In this document: positions 1 through 50,499 of the stretch, in pieces | How the letters are laid out: every line of letters begins with the position of its first letter | How positions within the stretch are numbered: the stretch's first letter is position 1 | DNA from: Psammoneis japonica | Taxonomy: Eukaryota | Length of the DNA stretch: 50,499 nt | Direction: 5' to 3' | Assembly (NCBI GenBank): GCA_008632985.1 | Contig: QPGO01000344.1 | Coordinates: 1-50,499, forward strand | Program-made: the position numbers and the translations under genes | Notes under the pieces: generated by a model | Told to the model about the DNA's origin: nothing | Seen by the model: the letters and a program-made list of their open reading frames with translations, nothing else | Databases searched by the model: none

Positions 1-871
1 CCATGATGGGTGCAGAACTGAGAGCACACATGATCATGTGTGATGAACTAAAATCTTGTTCAAATCCTCAGATCAACAGTCTTGCTCTTTATTGTCCATT
101 GAGCATTCATCATCATCATCGAGAAATTTTTCGACAACGCGCGCTGTTGGCGTTGGAAGCACACATCCACCTTTTTCACTGCTGGACACTGGATTGAATC
201 CATGCGTTTGGATTTATCCCATGCCTGCCATCGCTGGATGCATTCATTCAACGGACATTTGTTTGGTCAGGAATTCCCGAATTCTCAAACATCCGAGATT
301 CCGGATTCCTCACAGCGGATTCCACCCTGGTTGGCAGACAGACCAATCCATCCGCTTGCGTCCGTCCCGCGCATGCGACACAAACCCTTCACTCTGGCCC
401 TGCTCCATGCACGCCAAGTCCACCACCTTGTGTCTGCGCTGGATTGCTGGTCTTTTGCAGTCCTGCAAGGTCCATGAGGACAACTGTGAGAGAAAGCAGT
501 TCGTGATTGTAGCCTGCATTGGGGCGAGGGGGTGCATTTCCCATGTTTGTTCATCCCTCCACAGCACCAAATTTTGCCAGCCTGATCGGGTTGTCCAACC
601 CGTGTGAAACAAGAATGGTTCGGAGGTCGTGTCCACATCCACTTGGCTTGTCAGCATGGTTTTTTTAACCCATTGCTCCACTCTCAAGCAACCCAAAGCA
701 TCACTGGCTGTGGGTCCGGACGTGCCGGCACAACTCTGCGGACCAGATGGGAAGCTTGGCACCTGACTGTGAATGGGACATCACAGCCCGGCGGCTTCTG
801 ACTCTTGAGACAGTTCAAGACTTCAAGTCAAGATTCAAGTCAAGTTTCAAGTTGTTTCAAGCTCACCCTCC

Positions 872-1317
872 TGCAACACACAGCTGCTGACAAGAGTCAA
901 TGTATCACGGCGACGTGTCACAGCCTTTAAATGTCACAAAGGGCGTGACAAAAATGACCTTTTGTCTGCATGCACACTGCATTGTGAATTCATAGCGGGG
1001 TGGTTCATCGCAACCATTGGGCAGGAGGCCAGGGGTTCGAAACCCTGAGTGGGAGTTGTCTGCAGCAACGTTGATCACTGTCGAACGCGTAAAACTCTGT
1101 GCAGTTCTGCATGTTCCTTCGCACGTACCCACACTGTTCCGCCAACAACGTGCAGTGTCGCACACGTTAGCAAAGAGCCGCATGGACGCGTGACACATGG
1201 GGAGGAGTGCAACACACAGCCACTGACAAGAGCCAATGCATCACGGCGACGTGTTGCAGCCTTTAAATGTCACAAAGGGCGTGACAAAAATGACCTTTTG
1301 TCTGCATGCATGCTGCA
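872..1317 (+). mobile_element. TRIM (miniature non-autonomous LTR element): 110-bp LTRs 872-981 and 1208-1317, 4-bp TSD CTCC
   Basis: Two TG...CA direct repeats, with purine tract ATGGGGAGGAG before the second. CTCC lies on both sides. The sister copy at ~11140 (minus) has the empty site. Confidence 0.9.
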
Positions 1318-1357
1318 CTCCGACTCCAGCTGGTTCCGACATCCACCCAGTTGCAAC

Positions 1358-2420
1358 ATGGTTCTCACCATGCAACAACAAATCAATGGCCTCGAGCACA
1401 TTCTGGGCACTGTTCTGAATCAAGCCGCAGACAGTCCATTGCGCTCCACCCTCAACATTGATGGAACCGATTTGCATCAGGACCTTTTCACTTTTACTCC
1501 AATGCAATTGGGTGCCCTTGTGCACAACGACGGCACCAATCAAATGCCCTTGCCACGTGGTTGCAAAGCACAGACAGCTGCACTGATTAGCCCATGCACG
1601 GCAAAAGTGCGCGGCGGCGTGGATGTTGGCAATGACCCTCAATTGTTTGCACAAGAGGAACTCACCAACTGTTGTCTTGGTCCTGAGCATGTGGCACCCC
1701 TCTCCATGGGTGCAGCACCATCTGCTCCCACTCCTGGCTCATTGCCACCCAAACCACGTGATCCCATGCGTGACTTTAAATGAGGCATCAAACGTGACCT
1801 GCTTGCCTTCGCGCTTCTCAAGTCTGACAAACAGTGGCACATGTGGCACACCTCCATCATTGCACAGGCCCGCTCCCAGGACGTCGCACGCATTCTGGAT
1901 CCGACGCACAAGCCCTCTGCAGCTGAGAACAAGGCCCTGTTTGCTGAACAAAAGAAGCACATGTTCGAGGCATTCGAACAGATCTTGCAGAATGACAAAG
2001 GCAAGGCTCTTGTTCGTCAACATGTTGGCTCCTCTGATGCTCAAGCGGTGTGTCGTGACCTCTCCAAGCATGCCCTTGCTTCCACTCATGCATCCCTGGA
2101 GTCCTTGACCCTTCTCACATGCCTCACCACTGCTCGCCTCGGTGATGGCACCTGGAAAGGATCCACTCATGCCTTCATGCTCCACTGGCAGGACCAGCTC
2201 CGCAAGTGTGAAGCTCTCATCCCGGGCACGGACCATTTCTCTGCTGGCCAGAAACGTGTCATGCTTGAGAACGCCGTTCATCCTGTTGAAGAACTCCGTT
2301 CGGTGAAGAATCAGGCCAATCAGTTCTGCACGCAGAATGGAAAGGGGCTCTCTTGCAAAGAGTGCTGTGGACTCCTGCTTTCTGCTGCAGCACAGCACGA
2401 CAGCACGTTCACCCCCAAGA
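1358..2420 (+). pseudogene. gag: copia A gag, internal TGA at ~1781 (CGA in sister copy), truncated by an inversion junction
   Basis: ORFs 1049..1783 and 1841..2545 match the Gag ORF at 9776..11209 (-). Confidence 0.8.
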
Positions 2421-2429
2421 CTGTTAATC
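2419..2429 (-). promoter_or_regulatory. putative primer-binding site GATTAACAGTC (also 71-81 +, 6790-6800 +, 11925-11935 -)
   Basis: The motif directly abuts an LTR end in four copies (GATCAACAGTC at 71-81). Its complement GACTGTTAATC resembles a tRNA-Asn(GTT) anticodon arm. Confidence 0.6.
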
Positions 2430-2673
2430 TGACAGAAAATGAAGATGACTGGGTGGAAGAAAACAGCAACTCCTTGCTGCTGTCTAAATGGCAGATGAGT
2501 CTCCATGCAGAGACCATCACAGGAGCTGAAAGACTGGTGTCGTGACATTGGTGCTACTGTCATTGTTCTTGTGAGCCTGTGGCTCGAAAGCAAACTACAC
2601 AGCGCGATGCGCGCGGAACTGAGAGCACACACAATTGTGTGTGACAAACCAAACTCTTGTTCAAATCCTGTCA
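2430..2673 (-). repeat. copia A LTR (~244 bp, TGACAG...CTGTCA)
   Basis: Preceded on the minus strand by PPT TGGGGAG, with a 6-bp terminal inverted repeat. Homologous to 6544-6789 and 11936-12177. Confidence 0.9.
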
Positions 2674-5600
2674 CTCCCCAGTTTGCTTGAGGGGTCAACA
2701 GCAACAGATTCAAAGTCGGATTGGTTGAAAGCCTCGGGATCAAAGTTCCAAAACATTAGAGGACGAAGGAGGTTCCAGACTTGGGAGCAACCCCAATGCT
2801 TGGTGAGGATGTCGTCTGGGATGCGGGAGCCTTTGATGAAATGAAACTTGAGGAAACCGGAGGCAATCGCCTCACGTGCACGATGGAACAAGAGGGCGGT
2901 GTGTTGCTTGTGTAACTTGGAGTGTGGGATGGCAGCACTGTCTACAACCGTCTTGTTGTCCCCGAACATGCAACATGTTTCACGAATGGGAACGCCAAGG
3001 CAATGTAAAGTGATGCGCAGATCAACAATCTGCTCAATGCACGTCCTTGCGGCAACAAACTCGGATCCATGCGTGGCAGTCTTGACTGTTGCTTGTTTCT
3101 TAGAGAACCAATTAGCCGGAAACTCATTGAGGAAATGGAGGATGCCAGTGACAGAGCGTCCAGTGAGCATGCAATGGAACAAGTTTGCATCAACGCAGTG
3201 TGTGGTGTTGACGAACTTGCCAAGCGGCTCGGGTGCATCTTGCGGGAGCAGCTCTTCTACCTCCCCATGCACAGATTGAGCCCAGTCATGCACGGGCTTG
3301 GGGAGGTCTGAATTGTCAGGCTTCTCAGTGCGCACTTGGAGGGCACCATGACGCATCTTGGAGAGGAATCCGCAGATGCATTTGGCACGGTCTAGGTGGC
3401 CTTGACAGGGCACTGCATGGAAGCTAGACAGGGACATGACAGCCGCAGCAGTGTCAATGTGACCCAGAGATGTGGCCCATTGCAGGGATCCAATCAAGGA
3501 TTGGAATTGGTGGATGCCATCCGGTTTGAGTAATTCGGAGGTGTCAAGCTCAGGGTGGTCACCCTTGTCAAGGGGTGAAAGCACATCAGTGTGGGGCTTC
3601 TCCCCAAATGGGTGCACGCAGTTGTCAACCATGCGCTCAAAGCATTTGCGGGGAGCAAGGCACAGGGTGCCGTCTGGGTCACGGGTGAAGTTGCAGCCAA
3701 GATGGAACTCCAATGGTCCAGTGCCCTTGAGCTTGAACTTGCATTTCTCCATTGGGGTGTCTGCAAAAGCATGGGGGTCCTTCATGGTGAAGGCCAGGTC
3801 GTCCACATGCACTGCCACGTGTTTGCAGTGGTCACCATTCCTGCACAGCCAGATGTCGGGTTTGGCTTTGCATGGGAAGAAGCCTTTGGCACGCAAACAA
3901 TTGCCAAAGCGTTCATGCCGTCTGAGGCCAGAGCTGCGGAATCCGTACAAGGCTTTGTGGATGACAAGGATGTGTCCTTCCAGGTCACCGAACTTGGGGC
4001 CTGCTGTGATGTGCAGTTTCTCCTTGGTCACAGCTTCGAGGTGGGCATTCCCAATGTCAGTGGCCCAGGTCTCTAGCTCATTGAGTTCAGCCAGGAAGAT
4101 CATCATTCGCAGGCCACAGAGAGACACTGCTCCAGAATGGACACTGTCGACGGGCACGTCTGTGAGGTGTCCATTGGCAACAAGCCTTGCTTTTTGCCGT
4201 CCGTCATGTTTGATGTCGTGGACAAGATGCACCCGGATCTTGCTGTGTCCTGATGGAGCACTAGCATCCTTGTGGTGTCCGCAGTCGGGGAAGACCTTGC
4301 ACTCATCAAGCTGAGTCATCTCGAGGTCCGTTGGGTCTCCCCACTTGCAGTTGCTGCTGCGCTCATCAAGGGCCATGGCATGCTTGCAGTCCCGTGGCAC
4401 TTTATGCCCGCACTTGCATTGTGGCGCAGTGCGAAAGGAGCACAACTTGGCTTGGTTGGCCATGTGGAATGGCTTCTTCTGATGAAGGGCTATCTTGCAA
4501 GAACATCTCCATCCTTTGGTTTCTAGAAGGCCATGCTCACGCGCACAGACAGCACAGGTGACGGGGCCGTCCTTGGCAATGATGGCAAGGGGTTCGGACA
4601 TGATCTCCCCATTCTCCCATTCAAGCATGACGTTGTAGCTTGAGCCTTTCCAAGAGGGATCATGGGGTTGCAATGGTCCTTCATGCAATGCAATGCATTG
4701 GAACTTCCTGAGGGTGGTGTCCTTGTCTTCTTGCTCAATGTGGTGCATGATGTCATTGCAGGCCAGGACTTCCTCGCATTTGTCATTGTTGACAGAGCAA
4801 ATGAACTTGACCAGTTCAGGATTGTCTCCGATTTTCCAGTCATGGTCCTCAGCGGCTTTGATGATGCGGGCTCTCTGGCGTTGTCCATCCTCTTGTGGCT
4901 TCATGAGGAAGGTGCATCCGATGATGTCCTCGGGGTCAAAGACCTGCATTTTGGGCATCCTGATCGCCTCCCCATCTGGTGAATCTGGCAAATCCTTGGA
5001 GTCATGGCGGGACTTGATGACAGGTTCAGCAGATTTCTCATCAGGAGAATCAAAACGCAGGTTTGGAGCAGACGGATTATGGGCGGAGCACATGTTGGAA
5101 TGGCAGAGAATCTTCTGAGTGTCATCAGAAAGAATCTTAAACGTCATTTGGTGACCAACGTGTTCAGCGATGCCAATGAAGTGACCACGCAGTTCACGGG
5201 ATTCGGACGGCCAGTCGGAATCATCCAGGTGGCAGCACATGGGTTCCCACCATTGAAAGCGGAGGAGCGGGCTGATGTCGGGAGTGGAGCCGGGTGGCAC
5301 CTTGGTGGGGGTGTGCCAGTGGAGCTTGGTGGACACCGTGTGGTTGAGCACAAAGCACATGTGCATCAGGGCGAGCAGCCAGGTGTAAGCCAGAGACCCG
5401 GGGCGATCCATGACAGTGTTGGCCATGGTCTTCACAGTTTGGCAGCGGCGTTCAGCAAAATTCTGATGCTGTTGGTGAGGCTCGCTTTGCCAACTAGAGA
5501 TGAAGAGGGCAAGAAGGATGCCAAGAACCTTGTTGCTGATCTCAAGCTGAGCACAGTCGCTGATGAGCTTGGACAGGGCACCACGGTTGCGAATGTTGTT
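2661..5600 (-). pseudogene. pol: copia A pol: integrase core/C-terminus, reverse transcriptase, RNase H (open frame, inactivated motifs)
   Basis: 991-aa ORF in INT-RT-RH order with motifs SEPHQQHQNFAERR, KARLVANGH, TDIGNAHLEA, KALYG, HVDD (for YVDD), DANLFHC..TGRS and SEFVAAR. Confidence 0.92.
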
Positions 5601-6090
5601 GGTGACAGAGCGTCCAGTGAGCATGCAATGGAACAAGTTTGCATCAACGTAGTGATGGTGACGAACTTGCCAAGCGGCTTGGGTGCATCTTGCGGGAGCA
5701 GCTCTTCTACCTCCCCATGCACAGATTGGGCCCAGTCATGCACGGGCTTGGGGAGGTCTGAATTGTCAGGCTCCTCGGTGCACACTCGGAGGGTGCCATG
5801 ACGCATCTTAGAGAGGAATCCGCAGATGCATTTGGCACAGTCTAGGTGGCCTTGGCGGGGTGCTGCACGGAAGCTGGACAGGGACATGACAGCCACAGCA
5901 ATGTCAATGCAACCTAGAGACACGGCCCATGGCAGGGATCCAATCAAGGATTGGAATTGGTGGATGCCGTCCGGTTTGAGTAATTTGGAGTTATCGAGCT
6001 CAGGGTGGTCACCCTTGTCAAGGGGTGAAAGCACATCAGTGCAGGGCTTCTCCCCAAGTGGGTGCGCGCAGTTGTCAACCATGTGCTCAA
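5601..6090 (-). pseudogene. pol: second copy of copia A RT C-terminus/RNase H fragment
   Basis: Diverged duplicate of ~3147-3640. Confidence 0.85.
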
Positions 6091-6556
6091 TGAGTTTCCG
6101 GCTGATTGGTTCTCTAAGAAACAAGCAACAGTCGAGACTTCTGCGCATGGATCCGAGTTTGTTGCCGCAAGGATGTGCATTGAGCAGATCATTGATCTGC
6201 GCATCACTTTACGTTGCCTTGGCATTCCCATTCGTGAAACATGTCACATGTTCAGGGACAACAAGTCGGTTGTAGACAGTGCTGCCATCCCACACTCCAA
6301 GTTACAAAAGCGACACACTGCCCTCTCGTTCCATTGTGTGCGTGAAGCAATTGCCTCCGGTTTCCTCGAGTTTCATTTCATCGAAGGCTCCCGCAACCTG
6401 GCTGACATCCTCAGCAAGCATTGGGGTCACTCCCAAGTCTGGAACCTCCTTCATCCTCTAATGTTTTGGAACTTCAATCCCAAGGCTTTCAACCAATCTG
6501 ACTTCAAATCCATTGCTGTTGACCCCTCAAGCAAACTGGGGAGTGACAGGATTTGA
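6086..6556 (+). pseudogene. pol: copia A RNase H C-terminus, inverted relative to flanks
   Basis: KKQATVETSAHGSEFVAAR...NLADILSKHW, followed by PPT and LTR. Confidence 0.88.
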
Positions 6557-6789
6557 ACAAGATTTTAGTTTGTCACACACAATTGTGTGTGCTCTTAGTT
6601 CCGCACGCATCACGCGATGTAGTTTGCTTTGGAGCCACAGGCTCACAAGAACAACAACAGTGTGGCACCCATGTCACAACACCAGTCTTTCAGCTCCTGA
6701 AACAGCCTCTGCATGGAGACTCATCTGCCATTTAGACAGCAGCAAGGAGTTGTTGTTTTCTTCCACCCAGTCATCTTCATTTTATGTCA
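6544..6789 (+). repeat. copia A LTR flanked by PPT (5') and PBS (3')
   Basis: CTGGGGAG|TGACAGGATTTG...ATGTCA|GATTAACAGTC. Confidence 0.9.
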
Positions 6790-6869
6790 GATTAACAGTC
6801 TTGAACTGTCTTGCGAGTCAGAAGCCGCCAGGCTGTGACATCCCATTCGTAGATGGCACGGCGCAGAGC

Positions 6870-9800
6870 GCGAGGAGCGTGCGGAACTAAGAGCACACAT
6901 GACCATGTGTGACAAACTAAAATCTTGTTCAAATCCTGTCACTCCCCAGTTTGCTTGAGGGGTCAACAGCAACAGATTCAAAGTCGGATTGGTTGAAAGC
7001 CTTGGGATCGAAGTTCCATCGGTGACAAGCCTTGCTTTGTGCCATCCATCATGTTTGACGTCATAGACGAGATGCACCCGGATCTTCCTGTGTCCTGATG
7101 GAGCACTGGAATCCTTGTGGTGTCCGCAGTCATGGAAGACCTCGTGCTCATCAAGCTGAGTCATCTTGAGGCCTGTTGCTTCTCCCCACTTGCGGTTGCC
7201 ATTGCGCTCATCAAGGGCCATGGCATGCTTGCAGTCCCGTGGCACTTCACACCTGCACTTGTGTCGTGGGGCAGTGCAAAAGGAGCATAACTTGGCTTGG
7301 TTGGCCATGCGGAATGGCTTCTTCTGATGAAGGGCCATCTTGCAAAAATGTCTCCATCCTTTGGTTTCTAGAAGGCCATGCTCATGCGCGTAGATGGCAC
7401 AGGTGATGGGGTCATCCTTGGCAATGATGGCAAGGGGTTTGGACATGATCTCCCCATTCTTTCATTCAAGCATGACGTTGTAGCTTGAGCCTTTCCAAGA
7501 GGGATCATGGGGTTGCAATGGTCCTTCATGTGATGCGATGCATTGGAACTTCCAGAGGGTGGTGTCCTCGTCTTCTTGCTCAATGTGGCGCATGATGTCA
7601 TTGCAGGCTGGGACTTCCTCACATTTGTCATTGTTGACGGAGCAAATGAACTTGACCAGTTCAGGATTGTCTCCAATTTTCCAGTCATGGTCCTCAACGG
7701 CTTTGACGATGCGGGCTCTGTGGCATTGTCCGTCCTCTTGTGGCTTCATGAGGAAGGTGCATCTGATGACATCCTCGGGGTCAAAGACTGGCATTTTGGG
7801 CATCCTGATTGCCTCCCCATCTGGTGGATCTGGTGAATCCTTGGAGTCGTGGCGGGATTTAATGACAGGTTCAGCAGATTTCTCATCAGGAGGATCAAGA
7901 TGCAGGTTTGGAGCAGACGGATTACGGGCGGAGCGCACATTGGAATGGCAGAGAATCTTCTGAGTGTCGTCAGAAAGAATCTTAAACGTCATTTGGTGAC
8001 CAACGTGTTCAGCGATGCCAACAAAGTGACCACACAGTTCATGGAATTCGGACGGCCAGTCGGAATCATCCAGGTGGCAGTGCACGGGTTCCCACCATTG
8101 AAAGCGGAGGAGCGGGCTGATGTCAGGAGTGGAGCCAGATGGCACCTCAGTGGGGGTGCGCCAGTGGAGCTTGGTGGATGCTGTGTGGTTGAGCACAAAG
8201 CACACACACATCAGGGCAAGCAGCCACCAGGTGCAAGCCAGAGACCCGAAGCGATCCATGACAGTGTTGGCCATGGTCTTCACAGTTTGGCAGCGGCGTT
8301 CAGCAAAATTCTGATGCTGTTGGTGAAGCTTGCTTTGCCAACTAGAGATGAAGAGGGCACAAAGGATGCCAAGAACCTTGTTGCTGATCTCAAGCTGAGC
8401 ACGGTTGCTGATGAGCTTGGACGGGGCACCACGACTACAAATGTTGTCTTCGAGGTTGTTGACAAATTCTTTGGCAGTTTTGGTGCCATGCACGTCAGTG
8501 ACAAGAGATTCTGTGCCGACAAAGAGCTGGGCGCTGGTGCAACCAGAGTCAACAGCAGGGTGTCGGAGTGGACTGTGTCGGCAGCAACAGGTTCATTACG
8601 TTGGTGGACATTGAGAGCCGGGTTGGGTGATTTGCACACCTTTTTCAGGTGCATGCTGGCTGGCATGTGGGTGCACTGCGTTGTGCAATCAAAAGTGCGG
8701 CAAACGGTGTCCTTTGGGAGAAAGCCAAAGTGAGGGTGGAGGGACTCAAAGTCGGGATCCTTAGAATTGAGTTCGCACTCATGGCACTCGTAGAAGAAAT
8801 CAGATGTCGGGAGCAGGTGATCATCAAGGACGGAGTCTGTGAGCATGGCGTTGTTGACGACATGGCAGTGACAACAGCCACCAAACTCATCAAAGAGGTT
8901 GGCAGTTGGGTCGTCTTGGAGGTCAGACATGGCATCACACCACGTCTCATCATCCGTGAACTGGTGGTCAAGGACAGATGGGTCCCATGTGTCATCACCA
9001 GTGAGAATGACATGTGGCAGAGTGTCCCATTTGGCATGGGTGCACGGGCATGTGGCGATGCATGGGAGGCCGGCTTTAATGTCAATGGGAATGACGCATC
9101 CATCAATGGTGGTGACATGCTGCAGACTGTTGGGGACCTTGATGGACCGATCATTGACATCGTGTTTGCACCACTCAAGCTGGCTGCAAGAGTGCATCAT
9201 TTTCCCCTTTCCAGCGCAGGTGCACTGGTGAAGGATGGCAATGGCAGGGCCGCGTTGCATGTGAATGACACCACCGGCAGTGACAACAGGAGTGTCGACC
9301 AGTTGATGATCATCGATGCCTTGGACATCAACCGGGTGAGCAGTGCGGGCAATGACACAAACCTCATCACCGGCGATGCCACCGTTTGCACCACGATCCA
9401 CGAGAGCACTTTTGCGAGTTGACTTGTGGGTCGAGGCAGAGTAGACAACATTGTGGTTGTTGACACAATGACATTTATGGCCGTTGATCTCAATGTCAGT
9501 GTCATTGGGCTTCACGTCGGAGTGGACGGAGGGTGCAGATCCGGGCGGTTTCTTGCCAGAACGGGTGGAAGGAGGCCATTCAGGTGCCAGGAGATGTTGC
9601 AAGTTGCCGGGTGGCAGAGGCTTGCGCCTGGTGAGATGAGCCAGAATGGGGTTAGCATCAGCTGCATCCGCTGCAGCGTTGGATGGTGCAAAGGCTGATG
9701 CAAGATTGTGAGTGTTGGCGGACAAGTTGACATCGCCATCGCTGCCAATGCGGAGGTCGTGCAGGTTGACCACTGTCAAGTCGTGGCAGTTGCCAGTGTG

Positions 9801-12177
9801 GGCGGTGCACGAGCCAAGAATGATGGCCTTGGTGGACTGGGGTGAGGTGTCCCAAATGCGCTGATGGTCCAGCGGAATGTGACGCCATTGTTCCCTGGTG
9901 AGGGAATTGCCACAAGTTTGCGCAGCATGAGCTTGGATGACATCGACATCACTGTTGATGTCGAAGAATGCATCGTCATCAGGGTTGTCAGGGACCAGGT
10001 CATGTGAGCAGATGGCATGGCGCCGAGTGCAAGGAGCCATCTTGGGGGCAAATGTGCTGTTGCACTGTGTGCTGCAGCAGAAAGCAGGAGTCCACAGTGC
10101 TCTTCACAAGAGAGCCCCTTTCCATTCTGCATGCGGAGCTGATCAGCCTGATTCTTCACCAAACGGAGTTCTTTGATGGGATGAACGGCGTTCTCAAGCA
10201 TGACACGTTTCTGTCCAGCAGAGAAATGGTCCGCACCCGGGATGAGAGCTTCACACTTGCGGAGCTGGTCCTGCCAGTGGAGTGTGAAGGCATGGGTGGA
10301 TCCTTTCCAGGTGCCATCACCGAGGCGAGCAGTGGTGAGGTGTGTGAGAAGGGTCAAGGACTCCAGGGATGCATGAGTGGAAATGAGGGAATGCTTGGAG
10401 AGGTCACGACACACTGCTTGAGCATCAGAGGAGCCGACATGTTGATGAACAAGAGCCTTGCCTTTGTCATTCTGCAAGATCCGTTTGAACATGGCAAACA
10501 TGTGCTTCTGTTGTTCAGCAAACAGGGCCTTGTTCTCAGCTGTAGAGGGCTTGTACGTCGGATCGAGAATGTGTGCAACGTCCTGGGAGTGGGCCTGTGC
10601 GATGATGGAGGTGTGCCACGTGTGCCACTGTTTGTCGGACTTGAGAAGCACGAAGGCAAGCGGGTCACATTTGAAGCCTCGTTTAAAGTTGCGCACAGGA
10701 TCACATGGTTTGGGTGGCAATGAGCCAGGAGTGGGAGCAGATGGTGCTGCACCCATGGAGAGGGATGTCACATGCTCAGGACTAAGACGACAGTTGGTGA
10801 ACTCCTCGTGCGTGAACAATTGAGGGTCATTGCCAACATCTGCGCCGCCGTGCGCTTTTGCCATGTGCAGGCTAATCAGCGCAGCCATCTGTGCTTTGTA
10901 ACCACGTGGCAAGGGCATTTGATTGGTGCCGTCATTGCACACAAGGGCATCCAATTGCATTGGAGTAAAAGTGAAAAGGTCCTGATGCAAATCGGTTCCA
11001 TCAATGTTGAGGGCGGAGCGCAATGGACTGTCTGCGGCTTGATTCAGAACAGTGCCTAGAATGTGCTCGAGGCCATCAATTTGTTGTTGCCTGGTGAAAA
11101 CCATGTTGCAACTGGGTGGATGTCGGAGCCAGCTAGAGTCAGAAGGTGAGCTTGAAATGACTTGAAACTTGGCTTGAATCTTGACTTGAAGTCTTGAACT
11201 ATCTTGCAAGTCAGAAGCCGCTGGGCTGTGACATCCCGTTCGTAGTCAGGTGCTGAGCTTCCCATCCGGTCCGTAGAGTTGTGCTGGCACGTCCGGACCC
11301 GCAGCCAGCGACGCTTTGGGTTGCTTGAGAGCTAAGTGACGGGTTAAAAGCCCCTGCTGACAAGCTGGCCAGAGGTGGACAAGACCTCCAAACCGTTCTT
11401 GTTTTGTGTCGGTTGGATAACCCGATCAGGCCGGCCAAATTTGGTGCTGTGGAGGGACGAACAAACATGGGAAATGCACCCTTGCCCCAACGCAGGCTGT
11501 AATCACGAACTGCTTCCTCTCACAGTTGTCCTCATGGACCTTGCAGGACTGTAGAAGACCAGCAATCCGGTGCAGATACAAGGCGGTAGACTTGGCGTGC
11601 ACGGAGCAGGGCCAGAGTCGAGGGTTTATGTCGCGCGCGCGTGGCTGCGAGCGGATGGATTGGTCTGTCTGCCAACCAGGGTAGAACCCGCTGCAAGGAA
11701 TCCGGAATCTTGGATGTCTGAGAATTCGGGAATTCCTGACCAAACAAATGTCCGTTGAACAAACACATCCAGCAATGGCAGGTGTTGGATAAATCCAAAC
11801 GTGTGGATTCAATCCAGTGTCCAGCAGTGAAGAAGGCAGATGTGCACTTCCAACGCCAACAGTGTGTGTCGTCGAAAAATTTCTCGATGACGATGATGAA
11901 CGCTCAATGGACAATGAAGAGCAAGACTGTTAATCTGAGGATTTGAACAAGATTTTAGTTCATCACACATGATCATGTGTGCTCTTAGTTCTGCGCGCAT
12001 CATGGGATGTAGTTTGCTTTCGAGCCACAGGCTCACAAGAACAATGACAGCAGCACCGATGTCACGACACCAGTTTTTTGGCTCCTGTGACGGTCTCTGC
12101 ACGGAGACTCATCTGCCATTTAGACAGCAGCAAGGAGTTGTTGTTTTCTTCCACCCAGTCATCTTCATTTTCTGTCA
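6870..12177 (-). mobile_element. copia A near-full copy (LTR, PBS, UTR, gag from 11104, protease, integrase, RT start; RT/RNase H core deleted at ~7017; partial 3' LTR)
   Basis: ORFs 9776..11209 (Gag), 8280..10040 (protease LVDRGANGG), 7462..8493 (integrase) and 6787..7446 (RT start fused to the pol end). Confidence 0.88.
11936..12177 (+). repeat. copia A LTR in opposite orientation to the adjacent PBS/gag
   Basis: Reads TGAGGATTTG...TTTTCTGTCA on +, while the PBS at 11925-11935 and gag run on -. Confidence 0.85.
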
Positions 12178-12179
12178 GT

Positions 12180-13845
12180 GTGCAGGTGGGGGCATGCGGA
12201 CAAATTGGTCTGTCTGCCAACCAGGGCAGAATCCACTGCAGCAAATCTGGAATGTCAAATGTCTGAGAATCGGGAATTCCTGACCATACAGACATCCATT
12301 GAATTAATGCATCCAGTGATGAGAGGTCTTGGACAGATAAAAATGCAAAAATTCAATCCTCCAATGTCCAGCAGCAAAGAAGGTGGGCACAAACTTCCTC
12401 CACCAACAGTGCACATCATCGAATTTTTTCTCAACGACCTCCATCTCGGAAGCAACGCAGATGTTGATTTTCATGCCAACAACCATGACCTTGCCTTGGC
12501 CACTGCACCATCCACTAATGTGCATGACAGGATGGACACAACAACCCCATCCTGGCACATCTCATGAAGCACAAGCCTGTGCCGCCCAGTGATCTACAAT
12601 GTCTCCTCTCACCCGACAACCCCCCCCCCCCCCCTGCTCAATCTAGAGTGAAACCTCCTGGCTCAAAGTCCCTGCCTGGCTCTGCCACAGACATCAAAAT
12701 CAATGGACACACTTGTCACTGTTGGAAATGGCAAATTAAAAGTTCAAACACCAAAATTAGATGGTGCAAAGAAGATGCGCGCATCAGCGCTCATGTGCTC
12801 CACATTGTTTTGACCTGAAGGTTGCGAGGCAACTGCTGTTCCATAAATGACTGTTGTGGGGCAATTGGTGTCCATAAGTGAAGGGGTCCTCTATCCTCTG
12901 AAACGATTCTAATTGGTCTAAACAGCAGATGAGTCTCCGTGCAGAGACCGTCACAGGAGCCGAAAGACTGGTGTCATGACATCGGTGCCACTGTTGTCAT
13001 TCTTGTGAGCCTGTGGCTTGAAAGCAAACTGCATCGCGCAATGTGCGCGGAACTAAGAGCACACACATTTGTGTGTGACAAACTAAAATCTTGTTCAAAT
13101 CCTGTCACACACGATGTGTTTGTCTGACTCTGGCCCTGCTCCACACACGCCAAGTCCACTGCCACATGTCCACACTGGATTGCTGGTCTTTTGCAGTTCT
13201 ACAAGGTCCAGAAGGATGACTGTGAGAGGGAGCAGTTTGCAACTGCAGCCTGTGTTGGGGTGAGGGCACATTTCTCATGTTTGTTTGTCCCTCCACAGTG
13301 CCAATTTGGCTGGCCTGATTGGGTCATCCAACTGTCCACCTCTGGTTGGCTTGCCAGCAGGGGTTTTTAACCTGTTGCTCCACTCAGAAGCAACCCAAGG
13401 CATCACCAGCCATGGGATTTTGGACGTTCCACCCAGGCCTTCACACTTCACTGGCAAGACCAGCTTTGAAAGTGTGAAGCTCTCATTCTGTGCACGGATT
13501 GATTCTCTGAAGGCCAGAAACATGTCATGCTGGAGAATGCCATCCACCCTGTTGAAGAACTTTGTTCCATCAAGAACCAAGCCAACCAGCATTGCACACA
13601 GAATGGCAAGAGCCTCACCTGTGAGCAACATTGTGGCCTCCCACTTTCTGCGGTGGCGCAGTGCTGCAGCACGTTGCACCCAAGACGGCCTTCCATGCCC
13701 CATGCTGTGCTGTCTGTGCCCATGACCTGGCACCCAACAACCCTGATGATGATGTGTTCTTTGACATTGACAGTGATGTCAACATCATTCAGACTCATGC
13801 TTCTCAAGCCCGCGGTCCCTCTCTCACCAAGGAACAGTGGTCGCA
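12180..13845. mobile_element. older, fragmented copia A-related pieces (UTR, gag-protease linker, LTR ~12920-13107, gag ~13430-13845)
   Basis: Similar to family A UTR and LTR. ORF 13527 reads MLENAIHPVEELCSIKNQANQ. Confidence 0.7.
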
Positions 13846-15499
13846 GTGTGTTGGGGTGGCATGTCGGTGTCGGTTGAATCCAGGATGATTTTGGCGGGAT
13901 CTGTGTGATTTGTGGTGGCATCAATGGCATCACCAGTTTGGCCCACAGCAGTTTCAGATGAGAAGGTGGAGGCACATGGCATCTTGTGGAGAAGGATGTT
14001 TCTTGGCTGTTTGGGAAGGGCAAGGAAGAGCAATTGGAGAGGGTGCAGATGCTGGCATGGGCAAGGGCTGCCAGGATGCTTCGAGAAAAGAAAGGGCTGT
14101 TTCTGAAAGGGTGTTGCAAGATGGTTTGTTGACTGCTTGAATGAAGGATGTAAATGCATGAGTCAGAGAAGGAGGAGGGCGGCATTTGGAAGAGTTGCAG
14201 AGTGAGTCTTGGGGCATGCTGGGGCAGAGGTGCAGGGTGGCATCTGTGACATTGATGAAAGGGGTGGCAAAGAAAAGGACCTTGTGTTTAATTGGGGTGT
14301 TGTCATGGACAAAAAAAATGAGGATGACACTGCAAAGGTTTGGTGCAGTGAGAAGTCTGACACAATCAGCAGGTTTGGTGATGTTGAGGTGGCTGGAGAT
14401 GATGAAGAAGGTGTTGGCTTGGCATTTGTTGATGGCTTGCAAGTTTGCGGCAATCAAAGAGATGTGTTGAGAGAAAGGAAAACTCAAGATGGACAAGGAG
14501 AGGCCAAGGACATTCACAATTGGGGGTGGCTGGTTGGGAGGGTTGATGACAGATGAGGGAGAGGTCCACATTTCTGGTGTTGATGCAGTGAGGAAACAGA
14601 CGTCTGATTTGGGAAGGTTGGCAGTTTGTCTGGGAAAGAAGCTTGGGAATTGTGATGGCCAAATGCCGACATGGTCAAGAAAGGTGTCGCATTCAGAGAA
14701 TGGGGAAAGGTTGGGATCTGAGTGTTTGGTTGGCAGAAGAGGTTTGACATGGTTGTAAAGTTTTTCAAGGAGGAATTTGCACATGCATCTGGGTTGACCG
14801 CATGGCTTGGGGTTGATGCCAGCCAGGATTCCACGGGCTTGTTCGGTGAAAGAGTTGCAGGCCAGGATGAGAAAAGTGGCACATCAAGTCCAAGGGTTGG
14901 AAGAGACTGGGAAATCTTTGGCATCTGGGGAGAGGAAGTCTGCAATTCTACGCAAGCACCAGTGGGATTGTCCTGTGTGAGAGTGTGGTGGCATGCCAAC
15001 CTCAACCTGCACTTTGGGACGTCAGGCAGTTGCGCCAATGACAGAGAAACCAAAAGGTGTCAGAGGGGATGCTCTGTTGTGTCTGCATCCAGGGGAGTGG
15101 TGCCGCCATGGTGTCGCATCTCTTTGCATTTTCTTTCTTGATGTCAGCATGTTTTCTGTGTTAAATTCCACACGATTCAGCAATTTTCAAGTCAGTTATT
15201 TCAGTGCAAATTTCATTTACAATTCTGCGTGTTTGGCAAGAATTTCGAGTCAACGACCATGCAAGGTTCATCCTCTTGTTCTTCTCACCAATGTGCTTCC
15301 TTTGAGTTTTCTTTCCAATGTGCTGCAATTCATGATGGACATTGTGCGGTGTTCCAAAGTGGGTTGTCATAAGTCTTCCAAGTGGTTTGCAGTTCCAAGT
15401 CTTGGTGTTGCTCCTCTTGCTCTTCGATGTTGCAGCTTCAGCACACAATTTCTGTGCGATTCTGCGCATGACGGAAATTTCATCTGGTGGTTCTGATCA

Positions 15500-18400
15500 T
15501 CATTTCCTTTTCCTTTGTTGGGGTCCGTGTTGGATTGATCTACAATGTTCCTCTTTCCAAAATGAGGTTGCAAGCTTTGCAAGCTTCTGCATTGGCACCA
15601 TCTGCTGTGCTTGTTGCCAGATTAATCCAATGGCATGAGTCAAATTGCCTGATGTGTGTGCTGTTTGATTCAGGTGGTTCTAACGCTGTGACATCGTCCA
15701 GCGTTTTGCCTTGTGGAGCCACACCATCCATTGACAAGCATGGATTTCATGCTTTTCAAACAGCAGCAGGTCCTTTTCAGTCAGGTCAATGGGTGGCATT
15801 GAGTGAAATTGTGCGACCTGAGTTTGACAAGACAAGAAGAGTCAATGGCTGTGTTGCACATGTTTTTGATGCTCCATGTGCATGTGACATTGTTTTGGGT
15901 TGAGATTTCTTGGGCAAGATTGGACTGCATTTAAACTACAAGACAAGAACTCTTCATTGGTTGGACTGTGTTACTCCAATGAAGGAGCCTTGTCATTGGG
16001 CTAAAACCCACAGCTGGTGTGTTGCTTTGGACAAGTTTGATGAATGTGATGAAGACTTTGAGGATGAGTTGAATTTTGGACATGAAGAAGATGGCTGTGA
16101 CAGTTGCATTTTGGATGCCAAGTGCAAGAAAACAGATCCTTCGGAGGTTGTCAAGAATTTGGATCATTTGACTGAAGACCAAAAGAAAAAGCTGCTGGCT
16201 GCATTGGAGAAGTGCTCAATGACATTCAATGGAACGCTGGGCCATTGTCCTCATGAAAAGGCACACCCAGAAGTGGATGAAAATGCCACACCTTATCACT
16301 CAAAACCTTTTGCTGTTCCTTGAGTTGATGAAGAGGCATTTAAAAAGGAGCTGCAACATTTGGTGAACCTGGGAGCACTGCAACCATGTGGACCTGCAGA
16401 ATGGGCAGTGGGGGCTTTCATCATTCTGAAGAAGGATGGCCGTGTGCAATGGGTGTCAGATTTTTGCAAATTGAACAAGGTGCTCAAGCAAAAGGTCCAT
16501 CCTCTGCCAGCAACTCAAGATGCACTACAGTGGAGAGCGGGACACAAGTTCTTCACAGAAGTTGATCCAACAGTGCAACAATGTTTTGCTGCAATTTGGA
16601 ATTGGATGAAGAAAGCAAGGAGCTGGCTGCTGTTGCAACTCCCTGCAGAAAATTTCAACATTGTCGAATGGCCATGGGATGAAAGCCAGCTCCAGACATT
16701 GCACAGTCCATCATTGAAAAGACTTCCACATGGTTTGGACGTTGAAACTCATGTTGATGATGTTGGTGCTTTTGATGCTAACTTTGACTCTCATCTCTCT
16801 TGTCTTGATGAGGCACTGCATCATCTCAAGGAGAATGGTTTGAAAGTGAGCCCTTTAAAGTGCAAGTGGTGTGCACAGGAGACAGATTTCCCAGGGCATT
16901 GGCTCATGCCAACTGGAGTCAAACCATGGAAGAAAAAGGTGGAGGCTGTTCTTTGTGTGCAACCTCCACAGAATGCCACTCAACTGCGTTCATTTCTGGG
17001 CACTGTAACCTGCCATCACAACATGTGGCCTTGTCATTCTCACTTGCTTGCACCTTTGACTGAGTCAACAGGCAAAAGTCAATTCAATGGATGGATGCAT
17101 GCCAGAAGGCTTTCAAGGAAATGAAGGCTGTCATTGCTTCTGAAGCACTTTTAGCATGCCCAAACCACAACCTGCCATTTCATGTTTGTGCTGATGCATC
17201 TGACTGCCAGATGGGTGCCGCTGTCATCCAAGATGGCAAACCGGTGGTGCACTGGTCCAAAAAGCTCTCAGCCACACAACGCAACTGCTCAACAATGGAG
17301 AAAGAGCTGTTGGCAGTCACAATGTGCTTCAAAGAATTTTGTGCTGTGTTGCTTGGCACTGACATTGCTGTTCACACTGACCACAAGAATCTCACCTTTT
17401 GCACTTTCAATGCACAGCACGTCCTGTGGTGGCACCTGTTTCTTGAAGATTTTGTGCCCACCTTTTAGTGTGTCAAAGGCAAGGACAATGTGCTCTCTGA
17501 TTGTTTTTCTCAACTCCTGTGCATGGATCATGGACCCGCCTTCAGAGGGGAAGAGCCTTGGTCCACGCAGCCAGAGCAAAGGGAAAATTGTTCATTTTGA
17601 AAAGTTGGAAAGCAGTGAATTGAGCAAGGCCAAGCAAGAGGAAGATTTGGAGTTGGGCACTTGCAGGCTCAGGTGTTGTTGCACTCCTGTTGATCCCTCT
17701 GCTGAGTCTCATGCTTTTTCTTCCATGCTTGATGAGCCAGAGTTGTTTGAATGCTTTTTGAACCATCCGACATTGGAAGAGATGCAGAAACCTGTTGAGA
17801 CATTGCGGCAGCAGCAGCTCCAGTTCAAAGACCATCAGTTGAATCAGCAGCGGCAGCAGAATCCCCAGCAATTTGTGATCAAGATTGTGAATCAACGCCC
17901 TCTTGTTTGCTGTTGGTTTCATGCAGATGATCCACCAGGAGCACGGAAGATTTGCACTCCTTCTGAGTTGTTGCCTGATGTCCTCACTTGGTGTCATTGT
18001 GTGTGAGGCCATTGCAGAGTTGTTTGTTTGCATGAAAGCATTTGCACTCACTTGCATCATCCTGCATTGCATTGGTGTTGCAATGAGTTTGTTTGTGATG
18101 CATGTCAACATTTCAAGCAACTTGGTCCTGGACATGGAGAATTACCTCAGCATCAAGCACCATTGGCTCCATGGTCTGAAGCAGCGGTTGATCTCATTGG
18201 ACCCTGGAAACTGTCCATCCAAGATCAAGAAATTGAATTCAGTGCTCTCACCTGTGTTGATGCTGTTGCTGGATTGACTGAACTTCTTTGCACTGACAAC
18301 AAAATGTCTCAACATGTTGCCAACAAGTTTTGCAACCTTTGGCCAGCTCGTTGTCCCAGACCAAATCAGTGAATCCATGACAATGGTGACAAGTTCATTG

Positions 18401-19066
18401 GTTGGGAATTCCAAATGTCATTGAGTCAAGTGGGTGTTGCTGATGCTCCAACAACATCGCACAATCCCACAGCCAATGCGACATGTGAGCAAATGCACCA
18501 GATGGCAGTCAACATCTTGCACACTGTGGTTGTTGCCAACCCACCTTTGAACATTCAACTGGTGGCAGTGACAGTGGACAATGGCCTTGCTGCTGCATCA
18601 TGTGCTTTGCGATGCTCACTTTCAAGGTCTGTGGGTGTCTCAAGTGGAGCTCTTGCATTCCAACTTGATGTGATTTTGGATCTGCCTGTTGTTGCCAATC
18701 TTGCAACAATTTAAGCCAACCATCAAGTGCCAACTGATGAGAATCTACAAAGACAGAATGCAAAGCATCATCCCTGCAATTGTCCAGTTGGGCAAGATGC
18801 ATTGATCAAGTCCGTTGATCCAGCAAAAATGGAGGAGCAAGCATGTGGTCCATTTTGAATTGCACAAGTCCATGCCACCGGGACTGTTTTGGCACTGCAA
18901 GCACCACACGTCATCAAGCAAATTGGCGTTCATCACATGGTGCCACATCAGAGTTGAGGGTTTCTACCCAACATCTGGGTTCCCTTCTTGTGTGCATCTA
19001 GTTTTGAATTTGAGTCAAGTGGTTCCATTGGTGCACGTGTTCCTTGCACCATGGAGGGGAAGAGAG
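15500..19066 (+). pseudogene. pol: decayed Ty3/gypsy pol (protease, RT, RNase H, integrase) ending in a PPT
   Basis: VLFDSGGS, FIILKKDGRVQWVSDF, ETHVDDV, DASDCQMGA..EKELLAV, DLIGPW and NPTANATCEQMHQ. PPT GGAGGGGAAGAG lies at ~19053-19066. Its 3' LTR is probably split by the element at 19243-25311. Confidence 0.9.
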
Positions 19067-19242
19067 AACGAGATGGGCACATGCACTCTGTGACCGAGTG
19101 TGCCCTCTCTGACACATGTGTGTTAACTGACACATCAGATGTCCAAGGGACCATCAGAAGGTCCGATCAGTGATCAAGCTGATCGGGTCTCTTCTCAGTT
19201 CCCACACAATTGTCCTTTTTGTCAAGTCATCCCAAGCCAGAT

Positions 19243-19695
19243 TGCCCCATGCAAAAACAGGGTCTGAGTGCTCAGTCACAAAGAGGTTGACAATTCGTGT
19301 GTTACGAAAATTGTGAGATTATTTTAGTTAGAGTGCAAACACGCGATGGTGTCTTTTTCCAAGAAACAAGAATTCTTGTCATGTGACAAGTCATTGGAAA
19401 GACTCAAGCACAAGTCTTTTGCAACACTCATTGACACTCATGCGGAGCCAATTCGCAGGCTCACACTCGGCACTGCGTGCATCCTACGCAGACCCTTTGT
19501 GCAAGGCGAGTCTCTTGCATGATGGCCCAGTCGTGCCGGTCTCGGTTGCATGGAACTCCTGTGGCCCATCGCAGGTCTCGCACTGGGAGTCGCGTTCTCT
19601 TGCCACACGCTTCTGCGGGATCAGCGTCGCTGTGGACAGCCTGCAGACGAAGGAAAGCAGCATCATCGGCGGCTGCGGCAGGGATGCCTGCTGCA
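19243..19695 (-). repeat. 3' LTR of element B
   Basis: Direct repeat of 24861-25311, preceded by a PPT. Confidence 0.88.
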
Positions 19696-19779
19696 CTCGC
19701 CCCTGTGACAAGGTCGCACGAGTGACAGAAGGGTCCCACTGCTGGAAAAAAAGGACATTTTTTGGTGTGTCCAAAAAAC

Positions 19780-20180
19780 CAGCATGCCTTCTCGCACACA
19801 AAGCATGACATTTTCATTGACTTGAACAACTGCAGCTGGCCCTGCATGACAGTTGTCGGTGCCACCATTTGTCCGTTGTTCATGCTCAATTCTCACGCTT
19901 GTCAGTTGAGCGGAACGTTTTCTGATTTCTGTCCGAGACATGCCTTGACTCATTGCAAAAGGCAATGGACAATGTTGCATCACGTCCGAAGACCAACTGC
20001 ATCGGAGTTGCCTTGGTGCAGTTGCACGTGCAGCAAAGGTCACGGCAGAAAGTTTCAATCCAAAGGTCGTCTTCGTCTGGCTCCATGTTTCTTGTGCTCG
20101 GAGCACTGTGTCAAGAACGCACGCATGGCAGTGTCAAGTTTCCAATCGTCTGATGTGCCGTTCCACCATGGAGTTCGACC
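19780..20180 (-). pseudogene. gypsy integrase C-terminal fragment
   Basis: KATPMQLVFGRDA, homologous to the integrase at 46306..47481. Confidence 0.75.
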
Positions 20181-21599
20181 CAGGTAAAAAAAAAGAAAAA
20201 AAGAAAAAAGGTGGTGCATCGACATGCGTGCAGAGTTGATCAGGCTCCACTCTCTGTCATGGCAACACCCCTTCTGTCTTTGACAGGCAATGGACAAAGC
20301 AAAAAAATTTTGCTCACATCACATTCTTTCACCTTCACAGAAAGAACGCATCAAATTCGTATTTGAATGGCGGGCTTTTCGTCATAAAGCTCTTTTTACG
20401 CCAGTTCAGGTTGTTTTTGTCTTTTTCCGGGCATTTTTGTAACTTTTGCAATTTTGCAGCCGAAATTTTTGCTCACATCCTTACATTCGGCGTTGCAAAA
20501 CGGCATTCTTTCTTTCCGTTCATTGAGTTCTTTAAAGTCTGTTAAACCGAATGGTCTGCAGCCCATGAGCGGTCAAGCACTCTCATTTTTTAGAGCACAT
20601 TGACTCTTGCGCGTGTGGCTTGTCACACATTGGGGTGTTCCGTTTCACCCTTCGAGCGTTTCGTCACATGACGTCTCATTCAGCACTTCTTACATAAAAG
20701 TGACATGTGGTAGAGGAGAGCACATGTGTTGTGCTGTACTCCTGTGTGCATGCTTTTCTCGCACAATGGGTTTTTCCGTTCAACCCTTCGAGCGTCACGT
20801 CAATTAACGTCTCGCATCCAAGTGTCAGTGCATGCAGTCATTCTTGCTGCGCGTGATTCTTTGCATGTGCACAGTGGGGCCGGCCCCAGGCCTTTCGTCT
20901 GACACACTGTTCGGCCTTTTTCTTTTTACGCAGCAGCTAGCATCTTTGCTGCTGTGCGGTCATTCTCACATTTAAGTGTCAACAAATGACGTGTGCATGA
21001 TGCAGCGCATGGAATTGTGTGCTGCATGTCCAGTGTGAGCATTGGCTCTAGGCCATTTACAGGCCTTGCAGAAACATTGTGTCTATTCTACGTGACAGAG
21101 ACGTGGAAAAATATGCCACAGACAGTGTCATGAGTCATTTTCTGTTGACACTTTGTCTTGGGCCTTTTGGCACATCTAGCTAAACTGCTGTTCTCGTGTA
21201 GTTTGCAGCACTGCCTTCTTGGCAGTCATCGGTGTCAGTGTGTTTCTCACCGGAATTGAACAAATTTAGAAAGTCCGGAATTCTGCCAACCGCTGACGCG
21301 TTCCGGTGTGGCAAACAGACGTTTTTGCCAACCTCTGGTTGGCAACATTCCGTTGAAACGACTTTTTTTGACTCACTCGAATCAGCGCATTTTGCGTACA
21401 ATCTACGACGCTGTCGAAATCTTCAAGGGAAAATTACCAACCCTCGGTTGGCACCATCTGTCATGGTTCCCTCTTGTCTGCACAAGGCAAACTGACGTCA
21501 GCCCGCCTCCCGCTCCGCGCTCCTCCACACGCTTCTCGTCTCTCGTCTTCATTCACATCGATTTGTTGTTGCTTTTTTTGTTGAAGAGAAAACAATGCC

Positions 21600-22480
21600 G
21601 TGGCAGTGTTGACGATTGCCAATGACAAATCCCAGATGATTGAGGACCTCCTTGCCTGCATGGACAGGGATGACGTTGCTCGAACTGGTGGTGGGTCCAA
21701 AAAGGTGATGAGTTGGAAGATGAGCTTTCTGTGGAGAGGATCTCTCCTGATTCATTGTGTTTCTCCATTTCAAGAACTTTGCAAAGAAAGCAAGCGAAAA
21801 TTACAAAATTCTGCATGCAGACTTGACGGCCGATTTGGACCCAGGTGAATCAGGCAAGAGCCACATGGAGCGTGCAAGGGCAGTGGCAATGAAGCACATT
21901 CTTCATGCCAGTCCAATGTGCCACCCAATTGCATTGGAGAAGCCAACTGTTGCTGTGCACATGGCTCATCTCTGCAAGCTCAGGGACAGCACAACAATGA
22001 ACCTTTGTCTCACAAGTCGTGTGGAGGTCATTGGGCATCACTCGCGCATCCATTCGGGCAGTGCAAGGTTGTTCTGATGGAGCAGTTTAAACAGAAACTC
22101 AAAAAAGCCATGACTGGTTTAAAGAACACAGCTGCTGCAGCCCGCAATGCAGCTGGGGAGGTTTTGGGAGATGGAAAAGCTTCCCTTCCATTCCAGGTGT
22201 GCTGCGCCTTGTGCAAATGGCTGCTTGAAGACGAAAGCATGGGAGCAATGTTCGGGCACTGCTTCCTCATGCTCACTTGGAACCTGATGTGTCGCTCACG
22301 CAACACGGTTCTTGTGCGACTGGAGCACATTGGGTGGGAGGGTGATGCCATGACTGTGCAATTTGCTCACTCCAAGACCGACATGTCGGGAGAACAAGCT
22401 GCGAGGAAACGGCACATGTGCGCTGGCCCATTAAATCCCGGGATTTGTCCAGCTCTGTCCATTGCTCGTTTTCGTGCTGA
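21600..22480 (+). pseudogene. Crypton-like tyrosine recombinase, frameshifted and C-terminally truncated
   Basis: GKASLPF..LCKWL..FGHCFLMLTWNLMCRSRNT..HIGWEGDAMTVQFAHSKTD..RHMCAGPLNPGICP resembles stramenopile Crypton YR proteins. The HxxR and catalytic Tyr region is not seen. Confidence 0.75.
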
Positions 22481-22498
22481 AAGGGCCGCAAAGCCACA

Positions 22499-23645
22499 TT
22501 GTGCAATCTCCGATTTCTATGCAACACATTTGACGAGGCTACGACAACAAAGAAGAAAGATGCAACATCCACAGTTGCTGCGCTCCATGCATCTCCGGCA
22601 ATTCAGAGCATTCTTCAATCGGTTGAAACGACAGCGACCGGGAGAAAAAGGCGCATTGATCAAATTCATTGGCAAACAACAGCCCGTTCGCTTCGAAAAC
22701 TTAAAAAAACTTCTGAGAGTGGCGTCCAGAAACCAAAGAAACGCAAACTGAATGAGCTCTCTGCAGTCGGCTCCACTGCGGAAGTGGTGAAAAAAGAAAC
22801 ACGCAAGCGGAACCTGCTCTCATCATCAAACAAAGCTAGAGGCCGCATCACGGTCAAGGGACCAATTCCGGCATCGGAGCTCGAGTTCGGCACAGCACAA
22901 CTCGATCCGGAAGAGCTCAGTGCCATTGACAACCAAGGAACAATGATCAATGGCTTTTGTACAACCGCACACTTGAACTCATTGGCAAACAAGCACCGTG
23001 ACAGCGGGTGGCGGCGCAGCACGGATGACTTTGTTGGCTCTCCATTGCAAACATTTAATGCATGGCATGGAAGCGGGTTGGACATCATTCTTGAAAAAAC
23101 TGCAAGAACAAGGAAAAGTGGAAACAGATTTTGAGAAAGACAAATTAATCTTCATGCAAGTCTTCCGTGGACCGCACGAAGCTGGCCACTGGGCTTTGTT
23201 GGTTCTTGACCGAACCAGAGCCGGACAGGATCTGTTTGCATTTTTTGACTCGGCACCAAATTTCTACGAACGGTTGCCACTTGACCTGCAGAACATGTTC
23301 GCCACCACGCCTCTCATCAACACCCAAGCCAAGTGGATGAGGGCTCAAACGCCTCGACAAGCAAGGTGTGCAAATGATTGCGGCATGTGGATGTGTTGCA
23401 TTGCGGCGGCTTACACGAAAACTCTGAAGCTCCAAGGGCTCCTGTACGAAGAATCTGAAGAATCTGTTGGAGTGAGAAAGGACACGACGGAAACAGTGAG
23501 TGTCACATCTGTGACACATGCACCTGACATGTCAACAAAGGATTTGGGTCATGTGGGGCGCAAGCACATTTTGGATTGCCTCAAGTGTAACGAGTGCCGA
23601 GAGGAGGTCAACATCGCAGCAGAACTGGCCGTTTCTTTTGATTGA
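22499..23645 (+). pseudogene. Ulp1/C48-like cysteine protease domain (frameshift near 23050-23130)
   Basis: His-Asp-Gln-Cys order: GHWALLVLD, FFDS, PRQ..NDCGMWMC. Confidence 0.75.
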
Positions 23646-24860
23646 CAAGTCTGTAAACTCACCATTCTTCAGGTTCAAAATACCACAAGCTACTGTGTGC
23701 TCGCTTGTGTCATTCTAATCCGTGACTATGACTCACTCTCACATCTCCAGTTTCACAGTGCTGCACGAGACGAATCCGCAATCTCCACGCTTGCTCATGC
23801 AGTGCTGACCTGCATCCTTCACGAGCTTGTTTGCATCGTTCTAACCTGCAAAAAGTGCCAATAGTTTTGCGCTCATGGTGACGCTGTTGCACGCACTTCT
23901 TCCCCGTACACACCAGCAATGATGACAGAAACTGCTCACGGCATCGCCGTCGCACTCATTGCTGGTGCGCACCGGCAATGCTGTCAGCACAGCAATGCAG
24001 CTCTTCCCAAAAGTGGATCACCACAAAAATGCTCCACACCCTTAATTTTCAGCACAATGGAAAAAGATTGACGCAAAACAAAAAAGAAGTGAGAAAACTG
24101 GTGAAAGCGCCACTGAGAATCAAAGTGGCACTCACGCACCTGTCTACCAGCTAAAATCTCACAATCGATTTTTTGGCAAACTTTGGACAAACCACAAATC
24201 CACAATTCTCATTGACACACAATGGGACCAAAACAATCGGACAGATTGTGAAATTGTCGCTAAGAATGAAACAAGAAACTGGAAAATCGGTGAAAGACTT
24301 GTTGAGACATCAAAATGCCTGCGGTGACACCGGCGGCACTCATCATTGTGCTGCGCCGCAGTTTCTTGCGTGGAACTCGAGCAGGAGGTCGTTTGTCTTT
24401 GCGTCTGTTTGAATCGAGATTTTCGGGACAGGTTCCCAACCCATTCTGATGGTCATTTTTGCCAACCGAGCTGTTGGCAAAATTCCATTTGAAATAGAAC
24501 AAGATTCTCAAATCGCTCACGAAACGCGACATCTGCGGTTTTCGTGTCAAGCGCATTGAATCTTGGAGTTCTCATCTCGCACTGACATGCACGAGGTCTG
24601 TTGTTCGACGAGATCAATTTTCTCATCGTTTGGCAGTGCATGCGGCGCATCACTGCCATTGTCAATCGCTGAAAGTTCTGAAAAACACTCGTGCGTGTTC
24701 TTACTGCACGATCACCATTTTGACGATTTTTTGCTTTCTGCTGTCCTCTTGAGGAAACAGTCATGGAGAACAGGAAATGACATTCTGTTGCGTCCCACTC
24801 TTCTCTGCAGAACGGCTTAAATGAAGGGCATTCTTGCACTTGCTGGGAGCAATGTCACCA

Positions 24861-25311
24861 TGCCCCATGCAAAAACAGGGTCTAAGTACTCAGTCACAAA
24901 GAGGTTGATAATCGTGTGTTGTGAAAATTATAAGATCATTTTAGTCAGAGCACAAACACGCGATGGTGTCTTTTTCCAAGAAACAAGAATTCTTGTCATG
25001 CAATGAGTCATTGGAAAGACTTGAGCACAAGTCTTTTGCAACACTTGTTGACACTCATGCGGAGCCAATTTGTGGGCTCATGCTCGGCACTGCGTGCATC
25101 CTACGCAGACCCTTCGTGCAAGGCGAGTCTCTTGCACGATGGCCAGTCGTGCCGGTCTCGGTCGCATGGAACTCCTGCAGCCTGTCGCAGGTCTCGTGCT
25201 GGGAGTCGCGTTCTCTTGCCACGCGCTTCTGCGGGATCAGCATCGCTGCGGACAGCCTGCAGACACAGGAAAGTGGCATCATCGGCGGCTGCGGCAGGGA
25301 TGCCTGCTGCA
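24861..25311 (-). repeat. 5' LTR of element B
   Basis: Followed on - by TGGTGACATTG (PBS-like). Confidence 0.88.
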
Positions 25312-26805
25312 AGATCTTGCATCAAGCTCTGTGTGTCTCGCTGTCATGCATGCACATGCTCTACATAAAACAGTCTTACAATTTTGCTCAACACCAAAAT
25401 CTCTATGACCAAGTGCTTGGACCCCACTTTTGCAATGGACAAAGTCCACATGTGTGAACGTGTGTTGACAACCACACAGTGGTGATGCAAGGGAAAGAGC
25501 ATTGCAGCACAGACCATGACACTGCACCTGCATTTGTTTGCTCAAGGAATTGATTTCAGTCACAATGGTTGACACTTTGCACACTTGCTTTTTGATGACA
25601 AACATGACAATGCCCGCTGTTCAGCAAGGCTCCATTGTTGGAAAATTTTCACCATGGTGGGCCTGCAGTGAAGTGTTGATCGAATTTCTGAAAATGGAAT
25701 TTTGAACTGTTCATGCACCAAATCATGTCACTCATGTAAAAGTCATCATGTAAAGTGTCAATGGTTTCAGGGGAGAAAATGATTCCTTGAAGTGTTGGTG
25801 GAGCGGAGAAGCACGGCACAAGCACGAGAAAAAAATCGGCCCAAACCCTGATTTTCATCTTTTTTTAACGCAAAAATTCTGCGTGATTTTTGTGCCAGTG
25901 CACATGGCTTGCAACAGTGGCACCAATTTCATGACACCAGTCTTTTGACTCCTGCAATGGCATCTGCACAGATGCTCATCTGCTGTTTAGACAGCAGCAA
26001 GGAATTGTTGTTTTTTTCCACCCATTTTCTCTTCAAATTCCATCAGATTGACAGTCTCGCTCATTTTCATTCATTGAGCATTCATCATCATCATTGAGAA
26101 ATGTTCAATGATGCACACATTTGGATCTGTCCAAGGTTTCTCATCACTGGATGTGTCCATTCAATGGATGTCTCATTCAGTCAGGAATTCTCACATTCTA
26201 CGACATTTGAGATTCTGAATTCCCTTCAGTGGATCCTGTCCTGATTGGCAGACAGACCAACCCATCACACTCAGGCTCTGCGGATCTGTGCATGCTCTTG
26301 CACATGTGACACACTCCAACTGCCATGACTGCTGCCCATGTCCACCCCAGACTTCTGGTCTTCTGCAGTTCTGCAAGGTGCACAAGGACAACTGTGAGAG
26401 GAAGCAGTTTGTGATTGTGGTCTGCGTTGGTGTTCAGGGTGCATTTCCCATGTTTGTTCATTTGTCCTTGGCATCTGACAGGGTCATCCCCACTGACATG
26501 AAATGACAAAGGTTCGGGCATCTTGTCCACCTCTGGTTGGCTTGTTGGCAGGTGTTTTTAACCTGTTGCTCCACTTGCAAGTGACCCAAAGTGTCGCCAG
26601 CTGTGGGTTCAGACATGCTGGCAACAACTCTGTGGACCAGGTGGGAAGCTGACACAGTTCAAGATTTCAAGTCAAGTTTCAAGTTAATTCAAGCCCAACC
26701 TTCAGCTCAAGTTCCAACACACTCCTTTCCGTTGCACCATGGTTCTCACCAGACAGCAACAAACTGACAGCTTTGAGCACATTTTGGGCACTGTTCTGGC
26801 CCAAG

Positions 26806-29800
26806 TGCAGCATGCCTCGCCACTGGACAACACGGCGAGACCATGCATGAGCCTCTTGCATGTGGCAATGCAGTGTTGTTAACATGCACCTGGGAAGCAC
26901 GACCACAGGAGGGCGTGGCTCTAGGTCTCAGGCAATCCCAGAAGGATGCCAAGAGAGCATCCGTGTGAAGCACACTGGCCCGTCGTCTGGCCCACGATGG
27001 CAGCGTGATTCCACACGATGACATCACTCATGCATGGCGCGTGATGGCTTGATTTGCACGATCCACAATGCGAGCGCACGATCGATTTGACACGATCCAA
27101 ACGCGAACGAACAGGGATTTAGCAAGATTCCCTGTTCGCATGATCCCATTTTCTCTGCTCTAAACTAGCTCACAATTTTCACAATGACAAAGTCGCAACA
27201 CATCTTCTTTTTCAGCACCCAGTGCACACATGGGGCACAGTGATGTTGATCCCGCATGTTGTGTGAGGTGACGAAATCTGCAGAAACGAAACTACGAAAT
27301 GTTGGCAGGACCGACAAATCTCAAAATGACCATGAAGAAGCACCATGAGTCCTCATTTGATGGGACATCAGGAGAATGGAAGGGAGAACCCCACCACATC
27401 CAACTCAAGGAGGGTGTAGAACCATGCCACGCTCGTCCGCACAAAGTGCCTCATGCGTGCGAAGCTGTGCCACGCAAAGAAGTGGAACGCCTGGCGTGCA
27501 TCGGTGTTCTCAAACGCATCAACCGATCCCAATGGGCAGCTCCATCATTTGTCACACCGAAGAAAGACTTAACGGCATGCTTCATCAATGATTTCAGAGA
27601 GCTGAGTGAACAGATCAAGCGATTGCCTCATCCGATTCCTGAGTGTCAATGTGCCGCAGGGCAATTGGTGCTTGTCAAACAGGAACAATCCTCTAAATGC
27701 GGTTCTGACAGCTGTGCAGGACCCGCCAGAGTTGTCCGTGCACATGACAACGGCACGTTGCGCATCCAGAACGGAGCGCTGATGGATGCGTGCAATCTAC
27801 GGCAGATTGTGCCCTGTCACCAGCAAGACATTCTGATCATGGGGGAGTGCACAGCATGCCTCGCCACTGGACAACACGGCGAGACCGTGCATGAGCCTCT
27901 TGTGCGTGGCAACGCAGTGTTGTTAACACGCACCTGGGAAGCACGACCACAGGAGGGCATGGCTCTAGATGATAAATGATGGAGCTGCCCATTGGGATCG
28001 GTTGACGCGTTTGAGAACACCGACACGTGCCAGGCGTTCTACTTCTTTACGTAGCGTAGCTTCGTACGCACGAGGTACTTTATACGGACGAGCGTGGTAT
28101 GGTTCTACACCCTCCTTGAGTTGGGTGTGGTAGGGTTCTCCCTTCCATTCTCCTAATGTCCCATCAAATAAGGACTCATGGCGTTTCAATAGTGCCAAAA
28201 GGTCGTTTTGTTGAACTGTAGAAAGTTTTATTGCCCCTCGCGTTATGTCCTCGAGGCAGGCCGGCGCGTACTTAGCGTCTAAAATACGTGAAATCCGGTC
28301 GGTTTCCGAAGATAAGTGTTCTGGATCTTGAAGATAGAAGGAGGTTTCCACCGTAGCATCTACGTGCCTCATTGGTACTTCTCCATTGACTAATGGCCAC
28401 TCTATCATCTGTTTAGAGAAGACAATATCAATGCCTTGTGTCTCCAGAATGTCACGTCCAACAATCATATCGTACTTGCCCAACTTTCCGTTGTGTACGT
28501 GGATGGTATGTTTAAGTTCTGCAGTTTCGGATAATTCTGGTAACCAAAATTTAACGGTACAGTCGTTAGACGTACTGAACGAGCCTGCTACCGTAGTCCA
28601 GTTTGTCTCAGCCGTTGAACGGCTTCGCAGACGCTTACAGTATCGACTATCGAGTAGAGTGCTGCTGGCGCCACTATCTAGTAGTGCCTTAATGGTTTGA
28701 GTCTTGCCCTTGCCATGTTTAGTGTTCATAGCCACAAACAAGATTGGAGTAAGATGAGTCTTTTTAACTCGTTTACGGGATTGGCCTACAACACGTGTAC
28801 GATGGTAATTCAGTTGTTCATTCACACATTCATCCAATGCATTAAAACTGCCTGCATTGTGTCGGCCCCCTTCTCAGGCGTCCGAATCTTCGGAATCACT
28901 TAAGTCGAGGTCGCGGAAGTGATTGAGCTCCTCCTCGCGTGCCTTGCGCTTTTTCTGAGCGTTGGCAAAGAACTCCTTGACCTTCGGTCCGATGAGAGCA
29001 TTGATGTCTTCCTCATTCCGAGCTTTTTTGTCAGGCTTGCTGCCTCCGTCATTGGAATGTGCAGTCTTGACACGTTTCACGTGGTGCTTGAGCTGACGGC
29101 AATCCTCCGTATGATGTCCACAGTCAGTCCCATGTGGCATGCACGACTTCTGGGTGTTCCGTTGGTTTGTGATCAACGACTCAGGATTGTCCGTTGTGCA
29201 TCCCCGCTTGCGTGGAACCTCAGCATGTTGGTCCAGGTCACCTTCGGCAAGCTCGACCTGCTCGATGCGCTCGCAGAACTGCACAAATTCGGCAATGGCA
29301 TGCGCCAACGGGTCAAAATTCTGCAACGTCATGAACTTCTGCCACGCGTTCAGCACACCGCACTCGAACATGTCGCACAGTTCGTCATTGGGTGATGGTG
29401 CCGGTGCTTCTCCATCCTCCGTCACGGGTGGAAACTGAGAGACACAGCCGTTAATTTCAACAGCCCTCTCAATGCAGTCATGAGTGGAAACCTCTGCGGG
29501 CTTGCGCATGAAGCGCCTCAGACAATGCTTCTGCAATGGTGCCGCCCTGTGTGGGAAGACACTTTCCTTTAGCTTCGCGACGCACACTGCGTGCGCAGCG
29601 TTGGTTTCGGATGCCTGCGTGTTAGCGGCATTGTTGAATGACGTCAGAGCATCGCCCTGTAGCAGGTCACGCATGAGGGCAAATTTCACTGGCCCGGTCG
29701 TCATGTTTTGTCCTTCGTGCACGCAATCCACGTTGCGTGGAAAGATCAGGAGTGTCTCGCATGTAGCCGCAGAAAGGCACGGGATGCCCATCTCGTGCAT

Positions 29801-30207
29801 TGGACTGTCCGGATCAGCAGGGTTGTTGTGCAGTTTGAACGTCTGGCACTCGCCCTGCTGTGGCTCTTTCTTCTCCGGCCGTGCGAACGGAATCGGCGGC
29901 TTGGTCCGCTTCTTCATCCCAAGAGAGCATCCGTGTGAAGCACACTGGCCCGTCATCTGGCCCACGATGGCAGCGTGATTCCACATGATGACATCACTCA
30001 TGCGTGGTGCGTGATGGCTTGATTCGCACGATCCACAATGCGAACGCACGATCGATTTGATGCGATCCAAATGCGAACGAATGGGAGTTTGGCAAGATTC
30101 CCCATTCGCACGATCCCATTTTCTCTACTCTAAACTAGCTCACAATTTTCACAACGACAAAGTCGCAACACATCTTCTTTTTCAGCGCCCAGTGCATGCA
30201 CAGGGCA
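26806..30207 (+). mobile_element. gypsy C copy 1, internally rearranged, 4-bp TSD CAAG
   Basis: LTR at 26806-27237, RT and integrase fragments at 27340-27830, PPT GGGGGAG, and a 3' LTR split into ~27850-27970 and ~29919-30207. CAAG at 26802-26805 and 30208-30211. Confidence 0.82.
27970..29918 (-). pseudogene. gag-pol: gypsy C gag, protease and RT start, inverted inside the 3' LTR
   Basis: ORFs 28874..30070 (Gag, knuckle CMPHGTDCGHHTEDC) and 27965..28837 (ALLDSGAS...WAAPSFII), homologous to 48850-50113. Confidence 0.88.
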
Positions 30208-33200
30208 CAAGATGCCAACAGTCCATTGCGCTTGGCCCTCAACATTGACAGGACAGACCACTGCTGGGATCTCTTCATGTTTGTTCTGGCCCAACTTGAT
30301 GCCCTGGTTTGCAATGATGGCACCAACCAAATGCCTTTGCCACGTGGATGCAAAGCACTCATTGTGGCATTGATTGGTTTCCACACCAAAAAAGGGCACA
30401 GTGGTGCCAATGTCAACAACAACCCCACTTTGTTCACACCCGAACAATTCACTGACTGTCATCTCAGTGCTGACTGCATCATGTCTCTCTCCACATCACT
30501 GGCACAACCCCATCTGCTCCTGCACCTGGCTTGTTGCCCCCTGAACCATGCAACCAGTGCATGACTTCAAACAAGGCATCAAACATGACCCACTTGCCTT
30601 TGCAACCCTCATGTCTGACAAACAGTGGCACATGTGGCACACTTCCATCATTGCACAGGCTTGTTCTCAGGATGTTGACCACATTCTTGATCCAAAGTGC
30701 AAGCCCTCTACACTTGAAGACAAGGCATTGTTTGATGAACAACAGAAGAGCATGCTTGCTGTCTTTGAACACATCTTGCAAAATGACAAAGGCGGGGCAC
30801 TCATCTGTGAACATGTCAACTCATCCAATGCCCAAGCTTTGTGCCGCGAACTCTGTGACTGCACCCTTGCATCCACCTGTGCATCACTTGAGTCATTGAG
30901 CCTTCTCACATGCATCACCACCACCCGTCTTGGTGATGGCACTTGAAAAGGTTCCACCCAGGTCTTTGCACTTCACTGGCAAGACCAACTCTGCAAGTGT
31001 GCAGCTCTTGTCTCAACTGCAGACCATTTCTCTGCTGGCAAGAAACGTGTCATGCTGGAAAATGCCATTCATCTTGTCAAAGAACTCCATTCTGTCAAGA
31101 ACCAAGCTGACCAGTGTTGCACACAGAGTTGCAAGAGCCTTTCCCATGAGTGACATTGTGGGCTCCAGCTTTCTGTGGCAGCACAGTGTGACAGCACTTT
31201 TGCACCCAAGACAGCATCTTGCACCACACGCCGTGCCATCTGCACCCATGACCTGGCCCCTGATGGCCCTGATGATGACGCATTCTTCAACATTGATGGC
31301 AACGTTGATGTCATCCAGGCTCCTGCTTCTCAAACTCATGGCCCATCCCTCACCAAAGAACAGTGGCACTGCATTCCGCCAGATCACCAGCGCATCTGGG
31401 ACACCCTGCCTCAGTCCACCAAGGCCATCATCCTTGGCTCACACACCACCCATTCTGGCAACTGCCATGAGTTTGAGGCTGTCAACCTTCATGAACTCTG
31501 TCTGGGAAGCGATGGTCACGTCGACTCATCTGCCAACACCCACGACCTTGCCTCCACTCCCATGGTGCCCGCTGATGCCACCAACCAGACAGACGCCAAT
31601 CCCATCCTGGCACACCTCACAAAGTGCAAGTCTTTCCCCCCCGGCAATCTGCAGCATCTCTTTTTGCCCAACAAACCTCCTTTGGCGTGCTCTGGTGTGA
31701 ACACCCCTGGTCTGACATCCTCACCTGGAGCCAGCACTGACACTGAGATCAACAGACACACTTGGCACTGCGTGAACAACCACAGCATGATCTGCTCTGC
31801 TTCAACCTGCACATTGACATGCTTGGGAACTCTGGTGGATGGTGGTGCCAATGGTGGCACAGCTGGCAATGATGTTCATGTCATCACATGCACTGGCAGG
31901 CAAGTTAACGTGCAAGGCATTGACAACCACCAACTTGTCAACATTCCCATTGTCACAGCTGGTGCTGTCATTGACATGCAATGCAGTCCTGTCATTGCCA
32001 TCCTTCATCAGTGCACCTGCACTGAAAAGGGCAAGACCATCCACTCTTGTGGCCAGCTTGAATGGCACAAGCACGATGTCAATGACCGGTTGGTCAAGTT
32101 TCCCATGGCCTGCAATGCATCACCACCATCAATGGCTGCATCATTCCCATCAACACCAAAAGCGGCTTGCCCCACATTGCCATGTGCCTGCACACCAACT
32201 CTGAATGGGACAATTTGCCTCATGTTGTCCTCACTGGCAATGACACCTGGGACCCGTCTGTGCTCAATCACCAGTTCAGTGACAACAAGAACTGGTGTGA
32301 TGCCTGCCACAACCCTGTTTGACGAGTTTGGCAACTGTCATCACAGCCACATTGTGAACAATGCCATGCTCACAGACTCCATCCTCCATGACCACCTCAC
32401 CCCGATGTCTGATTTCTTCTGTGAGTGCCATGAGCATGAAATCAAACCCAGGGATCCCAACCATGAGTCCCTGTGCTCCCATTTTGGCTTCCTCCCCAAG
32501 GACACTGTTTGCCACACATTTGATTGCATGGCTCAATTTGCCTGCATGCCTGCCAGCACATGTCTCAAAAAGGCATGCAAGTCACCCAATCTGGCCCTCA
32601 ATGTCCACTGATGCAGTGAGCCTGTTGCCACTGACACAGTGCATTCCAACACTCCTGCCATCAACTCTGGATGTGTCAGTGCACAACAGCTCTTTGTTGG
32701 TGTTGAGTCCCTTGTCACAGACATGTGTGGCACCAACACGGAGGACAAGGAATTTGTCAACACTCTTGAGGACAACATTTGTGACCATGGTGCTCCCTCC
32801 AAGCTCATCAGCAACTGTGCTCAAGTTGAGATCAGCAACAAGGTTTTTGGTGTCCTCTGTGCTCTCTTTGTCTCTGGTTGGCACAGCAAGCCCCACCAGC
32901 AGCACCAGAACTTTGCTGAGTGCCACTGCCAAACCATGAAAAACATGGCCACCACCGTGTGTGTGTGTTTTCTGCTCAATCACACAGCGTCTGCCAAGCT
33001 TCACTGGTGCACTCCCACTGAGGTGCTGTCTGGCTCTACTCCCAACATTGCCCCCCTCCTCTGCCTTCAATTGTGGGAACCAGTGCACTGCCACTTGGAT
33101 GATTCTGACTGGCCGTCTGAATCCCGTGAGTTGCGTGGTTGCTTCAGTGGGATTGCTGAACATGTGGGCCTTCAAACAACTTTCAAGATTCTTTCTAATG

Positions 33201-35611
33201 ACACCCAGAAGATTCTCTGCCAGTCCAACATCCGTTCTGCCAACAGCGACCCATCAACGTGCAACCTGCATCTTGATCCTCCTGATGGGGAGATTGCTGC
33301 ACCCATCATTAAATCCCGCCATGACTCTAAAGATTCACCAGATTTGTCAGATGGGGAGGAGATCAGGATGCCCAAGATGCCAGTCTTTGACTCCAAGGAC
33401 ATCATTGGACATGCCTTCCTCATGAAGCCACAGCACAGGAAATGAGAATTGGTGGAATCGAACAGAACATGTGCTTTTTCTCCTCATTCCATTTGTTCAT
33501 TCCACAAAAAATCAGGCCATTTTTGTGTTCTGTTTTGGGCTTTTCTGTGGAACATGCCCTCACATTTCAGATTAAAGTGTCAGCAATCTTGGAACACCAT
33601 GGTCACATTCCGTTCCAACCACCAAGACAAGTGCACTCCATTTTCATGTGGAATGTGAACTTGAAAATGGAATGACCGCTTCATTCCGTGCACAGGACTG
33701 AGGTCAATGGATTTTATTTTCAACAAAATGCAAGAACGGTGTGCCATTTGTTGGCACAGAGCATGTGTTGAGGCAAAAAACTGCAGCGAACAAACATTGT
33801 CTACATTGCCAATGTCACCACTCTGTTGTTTCATGCTCTCCATTCATCCCTCTGTGATTTTTCAAGTGACCACAGTGTCAAGATCAATGGTGAGCAAGAT
33901 GTTTGATGCTGCAATGCTGCTGCAAGACTGCTGCATTGCGTCTCATGGCATTTTTTGGTCTTCGATCATGGAAAATGTTGTGGGACATCCACATCTGAAA
34001 TTTAATTTTAACTTGTTGTTCAGTGAAAAAGATGGTGAGATGTTGACAGTTAAAATGTTTGACAAACATTGGAGTGAGAATCCTGAAATAAATGTTAAAT
34101 TTGTTCTTGCTTGTGTGTTGCAATGTGGTGTGAACAAATCAAGGACTTTGGAAAGAAACAACTCAAATCATGCAAGTGATGTGTTGATGTCAAAAAAAAG
34201 AAGGAAACATTTAATGACCATGCTCCGATTCATTTGACAGTGCTTGGAAAGACATCATTGAATTCTGTGTGACTTTGATTCCTCTGTAGTGGATGCGATG
34301 ATTTGTGCCGTTTTTGGATGTTTTTGATGACTTTGAAATGGGGGAACACTTGAGGGTCGCGCACTGGAGTTTTTGACACCCGGACCCATTTTGGTGCACG
34401 CCTTCATGTCTGTAGAATGCACTAAAATGTCAACGGTCCAAATCAAATTGTGTTTGGCATCTCAAAAGTGTTCCCCCATTTCGGTTCCTTGCCAATCAGA
34501 GAAATGAGGCGCAACATTTGTCATTCTAACAAATGTGTGTGTTTCAATGATCACACCTAAAACTTGCACCTCATCTTCCAAACAAACCGTTGGTGCTTGC
34601 CCCCCCCATTCTCCCCCCTGTGGAACAAGCAGACTCTCAGCTCTCCATCGATGCATCACATGTGGGGCTGTTGTTCGTACAAAATTTCAAGTGATCATTG
34701 ACATTCAACATCACGGCACCAGAGGAGAGGATTTGCATCGCAGCTACATTTTCTCACACTTCTTCTTGTTTGCTCTCATAAAAACGCAACACACCAGTGG
34801 CAGAGCACATCTGAAGCAACAATGGCAAACAATGGGAAGAACAACAGGATGAGTGAGTGGTGTGATTTGTGACAATTGCAGCACACATGATGGCAAGTTA
34901 TGGTGTGATTGTGCAGCACTTCTGAGTGAATGCTGATGTGCTGTCACGAATGTAGGCAGTTTACATGCTGTTGGCGATTGGTCCACTGTCGCTTGTTCAG
35001 TGGCCCCAGCAGCGTGACATCACACAATTCTAGAACCTGTTGATGCTGTTCAACACTCTGTCTTGTCTCACACCCAATTCTTAGCTGTCATGGCAGCATT
35101 TATTCACTTTGTCAGAGCCAACACGCTATGATGTTCATCGCCTGGAACGGGCATCGCGAACGGTGCGACGGTGTCCCATGGTTGCTCGCGCAATCGCTGA
35201 GTCCTTTACACATGTCAATGTTCATGCATGTGAACGATGTGCTCTTGGAGAACAGAGCTGTGATCCGTTAGACATGACGTTAGTAGACGGAATGTTTGAT
35301 CACATGGATGGAACATGTTGGCTAAGGCACACAAACATTCGTGATGAAGACAACACAATGATTTGTGCATTGAGGTCTGCCATTTGATCATGTGCATTTC
35401 ATTAATCTAAAAACGTTTTGAAATTGTTTAGACACTGCACATGTGGACACATGTCTGTTGGACATTGTCACTTGGGAGTAACACCGCCTGCTCGCGGGTT
35501 TGCTAAGTAGAAACCGCCAAATCGGCACGAGAACCACACATTTTTCTCACTTTCCTCCACTCACACAAGTGGATGCTCACGCGTCGAAACGCGAATAACT
35601 GCTGATGCACC

Positions 35612-37093
35612 ATGGCCGCTGCCGCAGCCTTTGCTGCCTGTCTTGCGCATTGTGGATGCAATGTGCAGACGCGCAACTGCACAGCCAGCCAAGGCTTTAC
35701 TGCTGTCGAGGACCTGGAACAGGTCCCTTTGATGGAAATCACCGACATGACTGAGGGCATCATGAAGAGTGTGGACACCGCCGCTGACCCCCAAGTCCGC
35801 TTTCCACACCTGGCGAATCGCAAGCTCAAGGCACTGCGCGCATGGATTGACTGCCGCAGAGCCCGAAACCAAGAGCCAACCACTGCACTCTTCGCTGGCG
35901 ATGTCATTGGAACGTGGACGGCACGTCTGACGGAACTGGAGCAATTCAAGTCCGCGGACTCGGACAATGAATCGGCCACCAAAACGGCCATTGAGCTCAA
36001 GAACCCACATGACTGGCCTGCCTTCCAAGAGCTGCTGGAGACCGAACTGCGTCATCACCGCAGTGCCGTCACCGGAGTGCCCTTCATCTGCCCAACTGGG
36101 GAACATGAAGAGGTCACTGCCGAGATGTTGGCTGCCACCTGCACTGCCATTGACGAGGACCTTGTTGCCACTGCTCGCCTTGCAGGAACTCAGCACACGC
36201 AGGATGGGCAACGCCTGTGTGATCTCTTGAAGAAACTGGTGACAGGGGGGCCCGGATGGGCTTTTGTCAAACCTTCCAATCACAATCGCGATGGTCGCAC
36301 TGCTTTCTTCGCACTTCAGAGGCAGGTGGAAGGATCGGCTGCTGCCACCACCCATGAGAACTGTGCTTGTGCACAGATTGCCACTGTGAAGTACACTGGA
36401 CGGGGTCGATTTACCTTTGACCAGCACATTCAGCGCCATCAAAAGGCTCACAACGACTTGTCTGAGCTTGATGAACCGGTGGCCGAGACCAAGAAGGTCT
36501 CTGACTTTCTGAAGGGTGTCTCCGACCCCAGGTTGGAAACTGGCAAGAGCGCAGTGGATGGAGATCCGATGAAGCTAGCAGATTTCGAGGCATGCCAGCA
36601 GCACATGAAAACTCTGGTCGAAAATGCCAAGAACCGCAATGCTGACACTCGCGGGATGGCATCCATCCAACGCCGCAACAACCGGCACAGCAACCCTGGT
36701 GGGAAGCACCAACCTAAGAAGGATGAGCCCAGGATCCGGGCAGGCCATCATCCCATTGAAGAGTGGAATGCTCTTGACGGTCCCGAATGAGAGCAAGTCC
36801 AAAAGCTCCACGATGCCAAGAAAGCCAAAAAGAAATGCAAAGCTGCTGCTGCATCCTTGGAGGCTGAGTCGGTCGATGCCAAAACTTGCGCTGTGAAGAA
36901 AGCAGCCATTGCCGAGCCCACTCCCCAACCTGCTGATAAACCGAAAGACTCTGAAGAGCCTGACAAACCTGCCGCCAATGCAGGCACCCAGTTTGGACGC
37001 AGTGTACACAAGAAACCTCAGAAGGTGTGTCGCTTCAATTCATTCATGTCAAACATCCTGTCACAACGAGAATGTCAGACGGACAGTCGATGA
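35612..37093 (+). pseudogene. gag: copia B gag
   Basis: 392-aa ORF with RDGRTAFFAL, YTGRGRFTFDQHIQRHQKAHNDL and KKVSDFLKGV. TGA at 36788 is probably from CGA. Confidence 0.8.
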
Positions 37094-37190
37094 TGATGAA
37101 TGCGACCAGGTGTGTCGCTTCCATTCACTCATGCCAAACGTCCTGTCACAACGAGAATGTCATCATGGACACTGATGACGACGATTCTTT
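37023..37190 (+). repeat. ~85-bp imperfect tandem duplication at the gag/pol boundary
   Basis: AGGTGTGTCGCTTC..TCCTGTCACAACGAGAATGTCA occurs twice (37023, 37108). Confidence 0.85.
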
Positions 37191-37299
37191 GTGTCACCGC
37201 CTGGTTGCTCAGGCAAATGTCTCCCACAACGACACTGAGGGAGACGGGCTACACGACCGGCATGACCTGGATGGTCCACCCGGATTGTGCCGAGTGGAA

Positions 37300-40200
37300 A
37301 CGGGTGTGTGCACTGTCGACCTCGAGTCGTGCATCAACCATTGCGCCCGAGATGCTCTCTAAAAGGTGGAACATTGGCCTGACGGCCGCTAAGAACACCC
37401 TTAGAGTGATGACCCAGGCAGGGGTCCGTAATGTCTGCACACCATCCGAAAGGAAAGTCTGGAAGAAAGCCCCTTGGCTTGAGTTCCCTGCTGTCAAGGG
37501 ACGCTTCTACTCCGACCAGATGTTTCCGAAGGTCAAATCGATGCATGGCAAGATGGGAGGAAGCGCACTTGCCAACGGAAGAGGGCATGATGGGCTCCAT
37601 CCTTGGAAGAGGAAACAGGACCACCCGGACGCTGTCATGTCATTCACACATGACGTTGGCATGCCGCAGGTCCTTGTGTCGGATGGCGCTCCGGAAATGG
37701 CAGAAGGCCAGACCAAAGAGATCTGCAAGGAATGCAGGACACACCAGGAGGTGTCCACCCCGCACAGCCCCTGGCAGAACCCAGCCAAGGCATCCATTCG
37801 TGAGTTGAAGAAAAGAGTCCGTGTGACTCTACGCCGGACTGGCGCTCACAGGCGACTTGGTCCCACAGTGCCAAATGGACATGTGACATCCAACGCATGA
37901 TTGCGACTGGCATGTCGGACATGGGAGGATGAGTCCCAGAAGAGGAGGTGACAGGTTCGACACCCGACATCTCGTCCCTCTCTCTCTTTGATTGGTGTCA
38001 ACCTGTTTGTTGCTGTGTGCCTGTGACGGAGTTCCCACACGAAAAGAAGTGCATTGGCCGTTGGCTCGGAGTGGCTGACAACTGCACTGATGACATGGCA
38101 TTCATCATTTTGCCCGAATCAGGCAAACCCATCATTTGGAAGGATGTGTGGGCCACACCGGAGGATGACCTTAAAACTCTGGCAATCCAAATGGATCTTG
38201 CATTGGTCAATCAAGCTTTGATCGAACGGCTTAGCATCCTGGAAAAGGACGCCAGTGCTGACTTCCCTGAACTCCCTGATGACTTCATGGACGAATGGGA
38301 CGATGTTGTTGAACCCGTGGAACCCGACGCTTCCCAAACCGGAAGCTGATGAGCACACCCCGGAAGGGCTAGATGAGTGTCTCACAGCTCAAGTCATGTC
38401 ACCACGCGGAGGCGAGCTGACTCATGCTAGGGTCATTGCACACAAGCGAGACAGCGACGGGGTTCCTGTTGGTGCTAGGAGTGACAAACCTGTCCCAGAC
38501 TCGAGGACATGCGATGTGGAATTTCCTGACGGATCCACTGATTCCTGCACTGCCAACGTAATTGCAGAGAACCCATTCGCTCAGATCGACTCTGAAGGGA
38601 ATGCCTGCCAGATCATGAAGGAGACAGTCGATCACCGACGTGATGCCCGTGCCGTAACGGCCGATGACGGCACATGACGACTGAGACTGGCAGGCGTGCT
38701 CCCAGGAGGATGACCGCAGGCTGGGACCCACAAGTTAAATGGAAGGATGGGACCACATCCTGGGTTCCTCTCAAGGATTTGAAGGAGTCCAATCCAGTTG
38801 AGGTTGCTGAGTGCACTGCAGCAAACAAAGTGGCCCAGTGAACCAGCCTTTAACTGACGGGGTCCGAGATGTCTTGCGTTGCAGATCAAGGATCCTGAAG
38901 AAAGTCAAATCGCGTCACTGGAAATGCACGCATGAGTTCGGAATTGAACTCCCGAAATCTGTTGAGGAAGCTGTGGAAACAGATGACAGAATGGGGACCG
39001 ACTTCTGGTTCAAGGCTGTTGAGAAGGAAATGCCACGATGACGATGCTGTGCCGGTCGGGTGCAAACATGTTGATTGTCACATGATTTTTGACATCAAGA
39101 GCACCCTCCAATGTAAAGCGAGGTTCCTGGCCAGAGGCCATCAAACCGATCCACCCAAGGAATCGACCTGTTCCAGTGTGGTGTCGCATGACAGCGTTGG
39201 GACAGCATTCACTGTGGCAGCTCTGAATGACCTGGAGGTCCTGAGCGCTGATGTTCAGAATGCCTGCTTGAACGCACACACTGGGGAAAAGTGTTGCACC
39301 ACTGCTGGCCTGGAATTTGGGAAGCAGAACGAGGGAAGGCTGGTGATCATTGTCCGTGCCTTGCATGGTCTCAAGTCTTCAGGTGCAAGATTTAGGGAAC
39401 ATGTGGCAGCTGCTCTGCAGGATGCTGGGTTCGAGTCTTGCAAGGCTGACCCGGATGTCTGGATGCGAGCTGCGGTTAAGCCGGATGGCTTCAAGTGCTG
39501 GGAATGTGTGCTTGTCTGCATGGACGACTTGTTGTGCGTCTCCCATGAACCTCAGAAGGTCATGGATTGTGTGAGCTCCAGGCACACGCTCAAGGACGGA
39601 AGTGTCTGCAAGCTGGAAGAGTGCTTGGGCGCCCAGATCAGAAAGCACCAGCTGTCTGAATCGGACAGTGAGACACACTGGGCTGTGTCCTCTGACCTTC
39701 ATGTCAAAAGGGCATTAGCTGACGTTGAATTAGAGCTTAAGAAAACTGACAGGCGTCTTCCGATGAAGGCGTCGACGCCCTTGAGCTCGGGACACAGGCC
39801 TGAACTGGATGGCTCACCTGAGTTGAACGCAAAAAACGGCTAACTGCTGTCAAGGCCTCATTGGTGTGCTGTGGTGGGCAGTTGAACTGGGACGAGTGGA
39901 CATTTTTGTCGCTGTCTTGCTCATGTCCTCCCACTTGGCAGCACCACAAGTTGGGCACCTGGACAAGGTGCTCCATGTCTTCGCATGCTTGAAGGCTCAT
40001 TCTAAGTCTGCGCCAGTGTTCAACGACACTGAGCCCGTCTTTGATGAGAGTCACTTCACCAAGTGTGATTGGGAAGAACATTGCCCTGGCGCGGCTGAAC
40101 CAATGCCGCCGAATGTGCCAGAGGCACGCGGGAATGGCGTGACTGCCACTTGCTTTGTCGATGCTGATCACGCCGGATGCCGTGTGACGCGCAGGTCCCA

Positions 40201-40607
40201 CACTGGGATCCTGACGTTTGTCCAACAAGCGCCCATCTTGTGTTGCTCTAAATGGCAGAATGCCGTAGAGTCCTCCACTTTTGGGTCGGAGTTCGTGGCT
40301 GTGAAGACTGCAGTGGAGCAAATCGAAGCCTTCTTGCGTTGCAAGCTTTGGATGCTTGGAATCCCCCATGGATGGGGCCACCAACGTTTTCTGCGACAAT
40401 GAAGCTGTCTTCAAGAACTCAACTAAACCGGAGTCCACTTTGAAGAAGAAGCACAACGCAATTGCCTGTCACAGGACTCGTGAGGCACAAGCCGCTGGAA
40501 CAGTGCACATTGCTTGGGAAGACGGACGCACGAATCTAGCGGACGCACTAACCAAGTTGTTGCCTGGACCGAAGCTCCGGGAAATCATAAGTCATGTCCT
40601 GTGGTGA
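37300..40607 (+). pseudogene. pol: copia B pol (integrase, RT, RNase H), multiple frameshifts and deletions
   Basis: PHSPWQNPA..IRELKK, KARFLARGH, ADVQNACLNA, RALHGLKSSGA, CMDD, DADHAGCRVTRRSHTG and NLADALTK. Confidence 0.92.
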
Positions 40608-41577
40608 GTCCCAAAAGGGGACAAACCGAATGGGTTTGCCGCACAGGTGCGGCTTTTCCCACCCCCAAAATGAAAGCACTGCAACAGGGCAGCATCAGGT
40701 TGCATTTGTCTGTCGATCTGGCCCAAGCGGAGCTAGTGTCAGTTCGAGGGGACTGAACAAATGCTGATGTGCTGTCACGAACACAGGCAGTTTACATGCT
40801 GTTGGCGATTGGTCCACTGTCGCTTGTTCAGTGGCCCCAGCAGCGTAACATCGCACAATTCTAGAACCTGTTGATGCTGTTCAACACTCTGTCTTGTCTC
40901 ACACCCAATTCTTGGCCATCATGGTAGCATTCATTCACTTCAAAGGTTGATTGCACTCACATTTTCTTCTCTCTTTTTGCGGTTGGGGTTTGTTTCCAGA
41001 GTCCAGAGGGTTCTGGTTCCGAGTGCAGCTGCTCCACTGCTGAGAGAGTGGCACCGCATCATCGACCACTCTGGTTTTTGGCAAAACAGATGTCTGGACA
41101 GTTGCATCCATCAGCAGCCCGTAAGTGCAAGCTTCATTTTCCTTTTTCTGTCACATTGGACGTGTTGCTCACTTTTAACTTTGTCACATGTTGCTCATGT
41201 TTGGGAAAGGTTGAAGTGCCCCTTGTCATCCATTGGGCACCCCAGACAATCAAAAGAAGGAATGCATCATTCTGAGATTTGGCTGAGTGGTGCAGCGAAG
41301 CGATCAGTTGTGCAAATGCAGGCACAGCACCAGCGTGGGCAGAGCAGGAGATCTTGCTGTGCAACAGAAATGCAGCAGCACAACAATTTGACAATGTGGC
41401 CAAGAGGTCTCATGCACTCACTCCTTTGACCAGACTCACTTCATCTAAAGTTAAATGGCAATGGATGAGCATGGAACAAAAAGCCTTTGAAAATGTGAAG
41501 CGAACCATGTCAAAAGATGTGTCATTGTCACACCCAAATTATGACGAACCCTTTGAGATGTGTGCCAATGCGAGTGA

Positions 41578-44500
41578 CCTTACCTCCGCACATACAATGA
41601 TGACACAAATGTTGACATTTCCTCCGCAGACAGGTCTGACAGCAGGCCTGGCACTCAACCATTGCCTTGCTCCTCCCACAAGACTTTGGGCCACTGTGAA
41701 GCTCCGGCTGGAACGCAAAAGATTCACTGCAAGGCCTCAAAGAAGAAGAGTGATGATGTGGCCTTGTTTCTTTGCTCATGCCCATTAGATCGTCACAAAG
41801 CATGGACCCATTGCTTCACGTGCTGCTTGGCAGCAATGACTTGCACCCTTCCGAACACCCATTTTCTCCCCAAAGAACTGTCAGAGATCCAGAGGAAGGC
41901 CATGCGTGCAATCTTTGCGAAATGTGGACACAATCGTAACATGAAACAAGATGTCTCATTTGGCCCACATTCCCTTGGAGGTGGTGGTTTCTGGTCCATG
42001 GATGTCGAACAAGGAGTCAGCCAAGTCATGCAGTTCATGTCTCACTGGAGAGGTGTTGGTCAGCCACATGCTCTTTCATGGATCGCAGCATCTTGGGTTC
42101 AGTTCCATCTGGGTGCCGGTGTCAGCTTTTTGAAGGATGTGCACTCCCGTCCACCACATTCTGAGTCGAAATGGTTCAGTTCACTTAGATCCTTCCTCTC
42201 CCACATCAATGCTTCCTTCAACCCAGACGAACCTGGAGTCCTTCCACTTCAACGTGATGATGATCAATGTCTCATGGACATGGCACTTGACTCAAGACTT
42301 TTCTCTGACAAAGAGGTCAAATGGGTCAACTGCTGTCACCCATTTCTCAACGTCCTCACAGTTTCGGATGTCACCTCACCCGACGGCAGAGCACTTGACA
42401 AGCACAAGTTCCACGGACACACCTCAGTTCTCAGTGGCATTTCAACATTGAACCAAGTTGAACAGGCAGCCCCATCTGCTAGAGCATGGAAAACAATGGC
42501 AACGTGCCTGCAGGTTGTTGTGCAAGAATGACAATTTAGAACTTCAAGGCCCCCTTGGCTCTTGGGCAATTCCAGCGACGGAGATGTGCATGACCTTTCC
42601 AGCATGCCACGAACCCAATGAAGATTGTTTGCATGTAAAGACGTGTTCCAGTCCCAGGTGACGCACAAAACGACAATTTATTTTGAATGTAATTTATGTA
42701 TCTTTTAGTGTATGTAGCATTTTCATATAAAATACTTAGACGGATTGACTTTTATAGACCTCTAGAGTATGAACATTTAAATATTTTTTTGAGGGGTATT
42801 CAAGTCCTAATGGGATATGTATCATAAACTTCCTCAGTAGACTCAATACTGATTGTACGTCAGTAGATTTATACTGAGATTTCTTTGTAGGTAGAAAACC
42901 TACCAAGTAGCATCGTAGAAAGATATATTTAGGTAACATCCAAATAACGGCAATATTTTCGCCGAAAATCATCCGTTGTGTTACGAATCTTTTAACGCAA
43001 TGAAAAACATAGATAGCACAATAACAATGATATTGCAACACTCACACGAGTCTTGTTAGTGTTGCAAAACATTTATATTTGTATAAATCTATACTTTTGG
43101 TGGTGAAAGTTCGATCGTAAGTTAGGGACCGCGCAAAAATCGCGCAAATGTCGTTTTTGTGCACGATTTGGTTCACGTGCGGCTGGAACACGTCTAAAGT
43201 CGGACACGGGGTTTCAGGTTTTCCCCATTTCTCATGGCTCCGCCCAATCTGTCGATCCTCTCAAGGTTGCACCTGATCTGTCTCCGAGGGCTTCTCCAGC
43301 AATGGCAGATGCCAGTCGAGATGGCCGGTGGCATGTCAGACACACTGGTTCTTCATTCGACCTGCCTCCCACCATGCTGGTTCCTTCAGACTTTCAAGCT
43401 TGGCTGTCATCATTGCTGCAATGGGAGTCATTCCTCTTTGCCAACGTGCACCTGCACGCACCTGTCTTTGAGATTGCACACTGCTTGCAGATGTGCCGGT
43501 CAACAGCTGGCAGCGATGGGTCCGTCATCGGAAAATGCAGCAACTTTCGGCTGGACTCTCACCATCAACAGTGTGGCACTGGCCAACTGCACTGGTCCAG
43601 TGTTCGGTTTTTGCCTGACTTCTCACAGAGCGGAAGCATGTGGGGCACTGTCACATCTGCGATTCTTAATTTGGGTGATGGAATGTTGTTTTACAAGCTG
43701 TCCTCTGGGAAGCGACCTGTGCTGCGATAACTCAGCCATCGTTTGCCGCGTGTCAAAGTTTGAGGCACCGTTGTCAAGCTCCCCTGTTCAGGAATCAGAC
43801 TCTGCATTGCTCGACTTTCACCGCAGAAGTCACACAGCGAACACCACATCTACCGATTGGGATGTTGCCAATGAAATTTACTTGTCAATGGAAGAGATGT
43901 CTACATCATCCACTGAGAACACTCCATGCACTTCCGTCTCTGTTCAGTGGATTAAAGGACACCAGGATTCTAATGCTCCATATGAGACACTTTCTCTACC
44001 TGCTAAAGTGAACATCCGGGCTGACAAGATCACTGGACAACATCACGGAAAGTTCCAGGGCAACACCCTGCTCGTGCCGCGAATGCCTCGTTGTTCCGCG
44101 AATCTGGTCTTAAACAATTCCACAGTGGGATCCAAGTTTAAGCAGGTGATGCGATACGAAGCATCTCGCCCGGCACTTGTTCCACACATGAAAGAGAAAT
44201 GCTCATGGACAGAAGAAGTGTTTCAGTCTATAGATTGGGCTTCTCACTCCAAACTCATGTCGAGGAACATCAGACGAAAGATCAGCACGGTCAAATTGGT
44301 GCAAGATTTGCTTCCTGCCAACAAGACAGCGCATCAGTGCAACCCAAATCGCCCAGACGCTTGCACACATTGCTCACACCCAATGGAGGATCGTGATCAC
44401 ATTTTAAAATGTCCTCATGACGAGTCATGGTGCAGCATCTTCCTTCAAGGCCTGCGCAAGAAATGTGATGACATCTGCACTTCCCCTCCCTTGCGTGATC

Positions 44501-45200
44501 TTCTCTTGGAAGCCCTTGAAGCTTGGTTTTGTGATCAAATGGCATTTCTGGAGGACTTGCACCACAGTGTTACATCGGTGTTCTACTCCCAGGATCTGAC
44601 AGGATGGAGGCAAATTTTTAATGGCAGATTTGCCGTCCAATGGAATGCTGCTCACGCTTCGCACCTCAGGAACATGGACCTTCCTTCTGATGTGGAGGAG
44701 AACATCTGGAGATTGGATTGGTCAGCTGCCATGGGAAGCTTCATTTGGTCTCAATGGTGGGAGCCATGGGATCAACATGATGATGCAGTGCATGGTCACG
44801 ATGCGGAGACGAGGAAATCAGCCCAACGGAGAGATGCAGAGGCGGAAGTCAAGGTCATTTGCTCCAGATCAAGCGAACATCTTGCAAAGGACAGGTCTGC
44901 CTTGTTCGACTTGGTGGAAGAACACTCAACTCATTCTGCTCACAGATTGCAAAATTGGTTGGAAATGGTGAGACCCATGTTTAAATCCAGCATCAAGGAG
45001 GCGAAACGGCTCGCAGTGAGGGGCACTCATGCTGTCACTGGTTGCTTCAGTGCGGCATCACCTGAGGGTGATGCTGACACAGGCTGATTGCCACATGCCC
45101 CTGCCGCACACATGTGCACTGGGGGTGTGGGTTAGCTTGTTGCCGGAGTTGCTGGGCGGAAGTGCAACAGCACCTTAAAAACAGACGTTGGGTTTTGTTT
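41578..45200 (+). mobile_element. 5'-truncated non-LTR retrotransposon (post-RT region, RNase H, CCHC finger), ~19-bp TSD, (GTTTT)n-like tail
   Basis: TGTGTGCCAATGCGAGTGA at 41559-41577 and 45201-45219. Motifs FGPHSLGGGGF, SDGS, SHRAEACGALS, WIKGHQD and CTHC..EDRDHILKC. Confidence 0.88.
42640..43194. mobile_element. MITE / non-autonomous DNA transposon, 12-bp TIR GACGTGTTCCAG, TSD TAAA
   Basis: Perfect TIRs, with TAAA at 42636-42639 and 43195-43198. Sub-terminal inverted GCACAAAACGACA and an AT-rich interior. It interrupts the LINE ORF. Confidence 0.88.
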
Positions 45201-46020
45201 TGTGTGCCAATGCGAGTGATGCTCAATTGGGGGCAGTTGCAACTCAGAACAACCAACCCATTGCTTTCTGCAGTCACAAGTTAAATCCAGCACAGATGTG
45301 CTGCACTGCAATGGAAAAAGAACTCTTGTCCACAGTTGAGACACTTAAAGAATTCCGGAACATCCTGTTTGGCCAACAGATTAAGATGCGTGCAGATCAC
45401 AAGAATCTCACTCATAAAAATTTCACAATGGACAGAGTCATGCATTGGCAACTGATGACAGAAGAATGCAGTCCCAAAACAACCCACCTTGAGGGCAGGG
45501 CAAACGTCATTGCAGACACAATTGGCCGACTTGCTGTGAAAGAAACACCACCTGTGGAAACCTTCAGCACTGAAGATTTGGCTGAAAAGGTTGCTCCTAG
45601 ATCCTGCAACAATGTTTTTCTGTTAACACACAAAGTTCTTGACACTGAACAAAAACAGGATAAAGGCATTCTCTCCAAATTGTCCAATGAGACATTTTGT
45701 GCAAAGACTTTTTGTGGAGGCGAGCGAGACCAGTTGCTCACATGTCAAAAGGACAAAATCGTTGTTCCAAAGACGTTACAAAAAGTGGTGACAGATTGGT
45801 GCCATGTGCATCTTCTGCACCCAGGCACAAACAGGACTGAAGAAACAATCTCACAACACCTGTGGTGGTCCACCATGCGTGAAGACATGTGAAAATGCGT
45901 GTCGAAGTGTGAGACATGCCAAAAATTCAAGAAGAAACCAAAGAAACATGGGCGTTTGCCTCCTGAATGCATGGAAACCATGCCATGGGAATGACCATGT
46001 GTGGATCTCAATGGACCATG

Positions 46021-46452
46021 TGCCCCATGCATGCACCAGGCGCTGAAAAAGAAGATGTGTTACGACTTGGTCGTTGTGAAAATTGTGAGCTAGTTTAGAG
46101 CAGAGAAAATGGGATCGTGCGAATGGGGGATCTTGCCAAATCCCCATTCGTTCGCATTTGGATCGCATCAAATCGATCGTGCGTTCGCATTGTGGATCGT
46201 GCGAATCAAGCCATCACATGCCATGCACGAGTGATGTCATCGTGTGGAATCACGCCACCATCGTTGGCCAGACGACGGGCTAGTGTGCTTCACACGGATG
46301 CTCTCTTAGCATCCTTCTGGAATTGCCTGAGATCTAGAGCCACGCCTTCCTGTGGTCGTGCTTCCCAGGTGCGTGTTGACAATGCTGCGTTGCCACGTGC
46401 AAGAGGCTTGTGCACGGTCTCGCTGTGTTGTCCAGCAGCGAGGCATGCTGCA
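46021..46452 (-). repeat. gypsy C LTR (~432 bp, ends uncertain by 2 bp)
   Basis: Homologous to 26806-27237 and preceded by PPT ATGGGGGAG. Confidence 0.88.
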
Positions 46453-49400
46453 CACTCCCCCATGATCAGGGCCGTCAAGTGACAGAATGTCCCACTGGTG
46501 ACAGGGCACAATCTGCCGTAGATTGTACGCACCCATCAGCGCTCCATTCTGGGTGCGCAACGTGCCGTTGTCACACACACGGACAACTCTGGCGGGTCCT
46601 GCACAGCTGTCAGAACCGCATTTAGAGGATTGTTCCTGTTTGACAAGTGCCAATTGCCCTGCGGCATGTTGATGCTCCTTGCGTTTCTGATTTTCACGCT
46701 TGTCATTTAAGTGGACAAGCTTCTGCTTTCTGGTTTCCATGCACTTCCACTTGGCACGATGGGCAACAGATGAAACTGCATCGCGTCCAAAGACCAATTG
46801 CATGGGGCTTGCACGCGTGGTCGTGTGTGCCGCAGCTCCAATGGCGAAGGCTGCTGCGGAGAGGATGCCACTCCATGGGTCATCTTCATCCAGTTCCACA
46901 TCCTGCACTGAAAAGGAACGTACCATGTCACCAAGTGTCTGGTGCACACGCTCCACTGTGGCATTCGCCTGTGGATTTCGCTCACTCATGGGTTTCTTCA
47001 AATTCCCACAGTCATTTTTAATCATCTGGCTAAATTCTGCCATAAATTCTGTCCCACGGTCATGAACTGCCTGGGTTGGCCACGGATGTCTGCATGGCCA
47101 CGTTTGTTCAACGACGTTTGCTATGATGTCTGCGCGTTTCGTAGACACTTCTTTAATCTCAAACCACCCGGTTGCTGGGTCGATCATTGTGACTGCCCAC
47201 AATTGCAGAGTGTCCTTTCCGCGTCTTTGAATTTTACATGGCCCTGTCATGTCTGTGCACAGAGTCTCCCATGGAATTATCTCAGCGACCTTTTCTGGCA
47301 GCTTCCCATGACGCTGCATTCGGCGTTTTGTCTTCTGACATTGATTGCACTTAACGCACGTAGAATGCACCGTAGACCTCACACTGGGCCAGCAGAAGTG
47401 CTGGGCAACAGACATTTCCGTGCGTGTCTCACCTGGATGACACAGTGTCTCGTGGCACCATTCAGTTAGCGGAACCTGCAATGACTGTGGTGCTGCGATT
47501 TTGTCCTTATGACAGATTAACTGTCATGATGACCCTCCCCCACGATGCGCGTGAATGGAGTAGTCGGACGAGTCCTCAGCTCGGGAAAGTAGGCGCTTGT
47601 CCTTTTGTTGTTCTTTTTGAATGCGCTTGAAGCTAACAGGCAGAGAGACATCGTCTTGCGCGTCTGCATTAAAAGCTTCATGCAAAGGATGACTCGATGG
47701 AGTGTCTTTTACATCCGGATTGGCCTCGGAAGGCAAGCTGGGTGCTAGCCGAAGGCGACTAAGAGCGTCAGCGACTAGGTTATGGGTACCCTTAACATAG
47801 CGTAATTCGGGACCGTATTCTTCGCATATTAACCGCCAGCGCATAACGCACTCGGTATTGAATACTTTGTACGTAAGATTTTTATGATCAGTATATACAA
47901 TTATACGATGACCAAGGAGAATCGTTCGAAATTCTTTCAACGTCTCCACAATGGCGAGTAATTCTCTCTGCGTTGTTGTATAATTTAATTGCGCACTATT
48001 AAGCTTTCTGCTATAAAAGGCGATAGGTTTATCATCTTGGGATATAACTGCTCCCAATTGATATTTAGAGGCATCGGTAGGTATCACAAAGGGTTTATTA
48101 AAATCAGGATGTGATAATAAAACATCATCCGATATTACCCGTTTAACGGTTTCGAACGCCTCGTCTTCAACGGACGTCCACTCCCACTTAACAGTCTCGC
48201 TTACGAGTCGTGTTAGCGGAGCCAAGACTTCAGGACGTCTAATCCACGTGTCGCGGCAGTAGTTCACCATACCAATAAATGACCGTAGGTCGCGTTTATT
48301 GGTTGGGGTCGCGATTCGCTTAATGGCGTCGACTTTATTAGGTATTGGTCGTATTCCGTCTCTGTTAACCAGATAACCCAAGTGTTTTAATTGGGTTTGA
48401 CAGAAGTGAAGTGAGATTTAGTTGCGTTAACTTTTAGTCCTGCTTTCTGGACCCTCAATAAAACTTCTTCAAGTTTGTTGAGGTGATCTTCATAGGTGCC
48501 TTTCGTCACGACGAGAAGGTCATCTAAGTACGTTCGAACGAACGATAGATCTTCAAATAAGCCTGACATGCGTTCTTGGAAAATGTCTGGCGAATTACAT
48601 AACCCCATGGGCAATACCTGCATCTCATACTTGCCCCACGGGAAGATGAGCGTGCAGAGCTTCTTGCTATCAGCATCCAATCGGATATGATAATAGCCCA
48701 TATTTAAATCCAGAGATGTAGCCCACATAAAGCCTTCGAGCTTAAGGAGCATATCTTGGATATGAGGAATCGGATAAGGCAATCGCTTGATCCGTTTATT
48801 CAGCTCTCTGAAATCATTAATAAAGCGTACCGTTAAGTCTTTCTTCGGTATGATAAATGATGGAGCTGCCCATTGGGATCGGTTAACGCGTTTGAGAACA
48901 CCGATACGTACTAGGCGTTCTACTTCTTTACGTAGCGTAGCTTCGTATGCACGAGGTACTTTATACGGACGAGCGTGGTGTGGTTCTACACCCTCCTTGA
49001 GTTGGATGTGGTAGGGTTCTCCCTTCCATTCTCCTAATGTCCCATCAAATAAGGACTCATAGCGTTTCAATAGTGCCAAAAGGTCGTTTTGTTGAACTGT
49101 AGAAAGTTTTATTGCCTCTCGCGTTATGTCCTCGAGGCAGGCCGGCGCGTACTTATTGTCTAAAATACGTGAAATCCGGTCGGTTTCCGAAGATAAGGCT
49201 TCTGGATCTTGAAGATAGAAGGAGGTTTCCACTGTAGCATGTACGTGCCTCATTGGTACTTCTCCATTGACTAATGGCCACTCTATCATCTGTTTAGAGA
49301 AGACAATGTCAATGCCTTGTGTCTCCAGAATGTCACGTCCAATAATCATATCGTACTTGCCCAACTTTCCGTTGTGTACGTGGACGGTATGTTTAAGTTC

Positions 49401-50113
49401 TGCAGTTTCCGATAATTCTGGTAACCGAAATTTAACGGTACAGTCGTTGGACGTACTGAATGAGCCTGCTACCGTAGTCCAGTTTGTCTCAGCCGTTGAA
49501 CGGCTTCGCAGACGCTTACAGTGTCGACTATCGAGTAGAGCACTGCTGGCGCCACTGTCTACTAGCAGCAGTGCCTTAATGGTTTGAGTCTTGCCCTTGC
49601 CATGTTTAGTGTTCACAGCCACAAACAAGATTGGAGCAAGGTGAGTCTTTTTAACTCGTTTGCGGGATTGGCCTGCAACACGTGTACGATGGTAATTCAG
49701 TTGTTCATTTGTACATTCATCTGATGCATTGAAGCTGCCTGCGTCGTGTCGGCCCCCTTCTGAAGCGTCCGAATCTTCGGAATCACTTAAGTTGAGGTCG
49801 CGGAAGTGATTGAGCTCTTCCTCGCGTGCCTTGCACTTTTTCTGAGCATTGGCAAAGAACTCCTCGACCTTCGATTCGATGAGAGCATTGATGTCTTCCT
49901 CACTCCGAGGTTTTTTGTCAGGCTTGCTGCCTCCGTTGTTGGAATGTCCAGTCTTGACACGTTTCAGTTGGTTCGTGATCAATGACTCAGGATTGTCCGT
50001 TGCACATCCCCACTTGCGTGGAACCTCAGTGTGTCGGTCCAGGTTGCCTTCGGTGAGCTCGACCTGCTCGATGCGCTCGCAGAACTGCACAAATTCGGCG
50101 ATGGCATGCGCCA
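46021..50113 (-). mobile_element. gypsy C copy 2 (gag C-terminus, protease, RT, RNase H, integrase, PPT, 3' LTR); 5' end lost
   Basis: ORFs 48387..50090 (VDSGAS, SLDLNMGYYHI, YLDD), 47524..48381 (TDASKYQLGAVISQ) and 46306..47481 (integrase). A 5-bp duplication at ~48403-48413 shifts the frame. Confidence 0.93.
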
Positions 50114-50499
50114 GGCCTGTTCCAGCTCCAGGTGCTCCGCGTGGGTTCGATTCCCATCATTGGCCCATTTTTAGGTTTAGCGCAAACAACTTTTTCAAAA
50201 TCCGTTTTTTGCCAAATCGAAGGGCAAGTGTACACTTTACATGTGTTTTCGGGTGCACACTCACCTTTTGATTTTTGAAATGATCAAAAATGAAGGAGTT
50301 GATTGTGCCAAATGTGATTTTCGGCTGGTGTCCCATTCTACGTGAAAAATGCTCGTGATCACTCACTTTTTCATTTTTCGGAGCTCGTGTGTTTGGTCTT
50401 CTTCAACTCAACTGACGTCCGAACATGCCTCATTTCTGCAGACACAAACAGTTAATTTGATTGAGCGCGCCAAAAAAATGTGTCCTCTCGACTTGCCAT

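Follow-up and report, generated by a model that had tools for sequence, protein, structure and literature searches.

TpA loss from nested copia and gypsy retrotransposon copies points to post-insertion hypermutation of the kind described in Bigelowiella natans

Editing enzymes of the ADAR and APOBEC type target RNA or single-stranded cDNA, leaving strand-coordinated clusters of a single product. Fungal RIP acts only on duplicated sequence, in which it generates stop codons and TpA and reduces the GC content. The changes made by RIP are C to T, mostly CpA to TpA (PMC2621366). A different spectrum was caught de novo by Mettrop et al. in mutation-accumulation lines of B. natans (bioRxiv 10.64898/2026.01.13.699255). 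Two viral inserts there acquired 231 mutations de novo, 230 of which were A to G or T to C; all of these fell on TpA, and their rate was about 1000 times that of the genome. The active targets were a giant-virus insert (TpA rho of 0.45) and a virophage insert not depleted in TpA. The main target was single-copy, and the TpA-depleted coding sequences were enriched in reverse transcriptase (RT) and DDE domains (bioRxiv 10.64898/2026.01.13.699255). In dinoflagellates, 5hmU replaces T preferentially in TA and TC, is enriched in repeats and contributes to transposon silencing (PMC11572971). Amphioxus ADAT2, a tRNA adenosine deaminase, can make A-to-I changes in DNA, preferring 5'-GAA for A and 5'-TCG for C in hairpin or single-stranded substrates (PMC10354150). 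The candidate put forward for B. natans is modelled on ADAT2 (bioRxiv 10.64898/2026.01.13.699255).

The window, by which we mean the whole stretch of 50,499 nucleotides that was analysed (positions 1-50499), contains 687 TA, against 3149±45 expected from 200 mononucleotide shuffles. The observed/expected ratio (O/E) is 0.22 for TA, 1.62 for CA, 1.56 for TG, 0.58 for CG and 0.96 for AT, and TA O/E falls below 0.3 in 85 of 100 bins of 500 bp. The deficits of 2465 TA and 1330 CG approximately balance the excess of 3724 TG and CA, and about four fifths of the TpA in the window have been converted to TpG or CpA. Stop codons counted in six frames comprise 2357 TGA, 501 TAA and 349 TAG. Environmental relatives of the elements (n=79) have TA O/E values of 0.59-1.18 (median 0.79), which presumably represents the normal state of such elements, with the limit that the relatives were collected via Tyr-containing peptide motifs, so that hypermutated relatives would have escaped the set. 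The RIP signature of C:G to T:A changes at CpA, making TpA, was not found at these TA and CA ratios. The process in the window resembles fungal RIP in its context-specific transitions in chromosomal transposon copies, its action on both strands and its dinucleotide footprint, but it destroys TpA, removes TAA and TAG, and raises GC.

Table 1. Features of the window, with positions, strand and the basis of each assignment or a remark.
Feature	Positions	Strand	Basis or remark
Nested and rearranged LTR-retrotransposon copies	1-50499	.	Composition; Pfam: copia and gypsy domains only
Copia polyprotein ORF (RVT_2)	2664-5735	-	60% identity to environmental copia proteins
Copia-type gag/integrase region	7739-11031	-	TA O/E 0.0-0.3
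Degenerate gypsy RT-RNase H	16324-17465	+	TA O/E ~0.08, CG O/E ~0.14
Complete LTR element	19243-25311	+	TG...CA LTR ends; AGAT on both flanks
5' LTR of element 19243-25311	19243-19695	+	
3' LTR of element 19243-25311	24861-25311	+	
Heavily hypermutated gypsy RT fragment (example of the earlier note)	27337-27640	+	BLAST
Second copy of the gypsy family of 46019-50499	27969-29091	-	94% identity to 48850-49978
Homologue of 7739-11031	30218-33432	+	Most depleted stretch of the window
Direct repeat, left, LTR-like	34929-35109	+	With its partner brackets a copia element
Degenerate copia RT (RVT_2)	38899-39840	+	TA O/E 0.11-0.15
Direct repeat, right	40760-40940	+	Partner of 34929-35109
AT-rich island with normal TpA	42640-43120	.	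GC 0.27-0.39; flanked on each side by a TA-depleted gypsy remnant
Younger gypsy copy, cut by window end	46019-50499	-	BLAST, Pfam
LTR of younger gypsy copy	~46019-46453	-	
Integrase ORF of younger gypsy copy	46309-47523	-	
RNase H ORF of younger gypsy copy	47527-48417	-	
TA-normal core of younger gypsy copy	47600-49750	-	TA O/E 0.88-1.05, CG O/E 1.0-1.3, GC 0.43-0.46
Gag-PR-RT ORF of younger gypsy copy	48390-50156	-	

The window carries Pfam domains of copia (RVT_2) and gypsy (RVT_1, RNase H and integrase zinc domain) elements. An earlier note on this DNA had described TA as nearly absent from copia, gypsy and LINE copies. Copia and gypsy are confirmed, but a Pfam search of 139 ORFs of at least 110 aa (E<=0.01) found no LINE, with neither an endonuclease match nor a stand-alone RT. 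No RNA genes or tRNAs were found in a search of the window, and the window holds no host gene. The copia-type region at 7739-11031 aligns to 33432-30218 with 73% identity and 100 TG<>CA double differences, and the interval 30501-33000 within this homologue contains only 2 TA at a CG O/E of 0.10-0.29.

A second, separate process is clearly at work in the window, namely CpG decay, which does not explain the TA loss. Alongside the low CG ratio, 11 sequence pairs show 191 CG<>TG/CA differences, and the copia ORF at 2664-5735 shows R to C nine times and R to H six times in the comparison with its relatives. The superposition on ordinary CpG decay proposed in the earlier note is thus borne out. Deamination of 5-methylcytosine at CpG gives the same TpG and CpA products, but it is unable to remove TpA. 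Near-complete TA loss can occur with CpG intact, for example at 29001-30000, where TA O/E is 0.08-0.18 while CG O/E is 0.88-0.96.

One rival is a sequencing or assembly artefact, for instance a modified base at TpA miscalled in long reads. In its favour, a gap-free 50 kb of nested repeats suggests a long-read assembly, and no record states the library type of run X1. However, Logan contigs of this public run, a separate k-mer assembly (k=31), match TA-depleted stretches with 0 differences at a k-mer depth of 28-54, which noisy long reads could not yield. These exact contigs of 205-733 bp cover 23624-23828, 24009-24218, 25283-25570, 26065-26414 and 30314-32000; run X1 is perhaps the same sample that the assembly was made or polished from, which makes the check strong and not fully independent. 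A base-calling artefact, a caveat of the earlier note, is therefore very unlikely. Mixed-strand miscalls are also expected to turn TA into CG, a difference seen once against 98 single and 108 double differences, and, like inherited substitutions, the changes are shared between some copies and not between others. We thus give an artefact almost no weight; the TpA loss is a real DNA-level mutation process.

The direction of change, from TpA to TpG or CpA, is fixed by Tyr columns in outgroups and by the young gypsy copy, much as the earlier note had argued from conserved Tyr. In the copia ORF at 2664-5735, the 25 columns with Tyr in 9 or more of the 11 relatives hold Y in 2, C in 14, H in 7 and F in 2, a replacement by Cys or His in 21 columns, whereas other conserved residues are retained in 437 of 537 columns (p=2e-14). 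The gypsy RT fragment at 27337-27640(+) matches 49068-48765(-) in the younger copy with 88.2% identity (BLAST), the same alignment that the earlier note had placed at about 48765-49062 on the minus strand. Among the 25 TA of the young copy, the old fragment retains 2 and has TG at 7, CA at 15 and CG at 1. The hand count of about 23 changed sites is thereby reproduced, and 22 of the 23 lost TA are TG or CA, in keeping with A-to-G and T-to-C changes confined to TpA. Many CpG survive in the fragment as had been noted (13 of 20), and differences of other types amount to 2 in 304 aligned columns. Tyr codons of the young copy (TAC or TAT) are CAC or TGC in the old fragment, and the quoted peptide changes (GEPYHIQL to GEPHHIQL, PYKVPRAY to PHKVPHAC) read directly from the codons. 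The young copy had been called intact-looking, and it is roughly intact, but its coding sequence is interrupted by one in-frame stop (47524-47526) and changes frame once, near 48390-48417, and it is TA-depleted at its LTR/integrase end and its gag end. The substitutions are context-specific, with 0.19 transitions per site relative to the young copy at TA, compared with 0.021 at AA and 0.020 at GA.

Both strands are equally affected. The 11 pairs contain 47 TA<>TG, 51 TA<>CA, 108 TG<>CA and 1 TA<>CG differences, and the products do not form strand runs (91 runs against 95.2±6.1, P=0.27). One chemistry acting on either strand fits these data, as the earlier note had suggested. ADAR- or APOBEC-type editing of replication intermediates was considered and set aside on the near-equal TG and CA counts, the number of runs and the differences between LTRs. 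The likeness to such editing of retroelements and retroviruses lies in the hypermutation of mobile elements, but here the products are mixed, lack runs and accrue after insertion.

The timing of the changes can be read from LTR pairs. The LTRs of the element at 19243-25311 differ by 40 mismatches in 451 aligned columns, 39 of them derived from TA or CG: there are 8 TA<>TG/CA differences, 9 CG<>TG/CA differences, 11 TG<>CA doubles and 1 other. The two LTRs share only 2 TA and 21 CG; about 30 of the sites that distinguish them derive from TA, and each LTR carries both products. In the direct repeats at 34929-35109 and 40760-40940, all 10 mismatches are linked to TA or CG. Since the LTRs of a single element differ in this way, the mutations accumulate in place, after insertion. 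From the one LTR pair at 19243-25311, we estimate a TpA loss per LTR of about 81%, with about 18% for CpG and about 0.1% for other sites, which would place TpA loss at about 1000 times background and several times the rate of CpG decay.

Editing of RNA or cDNA before integration, by an ADAR-like or other deaminase, would instead produce copies that are born mutated. Each editing event on RNA or on the minus strand would yield a single product, and here both products are equally frequent and interleaved within single copies. Such editing is also at odds with the LTR differences and with the same spectrum in B. natans, which arose in viral DNA that was already integrated and single-copy, while the lines grew clonally (bioRxiv 10.64898/2026.01.13.699255). 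It would account for the spared island at 42640-43120 and for inward gradients from element ends, and ADARs prefer U before the edited A, as the Discussion of the same source states (bioRxiv 10.64898/2026.01.13.699255). On balance, we find pre-integration editing very unlikely.

The TpA loss is patchy and not clock-like, and TA-normal islands have sharp or graded edges. In the core of the younger gypsy copy, TA density declines over about 300-700 bp toward each end. The second copy of this family is TA-normal at 28001-28900 and depleted from about 28900 onwards, a boundary that is homologous in position to that of the younger copy. The AT-rich island has 53 TA in 42601-43100, edges of at most 100 bp and no homologue elsewhere in the window. 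No simple targeting rule explains graded-edge spared cores common to two copies. The earlier note had called the hypermutation repeat-wide, and a repeat-induced trigger as in RIP would have to accommodate the spared cores of about 2 kb in two copies of a high-copy gypsy family (summed depth 9,000-31,000, compared with about 35 for unique contigs), as well as the single-copy main target reported for B. natans (bioRxiv 10.64898/2026.01.13.699255). All depleted DNA in the window is repeat-derived. Because the window has no host single-copy gene, the view that the process is aimed at transposons draws on the environmental relatives, on the gypsy cores that were spared and on the AT-rich island with its normal TpA.

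Patchiness also bears on an untargeted, genome-wide TpA bias or selection against TpA/UpA, under which TA-normal pieces would merely be young. The lack of a host gene as a control leaves room for such a bias, and TA and CG O/E correlate across bins (Spearman 0.64), as if both track age. However, 19 of the 85 TA-depleted bins retain a CG O/E of at least 0.7, and a 480-bp island sits inside a depleted field. TA was lost at 23 of 25 sites in 27337-27640 but at 7 of 56 in 27969-28900 (88% versus 12%; p=5e-12), with equal divergence at other sites (2 of 304 versus 11 of 932; p=0.75). Furthermore, the LTR pair whose 451 columns contain 1 difference unrelated to TA or CG has already lost about 80% of its TpA, and genes too would have been stripped of TpA if every such site in the genome mutated at 1000 times background. 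An untargeted bias is therefore improbable, and the activity is irregular or regulated, not constitutive.

We consider it likely that a TpA-specific, DNA-level hypermutation of the B. natans type acts on integrated retrotransposon DNA, after insertion and in patches. Each change from TpA to TpG or CpA would be a single A:T to G:C transition on either of the two strands, and a converted site would no longer be a target. The process would act in the chromosome after insertion, converting some copies or parts almost fully while sparing adjacent DNA or the cores of other copies. We take it to be the same kind of process as that on the viral inserts of B. natans; in the window, what is visible is the footprint it has left over the long term on gypsy and copia elements. 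As a lead for the chemistry, we infer adenine deamination, in which an enzyme would turn the adenine of 5'-TA into hypoxanthine while the DNA is double-stranded or briefly opened, and the next replication would read the product as G. Amphioxus ADAT2, the only eukaryotic ADAT2 with demonstrated DNA editing, counts against this lead, since it prefers 5'-GAA in hairpin or single-stranded DNA and has no preference for TpA in duplex DNA (PMC10354150).

TpA is its own reverse complement, so adenine and thymine chemistry give identical sequence outcomes and A to G is not separable from T to C in the sequence. In the thymine version, a TET/JBP-type dioxygenase would mark the T of TpA in transposons as 5hmU or a derivative, with mispairing or faulty repair then producing T to C. 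For this, 5hmU or 5fU would have to cause T-to-C changes at rates as high as these. The dinoflagellate modification, which is made by an enzyme, is similar in its TA preference on transposons (PMC11572971). However, that modification extends to TC, and the window shows no enrichment of T to C in TpC: with purine strands collapsed, GA to GG occurs at 0.020 per site, the same as at AA. The available text on the dinoflagellate system describes no hypermutation footprint (PMC11572971). Sequence context gives a moderately supported preference with a hint of a palindrome, which suits an enzyme reading double-stranded DNA: RTAY is lost most and YTAR kept most (chi-square p=7e-22 for survivors versus islands, with one gypsy family and the island as reference; p=0.07 in a polarised test). 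Thymine chemistry is overall a possible but less favoured route, and adenine deamination stays the lead.

The signature is rare and genome-defence-like, and its kind was first described in 2026 in one marine alga. The statement of the earlier note that no pathway with this signature had been described is hence outdated, the same spectrum having been found de novo in B. natans (bioRxiv 10.64898/2026.01.13.699255). The two cases share exclusive A-to-G or T-to-C changes at TpA and a rate of about 1000 times background (estimated here from one LTR pair). A restriction to foreign or mobile DNA, as in B. natans, may also apply to the window, which holds no host gene for comparison. Both are irregular, affecting only some lines there and only some copies or parts here. 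Active viral inserts in B. natans still hold many TpA (bioRxiv 10.64898/2026.01.13.699255), whereas in the window the copia and gypsy copies, spanning about 45 kb, are near-saturated (O/E 0.0-0.3) and have undergone CpG decay as well. Likely consequences for the elements are missense decay of Tyr to Cys or His and the loss of signals that contain TA, among them TATA boxes and AATAAA, while stop codons are not created by the process.

More tentatively, the organism may be other than B. natans, perhaps a stramenopile, for instance a diatom, and TpA erasure might then be a widespread protist defence, carried out by an undescribed duplex-reading enzyme with a palindromic R-T-A-Y preference and aimed at retrotransposons from their ends with sub-kilobase precision. 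If so, TpA-erasing hypermutation would not be a quirk of one alga, and its enzyme would represent a naturally occurring editor of adenine, or of thymine, in double-stranded DNA. No match named B. natans occurred among the protein-search matches to window proteins. The contigs of run X1 total 141 Mb, far under dinoflagellate genome sizes, and the named relatives of one copia protein in the protein search are diatom proteins only, at 35-40% identity.

The TpA-loss signature in the window is real, strong and rare. At 50% GC over 50,499 bp, a dinucleotide count found 687 TpA (observed/expected, O/E, 0.22) against 3149±45 in 200 shuffled windows, as the earlier note's claim of depletion implied, and TA O/E falls below 0.3 in 85 of 100 bins of 500 bp. 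The remaining O/E ratios are 1.62 for CpA, 1.56 for TpG, 0.58 for CpG and 0.96 for ApT, and the deficits of TA (2465) and CG (1330) together nearly equal the TG plus CA surplus of 3724. The example first singled out, a gypsy reverse transcriptase (RT) fragment at 27337-27640 (+), aligns at 88% identity with 49068-48765 (-) in a younger gypsy copy. The estimate of about 23 changed TpA in 25 held on recounting. Among the 25 sites of the younger copy, 2 are kept in the fragment, 7 read TG, 15 CA and 1 CG. CpG sites do survive there as noted (13 of 20), all other differences occupy 2 of 304 columns, and the codons of both copies yield the peptide changes quoted. The younger copy was described as intact-looking, which is accurate only in part. 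Within 46306-50156 (-), an in-frame stop (47524-47526) separates its RNase H ORF from its integrase ORF, and there is a frame change at the overlap of ORFs 48387-50156 and 47524-48417. Pfam domains in the window are of the copia and gypsy classes alone, in agreement with the identities assigned to these elements; the LINE copies also named were not found in the Pfam search, and no host gene appeared among the domains. Rfam and tRNA scans of the window yielded no RNA genes or tRNAs, and among public runs no RNA dataset is listed as carrying sequence of the examined stretch.

The changes are concentrated on a single dinucleotide and its two products. Transitions per site relative to the younger gypsy copy are 0.19 at TpA, 0.021 at ApA and 0.020 at GpA. 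Differences over 11 non-redundant pairs comprise 47 TA/TG, 51 TA/CA, 108 TG/CA and 1 TA/CG. Since TA/CG was seen only once, a site once converted is no longer a target. Strand-coordinated tracts were considered and rejected, as the order of TG and CA in the non-redundant pairs is without runs (91 versus 95.2±6.1, P=0.27). A sense-strand bias of TG over CA was likewise dropped, because the unmutated core at 47501-49500 is alike (TG 126 versus CA 100 on the + strand), and this orientation bias may be ancestral. Surviving TpA in depleted DNA (n=420) hint at an extended context preference. R-TA-Y sites are rare (ATAT 2, ATAC/GTAT 8, GTAC 15) and Y-TA-R sites common (CTAG 35, CTAA/TTAG 93, TTAA 79), a distribution that differs from the narrow reference of 267 TpA in TA-normal islands (chi-square p=7e-22). 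A polarised test leaned in this direction too, with a mutated share of 0.61 at R-TA-Y versus 0.43 at Y-TA-R sites (p=0.07). Between a 3' pyrimidine and a purine at -2 as the flank that matters, informative events split 28 to 17 (p=0.14), short of a clear preference.

The direction of change can be read from outgroups. The copia ORF at 2664-5735 (-) shares 54-60% identity with 11 aligned environmental copia proteins. Tyr is shared by 9 or more of these relatives at 25 columns; there the ORF retains Tyr in 2 and has Cys in 14, His in 7 and Phe in 2, whereas 437 of the 537 columns with other conserved residues are unchanged (p=2e-14). With Cys or His in 21 of 25 columns, the polarisation by conserved Tyr residues proposed earlier is upheld; these replacements are TAY to TGY and TAY to CAY changes. 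The same alignment contains Arg to Cys (9) and Arg to His (6) replacements, which are characteristic of CpG decay. Because these stand beside the Tyr replacements, two processes, TpA loss and CpG decay, are superimposed, and together with the CpG O/E of 0.58 they bear out the suggested overlay on ordinary CpG decay. Protein searches with the window ORFs gave environmental proteins as best matches (41-61% identity). Two diatoms were the only relatives with a name, at 35-40% identity for one copia protein, and no match was named Bigelowiella natans.

Long terminal repeats (LTRs) of single elements indicate that conversion happens within the chromosome and accumulates after insertion. The LTRs of the complete element at 19243-25311 mismatch at 40 of 451 aligned columns, namely 8 TA versus TG/CA, 9 CG versus TG/CA, 11 TG versus CA doubles (22 columns) and 1 other, and have only 2 TA but 21 CG in common. 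Two further direct-repeat pairs, 34929/40760 and 26946/29916, have 10 of 10 and 21 of 25 mismatches in TA- or CG-derived classes. Taking discordant doubles as half of the double conversions, and subtracting about 0.5 expected from CpG, we estimate from the one complete pair about 31 ancestral TpA, of which each LTR has lost about 81%; the corresponding losses are about 18% for CpG and about 0.1% for other sites. On these losses, again from one pair, TpA would decay at about 8 times the CpG rate and roughly 1000 times the background rate. Editing of RNA or cDNA is disfavoured as the source, because the products are mixed and without runs and the two LTRs of one element differ from each other. 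Within the same element, Y2_Tnp is weakly matched at 19666-20133 (-; E=0.0036), and the ORFs (21849-23642, +) match no Pfam family at E<=0.01.

TpA loss is unevenly distributed. The fragment at 27337-27640 has lost 23 of 25 TpA, versus 7 of 56 in the adjoining 27969-28900 (p=5e-12), at a similar divergence of other sites (2/304 versus 11/932, p=0.75). Such patchiness at equal background divergence disfavours an untargeted TpA bias. CpG loss, too, was heavier in the first fragment, at 7 of 20 versus 5 of 54 (p=0.013), and TA and CG O/E are correlated across 500-bp bins (Spearman 0.64). Despite this correlation, TpA loss is separable from CpG decay; CG O/E is at least 0.7 in 19 of 85 TA-depleted bins, e.g. 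at 29001-30000. An AT-rich island of 480 bp (42640-43120; GC 0.27-0.39) holds 53 TpA inside a depleted field, with edges of at most 100 bp and TA-depleted gypsy remnants on both sides. It has no homologue elsewhere in the window, its one self-match being a short inverted repeat inside it (43020-43079). It may represent host DNA that was spared, a recent insertion, or an LTR or UTR that has escaped mutation. A gypsy family has two copies with TA-normal, CpG-rich PR-RT-RNase H cores (28001-28900 and 47600-49750); TA depletion in both affects the gag, integrase and LTR parts. The core edges are graded over 300-700 bp, with the boundary at a homologous position in both copies. Over 28900-29300 (319 bp aligned) the copies disagree at 5 sites, intermediate between inherited and independent conversion. 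The mosaic could have arisen by spread from the ends of the elements inwards, by partial inheritance or through recombination with some fresh element. What these comparisons establish is a TpA-specific, one-hit conversion of A:T to G:C on either strand of integrated DNA, unevenly aimed.

The loss is very unlikely to be a sequencing artefact. Of the words sampled from 22001-32000, 56% occur in a public run from 2019 (X1; library type not on record), which may derive from the sample behind the assembly. The Logan contigs of X1, a k-mer assembly, show 0 differences from the TA-depleted stretches listed in the table. Because these contigs are exact at a k-mer depth of 28-54, noisy long reads are ruled out as the source. 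Summed contig depth reaches 9,000-31,000 in 11 of the 14 bins of 334 bp across 25675-30350, which argues for a very high copy number of these repeats; the other 3 bins lie at about 1,600-4,000 and unique contigs at about 30-55. Against other copies, 215 of 245 variant places are transitions. Environmental relatives of the gypsy element (n=79) have TA O/E of 0.59-1.18 (median 0.79), a baseline retrieved via Tyr-containing motifs that hypermutated relatives would escape.

The conversion is probably enzymatic, with adenine deamination at 5'-TA as the lead chemistry. The substrate of tRNA adenosine deaminases, A34, lies directly after the universal U33, which would give these enzymes a natural reading of TA. 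Against this lead, the one ADAT2 shown to edit DNA is reported to prefer 5'-GAA in hairpin or single-stranded DNA (PMC10354150). Thymine modification is the main chemical rival to adenine deamination. Dinoflagellate 5hmU is reported to favour the T of TA and TC; it marks and silences transposons (PMC11572971), but TpC is without excess in the window. Because TpA is self-complementary, A to G and T to C are inseparable from sequence alone.

The earlier note knew of no described pathway, yet the same signature appears in a 2026 preprint on B. natans (bioRxiv 10.64898/2026.01.13.699255). It was the only report of the signature retrieved by literature searches on TpA-destroying hypermutation and candidate enzymes, which may have missed subscription journals. 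The preprint describes mutation-accumulation lines in which 231 of 302 nuclear mutations fell in a giant-virus insert and a virophage insert, 230 of the 231 being A to G or T to C and every one on TpA. The insert rate was about 6e-7 per site per generation versus 3.5e-10 elsewhere, activity occurred in some lines only, and the main target was single-copy. TpA-depleted coding sequences were enriched in reverse-transcriptase and DDE domains, the long-term TpA footprint was weak, and the authors proposed an ADAT2-like adenine deaminase. The window fits this kind on the features testable here (spectrum, estimated rate and irregular activity), and is a new instance of a kind first reported in 2026, on retrotransposons and near saturation. 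The preprint concerns mainly two viral inserts, whereas the window displays the end state on ordinary retrotransposons. About 80-100% of TpA is lost, the rate judged from LTRs is about 1000 times background, both strands are struck equally and independently, targeting boundaries are sharp and there is a hint of extended context.

TpA erasure would be the mirror image of RIP, with GC going up and stop codons being lost. Stop triplets over six frames number 2357 TGA, 501 TAA and 349 TAG (TGA 2357/3207), and as TAA and TAG are lost, the two strands hold 73 stop-to-stop frames that reach 150 aa or more. In such TpA-erased DNA, long ORFs on either strand can be false, and Tyr-dependent protein motifs are concealed from domain searches. 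Several degenerate polyproteins in the window no longer have any Pfam match. Inactivation is by missense change, and probably also through losing TA-containing signals. If this is a second lineage beside B. natans, TpA erasure would be a candidate for a widespread eukaryotic genome defence. The responsible enzyme would be of base-editing interest as a natural A:T to G:C editor of chromosomal DNA.

Common repeat units form a complex inverted and direct layout in 1-12200, and a unit of about 240 bp occurs in four copies (2429, 6548, 11938 and 12916). A weak GAF-domain match at 1244-1738 (-; E=6e-5, 24.0 bits, cut-off 22.4) lies within a repeated element with an inverted copy at 10040-11143.

Coordinates of the complete LTR element, exact read-contig matches and repeat pairs in the window
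Feature	Position	Paired with	Details
Complete LTR element	19243-25311		LTRs start TG and end CA; AGAT on either outer flank (4-bp repeat)
Exact X1 contig match	23624-23828		Logan contigs
Exact X1 contig match	24009-24218		Logan contigs
Exact X1 contig match	25283-25570		Logan contigs
Exact X1 contig match	26065-26414		Logan contigs
Exact X1 contig match	30314-32000		Logan contigs
Repeat pair in 1-12200	1-870	12005-11142	87-91% identity
Repeat pair in 1-12200	1319-2420	11143-10040	87-91% identity
Repeat pair in 1-12200	2416-3138	6803-6079	87-91% identity
Repeat pair in 1-12200	4170-5599	7015-8447	87-91% identity

Follow-up and report, generated by a model that had tools for sequence, protein, structure and literature searches.

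An LTR pair in Psammoneis japonica suggests TpA-specific mutation after insertion

Results

The window, i.e. the whole stretch of 50,499 nucleotides from Psammoneis japonica that was analysed, carries at 34923-40937 a dead LTR retrotransposon of the Ty1/copia type, which stems from a single insertion. The element, of which all features are given on the plus strand, has a 5' LTR (34923..35106) and a 3' LTR (40754..40937) of 184 bp each with TG...CA ends, and is flanked by the target-site duplication CTTC (upstream copy 34919..34922, or ACTTC if the terminal A of the LTR is included; downstream copy 40938..40941). A purine run, GAGGGGA (40746..40752), lies just 5' of the 3' LTR, where it would function as polypurine tract. 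The LTRs enclose the relic of a copia polyprotein (37045..40604), aligned by tblastn in seven pieces and three frames, and collinear with residues 194-1384 of a homolog of 1384 amino acids (P0001). A stop-free frame (38899..39843) encodes RVT_2, the reverse transcriptase domain of Ty1/copia elements (PF07727, E 6.3e-9), and a further homolog (P0038) combines PF07727 with the integrase domain PF00665. Because CTTC flanks both sides and a copia polyprotein relic is enclosed, the LTR pair stems from one insertion; the TG...CA ends, the duplication and RVT_2 within a copia-like polyprotein place it in Ty1/copia.

The motif TCAGAGC, which resembles a tRNA-iMet primer-binding motif, is found 3' of the 5' LTR. 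The primer-binding site was considered as a marker of polarity, with TGTCAGAGCC read as a TA>TG change of TGGTATCAGAGC, a motif that is frequent in copia elements. This was dropped, as the 80 related copia loci lack such a conserved site: they hold 13 matches to TCAGAGC, consistent neither in position nor in preceding bases. Elsewhere in the window, the long frames at 41578-45087 had no match in Pfam. A second, LTR-like pair (19243/24861) has an interior (19243-25311) that gave no retroelement domain in Pfam; the single match, Y2_Tnp (E 0.0036), fell below the cut-off of that family, which leaves the pair unproven as an LTR element.

A repeat search recovered the copia LTRs as one pair of direct repeats (34922-35109 and 40753-40940; 93% identity, 5831 bp spacing). 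Gap-free alignment of 34923-35106 with 40754-40937 bore out the original observation of 184-bp LTRs that differ only by transitions: 13 of the 184 columns differ, across 34926-35101, and there is no transversion. Five differences are TA in one LTR versus TG or CA in the other, and six form three dinucleotide swaps with TG in the 5' LTR versus CA in the 3' LTR (34927-8, 34951-2 and 35086-7 in 5' LTR numbering). The remaining two are CG versus CA (35022/40853) and another transition that is not at TpA (34926/40757). The division that had been proposed, i.e. 11 TpA, one CpG and one other, is right as a count of fits, with six of the 11 also fitting CpG. When 13 transitions were placed on the LTR at random, at least 11 fitted TpA in only 10 of 100000 trials (1e-4; mean 4.0). 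The inferred ancestral TA sites that changed would be five in the 5' LTR (TG at 34927-8, 34951-2, 35015-6 and 35086-7; CA at 35094-5) and six in the 3' LTR (CA at 40758-9, 40782-3, 40784-5, 40917-8 and 40932-3; TG at 40913-4), so that both products, TG and CA, are present in each LTR. All sequence examples quoted in support (GAATGTAGG/GAACACAGG, CTTAGCTGTC/CTTGGCCATC, TGAGTGAAT/TGAACAAAT and ATTTATTCA) were found as written. The argument from the terminal inverted repeat (TGAATAAAT) is plausible but carries little weight, since the ends of LTRs can depart from perfect 9-bp inverted repeats.

Taken site by site, a TA ancestor and a CG ancestor fit the three swaps equally well, and 12 of the 13 differences allow a reading as C>T or G>A as well. 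Such a reverse direction, from CG or CA/TG ancestors by methyl-CpG decay and RIP-like CpA>TpA change, would draw on a process that is real in this DNA, as CpG is depleted in the window (observed/expected (o/e) 0.58) and CpG accounts for most G:C>A:T changes in the gypsy pair described below. Nevertheless, the likelihood of the swaps favours TA over CG ancestors (log-likelihood difference 3.57), with 1.56 visible swaps expected from TA and 0.03 from CpG. The CpG sites of the LTRs, four of which were retained in both copies versus one altered, likewise make three double-hit CpG sites unlikely. In addition, the three swaps lie in the flanking contexts in which TA is lost fastest across the window.

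The direction of change is visible in the codons of the element. Among 556 codons that are conserved in 65 homologs, 124 differ in the relic, and 24 of the 27 conserved Tyr codons (TAY) now encode Cys or His (TGY/CAY; 17 Cys, 7 His, with one Tyr retained). The opposite change, from conserved Cys or His to Tyr, was found at 0 of 17 positions, all conserved Cys (6/6) and His (11/11) being retained. The single-step changes in the relic comprise 25 TpA>TpG and 15 TpA>CpA, next to CpG decay of conserved Arg (to W five times, to H four times and to Q three times) and 28 transversion-type changes. Tyr codons were altered more often (24/27) than the TA sites of the LTRs (~0.64, support interval 0.41-0.83), a gap that may be caused by a preference for certain flanking contexts.

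A comparison of 'before' and 'after' copies was possible for a gypsy segment. The 'after' copy (27337..27640, plus strand) lies in a TA-depleted tract and has two TA remaining; the 'before' copy (48765..49068, minus strand), with 25 TA, lies inside the RT frame, still intact, of a gypsy element. Between 27337-27640 and the reverse complement of 48765-49068, all 22 sites with TA versus TG or CA keep TA in the intact copy, and this TA-rich copy is the one that has intact RT/RNase H frames. The 36 differences divide into 28 A:T>G:C changes, 24 of them at TpA and four elsewhere, and eight G:C>A:T changes, of which seven are at CpG. Two 1.1-kb gypsy copies, 94% alike and 21 kb apart, are both largely unmutated. 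The mutated tracts are local and adjoin DNA of normal TA content with sharp edges: in 200-bp bins, an observed/expected TA of 3/9.1 gives way to 14/12.5 at ~28000, and 15/13.9 drops back to 3/11.9 at ~28800. Transitions also prevail in the two other LTR-like pairs that had been proposed as checks. Pair 19243/24861 shows 39 transitions among 40 differences, with 11 swaps alongside 8 TA-versus-TG/CA and 9 CpG-type sites, and pair 872/1208 shows 11 among 13.

The composition of the DNA is in line with this. TA is depleted in the element (o/e 0.185) and the window (0.218), with values of 0.0-0.3 across most of the 50 kb, and TG and CA are at 1.4-1.7; in the 80 related copia loci, TA o/e is 0.46-0.92 (median 0.71). 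Relative to these loci, the survival of TA depends on its context, from 0.03x for ATAT to 3.25x for TTAA, and TA was lost fastest when followed by a pyrimidine, above all T. The number of LTRs changed per site correlates with the window-wide loss rate for its flanking bases (Spearman rho -0.66, permutation p 0.023, n=10). A forward model gives the LTR ancestor 10 TA against 13.8 expected (o/e 0.73), while the present LTRs have five and four against ~12.3 expected. Because the Tyr codons, the gypsy pair, the TA content of the 80 relatives, the swap likelihood and the swap contexts all point the same way, the TA ancestor that was originally proposed is supported, though indirectly, with the ancestral base inferred at each of the 13 sites. 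A second copy of this LTR was not found in the window (self-blastn), and a degenerate pattern of the LTR had 0 matches in metagenome contigs. The reverse direction, which would enrich rather than deplete TA, is strongly disfavoured, to the point of having a negligible probability. It is likely, judged from these substitution patterns and apart from any enzyme, that the LTR differences are changes of TA to TG or CA that followed insertion.

The timing follows from the pair itself. The LTRs of one element are identical when inserted; since they start identical and both products occur in each of them, the changes arose after insertion and on both strands, which agrees with the original claim of change in chromosomal DNA. 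Editing before integration, by a deaminase that acts on the single-stranded intermediates of reverse transcription, is a minor rival. In that case the 5' LTR would have been edited as plus-strand strong-stop DNA and the 3' LTR as minus-strand DNA, and the ratio of TG to CA products (4:1 in the 5' LTR, 1:5 in the 3' LTR) has the direction expected from such editing. We did not accept this opposite strand bias as evidence of cDNA editing, since it falls short of significance (Fisher p 0.08), rests on three swaps that are not independent (the single-hit sites being 1:1 and 1:2) and is absent from pair 19243/24861. Moreover, the same changes run across element borders over nearly the whole 50-kb window and cut gypsy copies at sharp edges, which makes editing before integration very improbable compared with change in chromosomal DNA.

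The per-LTR probability of change was estimated at ~0.64 for TA, ~0.10 for CpG and ~0.006 per copy for other sites, so that, very roughly and with wide intervals, TA mutates ~100x faster than background and ~10x faster than CpG. It had been foreseen that LTR-divergence dating would be inflated here, and indeed 13 of 184 sites differ overall versus 1 of 78 outside YR dinucleotides. The corresponding K2P distances (0.076 overall versus 0.013 outside YR steps) amount to a ~6-fold inflation of the LTR divergence.

We also considered the public run data, which consist of contigs only, from three runs of one sample, with no RNA run found to contain the window. Run X1, the one public run in which it occurs, contains 0.46 of the sampled 31-letter words of the window and 850 contigs that match it at 99% or more; run X3 has no contigs matching the window. 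X1 may be the source of the assembly itself and is therefore perhaps not independent of it. These data bear on a sequencing or assembly artefact, in which a modified base at TA in repeats would be misread as TG or CA and the LTRs would truly be identical. The 40 differences listed out of 698 take in a single LTR site pair out of 13 (35022/40853), and at 35022 the window letter is in 0 of 18 contigs, all 18 having T; here the letter of the window lacks support, as the artefact would have it. Widespread miscalling of TA is, by contrast, hard to square with the shared words and the 850 closely matching contigs, to the extent that X1 is independent. The frame shifts of the polyprotein, the transversion-type changes and the CpG decay are those of a truly decayed copy, and unmutated tracts with sharp edges lie inside the same repeat family. 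Taken together, an artefact is very unlikely.

The same contigs bear on gene conversion, by which some of the LTR differences would have been imported from independently mutated copies of the family. Such donors are plentiful, as the family is abundant (6115 X1 contigs match the window with at least 85% likeness) and 626 of the 691 variable places in X1 contigs over the window are transitions. However, no conversion tract is visible in the LTR differences, which are scattered over the repeat and free of transversions. The other copies carry T at 35022/40853 and neither LTR does, so that a recent import at that site is unlikely. We consider gene conversion quite unlikely as a source of the differences.

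Discussion

TA is probably rewritten in mobile DNA of this diatom-like genome far faster than by ordinary mutation, and several known systems invite comparison. RIP, known from Neurospora and other ascomycetes, is a C>T process, mostly CpA>TpA, that enriches TA. The DNA studied here resembles RIP targets in that dense transitions are limited to repeated or mobile DNA, transposon genes are killed and tract edges are sharp. The direction is the opposite: we found TA>TG/CA, which destroys TA and increases G+C, rather than the C>T at CpA by which TpA is gained. A further difference is that the two similar gypsy copies were both largely spared, which is unexpected under simple sensing of duplicates. 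Methyl-CpG decay of transposons likewise has TG and CA as its products and contributes here at a slower rate; it is certain for one of the 13 LTR differences, and the loss of TA and the change of Tyr to Cys or His are outside its reach. APOBEC3 and ADAR edit retroelements that are not yet integrated, as cDNA or RNA, which would leave both LTRs alike or one strand struck. They share with the present case a context-specific hypermutation of retroelements, there driven by a deaminase, and differ from it in that the LTRs here diverged after insertion and on both strands.

The closest parallel, and the one report of the same signature found in the literature, is a preprint on Bigelowiella natans, whose text describes A>G/T>C hypermutation only at TpA, seen directly in mutation-accumulation lines, in the integrated DNA of giant viruses and virophages (Mettrop et al., bioRxiv 10.64898/2026.01.13.699255). 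As described there, the changes are, with few exceptions, A>G/T>C at TpA, giving TpG or CpA depending on the strand, and they strike foreign or mobile DNA locally, in clusters that are depleted in TA and enriched in CA and TG, just as we observed. The host there is a chlorarachniophyte and here a diatom-like organism, and the process here strikes LTR retrotransposons as well as other repeats. The depletion is also far deeper here (o/e 0.0-0.3) than in the viral region reported for B. natans (Rho 0.45), it is accompanied by CpG decay and a bias towards TA with a pyrimidine on its 3' side, and it was deduced from fixed differences instead of mutation-accumulation lines. The main text of the preprint names RIP as a comparison and has 0 occurrences of diatom, LTR or retrotransposon (bioRxiv 10.64898/2026.01.13.699255). 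Full-text literature searches for an earlier description of TA-specific hypermutation in diatoms found none.

The process would act on chromosomal DNA of a repeat-rich region and convert TA to TG or CA after integration, each change being an A:T>G:C transition, i.e. A>G on either strand, and the two LTRs would have been altered independently. As to the chemistry, adenine in 5'-TA-3' could be deaminated to hypoxanthine, which is read as G, by a TadA/ADAT-like enzyme aimed at silenced repeats, as proposed for B. natans. We put this forward tentatively, as a possible mechanism. U-A-C is the context of TadA, and the preference for a pyrimidine after TA resembles it. The attack could instead be on T, by a modified thymine at TpA (of the 5-hydroxymethyluracil type) that mispairs with G or by error-prone repair at TpA, giving T>C; TA>CA and TA>TG are mutually complementary, so that the attacked base is not readable from the sequence. 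We regard an attack on T as unlikely, in line with the authors of the B. natans preprint, who in its text favour adenine deamination, with an ADAT2-like candidate (bioRxiv 10.64898/2026.01.13.699255). The motif of TA followed by a pyrimidine can be compared with the preferences of candidate ADAT/TadA-like deaminases.

Conclusions

If real, this would be the second, and a far more saturated, case of TA-specific hypermutation of mobile DNA, and one from a major algal lineage. The LTR pair provides its timing (post-integration) and rough relative rates without an experiment. The ages deduced from LTR divergence are inflated here. Repeat libraries and gene finders would be misled as well, because TAA and TAG stops are lost and long frames without stops arise. 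TA o/e could serve as a simple marker for silenced DNA. A broader reading, which we regard as rather doubtful, is that a diatom-like alga has a dedicated DNA-level defence, which deaminates adenine in either strand of integrated transposons, within 5'-TA(Y)-3', at ~100x background, and that this is an old 'reverse RIP' common to the SAR group, since the same signature is found in a chlorarachniophyte. If true, such a 'reverse RIP' would have raised the G+C content of the affected genomes, erased TAA and TAG stop codons from them and made their LTR clocks unusable.

Structure of the copia element and differences between its LTRs

The interval 34923-40937 is one LTR retrotransposon, a dead Ty1/copia element. 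Its LTRs are direct repeats on the forward strand (34923-35106 and 40754-40937) with TG...CA ends, CTTC is present at both flanks and a purine run precedes the 3' LTR. The interior contains RVT_2 (PF07727, E 6.3e-9) and, split into seven pieces and three frames, follows residues 194-1384 of a 1384-aa copia polyprotein in collinear order. A search of longer proteins gave 432 relatives with E <= 0.001 among 4238 candidates, with a top identity of 66%; a relative at 56% identity is labelled as coming from the diatom Fragilaria crotonensis.

A gap-free alignment of the LTRs (184 columns) confirmed the 13 differences of the original prediction, all 13 of them transitions. TA in one LTR faces TG or CA in the other at five sites, three adjacent-site pairs (six sites) read TG in the 5' LTR and CA in the 3' LTR (hereafter swaps), one site has CG versus CA (35022/40853) and the remaining transition lies at 34926/40757, so that the split into eleven TpA-fitting, one CpG and one other difference is right as a count. 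When 13 random transitions were placed on the LTR, at least 11 were TpA-fitting in a fraction of 1e-4 of 100000 trials (mean 4.0).

Direction of change

Pairwise LTR comparison cannot give the direction of change: read in reverse, the same differences look like CpG decay combined with RIP-like CpA>TpA mutation. No third LTR copy was found inside the window, and a degenerate LTR pattern had no match in metagenome contigs. The direction was therefore based on the coding relic, a before/after pair of gypsy segments, the relatives of the element and the LTR composition.

Among the 120 homologs listed for the relic, the 65 with a length of 1300 aa or more were compared with it. A codon counted as conserved if 20 or more of them covered it with an agreement of 70% or more; this left 556 codons, of which 124 have changed in the element and 432 have not. 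Only one of the 27 conserved tyrosines is kept, the others having become Cys (17, TGY), His (7, CAY), Phe (1) and Leu (1); none of the six Cys and 11 His that are conserved has changed. The single-step changes comprise 25 TpA>TpG, 15 TpA>CpA, 14 CpG>CpA and 5 CpG>TpG (plus 6 ambiguous), next to 11 other transitions, 2 possible double hits, 1 further ambiguous change, 28 transversions and 17 multi-step changes.

In the before/after pair, a segment in a depleted tract (27337-27640) matches 48765-49068 in reverse complement. The latter belongs to a stop-free frame of 589 aa that encodes RVT_1 (E 3.3e-24) and adjoins frames for an RNase H and an integrase zinc-binding domain. All 36 differing sites are transitions, the intact copy has TA at 22 of the 22 TA-versus-TG/CA sites, and it contains 25 TA against 2 in the other copy. 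Changes from A:T to G:C occurred at TpA in 24 of 28 cases (T>C followed by A in 16, A>G preceded by T in 8), and the remaining four are A>G preceded by A or C; seven of the eight G:C>A:T changes are at CpG.

In metagenomes, 282 copia loci related to the element were confirmed, and the best 80, a set thus biased towards intact copies, have a TA o/e of 0.46-0.92 (median 0.71), versus 0.185 for the copia element itself. The two LTRs now have 5 and 4 TA; with the differing TA/TG/CA steps reset to TA, the LTR has 10 TA versus 13.8 expected, and the resulting o/e of 0.73 is inside the range of the relatives.

The three swaps and the sequence context of the target

Because CpG decay is real in the element, the swaps, which fit a TA or a CG ancestor, were tested separately. 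Outside the swaps, two TA sites are kept in both LTRs and five are hit in one, and four CpG sites are kept in both and one is hit in one. By maximum likelihood, a TA site has been hit in a given LTR with probability 0.64 (support 0.41-0.83) and a CpG site with probability 0.10 (0.01-0.40). If hits are independent, TA sites should yield 1.56 visible swaps and CpG sites 0.03, and TA ancestors are preferred by 3.57 units of joint maximised log-likelihood.

The swaps are flanked as ATAA, ATAT and CTAT. We compared the contexts of the 377 TA surviving in the depleted parts (1-27900, 29101-42000 and 44001-47000) with those in the 80 copia relatives. Survival varied strongly with the flanking bases: relative to these loci it was 0.03x for ATAT, 0.13x for ATAC, 0.32x for ATAG, 2.2x for CTAG, 2.5x for CTAA and 3.25x for TTAA, and T follows TA in 0.078 of the survivors versus 0.308 in the relatives. 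ATAT accounts for a single survivor; TTAA, CTAA and CTAG are over-represented. In a lightly mutated gypsy pair (27969-29091 / 48850-49978) a pyrimidine follows the changed A in 13 of 18 hits. These contexts suggest that the target would be a TA step with a pyrimidine 3' of it, as read on the strand hit. Over the ten visible LTR sites fewer LTRs were hit where context survival is higher (rho -0.66, one-sided permutation p 0.023), a test with negligible circularity, the LTRs holding 9 of the 377 survivors.

Timing, strands and LTR dating

It is well established that the two LTRs of an element derive from a single template and do not differ when it integrates; copy-specific hits therefore postdate reverse transcription of the shared template. 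Both strands had been claimed to be hit, and each LTR indeed carries both products (TG 4 and CA 1 in the 5' LTR, TG 1 and CA 5 in the 3' LTR). The opposite bias of the two LTRs is what editing of the reverse-transcription intermediates (cDNA) predicts, yet it comes from the three swaps, with single hits at 1:1 and 1:2, and the repeat pair 19243-19695 / 24861-25311 lacks such a bias, leaving cDNA editing a minor rival to mutation after insertion.

The inflation of LTR dating was borne out too. At the 78 sites outside any TA/TG/CA/CG step there is one difference, and the K2P distance is 0.076 over all sites versus 0.013 (that single difference) for these 78, so that dating the LTRs in the standard way would overestimate their age about 6-fold. 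Taken together, post-insertion TpA mutation is supported as the interpretation of the LTR differences.

Other repeats in the window

The pair 19243-19695 / 24861-25311 has 40 differences, with 39 transitions, 8 TA-versus-TG/CA sites, 11 swaps and 9 of CpG type. No retroelement domain was found in its interior, and it may therefore not be an LTR element. The pair 872-992 / 1208-1328 has 13 differences (11 transitions, 1 TA-versus-CA, 3 swaps, 1 CpG-type). These 121-bp direct terminal repeats belong to an insert of about 448 bp at 871-1318 that splits one repeat copy, the other copy (12005-10040, reverse strand) being uninterrupted; the insert may be a miniature terminal-repeat element.

Three successive stop-free frames of a Ty3/gypsy element on the reverse strand (46306-50156) encode RVT_1, RNase H and integrase zinc-binding domains. 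The TA content of this element is normal in the middle (about 47600-49700) and depleted at both ends. A second, rearranged gypsy copy (27969-29307) has kept TA at about 28000-28800 only, and the right-hand edges of the two copies (about 28800 and 49700) lie at homologous positions. Of two inverted-repeat arms with some 415 bp between them (27337-27554 and 27970-28187), one is mutated and the other is not, which places a tract edge between them; the arm ending at 28187 keeps all 13 TA-versus-TG/CA sites and five of the six CpG sites.

Composition of the window and public contigs

The window has 50% G+C and non-neutral dinucleotide o/e values (TA 0.218, CG 0.579, TG 1.56, CA 1.62). TA o/e is at least 0.56 in five 1-kb bins only (28-29 kb, 42-43 kb and three across 47-50 kb) and 0.0-0.37 in all others. 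The tracts 13001-19000 and 30001-34000 combine a CpG o/e of 0.14-0.39 with a TA o/e of 0.0-0.14; the copia element has a higher CpG o/e (0.67). This is consistent with CpG decay as the slower of two processes within the same tracts.

One public sample was available, as three runs, all of contigs. Run X1 may consist of the data from which the assembly was made, and these contigs are thus no independent proof against artefact. The run contains 0.46 of the sampled words of the stretch, 6115 of its contigs match at 85% likeness (850 are at least 99% alike) and 626 of 691 variable places are transitions. At 35022 and 40853, among the 40 of 698 rows listed, the LTRs have A and G and other family copies have T (18 and 44 X1 contigs); the element's lineage is thus unlike the family at this site, for which CpG decay is just one of the possible histories. 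In run X2 one contig connects 34886 with 40999, five other letters lying between (about 92% likeness); it is a relative of the flanking repeat without the copia element.

Relation to known hypermutation systems

The process mirrors RIP in reverse and lacks its defining feature. The signature in the window matches that of Bigelowiella natans, for which mutation-accumulation lines gave about 6e-7 mutations per site in two integrated viral regions, with A>G/T>C in 20 of 20 and 210 of 211 mutations, all on TpA; clusters of TA-depleted windows are described and an ADAT2-like candidate is named, and the main text of that preprint makes no mention of diatoms, LTRs or retrotransposons (Mettrop et al., bioRxiv 10.64898/2026.01.13.699255). 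A full-text literature search found no description of such hypermutation in diatoms.

The 7 kb surrounding the copia element (34500-41500) contain 42 frames of at least 80 aa, counting both strands, and there are very long ones without a Pfam match elsewhere, e.g. a 629-aa stop-free frame in 43198-45087 (forward strand). Long stop-free frames would be expected if TAA and TAG stops have been erased, and they are a trap for gene finders. Most likely, the window adds a new host and a new class of target to a kind of hypermutation that was described only very recently.

Follow-up and report, generated by a model that had tools for sequence, protein, structure and literature searches.

A dead gypsy-type element with a TpA-normal core

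Every recognisable gene in the window, by which we mean the whole stretch of 50,499 nucleotides that was analysed, is of retroelement origin, and a host gene for comparison is absent from it. The element considered here (copy 2, Table 1) is a dead retrotransposon of the Ty3/gypsy type that lies amid other dead retroelements. Its Pfam domains are arranged on the minus strand as PR, RT, RNase H and IN, which is the Ty3/gypsy (Metaviridae-type) order, with scores of 3.3e-24 for RVT_1, 5.8e-32 for RT_RNaseH_2 and 4.9e-11 for Integrase_H2C2, and homologues of its proteins carry PF00078, PF17919, PF17917, PF17921 and PF00665. The protease scores under the Pfam cut-off (20.5 vs 20.7 bits, in copy 1 of the same family), and its D-S-G codons are nevertheless present. 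The best homologues in the protein collection are 65% identical for RT-RNase H and 62% identical for IN, and no close relative of the family above 65% identity was found in that collection.

As for the outer limits of the element, similarity to copy 1 stops at 50113 and the 3' end adjoins another gypsy fragment at about 46019-46021. No LTRs were recognised, as no direct repeat surrounds copy 2 within the window, which stops 386 bp past the end of homology. Searches for a tRNA or primer-binding site at 50114-50165 returned 0 genes with ARAGORN and 0 matches with Rfam. By eye, the bases upstream of gag resemble the complement of the 3' half of a tRNA.

Table 1. Features of copy 2, its relatives and other parts of the window
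Feature	Position	Strand	Basis or remark
Copy 2, Ty3/gypsy-type retroelement (order gag, PR, RT, RNase H, IN)	46019..50113	-	Pfam
Unconverted island: PR, RT, RNase H	47746..49577	-	Segmentation, permutation, Pfam spans
PR D-S-G codons	49551-49559	-	Read from sequence
RT in island	about 48405-48851	-	Pfam span
RNase H in island	about 47815-48180	-	Pfam span
Frame shift inside RT, overlap of two long ORFs (48387-50156, 47524-48417)	48387..48417	-	ORFs, sequence
Converted gag-like part	49578..50113	-	TA counts, site states, Tyr content
Graded transition zone, gag side	49522-49730	-	Site-by-site states
Converted integrase ORF	46306..47523	-	ORF, Pfam
Zinc-binding domain of integrase ORF	about 47320-47490	-	Pfam
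In-frame TGA ahead of integrase ORF	47521-47523	-	Sequence
Converted 3' non-coding region of copy 2 (repeated at 26946-27239 and 29921-30209)	46019..46305	-	Self-alignment
Copy 1, gag to first part of RT, inside copy X, truncated at 27969/27970	27970..29307	-	Alignment, junctions
Copy X, rearranged, converted throughout	26805..27969, resumes 29921-30209	+	Self-alignment
Copy X pieces: IN C-terminal end + 3' region; PR-RT fragment; IN C-terminal fragment	PR-RT 27337-27640; IN 27646-27969	+	
Element Z, another family	19243..25311	-	LTRs 19243-19695 and 24861-25311, TG..CA termini
4-bp target duplication AGAT of Z	19239-19242 and 25312-25315		
PBS-like bases of Z, starting TGG	beside LTR at 24861		
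Third TpA-normal patch, non-coding, single copy in window	42680..43110	.	GC 0.24-0.38
Imperfect inverted repeats around third patch	42639-42678 / 43146-43195		

Across the window TpA observed/expected is 0.22 and CpA+TpG stands at about 1.6; only 7 of 100 bins reach a TpA value of at least 0.6. In copy 2, the four 500-bp bins from 47501 to 49500 hold 33-40 TA each, with observed/expected of 0.88-1.05, and the value is 0.40 at 47001-47500, likewise 0.40 at 49501-50000, and 0.19-0.22 at 46001-47000. Maximum-likelihood segmentation with two boundaries, scanning 45001-50499, delimited the island given in Table 1, in which TA accounts for 146 of 348 TA+CA+TG steps vs 52 of 767 in the rest of the scanned region (LLR 94.7, or 93.7 on a coarser grid; the maximum over 200 label shuffles was 11.0). 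This bears out the first-pass annotation, which had placed a stretch of normal TpA and Tyr at about 47700-49570, and the five Tyr motifs quoted there (MGYYHI, GKYEM, TYLDD, SKYQ, AFYS) all lie between 48010 and 48701 on the minus strand. The flanks had been described as nearly free of Tyr, and they are, with a single Tyr in the 406 residues of the integrase ORF (against 20 Cys and 17 His) and one in 193 aa of the gag part, vs 13/396 and 9/224 aa in the island; the change on the integrase side, however, falls at about 47746 and not below 47500. In the converted part of gag, TA counts per 100 bp run 4, 2, 0, 0, 0.

The borders of the island match domain borders, namely the start of PR and the end of RNase H, and its GC is lower (0.44-0.45). 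TpA observed/expected is close to 1 throughout the island and is not restricted to functionally important residues. The core had also been called intact, a description that cannot be kept, given the frame shift inside RT and the replacement of 3 of 11 consensus Tyr in the island by His or Cys. Elsewhere in the window, a gypsy element at 15658-18924 and a copia element at 2661-5735 are TA-poor throughout, and a spared core was seen in none of the other retroelements of the window. Besides the islands, TpA is normal in just one stretch, the third patch of Table 1 (42680-43110), to which no annotation could be given.

Direction, timing and context of the TpA change

The sequence of the window has been altered by a process in which TA gives way to TG or CA, an A-to-G change on one strand or the other. 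The flanks represent the derived state and the island the original one, as had been proposed, because of the consensus-Tyr columns and a converted third copy of the segment. At 13 integrase columns in which Tyr is the commonest residue among 50 homologues, copy 2 has Cys in 7, His in 3, Ala in 2 and Tyr in 1, and in the island Tyr is retained in 8 of the 11 such columns. The third copy, copy X, differs from copy 2 at 36 positions in PR-RT, of which 22 are TA to CA/TG with the TA always in copy 2; the others are 1 CA|TG site (2 bases), 8 CpG-type changes, 4 other transitions and 0 transversions. Since copy X has lost 22 of the 24 TA of copy 2 in 48765-49068 and retains only 2, the core is convertible. 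The products in copy X are 15 TG and 7 CA, the 50 events that could be polarised gave 31 TG and 19 CA, and CA and TG counts are similar in the integrase part. As both products occur in copy X, in the integrase Tyr columns and among the polarised events, both strands are affected.

The LTR pair of element Z places the change relative to integration. Reverse transcription, in its standard mechanism, leaves the two LTRs of an element identical when it integrates; those of Z now differ, over 451 positions, at 11 CA|TG sites, 8 sites with TA in one LTR and a converted state in the other, 9 CpG-type sites and 1 other. Because these differences lie mainly at TA-derived sites, conversion must have taken place in situ after integration. 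The pair yields a per-TA rate of about 1500 times background (at least 270 times by the Poisson upper bound), so that the process is a chromosomal one that acts after integration and, for each TA site, outpaces ordinary substitution roughly a thousand-fold. Pfam searches with 35 minus-strand ORFs of Z returned nothing above the cut-off.

Age alone was considered as a sufficient cause of the contrast and rejected, in that the Z LTRs, with 1/451 background differences, are 81% converted vs 13-18% for the island, with 8/860 between copies 1 and 2. The two background counts show no significant difference (p=0.18), and as the divergence of the island is not below that of the heavily converted LTRs, the island is not simply young.

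CpG decay co-varies with TpA conversion. Across bins, TpA and CpG observed/expected are correlated with rho=0.64, and with rho=0.56 when the islands are removed. Between copies 1 and 2, differing CpG sites number 11/33 in gag vs 6/51 in the island (p=0.025), and the comparison of copy X with copy 2 gives 7 CpG lost in X and 1 in copy 2. Loss of TA is also ranked by neighbouring bases, in the order ATAT, ATAC > ATAG, GTAC, ATAA > CTAC > TTAA, GTAA, CTAA, CTAG, with TAG among the triplets least depleted, a preference that is read from retention ratios only and for which the baseline in other families is assumed. A strand-specific test of the 3' neighbour (top-only vs bottom-only context by TG/CA product) gave 7:2 vs 7:7, which is not a significant difference (p=0.23).

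Island edges in two copies and how the mosaic may have arisen

The island is carried by two copies, one of them truncated. Copy 1, which is 94.2% identical to copy 2 over 48850-49978, is unconverted from 27970 to about 28822 and converted beyond. Its gag-side switch is sharp and falls between 28806 and 28823 (49693/49710 of copy 2), whereas the edge in copy 2 is gradual: converted sites rise from 3 of about 47 to 7 of 14 and from there to almost every site. The first-pass annotation had the protease-side boundary at about the same element position in both copies, and this holds approximately, to within about 190 bp. At the truncated RT edge of copy 1, extra conversion extends over only about 60 bp adjoining the converted copy X (4 sites, 28003-28031).

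In gag, copies 1 and 2 have 7 discordant CA|TG sites and a matched CA+TG density of 11.9-14.7 per 100 bp, near the unconverted baseline of 8.6-11.4, which indicates that gag was converted independently in the two copies. A mosaic inherited from one ancestor is disfavoured by the same observations; gag conversions shared by the two copies are estimated at 0, give or take about 7 sites, which leaves room for partial inheritance. Background divergence between the copies is 8/860 (0.93%) in the island and 9/412 (2.2%) in gag (p=0.11). A higher background divergence of gag had been suggested by a first count of 14/412, was reduced to the present figure with a single global alignment, and was dropped as not significant. 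The two islands are set apart by 9 and 12 private conversions, by background differences private to each, and by an indel of 6 bp. Local copy number, which had been offered as a possible cause, finds no support within the window, which contains three occurrences of the spared PR-RT piece and one of the converted integrase segment 46672-47745.

With roughly an even chance of its being right as a whole, we favour the view that editing is targeted to regions and has yet to arrive at the core. The editor would be recruited regionally, probably by a silencing state or its guides, which would also drive CpG decay, and would start at the periphery of a copy and move towards its middle. This would explain why, for the youngest family in the window, gag, integrase and the 3' region are saturated, having lost more than 90% of their sensitive TA sites, and why the TA loss of the PR-RT-RNase H middle so far amounts to only some 13-18%. 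The island would on this view be a core that editing has not reached or can enter less easily, rather than a protected functional gene. Among the causes put forward earlier, spreading from the ends or a dependence on chromatin fits best, because the edge in copy 2 is graded, CpG decay co-varies, and conversion of gag, independent in the two copies, stops at almost the same place in both. Against this explanation it may be noted that the other retroelements at 15658-18924 and 2661-5735 lack a spared core, that spread from neighbours is asymmetrical at the RT edge of copy 1 (if that junction did not arise by a later deletion), that island edges at domain edges would equally suit modular recombination, and that background divergence tends to be lower in the island (0.93% vs 2.2%, p=0.11).

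More doubtfully, it is possible that the silencing state responsible for CpG methylation aims a TpA editor with a precision of 100-200 bp, and that in new gypsy copies this editor reproducibly covers gag, integrase and ends and skips PR-RT-RNase H.

It is rather unlikely, although deserving of weight, that old converted copies instead received a fresh PR-RT-RNase H segment through gene conversion or template switching with an active element, so that the island would be younger and not spared. Gag exceeds the island in TA conversion, in CpG-type changes (11/33 vs 6/51) and in other changes (9/412 vs 8/860), the edge in copy 1 is sharp and the island ends on domain borders, as such an exchange would predict. 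However, for other changes the two parts do not differ significantly (p=0.11), so that this count decides neither for nor against refreshment of the core by gene conversion, which had also been proposed, and the contrast in TA (per site, 0.14-0.19 hits for the island vs about 2.5 for copy X) far exceeds the approximately 2.4-3-fold contrast of the other classes. The largely independent conversion of gag makes a single recombinant ancestor unlikely, and two separate events would need ends within about 190 bp of each other; moreover, the edge in copy 2 is graded without a step, and the 8 background sites at which the islands of copies 1 and 2 differ argue against recent copying from one donor. 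The graded edge likewise speaks against a chimera of converted and unconverted copies produced in assembly or polishing. Such an artefact might be expected of so repetitive a region (53 self-matches), yet one ORF of 589 aa crosses the gag-side edge, at the other edge RNase H and IN are in the same frame, and the private conversions, private background differences and 6-bp indel imply that neither island is a generic consensus; we regard it as improbable.

Editing before integration, ADAR-like on RNA or APOBEC-like on single-stranded cDNA with an exposure gradient repeated in each copy, would give a common edge position in independent copies, and APOBEC3G is reported to produce gradients in HIV-1 through position-dependent exposure. 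ADARs prefer a 3' G, the opposite of what is seen here, where TAG is among the least depleted triplets. The products are nearly symmetrical between strands, whereas editing of one strand gives one outcome; the Z LTRs diverged by conversion after integration; and a course that is high in gag, low in the core and high in IN is non-monotonic. We consider editing at that stage highly improbable, even though ADARs favour a 5' U according to the main text of one preprint (bioRxiv 10.64898/2026.01.13.699255). It is just as hard to credit that purifying selection has kept TA in a useful enzymatic core, or that the island itself has been mutated from CpA to TpA by a fungal-type RIP. The island does span exactly the catalytic PR-RT-RNase H domains and has the lower GC; nonetheless, the core is frame-shifted and has already lost consensus Tyr, its TpA is near expectation at all positions, and the same segment is converted in copy X, all contrary to selection, and the conserved Tyr columns show the flanks to be derived, the reverse of RIP.

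Relation to known hypermutation systems

Fungal RIP changes C to T at CpA, creates TpA and depends on duplication. Like the process in the window, it kills repeated or mobile DNA in place by dinucleotide-specific transitions and can affect copies unevenly. In the window, however, TpA is destroyed and the derived state is TpA-poor and rich in CpA/TpG, and the segment present three times is the spared one. APOBEC3 enzymes deaminate C to U on minus-strand cDNA before integration, with a one-stranded (G-to-A) and position-dependent effect along retroelements. They share with the window a deaminase-type hypermutation of retroelements whose intensity varies with element position; the changes in the window are A-to-G on both strands and follow integration. 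For the targeting step, an analogy, and only that, may be drawn with systems that modify the outer parts of a unit and spare its middle, with graded edges.

The process in the window bears the signature of the TpA hypermutation of Bigelowiella natans, a match by signature only. In B. natans, integrated foreign DNA is hypermutated from TpA to TpG/CpA, arising de novo in lines (Mettrop et al., bioRxiv 10.64898/2026.01.13.699255, 2026), and our literature search found this signature in that preprint only. Its main text gives 230 of 231 changes in two viral inserts as TpA to TpG/CpA, reports that low-TpA CDS are enriched in RT/DDE domains, and names an ADAT2-type DNA adenine deaminase as the candidate enzyme, without proof; the window does not contain the gene for that candidate. 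In both cases TpA alone is affected and becomes TpG or CpA according to strand, the rate exceeds background by a factor of the order of 1000, and RT-bearing sequences are among those depleted; the window lies beyond both B. natans cluster cut-offs, 0.43 for TpA and 1.52 for CpA+TpG. The preprint concerns giant-virus and virophage inserts, low-TpA CDS and 1-kb windows, and its main text contains no within-element mosaic, neighbour-base preference, LTR-pair evidence or CpG link, and mentions methylation in a general way only. What is new here is the in-place change after integration, the convertible core, the independent conversion of gag, the link to CpG and the dependence on context.

So far a single 2026 preprint has described a hypermutation of foreign DNA that is specific to TpA and raises GC, and the window adds LTR pairs as an internal clock of post-integration action, a ranking of neighbour bases that any candidate deaminase must reproduce, and a tie of TpA loss to CpG decay. 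Should the organism be other than B. natans, it would be a second lineage with the process. Half-converted copies with definable edges are natural material for finding the recruiting signal. If editing is indeed aimed by a CpG-methylating silencing state, the island would be the footprint of a guide system (e.g. small RNAs from outer element parts only) or of a protected chromatin domain, the context ranking would be the enzyme's own preference, and mosaic copies would map the recruitment sites of a eukaryotic DNA adenine-editing defence.

The altered state and its direction

The window is littered with dead retroelements (see table), and its observed/expected ratios over the whole length are 0.22 for TpA, 1.62 for CpA, 1.56 for TpG, and 0.58 for CpG. 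TpA reaches at least 0.6 of expectation in only seven of 100 bins of 500 bp (28001-29000, 42501-43000, and 47501-49500). Long stop-to-stop ORFs (≥150 aa) are plentiful on both strands and in overlapping frames, with at least 73 among the ORFs listed for the whole window. They result from the erasure of TAA and TAG and are not evidence of genes.

In copy 2, a dead Ty3/gypsy-type retrotransposon copy, a two-boundary likelihood scan over 45001-50499 placed an island of normal TpA at 47746-49577, where TA makes up 146 of 348 TA+CA+TG steps inside versus 52 of 767 outside. The log-likelihood gain was 94.7, or 93.7 on the coarser grid of the shuffling test, in which 200 shuffles reached 11.0 at most. 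Tyr accounts for 13/396 and 9/224 residues in the two island ORF parts, versus 1/406 in the integrase and 1/193 in gag; the average of 50 integrase homologues is 3.7%. All five Tyr motifs quoted for this core in the first-pass annotation were found. Its description of the core as intact has to be given up, as there is a frame shift within 48387-48417 and three of 11 consensus-Tyr columns in the island are now His or Cys.

Features of the window (RT, reverse transcriptase; PR, protease)
Feature	Position	Strand	Remarks
Copy 2, gag-like part	50113 down to ~49578	-	
Copy 2, protease D-S-G codons	49551-49559	-	
Copy 2, RVT_1	~48405-48851	-	
Copy 2, RNase H	~47815-48180	-	
Copy 2, in-frame TGA	47521-47523	-	
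Copy 2, integrase ORF	46306-47523	-	with H2C2 zinc domain
Copy 2, 3' non-coding stretch	down to ~46019	-	abuts another gypsy fragment there
Copy 1 (truncated, same family)	27970-29307	-	94% identical to 48850-49978
Copy X (rearranged, same family)	26805-27969 plus 29921-30209		includes 304-bp PR-RT fragment at 27337-27640
Element Z (LTR element, another family)	19243-25311	-	direct repeats of 453 and 451 bp, TG start, CA end
Other gypsy-type RT/RNase H/integrase fragments	15658-18924, 41402-41575, 45194-46021		
Copia-type RT	2661-5735 and 38899-39843		
TpA-normal patch	42680-43110		non-coding, AT-rich (GC 0.24-0.38); single-copy in window; edges sharp to ~50 bp

When the copy 2 integrase ORF was aligned with 50 of 120 listed homologues (610 at E≤0.001; best listed homologue 62% identical), the 13 columns with Tyr as the commonest residue read Cys (TGY) in seven cases, His (CAT) in three, Ala in two, and Tyr in one. 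An alignment of the RT-RNase H part to 29 of 120 listed homologues has 11 consensus-Tyr columns within the island, and Tyr was kept in 8 of them. The PR-RT fragment of X differs from copy 2 at 36 bases, and 22 of these are TA in copy 2 and CA (7) or TG (15) in X; the rest comprise one CA versus TG site (2 bases), eight CpG-type differences, four other transitions, and no transversions. Therefore, the flanks are the altered state and the change is from TA to TG or CA, on either strand. Only two of 24 TA sites of copy 2 survive in X, and thus the core segment is not intrinsically immune.

Directly upstream of the copy 2 gag, 50114-50165 adjoins the point where homology to copy 1 stops. By eye, its minus strand resembles the complement of a tRNA 3' half with TGG as first bases, a putative likeness for which neither ARAGORN nor Rfam returned a tRNA signal.

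Conversion acts in place

Element Z carries AGAT directly outside both ends (a target duplication), and a TGG-starting PBS-like stretch adjoins its repeat at 24861, as expected for a minus-strand element. Because of the way reverse transcription works, the two LTRs of an element start out identical when it integrates. The Z pair now differs at 11 CA versus TG sites, eight sites with TA left in one LTR, nine CpG-type sites, and one other site in 451 bp. Assuming independence, ~32 ancestral TA sites were present and 81% were converted per LTR, a per-TA-site rate ~1500 times background (at least 270 times by the Poisson upper bound). Given this divergence and the near-equal TG and CA products, the main source cannot have been pre-integration editing of RNA or cDNA. 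No Pfam domain was recognisable in 35 minus-strand ORFs of element Z, and similarity to integrase is limited to one weak tblastn match at 19889-20158. The element is possibly non-autonomous or too decayed. Its TpA is 0.35 of expectation at 20501-21500, somewhat above the rest.

TA loss depends on the neighbouring bases. Length-normalised retention elsewhere relative to the islands, a ranking that presumes similar starting compositions, rises from ATAT (0.006), ATAC (0.015), ATAG (0.042), GTAC (0.048), and ATAA (0.054) through CTAC (0.134), TTAA (0.21), GTAA (0.22), and CTAA (0.26) to CTAG (0.36); for triplets, it is 0.04 for TAT, 0.09 for TAC, 0.17 for TAA, and 0.19 for TAG. In copy 2, TA in sensitive and resistant contexts survives at a ratio of 5/18 in 46019-47500 versus 87/58 in the island (p=0.001). 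That the edited strand is the one with the favourable 3' neighbour was not confirmed on 50 polarised events (7:2 versus 7:7, p=0.23).

CpG decay accompanies conversion. CpG sites differ between copies 1 and 2 at 11/33 in gag versus 6/51 in the island (p=0.025), the PR-RT segment has lost seven CpG in X and one in copy 2, and TpA and CpG ratios are correlated over 500-bp bins (rho=0.64; 0.56 without the seven island bins). This link could come from a common silencing state, or simply from common age. The families at 13001-19000 and 30501-33500, with CpG at 0.10-0.30 and TpA at 0-0.16 of expectation, lie much below the family of copies 1, 2, and X in both and include stretches of strong GC skew (e.g., +0.48 at 14001-15000 and about -0.2 at 30001-33000); these elements are probably older.

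Possible reasons for the unconverted core

Copy 1 lies inside X at a junction lacking 24 bp of X, and is therefore not a canonical insertion. Over 858 aligned dinucleotide steps of the island shared with copy 2, 49 are TA in both copies, 17 are converted in one, and two are converted differently in both; of ~68 TA, copy 1 lost nine and copy 2 lost 12. In gag, CA is aligned with TG at seven sites, and matched CA+TG steps have densities (11.9 and 14.7 per 100 bp) near the unconverted level of 8.6-11.4. Most gag conversions thus occurred independently in the two copies, with shared conversions estimated at 0 (uncertainty ~7). The claim that the gag-side edges coincide holds to within ~190 bp. The copy 1 edge is sharp, between 28806 and 28823 (copy 2 49693/49710), whereas the copy 2 edge is gradual. 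Where copy 1 keeps TA, copy 2 is converted at 3 of ~47 sites below 49520, at 7 of 14 in 49522-49693, and at nearly all beyond; the transition zone itself retains two unconverted sites in sensitive contexts.

We infer that conversion would be targeted regionally, moving inward from the outer parts of the element. The family, as the youngest of the window (its CpG is still at 0.7-1.3 of expectation), may thus have been caught half way. Regional targeting has, in our judgement, an even chance of explaining the island. Against it, no other retroelement family of the window has a spared core, conversion from the converted X into copy 1 covers only ~60 bp (four sites at 28003-28031), and the island edges match domain borders, where PR starts and RNase H ends. 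The same edges also suit modular recombination, by which the island would have been refreshed. Outside TA and CpG sites, copies 1 and 2 differ at 8/860 positions in the island and 9/412 in gag (p=0.11); for other pairs of the family the figure is 1.2-1.7%. The Z LTRs, 81% of whose TA sites are converted, are at 1/451, and the island does not fall below them (p=0.18). Time alone therefore fails to explain why each TA site took 0.14-0.19 hits in the island and ~2.5 in the same segment of X. The divergence between copies 1 and 2 may predate their insertion, which leaves room for a recent refresh of the islands by two distinct unconverted donors, though we consider recombinational refresh unlikely. 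An assembly artefact is more improbable again, and selection and fungal-type RIP, like editing before integration, are contradicted by the data of this analysis.

Several other arrangements were observed. The X segment 27337-27554 and the start of copy 1 (27970-28187) form an inverted repeat whose arms are 89% identical and separated by 415 bp. One of them is converted, the other mostly unconverted; five of nine copy 1 conversions lie in its arm (5/17 sites in the first 218 bp versus 4/51 beyond, p=0.04). The patch at 42680-43110 is bracketed by imperfect inverted repeats (42639-42678/43146-43195) within a 3.6-kb insert (~41576-45193) that interrupts another gypsy copy, separating its RT from its RNase H; the patch may represent host DNA, a recent insertion, or a protected loop. 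Around the copia-type RT at 38899-39843, a second short pair of direct repeats, putative LTRs of 181 bp (34929-35109/40760-40940; 94.5% identical), differ almost entirely in the TA/CA/TG manner (two discordant, five half-converted, one CpG-type, and no other sites).

Relation to the known process

Searches of the literature turned up one source for the TpA signature, a 2026 preprint on Bigelowiella natans (10.64898/2026.01.13.699255). Of 231 de novo changes that its mutation-accumulation lines showed in two integrated viral regions, 230 were A-to-G or T-to-C, every one of these at TpA, and the rate was ~1000 times that of the genome; reverse-transcriptase and DDE domains were overrepresented among low-TpA coding sequences, and a candidate ADAT2-like deaminase was put forward as a proposal. 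The process itself is already in print, and the copy 2 locus is, by its signature, another target. In the main text of the preprint, terms for retrotransposons, neighbour-base context, and clustering of hits are absent and methylation appears in general remarks only. Neither under these terms nor in its abstract, Results, and Discussion were the within-element mosaic, LTR-pair evidence, CpG link, and context ranking found. The finding is valuable because it offers a handle on targeting; it is not a new system.
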